A DNA stretch of 64,000 nt from Paraspadella gotoi (taxonomy: Eukaryota > Animalia > Chaetognatha), in contig CM119271.1 in NCBI GenBank assembly GCA_051294375.1, forward strand, positions 7,554,162 to 7,618,161, in the 5' to 3' direction. Shown piece by piece: positions 1 to 64,000 of this stretch (positions within the stretch are counted from its first letter, which is position 1; every line of letters starts with the position of its first letter). Below the pieces are notes generated by a model. That model was not told the origin of the DNA. It was given only the letters and a program-made list of their open reading frames with translations, and did no database searches. The translations under genes and the position numbers were made by a program.

Positions 1-3000
1 CAAAACTCACGATTTACCGTCATACCTGGAGGCGCTTTGCAAATCGCAGACGCGCGTTTTTCTGATTCAGGTTTCTACCAGTGTATTGCATCCAATATTG
101 CAGGCGTCGCATTAAGCAACAAAGCTTTTTTAAATGTTTTACTTGGCCAAGATGATTCAACTACCTCAAAAAATATTGAAACCAAGCCTTTAGTTATGAG
201 AGCCAGACCCTCGAATGTTTCCGCTCTTATTGGCACTGATGTAGTTTTGGAATGTTTGCCCGATGGATATCCATATCCTGAAGTGAGTTGGTTTTTTTCG
301 ACTGGACACCCGATAGACACAACAAATAACTCCCATTACACGATTTTTGGTCGGGGTAATCTCATGATTATTGGCGCAACCGAACAGGACAGGGGCTTAT
401 ATGTTTGTAAATCAACGATTCCAGGCTCACTATCTTCTATATTAACATCTGCGTTTGTTGAAATGCTAATTCCACCTAAGTTAATCGAAACACCCAAGAG
501 CTTTTCCTTACCAATTGCTCAAACTGCGAGATTTACTTGCCTCTCTGATTCTTCTACTTACCCAACTCCGATCACAAATTGGTATAGAAATGGAATGGCC
601 GTGAATTTCATTGGAAGAATAAAGAAAATGGATGGTGGAAAAACTTTATTAATATCCCAGCTTACCACTTCGGATGATGGAATATATCAGTGCATAATAG
701 AAAATAAAGTAGGGTCAGTTACAGCCGCCGCAAAGCTGACGGTAAATATATCAGGTAACGAGCCTGCATCTCCGACAAACCTCAAAGCACTTAGTCTGAA
801 AACCACTTCTGTAACACTTGAATGGGAAGCAGTTTTGACATCTATTTCTCGTCCTATTGTTGCCTATTCTGTTCATTACTTCCAAACCAAAGGAGGTCTC
901 GAGTTTCAAAAAATTGAAATGGAAAACAGGGCTTATATCACAGAGTTAAAACCATTCACCAACTATACATTTTATGTTGTCGCTTATAACAAAGAATCTG
1001 CATCGGAACACTCCAATTATTTAACACTTACCACAAAAACCTCTTTGCCATTAGCAGTGCCAGATTTTGTCGTAACTCCAACCTCTTCAACGAGCCTCAG
1101 GCTCGATTGGAATGAACTCCCAATCGAAAAAACAAGAGGTATAATTACTTCTTATAAGATTTTGTTGAGGTCAAAAGTTGATCCCGAAATTACCGTTCGA
1201 GAAATTGATGGAAAAGAACGGCGATTCACATTAACTGGACTAAAGCCTGGAACTTCATATGACGTGTAAGTTTCCCAATAAAAAAAAGTAAATATTCTGA
1301 AATAATTTTAAACAAAAATTCTTTATCCTAATTTTCTTTCAGACTATTGCTTGCTGGAACGACTGTCGGTTATCCTGTTTACAATGAAGAAATGTGGAAA
1401 ACTGTGTCAATGCCTGCTCAAAATTTAATTAACATATTGAAATCTCCGTCAATGAACGTTAATATCTTAAACGCAACCGCAGTCCTCATAAACTGGAACT
1501 CAAATGCCAAAAACGTCATGGGATACAAACTATTTTACAATAAAGAAACTGAGTCAGTGTACGGACCTATTATTCATATTAAAGATGTTACGTCGCATTT
1601 ATTATCCGATCTACAGCCAGGATCTGTTTACATTTTTAAGTTGGTTGCCTTTAATATAAATGGTGAGAGTGGCCCGGTTACACAATCTGTACATTTACCA
1701 TCGAAGTTCCAAACTACTACTGTTGACCTGGGAGATCAGCCAAAAATGATTGAAAACACAGAGAATAATACTAGAAGTTCTTATTTGCCACCTCCTCCAC
1801 ATAACATTCGAATTGCTGTAAGGTCACCAGATTCAGTCAGTATTTCTTGGCAGCCCCCTTTCCAGCATAAACATTCTTATAATACTGAAGTTGTCAGATA
1901 TACGATTAAATATAAACCCTTTATTACAAATCGCCCATCAGATCCTAACATTTCTTTGTACAAGTACAAACAAAGTGCAAGAACAAAGATTTTAGTGACG
2001 GATTTACTGCCATTTTATTCCTATGTATTTCATGTGAGATCTCACACGCGCCTCAGAGTTGGATCATATAGTAATGCAACGTATGTTCATATGCCAGAGG
2101 ATACTCCTTCAAGTCCCGTATCAGCAGTTTGGACTGCTATTGGACCCACCCGAGGAAGAGTTGAATGGCAACCTCCACTTCGTATTAATGGAGTCCTGTT
2201 AAAATATGTTGTTCGTTATAAAATGCTAGCTGATGTATCATCTTGGAATTCAAGAGAGAAAAAGAAAGGAAGCAGCTACAATTGGTTAGAAAAAAGCGAA
2301 CAACCAGGAAAGAAATGGTCAATCTTGAATAACCTAATTCCTAATTCGCGATACTTTATAAAAATTTATGCAGTTACAGGGGCAGGAAGATCTCAACCAT
2401 CTAAAGTCCTTACAATTACAACACCAGATTGCAAAACTTGTTACTTCAAGGATAAATCTAACCTTGTTATTGGTACTGATCATTCGTTAACTGCAAATAC
2501 ACCAGTAGAAGAGAAAGGCCCTTTTTTAGGTATTACTTTGGGGGTATCAGTGGGATTGAGCTGTATAATACTTTGTATTTTTGCTTTGGCGGTGAGAAAC
2601 AAATGTTTTCCTCACTTCCAACATCAAGCTTATCAAGATTCGAATTCATATGGTTTTAATGGAAACAAAGTAACGAACTCTCGATTTGATAACAGCAAGA
2701 ATTCAATTAAAAATTACTCGGCTAAAGAATGTCAATGTTGTGAACAAAATTTAAACGCGCAAACTGCTCCGATAAAGAAAGAATTAGGTGAAACGATTGA
2801 TCTAAAATTATTGGGTTCAAATAGATTTTCGTCCCAAGGGTGCAATCATACTGATAGTGAAGATATTCCAAATTTAAGGTCAGAGTCCAAACTTGTTAAT
2901 TTTCATAGCAGTTATCCACATTTGCACATCAAAGACAATAAAGTGAAGGCCACTACAAATTCCAAAATTTCAAAAAAATGTCATTTTTCTAAGAGCTCTT

Positions 3001-4291
3001 TAAAAAATAATTCTAACTATAATTCTCTTCCTTATGCTGACAATGAAGAATGCCCTAGCTATCGATGTATTAATACAAATACTTCATCACAAGGCAATTG
3101 TTCCAATTTAAAGCAAAAAAACGAGTTTTTAATTTGTAGAAAATGTGGACGAATGAAGGAAGATTTGACAGAAAAACAGTTTTTCAGTCCAGAAATCCAG
3201 TTTACTACCACTGAAGATGAGACAACATCTGATGTTACAACCTCACTACCTTCCACTACCTCAATTACGAATGGTAATGTCCTGCCGATGAAATCTTTGT
3301 CTCCATCTAGCAAATTTAAGGCGGTCACTTCCGAACAAACAGCGTTTCTCTCCAATTTGTGTGAAAACATAATTTCTTCCACTGCAAAAACTCAAAAAGA
3401 TCATGTGTGGGCAACTGCAGGTCTTGAAAACTCAGGTTCTTTAAAATTGGAAGAAAACGAATTCATTTGGAAAAAGAATGAAAGAATTGAAAACATTTAT
3501 CTACCTCCAACAATTCCTTCCAACATATGCGCTTCGCTTTATTGTAATGTAAGTATTTTGTTGATGAGAAATTGATTTGGTCCTTAAATAAAACAGTATG
3601 GTGTACAAAAATTCACCAACCGTTCATCAGCGGCCATTGGTTCCGGAGGCAAGTCATTCGCCTCCCAACCCAAAGGTCCGGGCTTTTAGCCCGGTGGTCG
3701 CCGAGAAGTTAAAAGGGACGGGGCGCTTAACCCGCCTGTAACACGGTGTTACAGCCTGATCCGAAGCTTAAGGACTGCTTATATTGAACGGTTCTGTCAC
3801 AAACGCTTAATAATAATTACTGTCTCTTCAAAAAATAATTTTTCCCTGATTTTGAGTAGTCTTAATATGGCGCATTCTAAGTATTAACAAAACTTCAAAT
3901 GGTTATATTTATATTATGTAATTGGTACAACCAATATAAAAATTATATAATTTTACTTATTCCAGGTTATTTTTTTAGACTACTCATTTTTAGCCATTTT
4001 TATTATTAATTAATAACTAAGTTGGTTCCTAATTATTAATTATATAAAATTAATTACTGATAAACTTTTCAGCAACTAATGCAGCATCAAAATAAAGCAA
4101 ACATTTATATTCAGGCAAACCCTTTGAACTTGTGTAATGAACCAAAATTTGTCGGTGTTCCAAACCACGCTGACGTATGTATATCAGAAAACAAATTTCA
4201 TGGAATGATTGAAACCAAGCCAGTAAAACTAAACATCCAATCGCCATTGCTCGAAACTTCTCGTAAGCTTCCAAATACAGTATCACTTTGA
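1..4291 (+). CDS. Protogenin-like (IGDCC/DCC family) Ig + 5xFN3 single-pass receptor, 5' partial; exons <1-1265, 1343-3548, 4073-4291
   Basis: Ig I-set motifs (DSGFYQC, DRGLYVC, DDGIYQC), five FN3 repeats and a TM segment FLGITLGVSVGLSCIILCIFALAV. GT-AG introns 1266-1342 and 3549-4072 join the ORFs in frame (SYDV|LLLAG; LYCN|QLMQHQ). Confidence 0.75.
3630..3817 (+). mobile_element. tRNA-Gly(CCC)-derived SINE-like element in receptor intron 2
   Basis: Acceptor stem GCGGCCA/TGGTCGC (3630-3701), Gly-like anticodon loop TCGCCTCCCA and T-arm CCGGG-CTTTTAG-CCCGG with a degenerate B box. These are followed by a GC-rich body with the palindrome CTGTAACAC-G-GTGTTACAG and a short (TAA)n tail. Confidence 0.6.
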
Positions 4292-6503
4292 ATAAGTAAG
4301 TAAATTTCTACTTTATTTACTTTGTACTTTGCTCGATGTACCGCAGACAAGGCCAATGCACATTAAGCTCTGGTCAATTGGTTATAGTGGTTTTAAGGCT
4401 ATTTTCATTTTCATAATTTTTTTTTCTTAGGATGGAAACTTTCATCAAAAATTGAAAATGTTATTATTCTTGAGGAAGCTCTCTATTATCTACTCACCCA
4501 TGGTATAAAGTATGACTTAATTTCACTGATGTTTAAAATGCTGTTTGTAGTTACCGATTCTCAGGGCCATTAAATCCAGTGTCATGCTTAAAATCTAGTT
4601 TTAAGCGTTCAGCATAGTAGATGCTGAGGTTTTACCTGTATATAAGGAAGTGAACCTCATAAAAAATGTTCGATTATTACGGTATGGTTTGTTATTAATT
4701 TTCTGTGATACATGAGCACCTTTTTTGTTTTGAAATGGAATAGTATTGAAACTGTCACAGTACGGTCCGCAAATAATCTGTGGGTTTTCCATGAGTTAAA
4801 AGTCACATCTTTGTTCAACTACAAAAACAATGAAAAAATATACCTTTTTGCTTACAATTCCTGAGAATGAAATGTACCAGAATTTTGTTTGTAGTGGTTT
4901 GTTAGAACAAAACCTAGTAACATAACCGCTCTTGTCTTACTTTTTAAAACCACTCAAATTATTTGGAAGATCGTTTTGAAGTTTGACCATATAACTGTTT
5001 GTTTTTTTAAATATTATAAACCAAAGCATTAATATTTACGTTTCATCGATAATACCTAATTATTACTTGAAGTTGAAATAAAATAATTTCAAAAATTTAA
5101 CAATAAAAATTTTTGAAAAAATAAAACATAATAAATTAAACGATTTACCTTATTTTTTTTAGACTATTTCTAGACTAAAAATATTTGTTCTCTTTTACAA
5201 AAAAATTAAAATAATTTATTATTCAGTGTATTTTCTGATCCTAAAAGTTTAGGGGGAAAGGACTTTGTTTTTTCACAGCAAATGTTTTTATTCTCACAAT
5301 ATTTATCGTTTCTTATATTTTACCTAATTCAAAACTGTTAAACATTTTCGCTTAAATTTAATGCAGAAAAAAATTTAGGTTACGTTTATAGATGATATAC
5401 TATGGATTGGCTTTTTTTGGGAAATAGATATAAAAATATTTTTCCCTTTGTCTAAATGAAAATACATTTTTATAGTATTTGTTCATACTTATTGTTAATT
5501 TGAAGCAAGTTGTAATTAATATTCCTTAGTGCTATTTTATGTCGTGCTTGAAATATTTTCCTTTACAAGCAGATATTTTTCTACCTGTCCATATTAATGT
5601 TGAAAAATTGTGCTCATTCTTTAAAAAATCATTATTTTACTACTTTTAGTTATTGCCTCTATCTAAATGAATAATTAATCACGAGAACTCCATTCATTAT
5701 TAGATTATAAAACATACGAGGCAAGACAATTGCCATGCATTTCTTTGTGCCCTAGATTATATTTGTGGGGCGTATACGCAACTAGTCGTGCCCCGTCGAA
5801 AACATGAAAAGTGTGATTTTATTTTATTTATCCGTTTTGTAATTATCCTTATTTTTTGTAAGATGTATTTTTTATTTTGGCTAAAGAAATAATAAGCGCT
5901 TAATAGTGCTTATTAATATTATCATCACCGGTGTTCCTTCAATGGAACTAAAGCCCGTAGAGGCAAAGATGTAGTCGCGTTTATATGACATACAACTGGA
6001 TAAGTTAACTATCTAACATTTTAAATTTGTACTAGAAACAAAGTTTGATGTTAAAACTAAGCGGAACAAAACTTTGAAAAATAAAAAAAGGAATTTTAAA
6101 TCTCTAATAATTGTCTTCTGTTTCGTTATCAGAAACGCTGCATTTTTGTTATTTAAATTTAAAGTTGTGACATCTGACGGACACAATTTATTCTCATTAA
6201 ATATTAAAACAGAAGACTTTCGCTTGAAGAAAACGAAAACACTGTTTTGGAAAAAAATATTTAATAATTAATGTAATCATTTGGTTTTACCTTGAAGCGT
6301 TATTTTTTTTTACGTTTTAAGTGCTGCTGGACAGTCCCTGTAATTTAAGCTTTTGGAAACTATAACCACGCGCTGCGTCCGTTGAATTGCTAAATATAAC
6401 TTTTAACATGTTGTCCTCTGCCGGAATATATGTAATTTTTCCTTTTCGAAAGTAAAAAAATTTCGTCTCTATGGTTTCATTTCTATTGTAGGAGATTAAA
6501 AAA

Positions 6504-9295
6504 ATGTTCGTTCTTTTCGAAACTCCGGCGGGTTACGCCATTTTTAAGCTGCTCAAAGAGAAGAAGCTCCAGTCCATCGACAATCTCTTCCGAGAGTTCG
6601 AGAGCGCCGACAAAGCGTCGCAGTTGCTCAAGCTCAAATCCTTTGAAAAGTTCTCGGATACGACGGACGCGTTGGCCGCGGCCACCGCTGCCGTCGAGGG
6701 AAAAATGAGCAAAAACCTTAAAAAACTGTTGAAAAAAGTCTTCGCCTCTGAGGCGCACGAGAAACTGGCCGTGGCCGACGCCAAATTGGGGAACGCCATC
6801 AAGGAGAAGCTCGAGATCGACTGCGTGGCCAACTCCACGATTCAAGAGCTTATGAGATGCATTCGCGAGCAATCCGACAGGTACGTCGTCGTTGAAGATG
6901 TTTTGCCTTCTTAATCTTTCGCTTTTATTCTCACTTCTCAGTCTGTTGGAGGGACTTGACAAGAAGGAAGCGACGGCTTGCACCCTCGGCTTGGCGCACA
7001 GCCTCTCGCGGTACAAATTAAAATTTTCCCCGGACAAAGTGGACACTATGATCATCCAAGCCATCTCCCTGCTCGACGACCTCGACAAGGAACTCAACAA
7101 CTACGTGATGCGGCTCCGAGAGTGGTTCGGATGGCATTTTCCTGAAATGGGCAAGATCGTGACGGACAACATCGCCTTCGCAAAAGTAAAACACTCCTCG
7201 GACTGCTTGTCTCTTTCTTTGCTTGTAATGCGGAGTTTTTTTTGTTTTTTTTTGTCGCAATCGCTTGCTCTTATTTCATTCATTCAATTTATTTTATTTA
7301 TTTTATTTAATTTAGTTCATTCAATTTTTTTTTTAAATTCATTGCATTATTATTTATATTTATATATTTTTTTATTTTTATATATTAAGCTAAATTTGTT
7401 ATGTATAAAACTTAGTTTTCTCGTATCAAATATGATTTTTTGTTTGAGTATCGAAGTTTGTCATTGACAGGGGTCCAGAACTTTTTTTGCGATTGCGACG
7501 ATCCTTATAAGATTTTTATTACTCCCACCAAGGTTGTTCGCAAAATGGGCTTTCGGACTAACGCGGTCAAAGAGGATTTTTCGGACATTCTTCCCGAGGA
7601 AGTAGAGGCCGACCTGAAACGAGCCGCGGAAATCTCCATGGGAACGGAAATCGCCGATTTGGATCTCGTTAACATCAAATACCTTTGCGAGGAAATCGTG
7701 GAAATGTCGGATTACCGGTGCGACGATATAATTAATATCTTAAATAAAACATCGCCCAAAATTTTTTCTCCAATGACTACCGCTTGTTTGTTACGCCCCC
7801 CAAAAAAGGCTCAATTAGTTAATTTGGTCAAAGTAACAAGGGTTCACAAACTGGGTTCTAAACTACGTATAAAAAATTTATATCGCCACGACGTTCACAG
7901 TACGTATTTTATCCTTCAGGGGTCAATTGTACGACTACATCCAGAACCGAATGATGGCCATCGCGCCGAATCTTACGATCCTCGTTGGTGAACTCGTGGG
8001 CGCTCGCCTCATCTCTCACGCGGGATCGCTCATGAATCTCGCCAAACATCCCGCTTCCACGGTTCAGATTCTGGGCGCCGAGAAGGCGTTGTTCAGGTCG
8101 ACTCCCTTCTTCACTGAAGAATCTTCAGTGGAAAACGAAGTTCAGACTTTAATAAAAAAAAATTTAACCACGCAGGGCTCTCAAGACTCGCAAGGACACC
8201 CCCAAGTACGGGCTGATCTACCACGCCTCCCTCATCGGTCAAACCGGCGCAAAAAACAAAGGAAAAATGTCGAGGATGCTCGCGGCGAAATCTGCATTGG
8301 CGACCAGGGTCGACGCGCTGGGCGAAGAAACGAACACCACTCTCGGTGTGGAACACAGGTTAATGTCCGACCCAAGTGAAATTTGCGTTAAATATTTTTG
8401 ATTCGCAATATGCACGTAATATCTAAATATTCTTACCCTGTTTTCCAGAGCCAAACTAGAGAAGACTCTGCGATACCTGGAGGAGGGCGGAATGAAGAAA
8501 ATCAGCGGGACGGCGAAGGCGCAGGCCAAATTCGAAAAATACGAACACAAGAGCGAAGTGAGGACCTATCAGCCGGCCAGCGATTCCACCATTCCTGTCG
8601 TAAAAGCGGAATCCTCCGCGGAAGAGACGGCGAAAAAGAAGAAAAAAAGAAAGGTCGAGTGTCTTGTCCCAGTTCGATGCACCATTACTTAACGTTGAGA
8701 ACCAATTGTTCGAATTGATTCACTTCATCAGATCGAGGAGGTCGAGGAAAGCGAAAGTCCGAAAGAGAAACGGGTCAAACCCGACGAATCCGGTCTCGCC
8801 GACAGCGAGGGGCAAGAGGTCGAAGTCAAAAAGGAAAAGAAGAAAAAGAAGAAAAAGGTGGTTATATACAATATTATACAATACGTTGTATAGTTGAAAT
8901 GTTTCATTCTTACTATTTTTCGATATTTTGTAGCTGAAAGAAGAGGGCGACCAATCGACAGCGGGTCCGGAAGTTAAGACGGATGACGAAGACGCCCCTC
9001 CGACGGAGAAAAAGAAAAAGAAGAAGAAAAAGGTTTGTTCTATTTTCTGAAGAAAAAGTTTTTTTTCGATTTCATCCTGCATTTATTATGTCGCGGAATG
9101 ATTCTAATAAGGACGTATTCTCCTTCAGATGGTGGATTGAACTAATCGCTAAATACTTACTCTTTTCAGAGCGAAGCGGAGGCTGACGACAGTTTCGCAG
9201 CGGACTTGTCCTCGGCGGCCGATGCGAGTCAAGTGGAATCGGAAAAGAGCGAAAAGAAGAAGAAGAAAAAGAAGAAGGCGAAGGATGACGAGTGA
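6504..9295 (+). CDS. NOP58: Nucleolar protein 58 (box C/D snoRNP core), 9 exons
   Basis: [18 protein letters not shown]-terminus, [67 protein letters not shown] and a Lys/Glu-rich tail. Introns 6881-6941, 7186-7532, 7718-7919, 8097-8175, 8359-8448, 8654-8731, 8858-8933, 9033-9168 keep the frame. Confidence 0.95.
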
Positions 9296-9833
9296 AGCGC
9301 TAAAAAGGACTTTGAGAGATTCCCGCCTTCGATCCTCCTAGGAACGAAAACGGCGGGAACGCTCAGTTTTGTGTCCAATTGTTATCCTCTGTGGATAACG
9401 CGTTAATCATTTACGTTTCGTTTGATTAGCCTTTCCGTTACTGTTTTGTTCGTTCGTTCAATCAATCAATCGCTGTCAAGCAAGTCATTTCCCTTACCCC
9501 CCCCCTAAACATTCGTTGCGATTTTCTACACTACAATATTGTTGAATTTAATAGGTTATTTCGTGTTTAAAAACTTGATTTTTCGAAAAATATAATCAAA
9601 ACAAATCAAATTGAATAACTCATGGATACCCGACGTCGCGACGCGCGTCTGACTTCGAGCTTTTAATTTTCTCGTCGGATACTCGAAAACGACGATGATA
9701 GAAAGGACTAAACTCTAAGGCGAGCGCGCCGTAGGTTCGCGGCGGCGGCGGCTGCGCGCTTTTTTCCAGGTTATCATCTCCAGTCCCTCATCGCTCCTCG
9801 CCTCTTTCCTATTCTCTTTCTTATCCCCGTTCG

Positions 9834-11702
9834 ATGGACCGTGAACGTCCCTTCGAAGCGGCGCTGATGGAGGCCAAGTTTTTCATGGACGTCGACAAAC
9901 TCGCCAGCGGTGCTGTCGACGATGCAGAGTCCAAGCACGGCGGCGACGCCGTCTCTGGCGAATGCGACAGCGACGACGAGGATGAAGAGACAGAAACTAG
10001 CGTTCGGGACGAGGATGTCGACGGCGAGGATGGTATCCGTGAAAACTGCGAATCTGGCTTGGGTTCGACGCTCGAGACCGGCGGACTCCGCGCGAAAGGC
10101 GACCCGAAATTTCGGGCCGACGCGGGGTCGAGCGGTAGTCGAGGCGAATCCGGCCTTGTGTCTCGGACTCGTGACGAGACCGCCGTTTCACCTTTCATCT
10201 TCACGGGATTAGACGAAGTGGTGGTTGGGAATAAAGCGCCAGCGTCGGTTAAAAGCGACGGGTCGGAGAGCGAGGGATGGGAGTCGTGCGCGTTGGCGAA
10301 ACGGAAGAGGAAAAAGAAAAGGAAAAATGCGAAGAAGAAAGGAGTGGAGGCGAACGCTGAGAACGCGACATCGAATTTTTTGCTCGAAGACGAGCCTCTC
10401 GTCGATTCGACGGCGAAGCGGACCGAAGCGGGAGTGTCCTCACAACGGTCATCGGATGCTTGGAAAAAGGAAACCGTCGTTGAAATCTCCGCGCCTTTAA
10501 AATCCAAGATAGACTCGGACGGGAAACCTACAAAGAAGCGGACCAAGCGGTCGCAGTCCGAGTCGGAAAGCCTGTCAGAATCCTGCGAACCCTCCAAAAA
10601 TTCTCAGGACACGCCCTCGTCCGTAGAGAGCGGCTCCGGGATTAAAAGCATTTTGAAAAACCGGACTCGCAGCGTCTCCGGTGAATCTTTCTCCAGCGAC
10701 GTTTTCGACTCGTCGCTGGGTGAGCGGCGTTTCGGCGACTTGAGCGGGTCGTTGACATCGGTGACCCAGAGTCTCGAGTCCCTTTCCCTCGACTCGATTC
10801 CGGCGGCCTCGAGTTTTGCCGAGGGTCTCGACGTTTCTCTCTGTGGCCTCTGGAGCGCAGGTTCACGCAAATCGGTTCATTTCAGTTCGTTCGTGGACAG
10901 GAAAAGATTTAGGAGCGGAGCTCCGCCACAGAACGTCGGGAAGGGTCGCCGTAACTCTGGCTGTAAATCCGGGAAACAAAAGGTGAAGAACGAGTTGGGA
11001 AAGAAGCGACATCTGAGCGAGAGCGACGCAGCGCTCGTAGGATTCGGGCGGAAATTCGACGCTAAGGATATCGAGGAATCGGGAGCGTCGACGTCGGCTT
11101 CCAACGGGGCGTCGTCGGCGGAACTGGGCTCGGCTTCATCCGAGGAAGTTTTCGAGATGGAAGACGTTCACGACAATAACGACCTCGCGGAGAGCGCTTG
11201 CGTCGAGGAGATTAACTCCCGATCCCTGCTCACGGTCTTGGAAGAGGAAGAGGCGCGACCGACTCCACCGAAAAACGGTCAAGGGGATTCGCAAAAACCG
11301 AAGCAGAAGAAGAAAAAATCCAAGAGCAAGAGAGGCAAGAGAAACGATTTGTACGAGAGGATCGCCGGAAACGGAGGAGGCGAAGACGACGACGACACCG
11401 ACGTTTGCTCGGAGGGATGGTCGATGGTCACAAATCCTAAGCTTGGAAAGAAAAAGAAGAATGTTTTGAAGACGCTCAGCGATCTCACGTTGAGCGACGC
11501 CGACGAGGGCGACGTGGTGACGCCCTCGCCCGAGTCGTCGCTCAACGGCGCCTCCAGTATTAACAACAACCATGGCAACATCCACAACAACAACCTGGTC
11601 GACGAAAGCGGTTTCACTCTGCCCACTCGGGAGAGTGGTGCCGTCCGTGGAGATCCTTCATATCATCCCAGCGAAGGATCTCAAAAAATAAATGTGCCAT
11701 AA
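9834..11702 (+). CDS. Intronless 622-aa low-complexity protein with SILK and RVxF PP1-docking motifs, resembling the invertebrate kintoun C-terminal tail
   Basis: Long GC-rich ORF flanked by AT-rich DNA. Contains GIKSILKNRTRSVS, RKSVHFSSFVDRKRFRS, KRHLSESD and basic NLS-like clusters. Confidence 0.75.
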   Translation: MDRERPFEAALMEAKFFMDVDKLASGAVDDAESKHGGDAVSGECDSDDEDEETETSVRDEDVDGEDGIRENCESGLGSTLETGGLRAKGDPKFRADAGSSGSRGESGLVSRTRDETAVSPFIFTGLDEVVVGNKAPASVKSDGSESEGWESCALAKRKRKKKRKNAKKKGVEANAENATSNFLLEDEPLVDSTAKRTEAGVSSQRSSDAWKKETVVEISAPLKSKIDSDGKPTKKRTKRSQSESESLSESCEPSKNSQDTPSSVESGSGIKSILKNRTRSVSGESFSSDVFDSSLGERRFGDLSGSLTSVTQSLESLSLDSIPAASSFAEGLDVSLCGLWSAGSRKSVHFSSFVDRKRFRSGAPPQNVGKGRRNSGCKSGKQKVKNELGKKRHLSESDAALVGFGRKFDAKDIEESGASTSASNGASSAELGSASSEEVFEMEDVHDNNDLAESACVEEINSRSLLTVLEEEEARPTPPKNGQGDSQKPKQKKKKSKSKRGKRNDLYERIAGNGGGEDDDDTDVCSEGWSMVTNPKLGKKKKNVLKTLSDLTLSDADEGDVVTPSPESSLNGASSINNNHGNIHNNNLVDESGFTLPTRESGAVRGDPSYHPSEGSQKINVP

Positions 11703-12574
11703 GTTTTGAAGAGTTTCTACATTTTTCTGATAGCTGTTAACTTAATCCTGCGGTGGCCAAAAACTTGTAGTTAGTATTTGCTCAAGAGTAATAGTGTCTG
11801 TTTCAGCATAATGTTCGTTTAGAAGTTGATTAATTAAATGTTGACGTGTTTCGAATGAACTTCCCAGCTTAGGCATTCCTGTTCTGGGAAGAAGCTATTC
11901 TCGCTATTTTATATTCTATAAATAAGCTAAATTCACACCTGTCGAGCCAGTCGTTCAAAATGTACCACTGATTTTCAAGTTGATCATGTTTGTTTTTTTG
12001 ATTATACTACGATGGGAAATGAAATATTTATACAAAATAAAAATTTTATAAAGAAAACTTTTATACTATTTTTATGGTTTTTTTCGGTTAAAATTTCGTG
12101 CAGAACAGATTACAACTAGTTCGTTGCAATTGTATCATTCCAACCTTTTTTATTTTGGTGGTTAAAAAATCAAGCTACATACCGCTTAAGACACCCTTTA
12201 CCCCCCCGTCGTTCTGATTGTGATAATATTTTCATTGTGATTCTTTTTTCGTGCCAGTCGCTTTTTTGTACATAAACTCGGTAGACCCCATTGGCTCTTC
12301 TGACACGAAATGCGAATGCATTCTTGGTACGTGAAGGACTTTTAACAAAACTTGTGATGGTTAGGCCTCGCCCAAAACGCCCCGATCGTTCGTTACGCGG
12401 TCGACCTTTGTGTTTGTCACACTAAGAGACGTGAACCAATCGGACAATGCTTCTCTCTTGACCCACCGAGAAATATTTAAGTCGTTTTGTCGTGCCTGCT
12501 AGTCACTTAACTGTTTTCTTTGTCGAGACGGACTCGGAAGGGTGATACGATCTCGTCGAAATTCGGCAATAAAA

Positions 12575-15500
12575 ATGTCCAGACACGAGGGCGTCAGCTG
12601 TGATTCTTGCTTGAAAGGAAATTTTAGGTGAGTTTTCAAATTTAAGTAGTACGAAGGTGATGTGGATATTCATGGTTGTCCTGGTTTAAAGGGAAAATTC
12701 ACGTTTTTCGTATACGGCTTTCGTAAACAAATTTATAATATCCTTCTCTATTCTATTCTTATTTTAGGGGCAAACGATATAAATGCCTTGTTTGTTATGA
12801 CTATGATTTATGTGCTAGTTGTCATGATGCTGGAGCCAGTACTACTCGCCATTCTAACGATCATCCCATGCAAGTATGCTTTTGTCCTTTGAATCGCCCC
12901 CGCGGATGACTTCTCGCTTTTTTTAATCGGAATTTAACTTTCAACGCAGTGTATTTTGACGCGCTCCGATTATGATGTGTACTTTAGCGGAGAGAGCGTG
13001 GCGTTGGACTTGCCACAGGCTTTCACTTGTCCTCTCTGCGGCAGCCTTGGTTTCACCGAATCAACGCTTCGAGATCACGTATCGTCGGAGCATTCCGGTA
13101 GGACCGCTTAAATGATTAACTGATTTTTGTCACTACGGTGGGGAAACTCTCTAAATCTAAGTTGCGGATACCCTTTCGCCGACAGATCCGACGATCGAAG
13201 TTGTTTGTCCCATTTGTGCCTCACTTCCCGGTGGCGACCCGAATCACGTGACGGACGACATCGTGGGTCACCTCAATCTCGAACACCACGGCGGACAGCG
13301 ATCGGCCAATTCCGGTGCGAAGCATTTGTTGTATTGTTATAGTGTTGTATTAGATTTAATCTTCATATCTCGACTCGATCTACCTATTCTTAACTTCTCA
13401 GGCTCCGGTGGGGGCGGCGCCCAATCGATGGAGGCGGCGCTGGCCGGAGAAGAATCGAACGCCGGGGGGATTCGTCACGTACGCAGGATTCCGCACCCAG
13501 GTCGAAGCGTCTCTGGAGCGAGGGCCAGAAGGTACGTAGGAGATTGTTACTTTAAATCATAAAAGTATGTACTATGTAAGCTTGATTGCTTGTCTTATCT
13601 TGTTTCGTGTCATGTGCCATTCTGATTTCGTGTTGAATGTGGAATTGTCGATATAATTAATGATAATAACGATATGGAATTGGATATGGAAAAAACAAGT
13701 TTGAGCAAACAATGTCGGATCTGCCCACAATAATTATCATTAATTAATTGATAATTAAATAATCAATAAGGCAATTAATTAATTTAATCTCAAATGTTTG
13801 TTTTTAGGTCTTTTCGTCACTAACGACGACAAAAGCAATGACGATGAGAATAATGCCGATAACGATTGATTTAATTGATTGACTGATTATTTAATTATTG
13901 ATTAATTAATTGATTAATATATCTTGCATTTACATTTAATATTAAAAGAAAAAAAAGCATAATCAATTAGTGAAACAGGTTTTTTGTTTTTTTCATTTAA
14001 ACTCATTTCAACTCGGACGATTCCATCGAAACTTGATTTTCAGCTTAATCACACACTTTCCTACCCACATACAAAATTTTAGGTAAATTGCCCCATCCAC
14101 TCATGAGCAATTGGTGTTCAAATAGTGAAATATATATATATATATATTTTTTTTTAATTTAAACTCATTTCCACACCCACACAAAATCTCATTCCAATCC
14201 ATCCATCCTATCACGAGTAATTGGTGTTTTTTGCTAAGGTGGGACGGACGGACGGACGAACATCATTTTTTTTTGCATAATTTATCATAATTCGATGTTC
14301 TAACATAATACGACAAGATTGAGGGGGCGGACCGACGGACCGACAAAGTGAATTATTGAGTCGGGATCTGCTGATAAGTAGATCCGACTAAAAAAAAATT
14401 ATAAACCACTTATGGTGCTGATTTTGTTACGTTACTTACGTGGTCTTCTTAGAACCAACATGCATTTCTCGCCCGCCTCGGCCGGAGCCTCGGCGTTAGC
14501 GAGCTTGTCGCCCGGAAACGCCGCACGCGACGCTATGGATCCCATCGCTGAATTATTACAGCAGCTTTCCGGGGTCAGAAGGTATTGCAACATCTCAGTG
14601 ACAACTCTTCAACGAAATGCTTCTTTGGAAAAATGATAACGCTGTTTTTTCTTTCGTTCAGAAGTGCCGCTGCCCAGAGTACCTCATCTCAACTTCAGCA
14701 ACTTCAGATGCAGCTTCAGCTGGAGCGGCAACAGGCTCAAGTGGCTAGACAACAGCATCTCGAACGAGGATCGTCCAACGCCAATCGTAGAAGTAACGAA
14801 GATTGTTTGACTACCCCTTCGACGAACTTAAGAATGAAGCGACGGCCCTTGCACGCAGGTACGCCGACGAGCTCGGGACTTTCCGCAGTCGTTACGACCG
14901 GGGGCGTGTCTTCCTCGCCTCTGAATGCAGTAATCGGCGTCGCTTCGAATAATAATCAAAACAACGCCAGCGGCATCGCCTCCGGTATATTCAAACTTAT
15001 TCTTTATAACTGATAATCAGAAAAATACAAAATAAAAAGAAATTAATCATTTGATACGAGATGATACGAGAGAAGACTACATCAATGTTCAATGTCCATA
15101 TCATGCTGTGATTTTGTAAGGCCATAAAAGGGGAAACATTTCCCAAAACATGGACATTTTACTCTATTCAGGTCAATCTTCGGGAGGGTCTTCCCAAGGT
15201 TCCCAGTTTCTGCTCTCTGGAGTGGGATTGGAAAATCCCGTCGAAAACGAAGCGCTTTCACAGGTTAGCAATCCACAAAATTGGATCGTAGCAATGAACT
15301 TTTTAATCGCAGATATCTTGTATTTCCGTCTAATTTTATCCGATTATAGAATATAACTGCTATTTCTTGAGACTTTTTTTGCCCTAGTAGACATAGCTTG
15401 TCGTCTTCTGCCTAATAGGAATCAGAACGGTCGGAACGCAGTCAATTCGTGCAAGATCTTCTGCTATCCACGTTGTTGCTTGAAAAGATCGACATGAGCG

Positions 15501-16976
15501 AGGACTTTATGAAAATCTTGGAAGACGACACTTTTAGTCCAATCGGTAGGTTTGTTGCCGGAAGTTGCGAAGGTATTGTAATATTTAACATGTATCACTC
15601 TTTTAGACGGAGCAACGGGTACAAGCCGGCCGAAAACGTCCGGCAGAAGGGTATGGCCGTACTCTGAGCCCCATACCGGCTTTGTGGAAGATTCGATGAG
15701 GTCGTCGGATCGTCCTGGCCTAATCACAGGTAAGATTATTAATTTTATTAATATTAATAATTTAAAACTGTTTTAAAAAAAATGTTCATTTAAAATTGAC
15801 CATTATGCATATTATTCGAAGGTTCTTCTGACGATTCAAACGTCGGTTTGTCTAATATTCCGTGGTCCTCGGATGTTCATGGTAAAAAGAACAAAGACCA
15901 TACTGGTTTAAAAATTAACTAGTTATAAATTTAAAAAAAAAAAAATTTTTATCAGGGAGTAACAAATCCACCCGCATTCGCAGAAACGAGGAAAGCTCTC
16001 GAACTGCTTCTCAGCAGGTAAAATAAGGTTTAACGTCAAGAAGATGAGTTTTATTTGATGGACAATTTTATCTTCGAATACATGAATGAAGAAAACAAAG
16101 TTTTCGCGGAGCAACTCTTTAAGTCACTTGTTGGTCGGTCGGTCGGTTCCTCTTTAAAATGTTTAAAATGTTAAGACAAAAAAACCTCAAATCTCAGGGA
16201 CTTCTAGCGCCGCCTTCAGGAAATCCTAAAACTTTAAAAAATAAAAGATGGAATTACCATGCAGTGCGTGTCAAACTAAAAGAGTTATTGTAATCATGTC
16301 ACGAGAAATACACATGAAAATGAAGTCATTGCGGCGCAACACATTGGATGAACCGATCTTGTTATTCCTAAATAATGGAAATGTTTAGACTCATTTTATC
16401 GAGTTTTCTTCATAGAATAGCGCATCAATTATGATGAACGGAACAGAGACTATTAATCAACCATCGGGAAATTCTCATGTCAACGGACTGGGGTCGTTCC
16501 CTTTTCGCGCCACCAATTATCAGGTTCGTGTTCGTATCAAGTTTATGGCTGAATATACCGCCACAAGTTGACGGTTTAATTAACTATAATTAACTGTAAT
16601 TTTTTTTACATGTTGTTCGTTGAAAGTTGTGTTTTTAATATACAAAATAATATAAAAACCTTTCAAATAAATTACTCATTAGCCACTCGAGAACCTTTCG
16701 CTAAACGGTGTCGATGTGTCTCGAAACGGCGACGACATCCCCTCCGTGCCACCGCCGTCCTCCGACACATACCTCTCGCCGTTGCCGGACCCCGATATCG
16801 GCGTTCCCCCGGACGCAAGTCGTGAATCGAGTCCCGGACCGCCTGAAGATCCGGAACAACGGCGAGTGCCCTTTCCGCCCCATCCAGGGGGTGGCGGCAG
16901 GGGCGGTCGGAGGACTAACAAGGACGGTTTGGACGCCCACAGTCGTAGAAAAGAAAGGGAGCCGCCTCCACCGTGA
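12575..16976 (+). CDS. KCMF1: E3 ubiquitin ligase KCMF1 (ZZ + Di19 zinc fingers), about 15 exons
   Basis: Spliced [38 protein letters not shown]...HPMQCILTRSD, FTCPLCG, VVCPICASLPGGDPNHVTDD, MDPIAELLQQLSGVRR, QLQQLQMQLQLERQ, FVQDLLLSTLL and C-terminal EPPPP. Confidence 0.92.
13690..14398 (-). mobile_element. Non-autonomous Helentron-associated element (HINE / DINE-1-like) in KCMF1 intron 13532-14452
   Basis: On the minus strand: T-run, subTIR AGTCGGATCTAC with an adjacent inverted repeat, (GTCC/GTCG)n microsatellite, internal direct repeats, inverted subTIR GCAGATCCGAC, short hairpin GTTTG-CT-CAAAC and terminal CTTGTTTTT. Confidence 0.7.
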
Positions 16977-19402
16977 AGTTTCTTGTCCCCTTCATTTATT
17001 ATAGCAGATTTTTTCCCGAAATCTGGTAAGGTTGGAAGAAGAAAAGGAATGTAGTGATTGTTTACTGCGAGGTTGGGTTGTAACGGAAACGAGGCCAGGG
17101 TGGAAAATATGGTAAAAAAGTTTTTTTCAGAAGAATAGGAAAAGATACTACATTTAACTGAATTTTTAAAGAAAGCTTAGCATAAAGAATAAAGATGCAC
17201 ACATTAAGCTCTTAAAATTTACTAATATTTATACTATATTTTATTTCTACATGAAATTTTAATCTGTTTTTAATATCGTCGCTTCTTATATACACGTATT
17301 TTGTAAATCAAAAGTGAAATTTTTAAGTAAACTGTTTTCTGGATTTTTGTTATATTTTTCTATTATTATAAAAAGTTAAAATTAGGTCTATGGATTGCTA
17401 CTTTATTTTCAAGAAATTTAAATTCGAGAAAAGGATTCCGTTAAACCCCAGACTACGCATGTAACCTAATAATAATATACAATAAAAGATTCCTTAGATT
17501 ATTAAAACTTTTAATTTAGATTCATTTTTGTAAGTTTTTTTTTTTAAAGTTATTTTGAAGTACGAATTATTATTTAAAGATTATTAATTTTGTACTTTAT
17601 AGCGTAAATTATATATTTGAGTTTTAACTCAATTATAGCGTTATACGATCTTCAAGCCTTTGTTATGCGTTTGATTCCTAATTTATACTTAGATATCTTG
17701 CACCCTAAGCCCCGGGAATGAGCGTTGTTTAACCCTGCATTAACCTTCAAAATATTCTTGTGGATTCCTATTATATGATACCAGGTCAATGTAAAATATA
17801 AATTTAGGACTTTGTACTGAGAAATGGTGACAGTCTGAAAATTCTCGTGTTTGAGAGCAGTCATGGGTCATGCCAATATTCTTAGTAGCTGGTGCTTATT
17901 TAAATTTTGATATACGCTCATTTCGAAGTTGCCTCCCCAATTTCTTAAAAATTCAAAGCTTTGTAAACAACGTGTGTTACTTTACTGTGATTAGCTGTTT
18001 GAAATATAATGCACAGAAACTCATGCAAATTATGGTAAAAAAATTTCACTTGAACCTCGCTTTAACGAATTCATAGACGAAATAAAATGTTTTACCAAAT
18101 GATTATTTTAATAAAATTCTTATTTACATTAACTAACAATATATGTTAGGTTGTTTGTATCAGAAGATAATTTTTCAAAAGCAGGCTAAAAAGTTGATAA
18201 CTTCGTTTTATGGTTCACAAATTATAATTAAGCTAGATTTATTTCGCATTGTTTACCTGAGGTTATATTATTTAATTGTGAAGCATGTTAAAAAGATTAA
18301 ATTTAGAATACGGACAATGTGTCAGAAATTTTTATAGATACGAAAGTGAGAAGAAGACTTTATTCATAAATATTGTGCCTATTGCTTTGTAAAGCTACTT
18401 AAATTTTTTCAAAAAGGACGTTATATATTTAAAATCAGAGAATATAACTTTTTTTAGTTTTTGGTAAAAAGTTGACAATTAGTTTCAAATAATTTGTCCA
18501 ATTTGAAAATATTTTTTTAAGACAATATTGATAACTTTGTTCATGGGTTTTATGTAAATAAACATTAGATTCCGATTGTAGTATCTTTACTTTAGGTATA
18601 TAACATAAGCGCTGTTTAAAATTAACATCAGTTAATTTGTATCTTATTCACCTACAAGTGATAAGCCCGTAAAATACCGTTACTTATGAAATGATTCCTT
18701 GTATCCTTAATTTAAGTTAAAGAACAAATAAACTTTCTATTTTTTCTGCACTCAAATCCCAAACATAAAATATCAATAATATTTATAAATATCTTTAACG
18801 ATTTTTAAAGAGTCCTAATTCTTATCATTGATACATATTGAACTTATTTATTCTAGCATAGGGTTTGTTTACAATTTAAATTTTTAATTAACAAGTGGCA
18901 AAAAGCCCGACTTAGTTTTTACTCTGCGATCAATCGAGGTCGATAGAATAAATCTCTTCTACACCCTGCTGTATCGTTTCTGTTTTTATAATTTATGCTA
19001 AATTAAAATCAAACATCTTAATCAAAATATAAATGTTGAGATGATTCCCCAAATAAACGTTACTTGAAAAAGCGGTTTCAAATCATCACAAGTTGTCATT
19101 CTGAGAAATGTCTGCCTTTTGTTCCTGATAGAGTTCTGTGGCAGGGATTTGGCTCGAAGAGCAGGAAAGCAAAAGAGGGCTTCGGCTCAACCGCATTGGA
19201 ACGAGACCGCCTTCGCTCTTTTCATCTCTAATACAATACTTCACTGCGATTCTCTTTCACAAACCTTAATTATTGTAAATTTTTTACTCTATTGGCATAT
19301 TCACGAAAAAATTTTCATATTATTATCATTATACATGCATTCCCTAAAAGTGTGTTAGCTTTTTACTGGTAATTTCATGGGCTAACTCTTGTTTGCTTCC
19401 AA

Positions 19403-19410
19403 TGACGTCA
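19403..19410. promoter_or_regulatory. Perfect CRE palindrome TGACGTCA in the probable TOP1 promoter
   Basis: CCAATGACGTCACG lies about 400 nt upstream of the TOP1 start, at the end of a long (2.8 kb) intergenic gap. Confidence 0.35.
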
Positions 19411-19808
19411 CGCCTGCAACAAGATGTCCTCCACAAAGCACAAGGCGACAATCTTGAAAATTTTTAAAGAATACTTCTCTTGGTAATTGCATAAACAAAC
19501 GGATCGTTTTCTTTATACTATAAAAATCTATCCTCCTCTACTTTGCTTTGCATTCGTCCGTTTCATTTATATAATTGAACTGAAAACTGAACTGTGAAAA
19601 ATTGCAAAAACAAACACATGCGCTTGGCCATGAGCCAAGTTCGCTTTTATCCAAAAATTCGCGTGAAAGTTTAAAAATTAAAAAAAAAATTGAGTTCTTC
19701 TTTTTCCATGTCTTTCAACTCTCAAATTAAAGGCTTGAATTTTTTTACTGCAGATATGCTAGGTACAAATTAAAAAAAAAAACATAAACACCTTGAACAA
19801 ACACATGC

Positions 19809-22800
19809 ATGATGGATGCCGGATCTGTTTCTGTGACCGTGGACGTTTCGGTTACCGCCACGTCTCCTCCTGGATCTGCCGTTGAAACGGGAACTGTAGT
19901 CAAAATGAACGGAACGTCAGGTGAAAGATTTTTTTTGTAATATGTGATTGCGTGAAACTACGATCTTCTTTCTCAATCTTTTAGGTTCAGGAAGTTCTCA
20001 CAAAGACAAACACAAAGACAAACATTCTAGGTAAGTTTAGCAGTCGCATTTCAATATTTTTTCAAAACTTTTCAGTTTCTTTTCATTTTTTTCACGTTCA
20101 GTAGTTCATCTAAACACAAGCATAAGGATAAGGATCGATCGAGCTCATCGCATCACAAGTCGTCTCATAAATCATCTTCTTCGGATAAAGGTTAGTTTTA
20201 TATATTTAAGCTTAAATGTTAAATGTGTAACAAACAGTTTTGGGAAATTTCTTACAGATCGATCATCTAGCAAACACTCATCTTCTAAAGAAGGCTCAAG
20301 TTCGTCGAAGTCGCATAGCTCATCTCATAAAAGCTCACACAAAGATTCTCACAAAGACAAACATCACGACAAAGATAAAAGTCAGAGCAGTAGCGGGGAA
20401 AAGAAGTCGGAACATAAATCTGAACACAAATCAGAACACAAGGTACGCTTCGATAATGGTTTCCTGTGAATTTTTACATCCGAGTTGCAAAATCCTCTTA
20501 TATCTTCATAGGACCGGCACAAGGACAAGCATCGTGACAAGGACGGGAAGCGTAGCTCCTCCAGTCACAAGCATAGCTCGTCGGACAAACACAAGTCTTC
20601 TTCAAGGTCGATTATTACGAGACTTTAAACGGTCGTCATCCTTCTTAATTTAGGGATTCCTAAACGGTTTTATTATCTTTTTTTTTTTTTCAGCTCCGAT
20701 AAAAGAGAAAAGAAAGAAGAGCCCAAGAAAGAGAAGGAGATTAAGAAAGAAATAAAGAAGGAAGTGAAGAAGGAGAATGAGGACGAAGGATTCATATCTC
20801 CGTCCGCCGGAGAGGCCGTCCCCGTGAAAAAGGAGCCGAAACGCGAGGCGGATGACTCTTACGAAGCTTCGCCCAACAAACGCGTCAAGAAGGAGAAGTC
20901 TTACGTCGAAGCGGACGACGACGACGACTACGATGACGGACAAGAGGAGCACAGCGACGGCGAACCTTGGCAGGTTGTTAAGTTTGCACGGGGAAATTGT
21001 GGTTATTTAGTTGCGCCGCTAGTCCCAGACTTATAACTCGAGAAAATCGTTTCTGTTTTAGTGTCAGTTGTAACTTTTGTGTTTTCCAGTGGTCCTTTAA
21101 ATCATGAAATCAACTACATCATAAAAATTTATTTCTAGAATTCGCTCGTAAATTCGATAAGTTACTCAGTATTAGAAAATCAGTTTATTTAAATTTTTTT
21201 ATTAATTTATCGCCGCAAGAATTTCGAAATTATGCGAGTAAGACCCGTATTTTAAAATGGGTTTAATCACCGGCTTCAGTTGTCCTTACCCGAATTATCT
21301 TGAATCAAAGGAGGTAAAGAAGAAGAAAAAGCCGAAAAAGGAAACAAAACCGATCAAGGAGGAGAAAAAACGGAAGGCCGAGGCGTTGGCGACGCCGCCG
21401 AGCAAGAAGGCCAAGACCGCTCCTCCCCCCGCCTCGCCCACCAAGGGTCGCAAGAAGAAGGAAGAGGAGCCGGCGGTTCGTTCCGAGTTTTTCAAACCTT
21501 TTCGCAATTTGGTCTTTGATCTAGATTTAATTTTTTTTTTTTCGCGAATTACCCAGGTCCCCGTGTGGAAGTGGTGGGAGGAAGAGAAGCCTACCGACGG
21601 TTCCAAGTGGCGGACTTTGGAGCATAAAGGCGTCATGTTCCCGCCGTCGTACGAGCCATTGCCGGAGCACGTTCTTTTCAAGTACGATGGAAAGCCGATG
21701 AGACTCACTCCGGCCGCCGAGGAGATAGCTGGATTTTACGCGCGGATGATCGAGGTTCGAATCTTTCGCAGGAAATTTCGTACGAAAGCATCAAATGATA
21801 GCGTTTTCTTATTGTTTATTTTCAACTGTTTATTTTGCAGCACGACTACACGACCAAGGACGCTTTCAACAAAAACTTTTTTCGCGATTGGCGAAAAAAC
21901 ATGTCGTCAAAGGAGCAGAGCAAAATCGTTGATCTTCACAAGTGCGATTTTCGTCCGATGCATCAGTACTTTGTCGAGGTCAGAGTCTTTCTACATATTA
22001 TTTTAACGCTTTATTTTTGTATTCTTAAATAGATCGAGCGTTAATCTACTTCTGTTTGGTTTGTCATATATACTTTTTCTCCCCCCGCAAAAAAAAAAAC
22101 AAAAATGGCGACAGCAATCGGAAATCCGAAAGAATCGCAGCAAGGAGGAGAAGAAAGCGGAGAAGGAGAAGAACCAAAAGATTATCGATGATTACGGGTG
22201 GGCGGTCGTCGACGGCCATAAGCAGAAGATCGGAAATTTTCGCATCGAACCCCCAGGCCTTTTTCGCGGCCGAGGAGAGCATCCCAAGATGGGCATGCTC
22301 AAGCGGAGGGTCATGCCGGAAGACGTCATCATCAATTGCTCCAAAGGTCGGCGCTCGAACTATTTTGCTCCTAGAGAATCATATTTCTTCGGCCCGTAAC
22401 TTTAAATCTTTAAAAATCGGACTCTTTGTTTCAGGTTCCGTTTGGCCCAAACCGCCGGCTGGACACAAATGGAAAGAAGTGCGGCACGACAACACCGTTA
22501 CGTGGCTGGCCACTTGGACCGAGAACATTCAAAATCAGGTAGGGCTCCAGTTTTCTCATGGATTGGTTTCTTGATTTTAAACACAAAGAAATTTAAGGGT
22601 TTTACGTAGACTATTCGAAGAATAAATCGTTCTTTCCCCTTATCATCCCCCACCTTTCTCAAGAACAAATACGTGATGCTAGGAGCGACGTCCCGCCTTA
22701 AAGGCGAAAAGGATTGGCTCAAATACGAAACGGCTCGAGCGCTTCACACGCGCATCGACAAGATACGCGCCGACTACCAGGCCGACTGGAACGCTAAGGA

Positions 22801-25800
22801 GATGCGCCTGAGACAACGGAGCGTCGCTCTCTACTTCATCGACAGACTGGCGTTGAGAGCCGGAAACGAGAAGGACGCCGACGAGGCCGCCGATACCGTG
22901 AGTTGTGAGGGTTTTCGGATTTTACAATGAATTGTGATTGGAAGCGTTGGGGTTTATTTGGTAATTAATTTATTTACTCATTTATTTATTGTACTTGATG
23001 ATAGGTCGGCTGCTGTTCACTTCGCGTCGAACACATAACCCTCCACAAGGAGAGGGAAGGAAAGGATTACGTAGTAGAATTTGATTTTCTCGGTAAAGAT
23101 TCCATTCGCTACCACAACGAGGTTCCGGTCGAGAAGCAGGTAAGGGTTGCGGGGAAATGAGGGCGGGGAGTAATAATTCTCAAACATTATTGGTTCTCGT
23201 CTCTCAAGGTCTTCAAAAACCTGAAGCTCTTTATGGACAACAAGAAGCCGTCTGACGACCTGTTCGATCGCCTCAACACCAGCACTCTTAACGAGTACTT
23301 ACGAGAACTCATGGAAGGGTTGACGGCGAAGGTAAGGTTCTCAATGCAATCTTTGGTTCAGAAATCGAAATTATTATCATGAAATTGGTACAAGCGATAT
23401 AAAAATTATCCATTAATTTAATAAATAAGCTGTCTTGCCCCTGACTGGACTGGCTTTTGTGGTTAAAGGTTTCCATCACTCTTACGAGATAATGACATAG
23501 TAGCAGGCCCCTGCAATAAGGCGTAGTGAAAGTTACATACGAAAATTCTAAAAGTCAATTATGAACATCATACCATCAGTGAATATTAATATTTTAAAAA
23601 AATTAATTTTGTTTTTTAATTTTCGCAGTAGGCTATATTTATTAAGGCGTAGTAAAATTTCTAAATTTAACTTTAATTAAAATTCTAAAAGTGAGGAACG
23701 AACAACATTATATTAATGAACATTTATGTAATAAAAAAAATTATAATAAATTTTATAATTTACGCAGTAGGCCATATTTATACTAGTACTAAATCAATAA
23801 ATGTTAAAATTTCAAAACAGTTTTTTGTAAGATTTTTTTGCAGATTTGGATTCGTCATAAAAAGTTGATAAAAAGAAATATAACTTTTTTTAAAAATTCC
23901 TTCATTAAGTGGGTAAAAATTAGAAAAAGCTATATTTTAAGCTGAAAATTAACTTTTTATATATTAAATATAGTTTTTTTAATTTTTAACCCACTTAATG
24001 AAAGAATTTTTAAAAATGATTTATATTTTCTTTTAACAACTTTTGACGAGGAATTCAAATCTGCAATCAAAATTAAGATGAGCTTATTTTAAATTTTTCG
24101 ATTTTATAAGGATAGTACTATGTATAAATATAGCCTACTGCGAAAATTAAAAAAAATAAAATTAATTTACAAATTAATGTTCACTGATGGTATGTTGTTC
24201 ATAATTGACTTTTAGAATTTTCGTATGTAACTTTCACTACGCCTTAATATCTATATATAGTACTATCCTTATCAAATCGAAAAATTTCAAAATAAGTTTT
24301 TCTTAATTTTGATTGCAGATTTGAATTCCTCGTCAAAAGTTGATAAAAGAAAATATAAATCATTTGTAAAAATTCTTTCATTAAGTGGGTTAAAAATTTA
24401 AAAAACTATATTTAATATATAAAAAGTTAATTTTCAGCTTAAAATATAGCTTTTTCTCATTTTTGATCCACTTAATGAAGAAATTTTTAAAAAGAGTTAT
24501 ATTTCTTTTTATCAACTTTTATGACGAATCCAAATCTGCAAAAAAATCTTGGAAAAAACTGTTTTGAAATTTTAACATTTATTGGTTTAGTACTAGTATA
24601 AATATGGCCTACTGCGTAAATTGTAAAATTTATTATAAATTTTTTTATTACATAAATGTTCATTAATATAATGTTGTTCGTTCTTCACTTTTAGAATTTT
24701 AATAAAGTTAAATTTAGAAATTTTACTACGCCTTACCCTGCAAGCTTTCAATCAAGACTCTCTCTCTCACAGTCTCGTTTATTCACTCCCAGAGTACCTG
24801 GCCTCCCTTTCAATGTCATTATCAATATCATTTAATATTTCGCGGCGCAGGTTTATTTCCTCTCGCGATTTTTTTCTTCGTAGGTTTTCAGGACGTACAA
24901 CGCGTCGCGAACTTTGGAAGAGGAACTTGGAAAAATGACGGAAGCGGATGATCCTCTTCCCGCCAAGATCCTTTCTTACAATCGCGCCAACAGGTTGGGT
25001 GGGGGGAAAGAGGGGTCAATTTTCGAAATAAAATGTTGCGCGGTTCGTAGTTTCGGTTTTTGCCGTCGTTTTCAATTTTTACTCAACCACTTATCCCACC
25101 TCCAGAGCGGTGGCGATTTTGTGCAACCATCAGCGCGCCGTCAGCAAGAATCACGGAACGCAGATGGAAAAGGCCAAGGAAAAAACTGAGGAAAAGCGAA
25201 AGGCGGTCAAGGACGCCGAGCGAACGGCCAAGGAGGCCAAGGCCGAATTGAAGGCCTCCAAGACGCAGCAGGCCATGAACGTATACGAGAAAAAAAAGAA
25301 AGCCGTGGAGAGGCTAAAGGAGCAGCTGGCTAAATTGGAAATGAAGTGAGAAACGAGGCTCGAAAGGGGGATTTTTTTTTCTGCTTAAAAATCTCATGAA
25401 TTTCCAATGTTTTTTTTTTTTTCCTAGTCTTTTGGATAAGGAAGAAGGCAAGAGCATCGCCTTGGGAACGTCCAAGTTGAACTACTTGGATCCCCGGATC
25501 TCCGTCGCCTGGAGTAAGAAATGGGACGTTCCCATCGAAAAAGTCTACAACAAGACGCAAAAGGATAAGTTCCAGGTGGGTTAATAGGTTTTCCGTCTCT
25601 GTGAAAAAAAAATCTTTTTTTAACTCACCCCGTCGTTGAACATCCCGACAGTGGGCCATCGACATGGCCGGCCCCGAATACGAGTTCCTCGATTTCGACG
25701 AAACCAAGTCGCCGTTGAAGAAGAAACTGGCCGCCGCCAGCGCCGAGGCCCGACGAGGCAGCTCCGGCGCCGGCCGGAAGAAAAAGTCCGACAGCGAGGA

Positions 25801-25846
25801 CGAGGACGAAGACGAAGAAGAGGAGGAGGACGATTACGAAGATTAA
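19809..25846 (+). CDS. TOP1: DNA topoisomerase I (type IB), about 18 exons
   Basis: K/H/S-rich N-terminus, [92 protein letters not shown] and catalytic [14 protein letters not shown]. The start codon is approximate. Confidence 0.95.
23371..23495. repeat. ~125-bp interspersed repeat family; other copies at 3908-3946 (partial) and 58746-58779 + 60291-60386 (split)
   Basis: Shared TATTATGAAATTGGTACAA..ATATAAAAATTATCCATT.ATTTAATAAATAA.CT.TCT.GCCCCTGACT..GGAC.GGCTTT.GTGGTT.AAGG..TCCATCACTCTTAC. Confidence 0.75.
23517..24735. mobile_element. Outer hAT-like MITE (~600 bp when empty) in TOP1 intron 23332-24883
   Basis: TIR TAAGGCGTAGT...ACTACGCCTTA with a perfect 8-bp TSD CCCTGCAA at 23509-23516 and 24736-24743. 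Confidence 0.88.
23643..24246. mobile_element. Inner copy of the same hAT-like MITE, inserted in opposite orientation
   Basis: Same TIRs. 8-bp TSD ATATTTAT (23635-23642) / ATATCTAT (24247-24254) with one mismatch. The sequence is the near reverse complement of the outer copy. Confidence 0.85.
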
Positions 25847-26757
25847 TATAATTTAAGTTTATAATTTAAAAAAAAAAAAAGAAACGAATTGCTACTGAAT
25901 CGGGCCGTATGACGACGAGCCAACCCCCCCTCCCCTTTTTTTCGTTTGTAAATTATTAATGTCTCGAATTAATTACTCCATTCGTTCAATACATCTTTAT
26001 TGAGATACAAAAAAAAAATTTTTTATTCTCCTTTCCCTCTCTTCCCTCCCCCGACTGCCGCGAATTCACGAATTTTTTTAGTTGCGGAGCTCCAGTTTTG
26101 CTCGTATTTCATTCTTTAATCATTTTATAATCGTTTCAAGATGACGAAGTGGAGCGAGATTGACAATGCGAGTTCCTTTATTTTTGACGGATTTACTGAA
26201 ATCTTCGGATTTGCCTTTTGGCTTTACGATTTAATTTCTTTCCCGAGTTTTTTTTTATAGCCAATACTAACGACGATTATTTTTTTTTTTTAGAATATCC
26301 TCTATCCCACACACTTATATAGCGAATACACCGTTTCTAGATATTGTTCCCACGTCTTTATAGTATGTTTTTCACATGAGCGTTTAGTGAATCGTAACTT
26401 GCGAGTACTCGAGTCTTGCCTTATCCCTAATTGTGCTTGACCACCGAAAGCGACGATGTAAACGTTCCAGACTGCGTTTGTCTTCGAGAAACTGGCTAAA
26501 GGACATCAACCAAGAGAAATTCAAACGCTGAAGTATTTTATCATTATGTACTTTTTTGTATTCATTTATGAATGAATAAGAAATGTAGTTATCAAATAAT
26601 TCAAATTTCTTTACAGCATGTCAAAATGAAACTATTTTTTATTAAGCAAATGAAAATGAGTTTTGACTTCATTCAAATTTGCGATCGCAACAAAAACGAC
26701 CTAAAACTTCCGTGAATCTACGTCTCAATGGTTGATATATCGCATATATCACACATC

Positions 26758-29700
26758 ATGTTTGGGTCAAAAAAGGCGGCGGATTTTAAAAAAAGCGAAA
26801 AAAGTTCGCAAAAGGTTTTGGACACGAAAAAGGATCCCTTAACGCGTCTGCAGCATCTTCATAAATACGTCGTCGACCCGTTGCGAAAACCACAAGACGT
26901 AAAAAACTATTTCAAGTGCAACTACAGCACTATTTACATCGTCTTTCACGATGCTTTTACAAACATTGAGTACACGTTGAGAGACAAGAAAGCCAATAAG
27001 CAACACAGGGAGGATCTTGAACTCTCTTTGGACATCCTTCACCATATTCTGTGTTATCTTCCAGGTTGGTCCTGCATGGTTGAAAACAAAGTTCCGTTTG
27101 GTTTTAATATTTTTAATTACATTTACTTTTCAGAATTAATTCACATGAGATGGCAATTTCATTCCATCCTGACTATTCTGAGACGACTGATTCATCCGAT
27201 AAACTCTTTTACTTTACGGAAATCGGGAATTAAACTCTTCTTGCTGTGGTATCAAATCCTGCAAGAAAATGCTTCAGATGAATGTCATCAAATGTTTATG
27301 CATCTCGTGCCTCTCGTTGGTGTTCGCGAAACCAACTCAGCAGGAACTGAACATGCCGCGGGTTCCGGGTTTTCGTTCTTTTCCTCGGCCTGGCCAAGTC
27401 ATCCATCCTTTAACCCGACAACGTCTGAATCTTCTGGACCTCTGGGCTGGTTACAAGATGTCACTTACCCTTTGCTTCCATCCTCGATAGGGAGCGAAGC
27501 AGGCCCGGATAAATCTCTTCAAGTTATGTTGCAAGATATGGTTTATGAAGGGGCTATGATTCAATGGGATTATTATCCAGATCAATCTTCAGACCAGCAA
27601 GTTTCTGATGAAGTAGCCGGTCAATCTTCCAACATTCCAGTTTCGAGAGTTAGCAGTTGGATTGTGGAGGTGAACAACAAAAAGTGGATTTGTCACCAGG
27701 CACATCAGTTGGCGTTTAATTTTTTGTGGACGTCATTTAAGAAATATTACTTATTAGCATTATTTCCGTCATACAATGAAAGTACAAGTGTATACCAACC
27801 GAAACTAAAATTAGAAGAGTGCTCTAGTGATTTTGAGAGCACTTCTAAAAAAGATTCTTCAATAGCGAAATGTCAGGAAGCCTTGATCTACTGGATCACC
27901 GAGTACATTCGCTTACCCAAAAAGGCTCAACTGAAGCATACAGTTGCCCTTGAACACAGATTTCCTGACGAAGTCTCTAAGGAAGTTGCATTAAGAGACG
28001 ATAATGGTACACTCAAGGCTAACATTCCGTCAGTTGGAGATGGCGATACACTGACTCCATACTCCACACTTCCTTCAGAATACAATGATTCCAATGATTC
28101 TCAAAGCTTTAATCAACTTTTTGATGTATCTTCAAGTTCAATTGGTAATGTTTATGACTTCGTTAAAGATGTTTTGTTCTCTACTCGTGAAAACGTCAAC
28201 GTTATTGTCGAAATATTTCGTCAGGCATGGAAATTACCTATCCCGTTAAAATTACCCCCCTCTCAAACGTATCCACACAGTGCTCAGCGAAGAGTAATAA
28301 ATATCTTCAGAGACTGGCTCCAAGTTGAGCAGCCATCTTTCATGTGGGATCCTGATATGGAACAAGTAAAAATTTACTTGGAGGAAAGGGAACGAATGAA
28401 ACAAGAACAACTGAAATATATCGAACCTCCTTTTCTAGTCAAGCCTGGTAACTTAAACTCTGCAGGATCAGAGAGTGTTCCCTCATTCATGCCAAATATT
28501 GAAAAATTTCATGTCTTTGAAAAAATTGAAGAAGAGAGTGTTCCGGAATCAGTTGCAGATTCTGTTTCCGAGTTCTCTGCGCTTAAATTAGATTCTCTAT
28601 CAGTTGGCACGATTGCAACATCTTCGTCAACTTTAACAGATTTAGTGAAAACTCAAAAATTTGATTCAACTCTTGACAGTGACAGTCGTGAAACTGTCGA
28701 AATGGACTCTGGTGCTTTTGATTCTGAAGGAACGAGTGTTACGGATAGTTTTGTGCCATCTACTGTAAGTGATTCCACTTTTGAAACTGATTTGATCTCT
28801 TCTGCTGGTCAGAAGACTCCTTTTGTTGGTGATGAAGTTTTCTGTCGAATTCGTTCTTGGTCTTATACTATTGCAGTTCAACAAGATATTATTTTGGAAA
28901 ATTCTGATGGAGGTCCAGACATGAGTCAGAGAATTTTGGTTTCTGTTTCGTGGCCACCTATTCCACAGCCAGATCACTTCGTAAGAGCTGGTATTCAGAA
29001 AGTTTTGCAACAATTCATCGTGGATAGTGCCACCGTTTTTTTACAGGAAAATTCGGATAATAATTCAACATACCTTGACTTACAAGTTGATTTATGCAAA
29101 AGAGTACTGAATATTTACCGTTATATGGTAATGCGAGTTTCCATGGACATTGTAACGTGGGAAACTCTGTTGAGAGCGCTTCTTAAAATTACGCAGATTT
29201 TGTTTCAGATCCCACCTCCGGTATCAAAGGAAATCTCGCTTTCAGGCCGTCTTGCTAGTGCAATATTTGGAACACTTATTGTGACTTTTATAAAAGCAAA
29301 TCTAAATGTAGTAGTATCCAAGATATTATGGAATGAATTACTAGAAACCACTGTTAAGTGTACTCATTGGGAAGAGTTGATCATTGAATGGAGCAAAACC
29401 ATGGAAACTTTAACAAGACTAATGGCGCGAGAGGTGTATGGGCTGGATTTAAATAATTTACCATTGGATAGACTTAGCGAACAGAAAGATAAACGCTGGC
29501 GTGGTGCGAACCGAAGGTCTACAGATGACTTTGATGATGCTAATTCTTCACGAGAACGAAAAACAACACGAGCACTACGGCATCCGAAAACGAATACATT
29601 TGGTTCTGATTGGCCTGTTTCTCATCCAATTCAGGGTATTGGAAAACCAATAGAAGAACAAGCTTTTTCTAACTCTTTCACTACGTCTACAAGTGTTGAT

Positions 29701-32700
29701 CATTCCGATGTCTTCAGTTCAACAGTTAGTACTTTTGATACAGTCACTTCTGATACGAAAACTGTTGTGTCATCTTCTACCCAAGAAGCAAATGAATCTT
29801 GGGCCGACTTCAGTAATTTTGAACTAAAAAATGCAGGATCTTTGATTCATAGTAACAAAATAAATTCCCAATTAAATCCTATTGAGCATTCCATGAGTCA
29901 TCCTAGCGGTATTTGTGCTGCATTAAATGACTCTCCTAAGTTTGATAAAAATGAAACATCAATCGCTGGCAGCTCTCATTTACATCCGCCGATGTCACGG
30001 TTTCGTTCTTTTTCCGGTGATGAAGCTATAAAATCCTCGTGGGGTGATGAAACTGAAACGCCTAATTATGTGAATAGAAGGAAAGAAGATACTATAGTGA
30101 CAAACAGTGACAGAGACTCTTGGGGAAGTACTGTTAGTAACAGTGTACATCAACAAAGTGAAATGGGTTCAACTTGGTCAACGCATGATGAACCATGTCG
30201 CAAAGGAGATAACTCAAGAGACAGTGGGGTAGACGGAGGGATTGTTGATTCTGGTAATTCACCTCAGTCTTCTTTAGTAAGATCATCCAGTGACTCTAAT
30301 ATTTCAGAAGCCTCTTCGGGACTAACACAAAGAAGCAGTAGAGAACTTTCGCATGGAAACAATGAATTTAGTTCCCAAGATGGTCATCATCTAAGTATAT
30401 TTGATCCAGTTTCTGTTGTAAGTGAAGTCGGTAGTTGCCATCAGGTTGGGAAAAACGGTGATCATTCTGGAGAAACTGTTTCTATTCAAAGCATAACAAC
30501 TGAAGATTCTTGCTGTGTTGATGTTCAGAGCAATTATTCGGTAGAAAGCAATGGGAATCCCAATGTTGGAGTCATTGCAAGCGATCCAACCATTACCGTG
30601 TCAACTGATTCTCGGAATTCTTCAGCGATTTCGAGTGAGCTAAAAATTAATGCATCCTTGAATCAAGCTGATAAACAAAGTATCCATAGTGCTAATAGTG
30701 GAGGAAGTGATCCTTCACATACTTCTCTGTGCCCGTCACCTAGTATTGACCAGATATATTCAACAGCCGTATTGAATGAAGAAGCAGATGATAAATATCA
30801 AGAGAGTCTCCAAATCGAGGATGATGATGGCAGGGTAGACGATGTAACTGTTGATGAGGTGATTGATGAAACCCGGCGAATGAGAATGAATGAAATTGAT
30901 AAATCAGATTCTTATTGTGGAGAACTCGTAACTGAGAAGCAGCAAAATTCTAGGACTGATTTATCTATATTAGCTGGGGGTAATGTCAGAGGCTGGACTC
31001 CTGAAGTTTCATCTGTTTTATGGAAACGAATGCTTTGTATTCTTGGGGACATAAACAATATTCAAGATCCTGACATTCATGCGCAGATTATAGATTGTCT
31101 TAATGATTTCTGTGATACATTACGGAAAATAAAGGATAATCTTGGGATATCAATTGATAATCAAAGGACACCAGATTATCCAGAATACTCTCCTCCCATA
31201 AGCATGATTACGCCTTGGCTCTTTAAAGCAGCGTTTGGAATGTCAGAGAGATACAAGAAGGGGAAGGTTCTAGCATTTCGACTTTTGTGTAATATGACAG
31301 TTCAACGCGACACGTTGCACGTTCTTCCGCTTGATCATTTTGCAGGATTTTACCGAGCCATACATATTGGTTTTTGGGGAGAAGGTCGGTCTTCCCATCT
31401 GGTAAAAACTGTCGAGGAAAACATTTTAACCCAATTGTCATATCACACAGAAATGGATATTGAAATTATTTCAACAGTCTTTAAGGCTTGTGGATCTAAT
31501 ATTTTTAGTTATTCCCTTCCTGGTGTTTCTCTACTTTTGGTAAACTTTGTCCAGGCTGCTTCTTGCCTTCTTGCCTCAAGTGAACGATTTGATAAGAAAG
31601 AGAAAATAAGTGCAAGCATTGAGTTAGGAGGAATTCCGAGAACCGAAGCAGTTGCTGTATTAGGCTCTCTTTTATGCCACTGTAGTCATCTCAGCAGAGG
31701 TGGTAATCAAAAAGTACAGGTCTTAAGGCCGGGTCGATTTATCGATTTTGAAGAAAGTGCCTATTTTGTACAACCTAAGACAATTAAGGATACAATTTTT
31801 TCGCAGCTCGTTAAAACCGCTAATAGTGAACCGATGGAAAGTTCTGCAAAATCTGTTGCTTTAAGTGCATTGGTGACCCACATTTATGAAGAACTTTCAC
31901 ATCAGAAAAGGCGACTCAGCAACGGGTCAGATTACCTAGTTCAAAAGAGTTCGCTTCAACCCATTTCTGAATCAACTACAGTTACAAAAAAAGTGCATCA
32001 ACTAATAAATATCCTTTGTTGTTGCCTTGATCAAAGCAATAAAACTGAAAATCGTATTGTTAGAATTGCTTGTGATTCGTTGTCGTTGTTATGTGATCAC
32101 AGCAGTTTTTTTGTCAACAATTGCCCCAACCTTGTAAAATCGATTTTTTTAACTTTATTATGGAGTTTATATAGTTGTGCATCCCAATGTGATCTCACTG
32201 AAAATGAAGAGGTTAAAGGTTTAGAAAAATCTCTTATAATTTCTCTCTTAATGTGTCTTTACAACTGGTGTATGGTCACACCAATAGAATTTTTAATTAT
32301 GCCAGAAATTAATGGAGACATATCGCAAACTTTATTGGCAAAAGTTTTTAAAGTAGTTCACACGTTTGAATCAAAGTGTGCAGTTTCAAGACCATTTTTC
32401 AACCAGCTAAAAGAGAATTTTTTGACATTGGTAGACTCTAAAGATTTTTTTGGTGTTCATCCAACTTCCATTCAAAATAAAAAACCTTTTATACCTAGCA
32501 GTGGTCAAACGCCAGCGGATCTTTCTTTGGACACTTCTTATCCCCAAACTTCGGTCAGTTTGTGTGCCAAATTTGTTCTCACTTCCATCATAAATCATAT
32601 GGGTCATTGGCCCTTTCAAGCAGGCGCTTCTTGTTTATCTTCTTTGATTCACGAGTGTCATGATTCTCATTCACAAAACACTGATAAAGAGGAAGAAGAA

Positions 32701-34317
32701 TTAACAGCTGCAATATTTAATTCTCCGAATTCTCAGTTTTTAGTTTTTAATAGTTCTTGCCTCGTTTCTCTCGTAGAACTTAAATCGCCTAATGAAACAC
32801 CTGGAGCTGGCCCTGGAGGAGCTGGTCTTTCATCTGGCGAAACCATTGTAAGGGTTATAATTCGTGATTTTTTGGGCAAAACTTCGTGGGATTCTGCTTT
32901 ATTGTATGGTCCACTTCGAGAAAAGATGATGACAGGAATTCATGCACCATCCTCAGCTTCGAAAACTCGTGAAGAAATCACCTCAGAATCCTCCGAGCGT
33001 TTATCGATCGATCAGTTGTTAGGATCAAGAAACCTCGATGACGTCTGTCGCAGTGATATAGATTATTTAGATCCACTACTTCAATACATTGGGAGCTCTT
33101 CACCCGAATGCCTTATTAAGTTGGGCGTCGCTTTAAATCAGCCAGCTCTTCCACCAGTAGCCTTCAACGCATTCCTAGAAGAAGCCGTAGTAAACATGGT
33201 GAGAACCGAATCGCAGATTGAATCACAAAAAATAGATTCACATGGAACATGGGATGATGCCGTCGATGTAGGACCAACTGTATCGGTTAAAGCCGACTCT
33301 TCTCAGTTTAAATTGAGTCGAATGTTTCTCAATGACTTGAATTGCATGATTTGGGAAAAAAGACCCAAGATCGATCTTCTTCGAAAGAGCGATCGGCTTT
33401 TAAGGGAGCTAAAAAATCTGGATGCACAAAGATGTAGGGAAACGCATAAATTGGCTGTTATTTATATCAAGAATGGCCAAGAGGACAAGGTTTCAATTCT
33501 TAGCAATCAGAAAGGCTCCTCGGAATATGAACAGTTTTTAGCAGGTCTTGGTTGGGAAATAGACCTTGTTACTCACGTCGGTTTCATGGCTGGTCTTCAA
33601 AGAAATCAGTCCAACGGCCCTACTACTGTGTATTGGGCATCGCCTACGACCGAGGTGACTTTCCACGTTTCCACTCGAATGCCTGGGTCAACAGAAGACG
33701 AGCGTCACCGGAAGCTGCGCCACCTGGGAAACGACGAGATTCAGATTGTTTGGAGCGAGCATTACCGAGACTATCGAAGAGGGGTAATTCCTACAGAGTT
33801 CGGCGACGTACTTATTTGCATATACCCCTTGCCATCGAAACTATTCCGTATAAAGATAATGAAAAAATCAGATGTTCCATCCTTTGGTCCTCTCTACGAC
33901 GGTGCCATAGTTGATCGCAACAGTTTATCGGGTTTAGTTCGGGCCACAGCCATAAATGCCAGTCGCGCCAAGCGATCAACCTTAGCTTATTACGTCGAAT
34001 TTTTCGAAGAGAGATCCAAAAATTTGAAAAAAATTATAGATCAACATCGTCATCCATCAACCTTTGAAGATTTTGCTTCAAAAGTCTTTGTACCTATCAT
34101 ACATCCCTCCACTGGTGAACGAGGAATTCGTTTGAATTCCGCTGCTTCAGCATTTTCCGGCAAGTTCTCGACTCAAATGGGTTCTCGTGACAATCGAGAA
34201 TTTGGTGCGAAATCATCGCCTCTTGCAACATCCTTGGGTCTTGTCCCCGAGGGGAACTATAATGATGGTGTCTTACAACTTACAGATTTGAAACTCGATA
34301 CCTATACTACGATTTAA
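26758..34317 (+). CDS. RALGAPA1: Ral GTPase-activating protein alpha (catalytic) subunit; one 69-nt intron 27065-27133 then a ~7.2-kb exon
   Basis: N-terminus MFGSKK...KKSSQKVLDTKKDPLTRLQHL, WQFHSI, LFLLWYQIL and a C-terminal RapGAP domain RETHKLAVIY...FHVSTRMP...KLRHLGNDEIQIVWSEH (Asn thumb), FGPLYDGAIV. Invertebrate co-ortholog of RALGAPA1/2. Confidence 0.92.
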   Translation: MFGSKKAADFKKSEKSSQKVLDTKKDPLTRLQHLHKYVVDPLRKPQDVKNYFKCNYSTIYIVFHDAFTNIEYTLRDKKANKQHREDLELSLDILHHILCYLPGWSCMVENKVPFGFNIFNYIYFSELIHMRWQFHSILTILRRLIHPINSFTLRKSGIKLFLLWYQILQENASDECHQMFMHLVPLVGVRETNSAGTEHAAGSGFSFFSSAWPSHPSFNPTTSESSGPLGWLQDVTYPLLPSSIGSEAGPDKSLQVMLQDMVYEGAMIQWDYYPDQSSDQQVSDEVAGQSSNIPVSRVSSWIVEVNNKKWICHQAHQLAFNFLWTSFKKYYLLALFPSYNESTSVYQPKLKLEECSSDFESTSKKDSSIAKCQEALIYWITEYIRLPKKAQLKHTVALEHRFPDEVSKEVALRDDNGTLKANIPSVGDGDTLTPYSTLPSEYNDSNDSQSFNQLFDVSSSSIGNVYDFVKDVLFSTRENVNVIVEIFRQAWKLPIPLKLPPSQTYPHSAQRRVINIFRDWLQVEQPSFMWDPDMEQVKIYLEERERMKQEQLKYIEPPFLVKPGNLNSAGSESVPSFMPNIEKFHVFEKIEEESVPESVADSVSEFSALKLDSLSVGTIATSSSTLTDLVKTQKFDSTLDSDSRETVEMDSGAFDSEGTSVTDSFVPSTVSDSTFETDLISSAGQKTPFVGDEVFCRIRSWSYTIAVQQDIILENSDGGPDMSQRILVSVSWPPIPQPDHFVRAGIQKVLQQFIVDSATVFLQENSDNNSTYLDLQVDLCKRVLNIYRYMVMRVSMDIVTWETLLRALLKITQILFQIPPPVSKEISLSGRLASAIFGTLIVTFIKANLNVVVSKILWNELLETTVKCTHWEELIIEWSKTMETLTRLMAREVYGLDLNNLPLDRLSEQKDKRWRGANRRSTDDFDDANSSRERKTTRALRHPKTNTFGSDWPVSHPIQGIGKPIEEQAFSNSFTTSTSVDHSDVFSSTVSTFDTVTSDTKTVVSSSTQEANESWADFSNFELKNAGSLIHSNKINSQLNPIEHSMSHPSGICAALNDSPKFDKNETSIAGSSHLHPPMSRFRSFSGDEAIKSSWGDETETPNYVNRRKEDTIVTNSDRDSWGSTVSNSVHQQSEMGSTWSTHDEPCRKGDNSRDSGVDGGIVDSGNSPQSSLVRSSSDSNISEASSGLTQRSSRELSHGNNEFSSQDGHHLSIFDPVSVVSEVGSCHQVGKNGDHSGETVSIQSITTEDSCCVDVQSNYSVESNGNPNVGVIASDPTITVSTDSRNSSAISSELKINASLNQADKQSIHSANSGGSDPSHTSLCPSPSIDQIYSTAVLNEEADDKYQESLQIEDDDGRVDDVTVDEVIDETRRMRMNEIDKSDSYCGELVTEKQQNSRTDLSILAGGNVRGWTPEVSSVLWKRMLCILGDINNIQDPDIHAQIIDCLNDFCDTLRKIKDNLGISIDNQRTPDYPEYSPPISMITPWLFKAAFGMSERYKKGKVLAFRLLCNMTVQRDTLHVLPLDHFAGFYRAIHIGFWGEGRSSHLVKTVEENILTQLSYHTEMDIEIISTVFKACGSNIFSYSLPGVSLLLVNFVQAASCLLASSERFDKKEKISASIELGGIPRTEAVAVLGSLLCHCSHLSRGGNQKVQVLRPGRFIDFEESAYFVQPKTIKDTIFSQLVKTANSEPMESSAKSVALSALVTHIYEELSHQKRRLSNGSDYLVQKSSLQPISESTTVTKKVHQLINILCCCLDQSNKTENRIVRIACDSLSLLCDHSSFFVNNCPNLVKSIFLTLLWSLYSCASQCDLTENEEVKGLEKSLIISLLMCLYNWCMVTPIEFLIMPEINGDISQTLLAKVFKVVHTFESKCAVSRPFFNQLKENFLTLVDSKDFFGVHPTSIQNKKPFIPSSGQTPADLSLDTSYPQTSVSLCAKFVLTSIINHMGHWPFQAGASCLSSLIHECHDSHSQNTDKEEEELTAAIFNSPNSQFLVFNSSCLVSLVELKSPNETPGAGPGGAGLSSGETIVRVIIRDFLGKTSWDSALLYGPLREKMMTGIHAPSSASKTREEITSESSERLSIDQLLGSRNLDDVCRSDIDYLDPLLQYIGSSSPECLIKLGVALNQPALPPVAFNAFLEEAVVNMVRTESQIESQKIDSHGTWDDAVDVGPTVSVKADSSQFKLSRMFLNDLNCMIWEKRPKIDLLRKSDRLLRELKNLDAQRCRETHKLAVIYIKNGQEDKVSILSNQKGSSEYEQFLAGLGWEIDLVTHVGFMAGLQRNQSNGPTTVYWASPTTEVTFHVSTRMPGSTEDERHRKLRHLGNDEIQIVWSEHYRDYRRGVIPTEFGDVLICIYPLPSKLFRIKIMKKSDVPSFGPLYDGAIVDRNSLSGLVRATAINASRAKRSTLAYYVEFFEERSKNLKKIIDQHRHPSTFEDFASKVFVPIIHPSTGERGIRLNSAASAFSGKFSTQMGSRDNREFGAKSSPLATSLGLVPEGNYNDGVLQLTDLKLDTYTTI

Positions 34318-34797
34318 AAAAAATTAGTTGATTCTGTTCATTTTTATTAATAGTTTTTCTAACTTATTTCATGTTTTCTGTTTTTATATTGATGTCTGTT
34401 TCAAGATGCTAGTCATGTAAGGTTTTCAAGCGCAAGACCTTGCGGAGTTTTTTTTTAAAGCGTTTTAAAATTATTAAACCTTAGAACTTTATAATTTTTC
34501 AGCTTTTTAACTTGTAAGTTTTTGAAAACCTTACTTTACCACGGAATAAAATTTGGAATTGTTATTAATTAGATAAACTTCTCAAATGAAGCTAACATGG
34601 GAGAATATTCTGCCGATTAATTAATTGAAGAATAACTTTCAACAGCTAAATTCGATCAGTATTGTCATAATTTTTAATTGTTTGTCTGAAATACACAAAA
34701 TTAATCTCTTACCACGAATCAGGCTTGAAAATGGTTACCATTATTACAATTTTTCAGATAAGTGTTTGTATTTTTCAACCAAACCAAAACCGTCACC

Positions 34798-37700
34798 ATG
34801 TCGAAAATGACGGATTCCAAATACTTTACCACCACTAAAAAGGGGGAAATATTCGAATTAAAAGCCGAATTGAACTCGGACAGAAAAGAAAAGAAGAAAG
34901 AGGCTGTTAAGAAAGTGATTGCGTCTATGACCGTCGGAAAAGATGTCAGGTGAGCACCCACCATAATTTTGTCGATGGAGAGAATAGTACAACGAAAAAC
35001 CCAAATCATTTTTTTTTCAGCGCCTTGTTTCCGGACGTTGTCAATTGCATGCAAACCGATAACTTGGAGCTAAAGAAGTTGGTGTATTTATATTTGATGA
35101 ATTACGCCAAGTCTCAGCCGGACATGGCCATCATGGCGGTGAATACTTTCGTGAAGGTACGTTAAAAGGCAACTAGATTCGCTGATTTCTCCGCGAGGTT
35201 TAATCGATCCAATTTCCGCAGGATTGCGAGGACACCAACCCCTTGATTCGTGCTTTAGCCGTCCGAACGATGGGGTGTATACGGGTGGATAAAATCACGG
35301 AGTATCTTTGCGAACCGCTTCGGAAATGCCTCAAGGCGAGACTGAATCATTTACTTTTATTCCTCACCGAGTTCTAAAGTCTGTTTCGTTTTCCTCCCGG
35401 AATTAGGACGAGGATCCGTACGTGAGAAAGACCGCCGCCGTTTGCGTCGCGAAGCTCCATGACATCAACGCTCAACTGGTGGAGGACCAGGGATTTCTTG
35501 AGCTCCTTAAAGATTTGTTGTCAGACTCTAATCCCATGGTGAGGGGCGAAGAAGATAAATTAATATTTTTTCTCTCTTACATACATGTATTATTTCGATT
35601 TTTAGGTGGTGGCCAACGCTGTGGCCGCCCTTTCGGAAATCGCCGAGGCTTCTCCGCACTTGCAAGTCCTCGACATGAATTCCTCCACCATCAACAAGCT
35701 GCTGACGGCTCTCAATGAGTGCACCGAGTGGGGACAAGTTTTCATCCTCGATTGCCTCTCCACTTATACACCAAAAGACGACCGCGAGGCTCAGTCTACC
35801 TGCGAGCGTGTCACCCCTCGCCTGGCTCACGCCAATGCCGCCGTTGTCCTCTCCGCTGTCAAGGTGCCTTCATTTTTTGGGTTTTTTTTTTTTTTTTTTG
35901 GTTCAAGGCTGGAAGAAGGCGGATTGACCTCCGCCCGTTTTTGTTTTTTATCCACAGGTTCTAATGAAGTACATGGAGATGTTGGACCCGACGTCCGAGT
36001 TCGTAGTCAACCTACAAAAGAAACTCGCGCCGCCGCTGGTGACGCTGCTTTCCGCAGAACCCGAGATTCAATACGTGGCGCTGCGGAACATCAACCTCAT
36101 CGTGCAGAAGAGATCGGAGATCCTGAAGAACGAGATGAAAGTCTTTTTCGTCAAATACAACGATCCCATCTACGTAAAGCTGGAGAAACTCGACATCATG
36201 ATCAGGTTGGGGAGGTTTACGATAGGAAGAACGCGGAAAGATTTATTGATTAGTTTTTAGTTATTTCTTTTTTTCGGAAAGGGTTTTTAAATTTTAAAAA
36301 GTTACAAATTTTTTTTTTTTAATTGGCAAAGTCGCCAAATGTTTTTGGATATTGTAAAGTTAAAACAAATTTTTGGTTATTTTTTGTATCATAAACTTTT
36401 CTAGCCTTTATCTTTAATCCATTTTATCTTATAAAAAAAATTTACGCATTTTGAAAAGGCTCAAACTTTAAAAAAAACGGAAGACTTAAGCCGATTTTTT
36501 TTGAAAGACCCATTTAACGAACCATGATTTCTTAACAGATTGACCAACGGGACGAACATCTCCCAAGTGTTGGCCGAACTCAAGGAATACGCAACTGAGG
36601 TGGACGTTGATTTCGTGCGCAAGTCCGTCCGCGCTATCGGACGTTGCGCCATTAAGGTGGGCATGAAGGTGAGATTTTTTAAAGAGAAACAAACTTTTCA
36701 TAAGGAAAGAATTGAACCAAAACAGGTGGAATCAGCGGCCGAGCGATGCGTTTCCACGCTACTGGACCTGATTCAAACCAAGGTCAACTATGTAGTGCAA
36801 GAGGCCATCGTCGTCATCAAGGACATATTCCGGAAATACCCTAATAAATACGAGAGCATCATCTCCACTCTCTGCGAGAATCTTGATTCGCTCGACGAGC
36901 CCGAGGCCAGGTGTGGAGACGGCTATTGGCTATCGATTTCAACTTTAAACTTGAGTGGGTTTGTTTGGTTTTTTTTTCATTAAAGGGCGTCGATGATTTG
37001 GATCATCGGGGAATACGCGGAGAGGATCGACAACGCCGACGAGCTGCTCGAAAGCTTTTTGGAAGGTTTCGCCGACGAAAACACTCAAGTTCAACTCCAG
37101 GTAATCTTTATTTCCAATGCTGTTGTCCCATGAAAGTTAGATAATCACACTTTCGTGCTTTGCGTCTCAAAACTCGCTAACCCTCCGCTCTTACAGCTGC
37201 TGACGGCCATCGTGAAGCTCTTTCTCAAAAAGCCGACGGAGACTCAGGACCTAGTGCAGCAAGTGCTGTCCTTAGCCACCCAAGATTCGGACAACCCCGA
37301 CCTGAGGGACAGAGGATACATCTACTGGAGGCTTCTCTCCACCGACCCGGCCGCCGCTAAGGTCTGTTCTTAATCAGCCAATCGTTGTGAGACTTGACAT
37401 TTTACTCAAGTGTTATTATCGATCCAGGAAGTCGTTTTGGCGGAGAAGCCTCTCATTTCCGAAGAGACGGATTTGTTGGAACCGACCCTGCTCGACGAAC
37501 TCATCTGCCACATCTCGTCCTTGGCTTCCGTTTATCACAAACCTCCTTCGGCCTTCGTCGAGGGCACCAGGGTCGGCGAAACGCGGAGGTTCGTGTGAGA
37601 TTAAAACATTTTCTTTTACACAAGTAAAATCATTTTGGGTTTCTGCTCGAAGGGTTTTGCCCCGCGTGGCCTCGGGCGAAGTGGAGGAAGCCGCCGCCGC

Positions 37701-39138
37701 CGCAGCGGCTCAACCTGCAGCGGCAGCACCGGAACCGACGCCAGCGGCTTCCACCGTCATTCCAGGCGCCGACTCTCTCATCGGCGATCTCTTATCGCTC
37801 GATATCGGCACACCCGCGCCACCGCCGGTGCAAGCCGACACGGTCACCAGCGGCGCCGTGCTCGATTTCCTCGGCGGCGGTAAATTTCATTCAATTTGCT
37901 CATTTCTACATTTTAAAAACTTAATTACTTAATATTATTTTATTTAATGCTTTTTTTTTTTAGGCCTGGACAGCCTCCTTGATGGACCCTCCGCCCCTTC
38001 CCCAATCCCTGGCGGCGCCAACGCCGCTCCGGTCGTTCCACCCATGACCACCGACCCTATGGGAGGTCTCAACGATCTTTTCGGGTTGGCATCTCCTGCC
38101 CCCGGTGCTCTCGTGCCGCCGAAAGCCTGCTGGTTGGCTGCCGCTAAGGGCAAGGGACTTGAAATATGGGGAACTTTCGCGAGGAAGCAGGGACAAGTGA
38201 GTGATGATCGTCCGCTTTAACTCATCGTTCGTTTCAGAAGGCAATATATCTAGTATTCAATCATTCATTTTTTTATCTTTTCTAGATCTACATGGACCTG
38301 ACTCTGACAAACAAGGCCATGCAGCCCTTCAGTAATTTCGCCGTTCAGTTCAACAAAAACAGTTTCGGACTCATCCCCGCCGTCTCGATGAACATCCCCG
38401 CGCCCATCCTGCCCAACGCCTCGACCGACGTCTCTCTGCCCCTCAACACAGTCGGGCCGGTCTTGAAGATGGATCCTCTCACCAATTTGCAGGTAATTGG
38501 AAATTGGAGCTTGATCGAAATTGTTTCATTCGAATCTAACGCCTTTTTTCGCTGGCCGTCAGGTGGCGTTGAAAAACAACGTGGACGTCTTCTATTTTGC
38601 CGCCGTCGTTCCTGGTCACGTCTTCTTCACCGAGGACGGAATGATGGACAAGAAGGTTTTCCTGGCCACTTGGAAAGACATTCCTCCTTCCAACGAGTTC
38701 CAGCAGCAAATCACCAACGTTGGTGGGAGCGTCGGTAAAGTATTTTCAATTCGGAAACATTTCTGTAAAAAAATTTTTGGGTTTAAAAGAATATGTACGT
38801 GTATATAATTACTCCCGTTTTTTTTTGGCAGACACCATTCTTAACAAATTTCAAGCCAACAACGTATTCACTATCGCCAACCGTAACGTCGAAGGCCAAA
38901 CGATGCTCTACCAAAGCGTGAAACTCTCCAACGGCATTTGGGTTCTCTCCGAGCTTAAGATCGCTCCCGAAAATCCTGTTATAACGGTAACGATATGAAT
39001 AATTTTTATTTCCGATGCACCATTTTTTTTTTACCGATTCATATTATTTCTATTTTTTTTTAGCTCTCCTTAAAATCACGGTCCGCGGATGTGGCACCCA
39101 TCGTCGTTCAATCTTTTGAAGCCATTCTTCAGGCTTAA
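34798..39138 (+). CDS. AP1B1: AP-1/AP-2 adaptor complex beta subunit (beta-adaptin), 17 exons
   Basis: [88 protein letters not shown], hinge LIGDLLSLD and appendage QFNKNSFGL. Probably the single invertebrate AP1B1/AP2B1 co-ortholog. Confidence 0.95.
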
Positions 39139-39695
39139 AAACGTGGAATTATGTGTTATTTTACTGCGTATTGGTAATAGATTTATTCGAGATACAGCAG
39201 CCATTCCACATTCGCTTTAAAATCATTATTATTATTATTATTATTACCTATAAAAACTTACATTTCGCCCCCTCCTAACGTTTCTTGTACCAATCTCATT
39301 GTTTGAGATACGCGATCTTTTATTGGTGTTTTGTTTAAGTCTAGTCAAGTGATATTTAGTATAAATTTCCCTCGCTTATATTCTTACTTTTATTTGTTTA
39401 CTGGACCCATCAGAAGATTTTTTGTTGCAATCTTTAATTTCTTACTATTTTAATACTTTAAATTGTAGTTTTAATCAACGAGTTAGTTAGTATTTGGCAA
39501 TAATATTCATAGTCATTAAACTGTTTATAATTCGAAAATGGCACCGAAGAAGCGTTCTTTCTGATGGAAATTTCTAACATTTATTCTCATTGACAGCTGT
39601 CCGAGATACTCGACTTTTACTCGAGTCGAGATCCGGCTAAGAATAAAATTTTAAGAATGCAAAGTTTCCAAAACTAAATCTCGCGAAACTGTGCA

Positions 39696-41336
39696 ATGGA
39701 ATCCTTGGGTCTCGCGGCTCCCCGGCGTAAAACGCGCTATGACATCGACCCTCGTAACAACGCCTGGGCCAACGACGAAAACAAGTTTGGCCAAAAGATG
39801 TTGGAAAAATTCGGTTGGGCCAAAGGTGAGCTCGCGAGGCTTTAATCGTTGAAAATAATGCCAAAATCTATTTTAATAGTCTTTTGACGGTTTCTTCCCC
39901 AGGAAAAGGCCTCGGGGCTCAAGAAGACGGAAACACGGATAACATCAAGGTAAAAGTCAAGAACGACAAACTGGGCGTGGGTTCGGACAACGATTACGCC
40001 GACACCTGGCTCGATCATCAGGACGATTTCAACTCTATCCTCGCCTCGCTCAACACTTCCCACTCGGCACCCGCCAGCGGTGCGGCGTCGCCCAAAGAAC
40101 GGGTAATAATTCCGGTTCTGCTGAAGACAACTGGGTTGAATGCGGGAGAGGCTGAGCTGTTTTTGTTTTTAATTATTAATTAAAGCCCCTTTTTTTTCGT
40201 CAGTCCGAAGAGCCGGTCCAAAGCATGGAAGAACGCTCAAAGTCTTCCAAGGCCCGCGTCCACTACAAAAAGTTCACTCGCGGTAAAGATTTGAAACGAG
40301 CCAACGCCGAAGACATCGACGCCCTGTTCGGTGTCAGAAAAAACTTTGAAAAGAGGTCGAAGCGCTCGAAGAAGGACGCGTTCGTCGCTTCGGAGACGGC
40401 GAGCCGCTCTGCGCCTGTGACCCCGGCTAGTGGTCGTTCGCCGGATAACCGGTAGGGAGGTTTTAGAACTTAAACAAATATACCTTTGTTTTAGAAAGAT
40501 AGTTTTTTCAATTCTAATCGGAAATTGAATTCGTGTACGTGCATTTTTAATTTTTTTTATCAATTAAATAAGCTTTTTTAACCTGTTTATTAACTAGTGA
40601 TAACGACCAGGATCGAGAATACGACACGGACGGAAATCTTCGTACCATCACGAATGTCCTCAGTGTCGCCGAATACTTCGCCCAGAAGATGGCGGCTCTT
40701 AAAGCCAAGAGCGGCGGCGTCTCGGCGCCAGTCGAAACCTTTTGCAAAAACGCCGCCGCCGCCGCCAGCGAAACGAAGGATAAAGCGTCGCGTGAGGACG
40801 AGGACGAGGACGCGCCCGAAGCCCACGCCCAGGAAAAATACGTGACGAGCGCCATCTCTCTGCAAGAATACTTTAAGAAAAAGATGGAGGAGAAGAATAA
40901 AGCGGGAAAGATGGAGAACAACAACGACGAATCCATCTATGGACAAACAGAAAAGAAAATTGGAAAAAAGAAGAAAAAGCAGAAAATGTCTCTTGACCTG
41001 ACGAACCCCACGGAAAATTGCGACGTAGAAGCGCCGAAGAAAAAGAATAGGAAGAAGAAGAAAAAGTTGAAGATGCCAAACGATGAGAGGATGCCCGAAG
41101 ATAACGTCATGGCCCCGATTGAAAGTGTGGCTAAAAAGAAGAAAAGGAAAAGAGATATGGCGAATATTGGAGATAAAGATGATTCCGGCGTTGTCGATGA
41201 TTCGCCCACGGACAGCGAAGCAAAATTGTCTAAGGCCAAGCGAAAAAAACGAAAAGAAAAACTCGACCAGTCTACGAATGAGGAAGAATACGCAAAGGAG
41301 GACGGACAAAAAAAGAAAAAGAAAAAACTTGACTAA
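39696..41336 (+). CDS. PINX1: PinX1/Gno1 G-patch protein; exons 39696-39825, 39903-40101, 40204-40451, 40598-41336
   Basis: [98 protein letters not shown] and a KKE-rich tail. Confidence 0.9.
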
Positions 41337-41487
41337 AAACTTTTCAGATCGTTGTTGTTGTTGTTTTAGCAGCTTAATTATTTTTTTGTTCCAGCGTTGA
41401 CTTTTTGATAACAATTTATTCATTAATTTTTTTTTAACTCTTCCCCCTCAAGTTTAAATTTTTGAGAAAAAAGGAAAACCGACAAAA

Positions 41488-42048
<561 letters not shown>

Positions 42049-42231
42049 GAATTAAACTTCGGCGGTGGGGCAGGGAGAATCATCGGCCAACCGTTTGTCG
42101 CTATTTTTGATCGTTTATTTTGAAAAAGAAAAAAAATAAATATTCTAGTTTAAAAATTTATTTTCGAATTTTGAAGCCTAAACCTTGTTTTCCATTCGTA
42201 TCGAAGATGAGCTTGGACGCGACTGTCAATA

Positions 42232-45150
42232 ATGACTCGACAAGAAACTCGATCGAACGAAGTAGTTCACATCGGAAGCGGACTCGACTCTTTGGAACGC
42301 TTCGAGATTCCCCACCACGTGCAAAGTGTTAATCTCCATGGCAACGCGTTGAAACGGATCCAGGGCCTCTCCACCGTCGCTTTGGGTCAAAATTTGCGAA
42401 TCTTGGATCTTTCCGGAAACTCGATACAAGTCGTCGAAGGATTGGAAGCCTTGGTCAATTTGAGATGTCTCAACTTGGCCGCCAACGGCATAGCGCGAAT
42501 CGGCCCAGGACTCGCCAATATGCGGGTTTTGGAAACTCTCAATTTGTCCTACAATCGTCTGGAAAGTCTCGACGGACTTGAATGTTTCGCTCAGCCTCGT
42601 TGGAGGCTGAGATCTTTATTTCTCCACGGGAATCGTGTTCACGATGTCGACGAGGTTTGCCGCGTCATCGGAGCCGTGGCGACTCTCAGGACGTTGACCT
42701 TTAAAGCGGAGGAAGCGACGAACCCCGTCTGTCGAAATCCACGTTATCCCACTATCTTGTGGACAGCGGCGCCAGGTATAGTTTCTCTCGATGGGAAAAA
42801 CTACGAAGGGGCAGATGTGACGAGAGACGGCGCCGGTCCGGAGCGGGTCGAAATCGAAGGCCTCTTAGAATTCTTGACCTCCGAAGACTCGGAAACCGAG
42901 TTGGATTATTCTTCGCCGCAGCTCCATTCTGTAACTGAAGATACTCTCAGCACCACTTCCGAAAGTCAGACCAACCTAGTACGGTCCGCCTACCCTCGCA
43001 TAGAAGCCGCTCTGTCTCAATTCCGCAAGCAGGTAGATTTTCGAGACGAGGAAGAGATTGACCGCCTGCCGAGTCGGGAACGCAGAATCGAGCCCCCGGC
43101 GAGCGAGAGACCTCGAACGCCTGATGCCAGTCAGATGGACAGATTGGAAAACGTTGAACAACAGTTGCAAAAGCTGTTGGAAATACGTCAATCTCCGGAT
43201 GCAACCTCAATTAAAAACGCTGATGAAGGTACTCAAACATTGGCGGCGAAAGAAGAAGGAACACAAACGGAGATGGCAACCGTTTGCGGGCCCGAGGGAA
43301 AAGAACGGGAAAAGAACTTGACAGAAAAAGAGGAAAAAAACGACAAAGGCGACGACTACCTGCGCAATCTGCTCTCGCAATTGGACGAAGAGCGGGAGAA
43401 ACGATGGACGGTGCAGCAACAATGTGACGCGCTCGTCGGACGCCTCAATGAAGTCGAAGAGAAACGGAGCGAGGAGCGCAAGCAGATCGAAGGGGCTTTG
43501 AGCCTCGTCCGTCGATTGCAGCAACGCTTAACTTCTGGCAAGGCCGCCCAGGAGGAGTTGGAAACAAAGCTGGAAAGCGTCACCGTCGCCAAGGAAAAGG
43601 CAGAGAGGGAGACGAAGCTGGGAAAGCAGAGGGAGACGGCTCTGCAGCGGCTACTGAGGGAAAACGAGGAGCGGACGAGCAAAAAGATTTCCGAACTGGA
43701 AGAAAAAGTTGTCATTCTTGAGACGGATCTGGACGACGCCACGAAACGAGAGAGGATCGCGTTGAAAGAAGGGCAGATATTTAAAAGCCAGGCGGAGCAA
43801 TTTAAGTCGCTCATCGCCGATAAGGAAAAGGATCACCAAGAAGCTTTAAAGGGAAAGTATTCCATCGGGAGTTTTGAAATTCAAACTCTTTTAACAAAAG
43901 AGGGCGATAGAATTTCAGACATGTACAAGACCCAGGTGGAATCCTGGCGCTCAAAATACGAGGAGCTGGAGGACGAGTTTAGGTTGGCTCTGCATCTCGA
44001 AGCTGAACGGTTTAACAATTTAGAAGCCGAAACAGAAAAGCTCAAGTCGGATAACGTCGGATTAAATTCGCAACTCGCCGAGTTGACGACGCGCGAGGCG
44101 AGAGCTTCCGCCTTGGTCAAAGAACTCTCCGAATTAGCCAAAGATCAAAAAGTAAAAATGACAGAGATGCTGAAATCAAATCAAAACGCCATAGCAGCCG
44201 TCAAGAAACGCGCCGAGATAGCCGAATCGGCTTTAGCGGCCGCCAGGGAACGCCTCCACGCCATGGAAGACTTGGCGCGAGCCAAGTCCGATCTGGAAAC
44301 GAAATACGCTGCTCTTGAAAATCTGGTTAAAAACATTCAAGCTGAAAAAGAACTTTGGAGCTCCGAATTGGCACAACAGGGGGCGGCGCTGTCGCAAGAC
44401 CGAGGAAGGCTCGAAGCAAAAGCCGAGGCGCTTTCCGCCGAAGTCGTCAGCCTTAAAAAGCAGCTCGAACGCGATACCGACGCGTTGAGGATTAAGGCCA
44501 AAGTCATCGACGATCAGACGGAAACGATTAAGAAACTTAAGGAGGGTCTTGTCGAAAAGGATCAGAGTATGAAGGAAGTAAACGAGCGGCGCTTGGCGGA
44601 CGAAAAGGAACTAAAATTAACCGCCGAAAACGAGGCGCGCCTGAGGATGGAAGCCGAAGAAACCGTGGAGTATTTGGAGCGACGAAAGGAGGAGCTGAAG
44701 CTCGGCCTCGCCGCCAAACAACGTGAGATGGTTGAACTCAAATCCAATCATCAAAATTTGGTGGAAAAATGGAAGGAGAGAACGAGGCTCATCGATGGAT
44801 TGGAGAAGAAGGTAGTTGAGATGAAGAGGTCTTGGGACGAGAAAGAGGCCAAGTTGACTCAGGACCTCAACGCGGCTGTGCGGGAGCGCGACGAGACGCG
44901 CGGGCAGGCGGCCGCCATCGACGACGCTTTCCGCGCGCAGTTGGATCAGGCCCAGGCGGCTCACATCCGCGCCTTAAAGGCTCTCGAGGCCGAGAAGGAC
45001 CGCGAGATCGAGGAGGCGAACGAGAGGCTGGCCGCCGTCGAAGACGAGATGCGCAGCATCCTGCAGGAGGCGACCGAGGAAAGGTCGCGGATGGATCTCA
45101 AAATAAGGAAACTAACCAACGCCTTTGTTGAATTGCAGCAGCCTCTTTGA
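42232..45150 (+). CDS. LRRCC1: Leucine-rich repeat and coiled-coil centrosomal protein, intronless
   Basis: N-terminal SDS22-like LRRs with LRRcap (NPVC), then a long coiled coil with [48 protein letters not shown] and VEDEMR. Confidence 0.85.
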
Positions 45151-45251
45151 AGACCTTTAATTCGTTTTCGTTATTGCTGTTTGTTTTTCCGTCTATTAAT
45201 GTTTTTATTGAGTTGTCATATTTTAAAATTTTATTTATACACTTAGTAAAC

Positions 45252-48176
45252 ATGGAAAACCCTGTGATAGACCGAAGTTTTATCAACGAATTTAACACAG
45301 ACAGTAATCTTTCCTTTGCCTCCAATGCGTCTGCGGATGCCGGCGACAACGCCACAGAGTCTGGGACGTCTACGCCGGCCCGATCGCAGAAGAAGAAGGC
45401 GGCGAGGAAAAAAGGCGAGCTGGAGACCCTGGGCATCGTGACTTCAAATCTTCAGGGCGCCGCCGACGATCTCGCCACCGACGTCGTCTTCCCCGCAGAA
45501 AATCTTTTCGAGTACCAGTGGCCGCAGGAGAAGGGTGCTGAGCACTGGATGCTGCAGGAGCAGGTCTCCGAGTTTCTCGGCGTCAGTAGCTTCAAGCGGA
45601 AGCATCCGGAGATCGTGAGAAGGAACGTTGACGTGTTAGAACGCGATCATTTGCGAGAGAACGGAGTCGTCACGGAGATGCAGTGCGATCTTGGATTGAC
45701 GGCTTTGCGCAGCGCCGAAGTTATGGATCTCATGGCCGTCGACTACGTCGATAAGTGAGAAAGGGGAAAACTGATCTCTGAAGTAAAAAAAGAAACAAGT
45801 CGGTTTTTTAATGGCTTGTAGTTTTACCCCCGCAGATACGAGGAGTATGTAAAGGTCCTCCACGAGAGGGAGAAACAGAGCATGAAGAATCAGCGTCTTG
45901 AGTACAAGATTCCTCAAGTCGACAAAGGAGAGTTAAAGCGATTCACCCGAAAGGCCATGCGCAGTTGCTCCGAGTTTAATTCCATGTTCCAGCGTGAGCG
46001 GCGGGAAGAGCGCTGCGCTTATTTCGATATGCAAACCATGAACATTCATTATCCCAAGCAACGGTACAAAGTTTTGCCGCCCGAAATGACCAAACCGGGT
46101 AAGTTTAGTTCCCGTCAATTTGTTTTAAAATCTCTTTTTCAGTTATTAATTTATTATTTTATTTTTCTATTTTCTTATAGGATTGTACCCAGTCGCCCTT
46201 CTCCCCGGCCAGTATCAAAACTATTACAAGAAGTTTAACACGGAAGAGCTCAAATATCTCCCCATAGGCACCGTCATGCATCATCCTCCGCGCATCGTCG
46301 GCTCAAAATGGCAGGTTAACTGACAAAGCTGGTTACATCGAGTTACGAGACATACAAATATTTTTTTGGTTTAAATAACGAATAACGAACACATACTTCC
46401 TTGTCAGGATCCGAGCCTCGTGGAGAAGTATTCGGACGACGAGGAGGATCAAATGGTTTCAGATGATAACGGATCCGAAGACGGAAAATCTGGTCCGTTT
46501 CGCGCATTAATTTGTTTCATAAATAATACAAAATAATATTATAAAATTTCGCAATTATCGTTTTTGAAACGTAGGAAGCGAAGTGGAAGAGTCGCCAAAG
46601 TCAAGCGGAAAAAAATCGTTGAAACGAAAGTTGGACAATTCGATCGAGTTCGATCCTCCGCCTAAGGAACCATGCGACATTTGCAAGAAGCGGGCCATCG
46701 GTAATTTAAGAATTGGATGTACAAAAATGTAAATTATATATGCCACAAGGTTGATTCAGTACATTCATCATCAACAAACATAGACTAAGTCTTAGCAAAC
46801 GAAAACATAATAAAATAGAGAAAAAAAACCATTTAATTAAATAAAATTAATACGTATTACGTAAACAATTAAAAATTGTTCTTATGTTGTAAAAAACGGA
46901 ACAATTATGAAATTATTTATAATCATTTCTTGTTTTTCCTTGACGCTAAGTGTTTTATAATTCGTCCTCCAGGTTTCGGTCCTTTGCCCAACGGACAACG
47001 AGTCTCCAAAAAGATGGCCGGCATGCGAGAACTCCTTTCCTGCACAGTCTGCAAGAAACGCGCTCATCCGTGGTGCTGGGAGATGACCATCCAGATGGCC
47101 AAGGTGGTCAAGAACTACGACTGGCAGTGCATGGAGTGCAAAACCTGCGTCACTTGTTCCGATCCTAACGACGAGGAAAAGATGATGTTTTGCGATCTCT
47201 GCGACCGTGGATATCACAGCTTCTGCGTCGGACTTAGCGTAAGTTATAGTAGGCATTTCAGCTTATATATTTAATAATTATTTATTATTATTTACTAATT
47301 TATAATGGGATTTTAAAAATTTCAAATTCGAAAACCTTACACAGGACATTCCACTCGGGAAATGGGAGTGCCCTCGATGCAACGAAGCCGCGGTTGCTGC
47401 CGCAGATGCTGCTGCTTCAGCAGTAGTTTCCGACGAAGACGATCAAAACTCTCCCCCTGCCCGCCCGCTGACCGGACGCGGCAGCCGCGGTCCTCGAAGG
47501 CCACGAGGAGGCAGGCCTCCCCGGGGTGAAGGACGAGGTCGTGGAACGCCGCGGGGATCTAGGAGAGCTTCGAAGACTGGAACTCCTCGTGGGTCATCAA
47601 GGGGTTTAACGAGAGGCGTTCGAGGTTAGAATCTATAAAAAAAATCTATCTCGGAAATTTTAAAAATCTAGACCCTCTTTATTTTCCCTTTTAGGGCAAA
47701 CTCCCCGCGGTCGAGGCTCGCGGGGCGGTCGCGTCTCAACACCCCGCGGACGCGGTCGCGGCAGAGGACGACCCCGTTCGTCCGCCGCCGCGGCGATGTC
47801 GTCCGACGCCCTCGACGACCTTCAGGCAGCCATCGACGCCGTCGCCGCCGGAGGCACTGCAAATGACGAGGAAGTCGACGATGGAGCCAACGAAAGCAAC
47901 AGCGCCGAAGAGATGGAATCGTCGGGCGAAGACAGAACTCCACCCCCGGTTCCAGTTTCCCTCATCCGAGTCAACGCCGTCGCGGGAGAGGAGGAGGAGG
48001 AGGAGGCGGGAGCACCCGACGAGAGGGAGCCGGGGTCTGAACCGGAGCCTGAGGACGTGGAAGGAGGCGACGAGGAGGAGTTGGAAGAGGAGGATATGGA
48101 GGAGGTGGGTGATGTACAGGACGACGAGGAAGAACCGATGGAAGATCCCGAAGAGGCTGATGAAGAAGTTAATTAG
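45252..48176 (+). CDS. PHF10: PHD finger protein 10 (BAF45a, PBAF subunit)
   Basis: SAY domain [63 protein letters not shown], and a double PHD finger ([40 protein letters not shown]). Confidence 0.9.
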
Positions 48177-48551
48177 TTAATTAGTCATCATTTTATGTTT
48201 TTAATCAATGTGCCATCAACTAATTTACACCGCGTTGTTACTTTTCGAGCTATTTCTCATTGACATTCATTGATGCCTTCTCTTTTTTTTAGTTTAGGTT
48301 AAGTTTTTTTTCTAAACTCGAGGGGAGACCCCATCTGTTTCCCCGCCAGTTTTCCCACGTCGAAGATGTAGATTTTAGAACAAAACAAAAGTTGAGTCGA
48401 TTCTCGGCTAAAAAGAAAGGAAAAAAGGCGGAGTTGTCAAGCCTCGCCTCGCTCCCTTCTTTCCCCCTATTCCGCCCTATTCTCCCCCCTACCTGGCTCC
48501 CTTCTTTCCCCTTTTTCTCGCCCCTCCCCTCCATTCCGCCCAGCCGCCGCG

Positions 48552-49868
48552 ATGCTACGTTGGACTGTGAGGCTGGAAGGAGGCCCTCGCCGGGTCAACC
48601 ACGCCGCCGTCGCCATTGGCGAAAAGATCTACAGCTTCGGAGGTTATTGCACGGGCGAAGATTACGAGACGACGCGCCCGATCGACGTGCACGTGCTCGA
48701 CACCGTTACCTACCGGTGGAGCATCGTGAGCGTGACTATTGGCCATGGTTGGACTCGAGTCATGCCCTACCAGCGATACGGTCACACCTGCGTCGCCTGG
48801 GACGAGCGGGCTTACGTCTGGGGCGGACGCAACGATCGCGATGGTGCCTGTAACGTTCTTTTCCGATTTGACCCTGCCGAGCGTCGATGGCATCGACCGG
48901 AAGTATCTGGCCACATTCCCGGCGCCCGTGACGGTCATTCCGCCTGCGTTGTCCGAGACGCCATGTTTGTCTTCGGCGGGTACGAAGAAGAAGAAGATCG
49001 CTTCTCCAACGACGTCCACCAATTCGACTTCTTGTTGAGCACTTGGACGCTGATTGTGGTCTCGGGCACGCCTGCGTCATGGCGCGACTTTCACTCTGCC
49101 ACGCCCGTCGCTGACCGTTACATGATCGTTTTTGGCGGCCGCTCCGACTACGGCGCCCCCTTTCACACGAATCACGAATTTTACTGCCGAAAGATCCACG
49201 TCTTCGACACGATGGCCAAACGGTGGTCGCAACCGCGTTCCATCGGCGAAGGACCCGCCGGGCGTCGCTCCCACTCAGCATTCGTGCACAACGACTTGCT
49301 TTACGTCTTTGGAGGCTACAACGGCAACGAGGATCGGCACTATGCCGATCTCTGGTGCCTCGACCCCCACGATTTTCGGTGGACCAAGTTGGATCCACGC
49401 GGCGGCGCCAGCGCCGTGCTGCCCCGGCGGCGATCGCCGAGCCGTTCGCCGCTTCCCGACCATCCGCCCGTAGAGCCCAACCTAGAAGTCCCGAGAGGCG
49501 AGGACGGGGAGCCGGTGGCGGTCGAAGCTGCTCCTCAGCAGGCTCCCATCGAAGGCCATGCCCAGTGGATCGCCGGACGAGCTCCCTGCGCCAGGCGCAG
49601 ACAGTGCTGCTGCGTCGTCAAAAACAGCGTGATCCTCTTCGGCGGAACCTCGCCGGCGGCGGAACCCATGGAGGATTCCGAGTTCAATCTCATGGATCAC
49701 TCCGACCTTTACGTTTTGGACTTTTATCCCTCTCTGAAGACCCTTTGTCTCATCGCCGTCGTTGACCACAAGCTCGACACCACTCTCCTACCCAGAGATT
49801 TGCAGTGGGAAATTCTCTCCATGACGACCAACTCCAACATAAGTCGACCGCTTGCCAATAATGGATAA
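48552..49868 (+). CDS. KLHDC3: Kelch domain-containing protein 3 (CRL2 substrate receptor), intronless
   Basis: MLRWTVRLEGGPRRVNHAAV, YSFGGYCTGEDYETTRPIDVH, PGARDGHSAC, WRDFHSA, PCARRRQCC, DHSDLYVLDFYPSLKTLC (BC box) and MTTNSNISRP. Confidence 0.95.
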   Translation: MLRWTVRLEGGPRRVNHAAVAIGEKIYSFGGYCTGEDYETTRPIDVHVLDTVTYRWSIVSVTIGHGWTRVMPYQRYGHTCVAWDERAYVWGGRNDRDGACNVLFRFDPAERRWHRPEVSGHIPGARDGHSACVVRDAMFVFGGYEEEEDRFSNDVHQFDFLLSTWTLIVVSGTPASWRDFHSATPVADRYMIVFGGRSDYGAPFHTNHEFYCRKIHVFDTMAKRWSQPRSIGEGPAGRRSHSAFVHNDLLYVFGGYNGNEDRHYADLWCLDPHDFRWTKLDPRGGASAVLPRRRSPSRSPLPDHPPVEPNLEVPRGEDGEPVAVEAAPQQAPIEGHAQWIAGRAPCARRRQCCCVVKNSVILFGGTSPAAEPMEDSEFNLMDHSDLYVLDFYPSLKTLCLIAVVDHKLDTTLLPRDLQWEILSMTTNSNISRPLANNG

Positions 49869-50593
49869 GCAATGACATACGGCTATTGTTCATTTCCACG
49901 GAGCGGACTGGTTCTCCTTGAGATGAAAATCGCTTAGAGATATAAACAAATTGGTTGTGATTTGCTTCTGTGGCGAGTTGGCTTGGGGAGTGATTCTAAA
50001 GAAATTTAGTTAGCGCGCCCTATCATTAAAGTATTCATTTTGAAACATGCTCTTGCTTCGGAGAAATCTGTTCATGGATGTTTTTTTTTTTTTTTTTGAT
50101 AACCTAGTTTTTAGTGATGGGCGATATAAATTGTGTAACCCTCAAGTAATAGGATTATTTTTTACTCTATACTTACCCGCATTTGAACCACGTCTGCATC
50201 ATCTCATAATGATTTGAGTCACACTTTACCCGCATCTAAGTTTGTGACCTTTCCAATGCGATTTTATCATGAATTTATAATTTATTTTTTAGTTGAAAAA
50301 ATTTAGACTTAAAAAAGTTTTAGGAGACATTTCGATCGATTTCTTCTTTACGTGATGACGCTACGAGTGGCCTTACTTGAAGGTGGAAAAACATAAGAAA
50401 AACCCTGTTGACGCTCCGGAAGTTTTTTTACTCCTGGATTTTTTTTATGTATTCCTCTTGGATTTTTTGATGGTAGATGACTTTAAACCATTCGGGTTTC
50501 GGTCGTACTATGGTATTTAGTTTGTTTTTATAATAACTGTTAAGTGTGTTCGAAAAATAAAGGAATATAATTTTCGCAGTTTCGGGCTAAATA

Positions 50594-51056
50594 ATGCCGA
50601 TGTTAACAGTAAAAACGAACGCATCGTTAAGCGACAACTCCCTCTTTGAGGCGCTGAACGATCTTGTGGCAAAGCATACGGGAAAACCCAAGTCTAAAAT
50701 TTGCGTCGTGATTGAAGACATGACAAGGATGGAGTTTGGGGGAACGTCGGATCTCTGTGCCATCGTTTGTTTAGGCAATTTTTTGTTTTATTTATTAGTC
50801 GAACATTTTCGTTATACGTAGGAAACTTTTTATGTTTATACTTTCCCAGACCTTTTGTAATGACATGAGGAAAGCTCAAGCGTTGCTTGTTTCTATCATA
50901 GAATCGATTGGTGGTGTCAATGGAATGCAGCTTTCAATCGCCCAAGATTTGATGAGTCTCTTAAAAAGTCACGACATCTCTCCAGATAAAACTTTTGTCA
51001 AATTCGTGGATCTCGCAGCCAAGGATGTCGGCCACGACATGAAAACATATGGCTAG
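50594..51056 (+). CDS. MIF: MIF / D-dopachrome tautomerase family protein, two exons
   Basis: N-terminal Met-Pro, KTN, TGKP, MEFGGTSDLCA, ESIGG, ISPDKTFVKFVDL...DVG. The intron junction is ambiguous (see findings). Confidence 0.8.
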
Positions 51057-51869
51057 CTGAATTGACTTTTTCGTTTTTTTCCAATTCGGTCATTGATGTA
51101 CCGACGAGATTTTAAATTGTAGCACACCCATTTTAGTTTTTTTTTTTCTGAAAGAAAACAGCAAACAAATAATTTCGGGAATGGTTGCAAAAAGTTATTA
51201 TGCTTTCGGCAATTAATGCGAACAAAAAAGGGAAAAGAAAAAAGAGATCAGGGGAGAAATTTTTTGATTGAAAATAGTGTTACAATGATCAAATCAATAT
51301 GAACTCTGTTAAACTTTAACTTTTTTAAATTACATGTTTCTTGAATTTTAACAGATTAAAGAGGAAAACCAAAAAATGACTTTACCCCTTACTATGACGT
51401 CGCAAAAGCGCGAATTGATCACGAAGGTATAATTGACATAAATTGACATAAATTGCTAATATTTCGTTGGTCCAATTGGAAATTAAAACCTAAATAATGT
51501 GTGGGTACTAGATATAAATTTTTAGTTTTATTTTTTTTTTAACGTTCTATTAAATAGTTCCCCTGAGTAGTGGCAAAACAAGCTAAATCGACTCCTCTCT
51601 GCAAGCGCCACTTTTTAACATGTAAAGGAACCGTAAAGATGGATTCAAAGCCCTATCCTTTGTCGACGGGGTTACGATTATTACTCCGACCCTACATGCG
51701 GCTGCTTTAGGTAGGTCTGCTGTTCGCTTTTGCTTCTTTTATTGTTTGTATTTTACTAAAAAAGAAAAGATGCTAACCTTTTCATATATTTTATTCCAGC
51801 GTTTTTCATTCCCAATAGTTTTTCTTAAAATTTAGGATCGCCTTTTCCGGGCCAACGGCTGGCCCCAAG

Positions 51870-54800
51870 ATGAGTCAAGGCAAGCGCGGCGGTAATAACG
51901 TCGGGTAAGTATCTTCATTAGTCTCAATATTTCCAACGCTTTCGCTTATTTTTCGACTTCCCTCGAACCAACAGCCTCGCGCAGTTCATGGGTAAATCAT
52001 GGACGGCTTGGCAAGACTACGCCGCCACCATCGAGTCCAAAGGTTAGATTTTTATTCTCTAGGAATTTCCTCTGCCTCCCGTGCGTCGTCATCCTCTCCC
52101 TTTATTCAACCCATCATCTCCCCGTTTCCTCTTTTAGCTTCCAAAAAGGAGGAAGAGGACTCGACGCCTTCGGCGAACCGTGGCAGCAGCGTAAAGCTTC
52201 GGGCGGACGACATGCCGCTTTTCGGATGCTGCCCGTCTCAAGACGAGTTCTACCTGGTCGTCTGCGAGCACTGCGACATCGTTGTCAAGCCCCAAGCGCT
52301 TCGCAGCCACATCGAGCTGCGGCACCCGCAGTCGCTGGACGCTCGGTGGTCGGACTCGCCGCCAGCGACGGCGGTCGGCCCCGGCGGCGACCGCGGCGTC
52401 GAAGCCGCTCGTAGTCGCCTTTCTGTCAACCCGTCGCCCACGCCGCCGGCCGAGTCAAACTCCTCGAGCTCTCTCAGCGCGGGCGGGCCTTCCTCGAGGA
52501 GCACGCCTTCGCCCAGCCGCTCGTCTTCCGCAGGTGAGTTATTTCGAAATGGCGAAAACAATTGTTAATTTATAATTTTTTAAATTAACGATGCGAGCTT
52601 CAAGATTAGTTTCATGTGACTGCGATTTAAAATACTTTTTTGATATTTAATTCTATATTTGACAAAAATATTAATTAAGATTTATATTTTTCAGGTTCTT
52701 CTCAAAAGAAACCGAAATCGAAATCAAGAGGAAAAGCGGGGAGACAGAAGAAAGTGGCTTTGCCTCTGGTCCTGGTGGATCGTCTCTCTACGGTTCCGTC
52801 GACGGCGACGGCCCCCAAAACCGTCGCCCTCTCTGGGCCCCGCGATGCGCAAGAGTCCATCGCTTTGGAGGGCCCGACAGCGACTTCCTCGTCCAAGTCT
52901 GGGGTCCCGTCGCCATCGTCGATGTCGGAGATTAAAATTGCTTTGGCCGACGCCGGAGTGGACGGCATGTCGAACGACAGACTCGGTGGTTGCGGCGCTC
53001 CCTTGGAAGTCGTCGCCAAATCCGGCGCCAAGGACCGTCGCGGCGACGCAGCTGAGGACAAGGTCCATAACGAGGCGTCGACGCAGAGCGCCGCCGCTGC
53101 CTCACTGAACAAACTGAACAACACAAAGACCCACCCACCGTCGACGACTTCTTTCCTCCCCCACTCCCTGAGCCGTCCGCCGGGATTGGACTCCCCGCCG
53201 GTCGCCACTCAGTTCTCTCCCTCGGCCTCCCCGCTTCCCGACCCTTCCACGCCCCCGCCGATCCACCCTCTTCCTTCCTCGAACCCGGACGACCTGTCTC
53301 CGCGGGATTCCCCGCTGCCCGACGACAAAACAGATTCTGGACCCGAGTCCCGATCCAACTCACGCCCGGCCTCTCGGTCGGGATCGAGGCCCGGATCGCG
53401 CGGGGGCGGATCGCGGACTGGTTCTCGGCCAGGTTCTCGCGGAGGATCTCGGCCGGGTTCCCGAGGAGGCTCGAGAGCCGGTTCAAGGACAGGCTCGCGG
53501 GCTGGTTCACGGTCCGGCTCCCGATCGGGATCTCGGGCAGGCTCACGCTCTGGCTCCCGAGCAGGCTCGAGATCAGGTTCTAGAGGCGGCTCAAGACCAA
53601 GTTCGCGTCCTCACCTGGAGATTGTTTCCGCATCTGGCGCAGAGAATGAAACTCGGGACCCTGTATACGACGAAGAGGACGCCACCTCAGCCATCGCCCT
53701 TTCGCCCGCCAGTGACCCGTCGCCTTCTGCTTCGACGGCACACCCGCCCGTGGTTCCCATGAAACCAACTTTTCTGCCCGTCATGAACGAAGTGAAGAAA
53801 AAGAACGTGAGCGTTGCGATGACGCTTGCTCAAATAAGCGGCGCTCTCAAATCCGCCTCCTCGTCTTCGCCCACGAAGAAACCGTCGCAGGGCGGACAAG
53901 TTTCGCCCGCCAAAACGGCAATCGCGCCAATTTCCGCCGCCAATTTGATCTCCACCGTGAAACGGAAAGACCGCGAAGCCGAAAGGGCCCGCGGAGCCGA
54001 CGCCCGCCGAGCGGTGACATTGACGCCGCAAAAGCGGATCGAGGCTTTATCCCTCTCAGCCCAAACCTCCATCATCGATCCCTTCGATAGCACGGGTCTC
54101 TCTTCCTTGGATCTTCCGCCTTTCTCCTCGCCACGGACGGACGCTGTTTCTATGGACATCGCTCGGCCTACTTCCAATGAGACCACGCCAACTCCAGTGA
54201 GGGAGACGGACACTTCGATCCAGAGCATCCTGAATGACCTTGCTTACCCGGACACGCTACTTATTTCTCCCACTGACGTTCTTCAAAGTCAAACCCCTGT
54301 CGCCCATCAGGGGAACAACACCGCTGCCCAGTGGAACTCATTTTCGCCATCTTCGTCCAGATTGGGGGATCAGCTTCACTCTGGCGTCGGCACGAACCAG
54401 GGTGTTTTTGGCCTCAGTGGTGACGTTTCCGACTCCTCACCTTCAAAACAGTCGCCAGTTGGGGACCTTTTCGCTCGACGGAAACCGATGCTGTGCAAGG
54501 ACCGCACCTACGACCCGGACCGGCACTGTGGCGTTGCCGTCGAGGGTAATGGTTTTTCACCGTGTACCCGATCGCTCACTTGCAAGTCGCACAACCTTTC
54601 CGCGCGTCGACAGGTCAAGGGTCGGAGCAAGACCTTTGACGTTCTTTTATCTGAACACAAAGCCGCTAAGGACGCAAAGTTGAGGGAGCAAGGAAAGCTT
54701 CCTCCGGCCAAACATTCAGCGGCGGCCCCTTCGCCGAGTTCCAAGTCGCCCTGTACTTCAAGCGCAGCGCCGTCATGGTCCTCGCCCCCGCCGCTCCCAG

Positions 54801-57590
54801 AAATCCCCGTCGATCGACCAGAAGTTGCTGTCTGCTCAACATCGCCTTCCACCGTAGTCCATTACCCCGGCAGCTCGATCTCCAACAACTTCGTCGTCCC
54901 GGCTCCCGCTAAACAAGCTCCTTCTTCATCCTCTCCTCGAACTACCTTTGTCCGTTCTCCCCCAAAGCCTCTACCGCGGTCTTTCCAACCTACTTTCCCT
55001 CCGACTGGGTCACGGAATCAAGCCTTCGTCCCGATCGTTCCGCGACCCTTCTACATTTCTCTCTCAGAGCTCGATCGCGGGGCCGGTGAAGGAGGAAACG
55101 CCGAGAGCCACCAACGCGGGGTCGCCGCTCCAAAGGGCGTGTGGCCGACTTCCGCGCTGCCGCCCCAACCAGTCGCCATGTGCTCTTTTGGCGCCCGGGC
55201 GACTCCGTCGGAACTTCCATCCAGTTGCGCCTCCGGTAGTTGCATGTTTCTTGGCCGTAAGATGGATCTCTTTCGCTCGGCCTTTAAGGTGGCCGTGGAT
55301 CGTCACCTCCACCCGCCGCCAATTAAGAAATCGTGCCTCAGCTCCTCCGCTGCCTCTTCCGCCGCAGCTTCTACCACTGGTTCCTTTTCGACTCCAACGG
55401 AAAATTTCAACCTCGACCCGAGCAGTTCTAACTGCTTAGCGGCCAAACCAGTCGATATTTCGACTTCCATTGGTGTTTCTACTTTCCTTCAGTCGGGTGC
55501 AAGAGAAAGCGGTGTTAGCGGCGGTGGCGACTGTAGCGTTGGTACCTTATTGCACGACGGGAGCTCTTCGGGACCGATGAATCCTGCTACCTTTGCTAAT
55601 TTTAAGACGCAGTTGATGTTGCAACAGCAGCAACAAACCGCCCATCAATCGCAGCTGTCGTCGGGTTCCATGATTCCCAAGGCGTCCCCTGTGAAACCGG
55701 ACGTCAATGCTAATCTAAATGGTGCTCCTGGCCGACTCTCCCGTGGAGGCAGCATCGGTGTCGTCGGCGGCACAGCCGGCAGCTCTGGAGGGTCCGGCGC
55801 CTCCGGCATGGTTGGAATGAACGTCGGCGTGTCGTCGTCGGCTCCATCGATTACTTCTCAACTTCACGCCGGACAAACTTTGACAAAATCCTCTTCGACC
55901 AGCGCCATTAAACGAAAGAGGAGCTCAAGTAGCTTATCGTGCAAAGGTGACGACACGGTCGAACAGGGCTCGTCGGCTCCGACCGGGATGCCTACCGGAT
56001 TGTCTTCTCCGTCGAAGGTCGGCGGTGCCCAAAATTCCACGCCCAACAATGCCAACTTCGCCAATGCCACTACATCAAAACTCTCCCTTCAACAGCAACA
56101 TACTCTCCAACAACCGCAGCGACAGTCTTCTCATTTCGGCACTACTCAGACGGCATTGACCCCTCAGCGATTGTGCGGAGAAAACAACGGGCAGCTCTCA
56201 ATATCAATTCCATTTACGGGGGTAACGATGGCATCCACTCAACAGGCCACCTTCAGGCAGTTACCCGACGTACATTTACGGAAGACCTCGACGACAGCTT
56301 TGACTGGAGGAATGAGTCAAGTTCTCATGTCTTCCGGCACGCAGCTTCAAGTTGGGCCTATCCAAGGGCAGACTAGGTGAGGTTTCGCCTGCAATGTGGG
56401 AGACACGCTATTTTATATCAATACTGCTGAAAAACATTTCTTTCTGGTAATTTGGATTTTTTTATAAAAAATACTGAGATTTTCTTTGTACCGGGGCAAA
56501 ATTGCTAAGAGAAAAAAAAGCAACGACGAAACAATTCAAATAACGTTGATGACCCAAATAAACTTTCTGGGTGAAGTCTAGTCTAATAAGATTATAAATA
56601 AATATTTTTATGACCCTCAGTGTTACCTCACGACTTCCTGTGACGACTGGAACGATTTACTTAAGCAGTGGAGGCGGTCTAACAGCAACGGGACTCAATA
56701 TGCAGACAATGACGGCCCTGTCACAACAACAACCACAACAGTCTCTTCGATTGGGTCGGACGACGACGACGACAACATCTCGATCAGGATTGATCCAAGC
56801 TCAAGTCGTCGTATCGGCGCCGGCGGCTTCACCGACCAAACTTCAAAGCGTCTCGGCCGTTAGCGCTCTTAACCGGGGCGCCGTTGGTGGCGGCGGTAAG
56901 ATGCCGGCTCGCAAAGATGTCTCCGGTTTGGCTCGGTCCTTCCAGAGCCGCTCTCTCGCCTCCGGCGGTCTTGGCCCGCGTCCGAGTCAATCAACCGCCC
57001 ACGCCGTCTCCTCCGGTCCGGCGATGGTCTCCGCAACCTTCGCTCCCGCCATTTCGCTATCTCAGGACGTTCAAACGCTTATTCAAAACGCGTCCCCGGA
57101 CTCGTCGTTGTCGTCGTCGTCTTCAACGTCGTCCGTCGACGCCGGGACGCCCCACCGAGTAGGCGTCTCCGCCGTCGGCTGCGCTACGAATCCGACGTCA
57201 TTCGCCGTTCAGGGCGCCGGCGCTTCTTCGTCCCTATCTAGTCAAAGAGACGCCCGACTCTCATCCCCTCATCATGGGATCGCCTCCTCTTCTGCCTCGT
57301 CCTCCTCCGCCTCCCAAGTGCTTTCCAATAACAACCCGACGCCGCCTCAACTGCATATACCCAACGGATTTATGACGTTACCCTCGAACCATTCTGCGGC
57401 CGCCCGCGCCGCCCTGTTGGGCAGCGGCGCACGCGCCGTCACCGGGATGGTCGTCGGCACTGGCGTTCCCGCGGGAGTATTAAGTCTGGGGCCCGGCGCC
57501 AAGACTGGGCAGGAAACAGTGACGCCGGCGACGCATTTGCTCGCCTCCTCGGGAAGTCACCCCGCTTCCAAGCATCTCTCATCTTCCTGA
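51870..57590 (+). CDS. ATXN7: Ataxin-7 family SAGA deubiquitinase-module subunit
   Basis: FMGKSWTAW, MPLFGCCPSQDEFYLVVCEHCDIVVKPQALRSHIELRH (N-terminal ZnF), SCA7 domain KDRTYDPDRHCGV...PCTRSLTCKSHNLSARRQVKGRSKTFDVLLSEHK, and PQPVAMCSFGAR. Introns about 51905-51974, 52043-52137, 52534-52694, 56377-56620. Confidence 0.85.
53348..53610 (+). repeat. Coding tetrapeptide repeat (S-R-x-G) x ~21 in the ataxin-7-like protein
   Basis: SRSGSRPGSRGGGSRTGSRPGSRGGSRPGSRGGSRAGSRTGSRAGSRSG..., with synonymous codons that vary between units. Confidence 0.9.
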
Positions 57591-58420
57591 CAGTAGACTC
57601 TTTAGTTCCGTTTAGTAAAAATATTATATGAAAATTTTCGGTATAATTAAGAAGAAAATAGATCATTTTAATTGTATCGATGTTTTTTATTTAGTTGACC
57701 TCTTTACTTCTGGGTCGTATTGCGAAACTTGAGCTAAATGCGGTTCGAGTGTTTGCAATTGATCCGTCGTCTGGCAAGGCTTTTTCGAAAAAAAAATTGT
57801 CAAAAGGAGTGCCATATAAAAATGCATTTTTGGTGATGTTCATATATATATCTCTCATTTCTTAACCGAGCAGTCGATTTTTTTTTTTTTTAATTTTTAT
57901 TGTTAATCCAAAGGTTTAGATTTTTACATGTACCTACTAATTTGGTTATCCTTGCCAGACCGTTTTTTTCATATTTTCATAAAATAATTTAATACTATAC
58001 TAATTTTATGAATCAAGTTCTTGACGTCGAAGCCTTGATTATTATTTTTGTACGTCGTTTGAGGAAGTCGCTTTACTTCTGTTTTCGTTGTATTTTATTT
58101 GATTGAGTTTAATCTCATGAATTATTGGAACAAGATACGTACGTCTGTTAAATGAAATTAACTTTCTCGATAACAAAAAATCTCCCAAGTTTGTAGCGGT
58201 CGACCCGAGTGCATTCTAGGATGTATAGGTATCTTGTTGGTTGTCGTAGGCGAGCATCTACAATATCTATATTTTGAAAAAAAAAAAACTGGAAGAAATC
58301 ATGCGAAAAGCACTCCCCCTTTTTTTCGATATATTATTTAATTTTCTTTTTTCATCCAGAGATTAAAATGAAAAAACGATTTTTAAGTTACAAACTCGCG
58401 TCCACGCAAATGAATTAGCC

Positions 58421-61400
58421 ATGTCCGGGCCGCCACCCAAGGGTGCCGGAAAAACCGGCACCGCCCCCGTCACGGGCGGAGGCGTCGGTAAACCCTCACT
58501 AAACAAGTTCGCCCTCTTCCGGCTGATGACGGTCGAGAGAGCGACGCGGCAGACGCACGCGACGGTGAAACGGACCAAGATGGAAATAGAGAACAGAATG
58601 CGACGCCGCGGCGGAGGCGAAGGCTTGCACGACAAGGTGATTGGTGATCCGGTTGATTTTATTGAACGTTAACTACGAAAACTGACCAAGAATTTTATTT
58701 TCTTTTAATTTCCCTTACGTTTTAGACTACGTTCACAAATCGTATTTTATTATATTATGAAATTGGTACACAACCAATATGGTTCCGCAATACAATCCGT
58801 GTCTTTTAGACAACGAAATCTGAACTTCAATAATTACCATCTTTCTTGATCTCATGGTTAGAATAAGCTTTCTTTATTTAAAAAAACGGTAGGCTTATAG
58901 TTATCTTCTTCTTATGACATAGTACTTTCTAGGTAAATTTCTATGAGTTAAAAATACGGTAACTATGTTTTCTTCAATGAGTGTCAATCAAATCTTAATT
59001 TTAGAAATAAGTATGATTGAATTTTATGGTAAAGATAACTTTTAAAGATTGAATTCCTCATAAGAATCTTCACGTCTTTTACTTACACAAACTATTCAGG
59101 CAGGACGCCACATTATCTCATACAATGTTTTTCCCCTCATACCCTTTCTCTGATTCTTTTTCTTCATCTCTTTTCTTCTCTTTATTTGTATTTTTCTTTC
59201 CCTCTTTCCTCCCTACTTCTCACGCCGTCAATTACCATTTTTTTAGCCCTACCTTTTTTTTGCCACTATTCCACTTCTCCTCACCTTTTTCTCTTCTTCA
59301 TTCTTTCCCTTTCTTTTCCCCTCTTTTTCTTCCATTTTTCCCTATTTTCCTACCTTTTAATTTGTCTCACTATTTTTTTCGCCATTTGCCTTTGCCGCTC
59401 TTTCTTCTCTCCCGACCTCCTTTTCTTTGTTCTTCCTTTCGTTTTTCCTATCACTACATTTACTTTGAGCAAATAAAAATTTTTTTTCTTATGCGTTATA
59501 AAAAAAGAAATTAACGGTAATGAAGATTTTATTTCAATTTGTGTTGCCTAGCAGATTTAATAAATCGACAGATTTTGCGGAAAAATTTTCCGCAAAATCT
59601 GTCGATTCTCAGAAAAAACAAGTCCTGACGCTTTTCCATTGTGGTTAAAAGGATGCGGTTTTTTTTGTTTTAATAAACGTCAGTATGTACCTCATCCTTT
59701 AAAACTAATAAATGAGTTAAAAATACTCTCTTTATCAAAATAAATGCAAGTCACAAAAAGTCACAAATTAAAAGTTGTCTTTAAAAATTATTGTGGTAAA
59801 TGAAAAAGTTTTTTGATAATTTTGTAGGTGTTAAAAGCTTATTTAATAGGCTATATTTCTGTTAATTTCAACCAATTTGATTTATTTTTGTTTAACAATT
59901 ATGATAAAGACTGAAACTGCAACTTTTGACTTGTTAACTCTAAAATTAATTCATAGGCAAACTATAAATAATTTAAGCAATAAATAAATTTACACAGGGG
60001 TAAAGAAGATAAGGAAGAACGGATTTCCAAAGTAAAAAATTTTTCTCACTTTCCTGGCATTCAAATCATAGTCGTAAGTAAAAATGGACAAAAATGGACA
60101 TAATTTTTTTCCTAAAAGTTGCCAAAATGGTACTCTTTTATCATTAGAAATGGGTGGAGATGTTCCTAACCAATCCTTCGTTCGACCTAATTTGTGTTGT
60201 GGCACAAAGTTAATCAACATTGGTAAAAACAACTGAACCATAGTGGAAAAGTCGTTTTTTTCCTAAATGCAACGTTTGTATGGGGAACCATATAAATATT
60301 ATCCATTCATTTAATAAATAAACTATCTGCCCCTGACTTTGGACAGGCTTTGGTGGTTTAAGGCCTCCATCACTCTTACAAGCAATGCATATATTAATAA
60401 AATATCCAACTATTCCTTTTAGGAACTGGCTTTAGAAACATTCACGCTTAAGAACGAGATTCTCGCGGATTACAAGAAGACTCTCCAAAGATCCATAGAA
60501 CGTGCAACGGTAAGTTGCTCTTTTATTAATATTATCAAAACACTTTTTAGCAGACGAAATTTTCGAGTCTCCCACCTCTTCCAGGAATCCTCGTCGCGAG
60601 CGAAGAACGAATACCTCGACCGAAAATCCCGTCTAGAGTCGCTCAGGGAAGATCAGCAGAAGAAGGCTCTTCAGATGGAGGAAGAGAGACGGAAGCATCT
60701 GGAAAAGCGGGAGTTGTTCCTCAAAAGCAACGCCATTCTGCTCATGCGGAGGTTTCTGCTTTTAATTTGATAGCTTTTTATGAGTGTACCGAAAAATGTT
60801 TATCTAACCTTCGAACTCAGAAAGCAGCTAATTGCGGAGGTTTCCGCCATCTACCCTGTGGCTGAGCGGTCCGACCCGAAGACGAATCGCCGCGAATTTA
60901 CTATCGCCGGTTTCGTGGTCCCCAACGCGGACGAGCTCTCCTCGGTTCGCAGCGCCGACGAGGAGCGGGTAGCCACCGGCCTTGGTTACACCGCCCACAT
61001 GATCCTCATGATCTCGCAGTTTCTTGACATGCCGTTGCGATTCAAAATTCTGCACTGCGGTTCCAGGTATTTCAAATTTCTAAAAGGAGTCGTTTAATTT
61101 CTTTCTTTCATAATTTATTTACGTTCCCTTGTGACTTTTTCAGATCAAGAATTCACGATCACATCACGAAAGAGTTGTCAGATCGCGATCGAGATTTTCC
61201 CCTGCATTCCAAAGGAAAGGAAAAGTTTTTGTTCAACTACGGCGTTTTCTTGCTCAATAAAAACATCGCCCAACTCAGACATTATTGCGGCATGGCCACG
61301 CAGGTTTGATTAATTCGAAAGGAAACTTACAATTATACGATTATGGAGTATTTAATTAAAAACAAAGCAATCAATCTCATTAAATAATTTTATCGTAAAC

Positions 61401-62720
61401 GTAATTTTAATATATGTTAGTATATGATTCCATTTGAGCTTATCTGAGATCGTCAACGGTAAAAGCTCAAATCTGTTTTTAGGATCTCCGCAATACTTTG
61501 CCAAATTTACACTCGCTCCTGGAACAACGTCTCGGAGTTCAGTTGGGTGATCGCCTCCCCAACAGGACCGGAGCTGGTCTCCATTCGTTACCCTCTTCCT
61601 CCAACCAAATAACAAATTCTGAAGACATTGTTAAAGCTTTCCATGTCGATGAGGTGATCACATAAAAGACCCTTTTTCCCCCACAAAAAAAATTCACTCA
61701 ACATGAAACAGTTGAGTAATATAGTATTTTTTTCTCCAGTCCATGAAAAATGGTGGGAACGCGTCTAGTCAAGTGGAGCAACAGGCGACCTTTCAAACCA
61801 ACGGCGATCCAGGGAAAAATACCGCAAACGGTCAATGTGAGTGAGCCTTTAATAATAAAAATTTTGTTATATTACATCAACTACATTTGGATAAAAACAA
61901 TTTTTTCTTCTCTCTCCCGCCAGCTAACCACGACTCGTATGACGAGCGAGTTGAAGAAGAAGATGAAGATGACGAAAAGGAGAGCTGGTTGAAACGAAAT
62001 CCAGAGATGGCGTCGATCGTCGGCGAAGATGCTCCTCTTCGCAACCTCGTCGATTCCTCCGACAACTCTGCGGCAAACTCGGGCGACGAGGCGGAGACAG
62101 CGAATCTTTCGGCCAAGTCTTCCGAAGAAAAGTTTGATGAGACGGAGACTCTTTCTCGCGGAGTCGAGTCGCCATCGTCTCTCGTCGACGCAGAAGCAGA
62201 AACCGACGCCACGCCCACCGCCGAAAATCCGCCCGACTCTCATCTTCGTGAGACGCTAGTGCCAACTCCTCTTGCCGAAGAAGGCAACGACGTCGGTGGC
62301 GATTTTACCGCCAACGGCGCCGTCGATCCTTTGACCCCAGTGCCTGGGCCTGCGGAAGTCGCCGCTGACGACCAAATCGCCTTTAGTCCGAAAGGCGGCG
62401 TTCCAGCCGAGGCCAATGTACCCAAAGGCCTCCGCCTTTCCAATCACAAACGCAATACCGCCCATCGGCCGGCGGGGCTTCAACCGGGCCTCGCCGGTTC
62501 TAAACCCTTTGGCGGTGGTTTTCGCCAGGCAGCCAAAACCTCGTCCGCTTCGTCGTCGCGACCCATCGCTGAGATTTTCGCCAAGCAAAAGGCGCAGCAA
62601 GAAGGCGGAGCCGAGCGGCGCGTCGTGGACGGGGCTCGATCCGACTCGCGGACTGCGATACTGACCAACGCCAACTTCAATCTGGTCGACCGATCCAAAC
62701 GCGTCATCAGCGACGATTAA
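58421..62720 (+). CDS. UVRAG: UVRAG/Vps38 (PI3KC3 complex II subunit), apparently lacking the N-terminal C2 region, 8 exons
   Basis: Coiled coil ALFRLMTVERATRQTHATVKR, RRKQLIAEVSAIYPV, VATGLGYTAHMILMISQFLDMPLRF, GSRSRIHDHI, DFPLHSKGKEKFLFNYGVFLLNKNIAQLR, DLRNTLPNL. Confidence 0.85.
59125..59460 (+). repeat. Polypyrimidine low-complexity tract
   Basis: About 330 nt strongly dominated by T and C on the + strand. Confidence 0.8.
59563..59607. repeat. Perfect 22-bp inverted repeat with 1-nt spacer
   Basis: AATCGACAGATTTTGCGGAAAA-A-TTTTCCGCAAAATCTGTCGATT. Confidence 0.95.
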
Positions 62721-63223
62721 AAACCTCATTTTCTTTTATTGTTGCTAATTTTCTCGATCGTATTCAATCGATTCGAGAGCAAAAAAAAAAGGCAACTCTT
62801 TTACGACAAACGAACAAACACGCGATATTTTAAACCGCACTAAATGTACACTTTTCCTCTCGCCACGCTTCTCGGCAAATAATCGTTTTCGCCGGAAGAT
62901 TTTCTTTGTTCAATACTAAAATCATTCCAAGCTGAGTCGTTTCGTTTCGACGTCCGCTCGCCCTCCTCCGGCCCCCTCTCCCTTTAACTCCCATTGTTAT
63001 CCCGTTTTTACTCAAATTTCTAGTCACAAGCGGTTAAGCGCGATTACATTCTCGTTTGATTATCTCTTTTCTTTTCAAAATTTTTCGTAGGTATCTTTTG
63101 ACGACCAACTACAGCCGTTCGAACAAAATGAACATGAACGAAATTTTGCAACCAGTTCCGAGAATTACGGCTTTCAGCTACAAAGTCTGTCTGTGATAAT
63201 ATTTCAAGCTAAAATCTTTGACC

Positions 63224-64000
63224 ATGAATTTATCTAGGTAACGGAACTAATTAATTTCTTTTACTCTCGCAAGCTTTGGCTTCATTTTAGGTCTATAACT
63301 TAACAATTTCCTTTTCCTGCAGCGACCCGTCTCCCTCGGAGGATTTGGTTTGGGCCACGGCCTATTGCGGGCCGGTGGTTCCTCTGTGGAATGCGAGCTC
63401 CACGATGAGGTCGTCTTCGCCCAACCTGACTGACTGTTTTCAGAGAGCCGTTCTGGTCCCGATTCCTTGCCTCTTCTTTTTCCTCGTCCTTCCTTTCCAC
63501 GTGGTCGTCATCCGACGCAAAAATCGAGGCTACATACCCGTCGCTCTTCTCAACGCATTTAAAATGGTCGCCTTGGCATTGATGCTGCTGATGATACTGA
63601 TGGATTTTGGCATCTTGTTGTATCTACAGTACGGGCTGGATCTGTTTTTTCCTCCCGATCACTTCGCGACACCGGCGTATCTTTATCTCACGTTGTGCTT
63701 CGCGGGTGAGTCGGTGCATGGGTTATTTGGGCGATTTGATGACAACAACGACAACAACAACCTTAACGACTCTTGAACTTACCTAAATCGTGACCTACGA
63801 CTTAAGTTCAAAAAGTTAACCGACCACTTGATTCGTTTTGACTCTCATTGTTAATTGGGTTATGAGATTTACTAAAAGCAAGTTTTGTCTTTAATTAAAA
63901 AAAAATAATTATAAGCATTTATTAAAAATATCGAATTGCTCTAATTCTTAGGATGGTTGATGTACTACGAAAGACAGAAAGGATGTCAATCATCGGGATG
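63224..64000 (+). CDS. ABCC/MRP1-type ABC transporter, N-terminal TMD0 (3' partial)
   Basis: Spliced MNLSSDPSPSEDLVWATAYCG..LWN...PNLTDCFQRAVLVPIPCLFFF...RGYIP..LN..K...YERQKGCQSSG matches the recalled MRP1 TMD0 pattern (PDFTKCFQNTVL, ERRKGVQSSG). Confidence 0.85.

What the first reader, a model, noticed from the sequence alone, without database searches (positions are those of the whole stretch)
6504..64000. Sixteen consecutive co-oriented genes with very short spacers: candidate operon and SL trans-splicing system
Seen: every gene in the window is on the + strand (chance 2^-15 if orientation were random). Stop-to-ATG gaps are 101 nt (LRRCC1-PHF10), 151 (PINX1-RPS15A), 183 (RPS15A-LRRCC1), 375 (PHF10-KLHDC3), 480 (RALGAPA-beta-adaptin), 503 (UVRAG-ABCC) and about 540-900 for most others. 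Many starts are preceded by pyrimidine tract + AG acceptors with no obvious strong upstream donor (ttttccag 9769, ctttacag 26617, tttttcag 34757, cacttag 45246, ttttcgcag 50579, catccag 58359, tttcgtag 63090). Known: nematodes, tunicates, flatworms and chaetognaths process polycistronic housekeeping operons by SL trans-splicing. Inference: long operons, for example TOP1 to KLHDC3/MIF (8-9 genes, about 30 kb), possibly in a lineage where they are undescribed.
Basis: partly seen in the sequence, partly recalled or inferred. Interest (0 to 1): 0.8.

Follow-up and report, generated by a model that had tools for sequence, protein, structure and literature searches.

The report
Arrow-worm housekeeping gene operon cluster
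Fifteen mostly housekeeping genes lie head to tail on one strand in what a near-identical ribosomal protein marks as an arrow-worm genome, and spliced RNA assemblies run across three gene gaps, so the core is likely a multi-gene operon cut apart by spliced-leader trans-splicing, a mechanism already known in arrow worms.

Summary
The layout is real: 15 genes on + between 6504 and 64000 (the 16th lies upstream), with the stated gaps, except an omitted 2,832-nt gap before TOP1. RPS15A is 129/130 identical to Spadella cephaloptera, so this is a chaetognath, where SL trans-splicing and operons are published (P. gotoi: 18% of genes in operons, longest nine genes). In one RNA run, contigs run across AP-beta/PINX1, PINX1/RPS15A and LRRCC1/PHF10; another, by its length, should reach from RALGAPA into TOP1. 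Database relatives of RPS15A and MIF begin with the same 11-codon peptide, which matches a translated chaetognath leader. No leader was seen on this organism's own contigs, which cannot show 5' ends, and no promoter data were available. Best reading: one or several SL-resolved operons with a core from TOP1/RALGAPA to PHF10; unit borders are unknown. The scan noted two similar clusters elsewhere in this genome. It is a new member of a known kind; only a unit of 10 or more genes would be a record.

The parts
6504..9295 (+). NOP58, 9 exons, 573 aa
   Evidence: model; NOP5NT
9834..11702 (+). single-exon ORF, 622 aa, acidic/Lys/Ser-rich, family unknown
   Evidence: no Pfam hit (14), no Atlas hit for residues 230-440 (50)
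12575..16976 (+). KCMF1-like, 13 exons; 16683-16976 is modelled as its last exon
   Evidence: ZZ (70), zf-Di19 (14)
16977..19808 (.). 2,832-nt, 29% GC gap; likely promoter region that separates units (inferred)
19809..25846 (+). TOP1, 18 exons; likely first gene of the core unit
   Evidence: Topoisom_I (14)
26758..34317 (+). RALGAPA, 2496 aa, one modelled 69-nt in-frame intron; candidate acceptor AG at 26616
   Evidence: Rap_GAP, RALGAPB_N (14); homologs (24)
34798..39138 (+). AP-1/AP-2 beta adaptin, 17 exons; candidate trans-splice acceptor at 34757, no good upstream donor
   Evidence: 12 introns seen as RNA joints (13)
39139..39695 (+). 557-nt spacer crossed without a gap by a spliced contig (39063-39823)
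   Evidence: record 2
39696..41336 (+). PINX1-like G-patch gene, 4 exons; candidate acceptor at 39596
   Evidence: G-patch (14)
41337..41487 (+). 151-nt spacer crossed by a contig (41330-41594 seen); candidate acceptor at 41452
   Evidence: record 1
41488..42048 (+). RPS15A, 3 exons, 129/130 identical to Spadella cephaloptera
42232..45150 (+). LRRCC1-like (LRR plus coiled coil), single exon; candidate acceptor at 42206
45151..45251 (+). 101-nt spacer crossed by a contig (42204-45754); candidate acceptor at 45246
   Evidence: record 3, record 8
45252..48176 (+). PHF10-like, 8 exons
   Evidence: PHD (14)
48552..49868 (+). KLHDC3, single exon
50594..51056 (+). MIF-family gene, 2 exons; candidate acceptor at 50579
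   Evidence: intron seen as joint (13)
51870..57590 (+). ATXN7-like, 5 coding exons; candidate cis-spliced 5'UTR intron 51711-51799
   Evidence: SCA7 (14)
58421..62720 (+). UVRAG-like, 8 exons; candidate acceptor at 58359
   Evidence: ATG14 below cut-off (14)
63224..64000 (+). 5' end of an ABCC-like transporter, runs off the window; candidate acceptor at 63090
   Evidence: TMD0_ABC weak hit E 0.005 (70)

Best explanation
This is a tightly packed, co-oriented run of chaetognath housekeeping genes whose core (TOP1/RALGAPA through PHF10, perhaps to MIF) is likely transcribed as a polycistronic precursor and likely cut into single mRNAs by spliced-leader trans-splicing. Predicted steps: RNA polymerase II starts in a long AT-rich gap (most likely the 2.8 kb before TOP1) and runs through the short spacers; introns are cis-spliced (shown); an SL snRNP made elsewhere adds a capped 33-36-nt leader at the unpaired AG before each downstream ATG (inferred); each upstream 3' end forms at or just before that AG, as in the Spadella RPS14-PCNA operon (inferred). 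The 15 genes probably form two or three units, not one.
For: Lineage: RPS15A 129/130 to Spadella against 114/130 or less for named non-chaetognaths; 99-supported clade. Phylum-wide mechanism: SL on about half of genes and 18% of genes in operons in P. gotoi; Spadella operon with 3 nt between poly(A) site and acceptor. RNA: 14 of 15 displayed joints match modelled introns in length, so run X1 holds spliced RNA. Contigs cross 3 spacers without gaps: AP-beta/PINX1, PINX1/RPS15A, LRRCC1/PHF10. Leader: 10 stored RPS15A relatives and 1 MIF relative start with the same 11-codon peptide (10-11 of 11 identical) followed by different gene-specific sequence. By hand translation it matches form 3 of the published leaders at 8 of 11; a further record matches SL1. 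The peptides are not coded upstream of either gene in the window. Acceptor-like AGs precede 15 of 15 starts, and 5 of the 6 without a good upstream donor lie in the RALGAPA-PHF10 core.
Against: No leader appears among the 5 loose ends over RPS15A, LRRCC1 and PHF10 starts or the 6 of 48 shown; contigs drop such variants, so this is inconclusive. A contig across two genes does not prove one transcript: overlapping UTRs or slight read-through give the same picture, and depth is one mean per contig. The leader evidence is from relatives, the RPS15A records probably from very few species, and only 1 of 21 MIF hits shows it. Nine of 15 spacers hold a usable donor. Only 3 of 14 stop-to-ATG gaps are under the 250-nt cut-off used for P. 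gotoi (UTRs not subtracted).
Confidence: 0.72

Rival explanations
1. The genes are trans-spliced but mostly monocistronic: each has its own small promoter in the upstream spacer or 3' UTR, and contigs bridge only because UTRs overlap or read through.
For: P. gotoi has more trans-spliced non-operon genes than operon genes (5,586 vs 2,643 in a figure legend). Spacers before ORF9834, KCMF1 and ABCC have CpG-rich patches (16, 11, 12 per 100 nt; maximum 10 in 18 long-intron blocks). ATXN7 has a strong donor/acceptor pair in its 5' region. This reading is likely true for some flanking genes.
Against: Spacers of 101 and 151 nt at 24-27% GC leave little room for a 3' UTR plus a promoter, lack donors and are crossed by contigs.
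Confidence: 0.16
2. All 15 genes (57 kb or more) form a single transcription unit.
For: Unbroken co-orientation; acceptor-like AG before every start.
Against: 2,832-nt gap before TOP1; CpG-rich patches and a likely 5'UTR intron on the flanks; junctions left of TOP1 and right of ATXN7 not tested.
Confidence: 0.08
3. Ordinary dense genes without trans-splicing; the strand run is chance.
For: 0.34 runs of 16 are expected by chance in a 22,072-gene genome; no leader seen in run X1.
Against: Chaetognath lineage with widespread trans-splicing; leader-coded peptides on relatives of RPS15A and MIF; spacers down to 101 nt.
Confidence: 0.04

Closest known systems
Paraspadella gotoi operons (PMC12460157; passages, sections 5 and 10, and 3 supplementary PDFs searched)
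   Same: Same phylum; co-oriented, closely spaced housekeeping genes including a ribosomal protein; developmental/signalling genes said to be under-represented, like the Ig/FN3 receptor gene set apart here by 2.2 kb.
   Different: The published longest operon has nine genes (ribosomal, ubiquitin, proteasome); this run has other genes and 15 members, though one unit is not shown. The operon table (xlsx) could not be read, so this locus may already be listed there if the window is that species, which I did not establish.
Spadella cephaloptera RPS14-PCNA operon and SL forms 1-4 (PMC2481426, section 12 and passages; PMC2566580, passages)
   Same: Same leader family (by relatives' peptides); ribosomal-protein gene next to an unrelated gene; very short spacers.
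   Different: Two genes there, at least seven in the proposed core here; leader and poly(A) sites were mapped there and not here.
Ciona intestinalis and Oikopleura dioica operons (PMC7986045, passages)
   Same: No operon-specific leader needed; short or absent intercistronic DNA.
   Different: Ciona operons are mostly two-gene, up to seven predicted; unrelated leader and lineage.
Caenorhabditis elegans SL2 operons (PMC2776167, PMC7986045, passages)
   Same: Functionally unrelated housekeeping genes on one precursor.
   Different: Nematodes use a dedicated SL2 for downstream genes; chaetognaths are reported to have no operon-specific leader.

Membership tests
Chaetognath SL-resolved operon | Organism is a chaetognath | tested here: met
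   RPS15A 129/130 to S. cephaloptera, clade support 99; one gene with one named chaetognath record
Chaetognath SL-resolved operon | Two or more co-oriented genes under 250 bp apart | tested here: met
   PINX1-RPS15A-LRRCC1-PHF10: 151, 183, 101 nt stop-to-ATG; other gaps need UTR ends
Chaetognath SL-resolved operon | SL on mRNAs of these genes in this organism | tested here: inconclusive
   No leader among shown loose ends; contigs only
Chaetognath SL-resolved operon | SL on homologous mRNAs in relatives | tested here: met
   Shared leader-coded peptide on RPS15A and MIF relatives; 2 of the 4 genes searched
Chaetognath SL-resolved operon | Leader absent from the genomic DNA upstream of the gene | tested here: met
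   Peptides not coded upstream of RPS15A or MIF; one chance-level head-motif hit
Chaetognath SL-resolved operon | Polycistronic precursor | tested here: inconclusive
   Contigs cross 3 spacers, but contigs are not single molecules
Chaetognath SL-resolved operon | One promoter for the unit | not testable with these tools
   Needs CAGE, ATAC or H3K4me3; CpG and k-mer proxies gave no shared motif
Chaetognath SL-resolved operon | SL RNA genes elsewhere in the genome (5S cluster in Spadella) | not testable with these tools
   No whole genome held; no Rfam hit in the window
Nematode SL2-type operon | Dedicated leader for downstream genes | not tested
   Reported absent in chaetognaths; organism is not a nematode

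The most novel reading that the evidence does not exclude
TOP1 through ABCC and beyond (12 or more genes, over 44 kb), or the whole run, is one Pol II transcription unit, longer than the nine-gene maximum published for chaetognaths. It would show that a distance cut-off of 250 bp splits real operons, and that ancient neighbours (KLHDC3 and RALGAPA, eight locus tags apart in a bivalve) were compacted into it.
Probability: 0.22. Interest if true: 0.55.

Novelty: new member of a known kind. Interest (0 to 1): 0.3.

Why it matters
The mechanism is published for this phylum, so the locus mainly adds an example. It would matter more if ten or more genes share one promoter. That would beat the reported chaetognath maximum and give a defined locus for asking how 3' ends form beside a trans-splice site and how genes with very different mRNA needs (RPS15A, RALGAPA) are dosed from one precursor.

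Tried and rejected
No whole genome held: no strand-run statistics and no SL RNA search. No run on record as RNA or kept as raw reads; X1 is a guess that its spliced joints support.

Contig ends, not counted as evidence because contigs cannot show starts or ends and come from one study: the RALGAPA contig stops at 34755 and the AP-beta contig begins at 34758, around AG 34756-57; the RPS15A contig stops at 42207 and the LRRCC1 contig begins at 42204, around AG 42205-06. Depth arithmetic leaves no further contig in those bins, and both AGs are the matrix's picks near the ATG. This fits abutting mRNAs. The KLHDC3 contig begins at 48449, at neither candidate AG, and about 48208-48448 appears uncovered (hand arithmetic).

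Metagenome scan with the KLHDC3 alignment: 9 loci, 8 at 29-52% identity and one short exon at 77%; none was taken as a close relative, so no synteny test in chaetognaths. KLHDC3 tree (quick, unfinished careful search) grouped the window and 8 unnamed relatives beside deuterostomes; it held no named chaetognath and was not used for lineage. RALGAPA hits gave only generic bilaterians.

A[AT]TAAA in 13 short spacers: 15 observed, 16.7 expected, so no excess of canonical poly(A) signals; weak, not used. No shared 7-8-mer in more than 6 of 15 spacers. Rfam: 0 hits. Atlas: no hit for ORF9834. P. gotoi leader sequences were not in the 3 readable supplements. Gastrotrich, sponge, nematode and flatworm origins were considered and dropped.

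Full report
Observation. Coordinate-based models with open frames were built for 14 complete genes; ABCC is cut by the window end. Pfam supports the identities to different degrees: clear for NOP58, KCMF1, TOP1, RALGAPA, AP-beta, PINX1 (G-patch), RPS15A, LRRCC1 (LRR), PHF10 (PHD), KLHDC3, MIF and ATXN7; below cut-off for UVRAG and ABCC; none for ORF9834. All are on +. None of 119 minus-strand ORFs of 75 aa or more has a Pfam hit. There are 15 genes in the stated range; the sixteenth is an Ig/FN3 receptor gene ending at 4291. The 78 modelled introns have a median of 86 nt. Gaps: 2212 | 538, 872, 2832, 911, 480, 557, 151, 183, 101, 375, 725, 813, 830, 503. The strand run alone is weak evidence: 0.34 runs of 16 are expected at random in 22,072 genes (gene count borrowed from P. 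gotoi).

Splice signals. A matrix trained on the window's introns scores the best AG within 150 nt of each ATG at or above the lower quartile of true acceptors in 15 of 15 genes, against 34 of 57 control windows (p 0.0025) and 6 of 11 post-stop windows (p 0.043). Good upstream donors are missing for RALGAPA, AP-beta, PINX1, RPS15A, PHF10 and ABCC and present for the other nine. For LRRCC1 the donor at 42065 is read through unspliced by a contig. ATXN7 has a strong pair, 51711-51799, that looks like an ordinary 5'UTR intron. The unpaired acceptors thus cluster in the RALGAPA-PHF10 core.

Lineage. KLHDC3 and RALGAPA gave unnamed close relatives or generic bilaterians. Earlier scan notes called this genome an arrow worm, so I tested it with RPS15A. 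The top hits lead to a cluster that holds the Spadella cephaloptera protein. The window's protein matches it at 129 of 130 residues, against 114 or fewer for named non-chaetognaths, in a 7-row clade with support 99 (FastTree, 33 rows chosen from the hits). The species was not determined.

RNA. One run, X1, holds 0.76 of the sampled words and is kept as contigs only. It was laid on 33600-53500 and 41330-45420; the first table was heavily cut (9 of 152 pieces, 15 of 36 joints, 6 of 48 loose ends; the second showed 8 of 21 pieces). Fourteen of the 15 joints shown match modelled introns in length; the other joins two repeat-rich places. One spliced contig holds AP-beta exons and runs ungapped over 39063-39823 into PINX1. 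A second runs 42204-45754 from LRRCC1 into PHF10. A third runs 41330-41594 across the PINX1-RPS15A spacer, with only a few PINX1 coding letters. Of the 7 junctions inside the laid stretch, 3 are bridged, 2 show contigs ending and beginning side by side, and 2 or more cannot be judged; what was seen at contig ends is listed under Tried and rejected and not counted. No leader is among the loose ends shown. Contigs drop such branches, so this neither supports nor refutes.

Leader in relatives. Ten stored RPS15A relatives begin, after MG, with EAKNIYFTCLK or a one-residue variant. A MIF relative (P0393, 48% identical over 61 aa) begins EAKNTYFTCLK and then continues differently (all 410 stored proteins scanned). 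By hand translation of Table 3 in PMC2481426, form 3.2 gives EANFYYFTCLK (8 of 11), and SL1 gives NSFICLIK, as in P0388. The MG start is probably a cDNA adapter (recalled), which would put the leader at the 5' end. One motif at the 5' end of unrelated genes is the standard sign of trans-splicing (PMC2566580, passages). These peptides are not coded upstream of RPS15A or MIF in the window. Limits: 1 of 21 MIF hits shows it, orthology of P0393 was not tested, the RPS15A records share their UTR and may be one species, and KLHDC3 and RALGAPA hits carry no such extension.

Mechanism. Shown: co-orientation, spacing, cis-splicing, contigs across three spacers, chaetognath identity, leader-coded peptides in relatives. 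Inferred: a shared promoter, a polycistronic precursor, SL addition at the listed AGs, and 3' ends formed next to them. The long gap before TOP1, CpG-rich patches before ORF9834, KCMF1 and ABCC and the ATXN7 donor suggest several units: NOP58-KCMF1, TOP1-PHF10(-MIF), ATXN7-ABCC. I put 0.72 on an SL-resolved operon core, 0.16 on mostly monocistronic trans-spliced genes, 0.08 on one 15-gene unit and 0.04 on no trans-splicing.

Comparison and novelty. PMC12460157 (passages, sections 5 and 10) reports 10,197 trans-spliced genes, 18% of genes in operons, a 250-bp rule and a nine-gene maximum in P. gotoi. PMC2481426 (section 12 and passages) reports the leaders and the RPS14-PCNA operon. PMC7986045 and PMC2776167 were seen as passages. 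Six searches found no other chaetognath operon paper and no description of this cluster, but the P. gotoi operon spreadsheet was too large to read, so it may be listed there. The scan itself noted a nine-gene translation cluster and a 14-gene co-oriented cluster elsewhere in this genome (unchecked AI notes). Verdict: a real feature, a new member of a known kind, interest 0.3. A proven unit of 10 or more genes (probability about 0.22) would deserve about 0.55.

Noticed in passing
window 26637-26670, minus strand: A stretch resembling published chaetognath SL1 lies antisense just downstream of the candidate RALGAPA acceptor. The tail matches 14 of 16 (12 of 100 shuffles do as well); by eye the head also aligns with two 1-nt gaps. 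No GT donor follows and there is no stable fold. Chance, a decayed copy, or an element that could pair with an added leader.
   Followed up: partly
window 26758-34317 and 48552-49868: KLHDC3 and RALGAPA homologs sit on contigs of identical length in 12 of 19 named species present in both hit lists, including 4.8-Mb (Lottia) and 3.5-Mb (Branchiostoma belcheri) scaffolds. Their Sinanodonta locus tags are 8 apart, Patella's 654 apart. The 7 that differ are six fragmented assemblies and a fish (counted by hand). This suggests old linkage.
   Followed up: partly
window 48552-49868: KLHDC3 is intronless here, but fragments in its relatives' clusters end or begin at one shared point after the motif VHVFDT, as for an intron: likely recent intron loss. 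LRRCC1 and ORF9834 are also single-exon.
   Followed up: partly
window 26758-34317 and 1-4291: RALGAPA (2496 codons, one modelled intron) and the Ig/FN3 gene have GC3 of 0.28-0.32, while the other 13 complete genes have 0.53-0.70.
   Followed up: no
window 9834-11702: Unassigned 622-aa ORF with SILK-like and RVxF-like motifs near residues 270-350. It recalls the C-terminal half of kintoun/DNAAF2 or a PP1 partner (recalled, not confirmed).
   Followed up: partly
window 26618-26716: Upstream ATGs with short ORFs lie between the candidate acceptor and the RALGAPA start; an out-of-frame ATG at 42207 also follows the LRRCC1 acceptor directly.
   Followed up: no
window 23332-24883: The long TOP1 intron appears by eye to hold a large inverted repeat (about 23540-24000 against 24270-24730), possibly a MITE-like element.
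   Followed up: no
window 3590-3800: GC-richer segment with inverted-repeat look in the Ig/FN3 gene's last modelled intron, possibly a mobile element.
   Followed up: no
L005:1-10, L001:1-30, L002:1-35: KLHDC3 contigs of other animals begin with leader-like sequence. L005's start resembles the nematode SL1 tail (recalled); L001 and L002 resemble each other.
   Followed up: no
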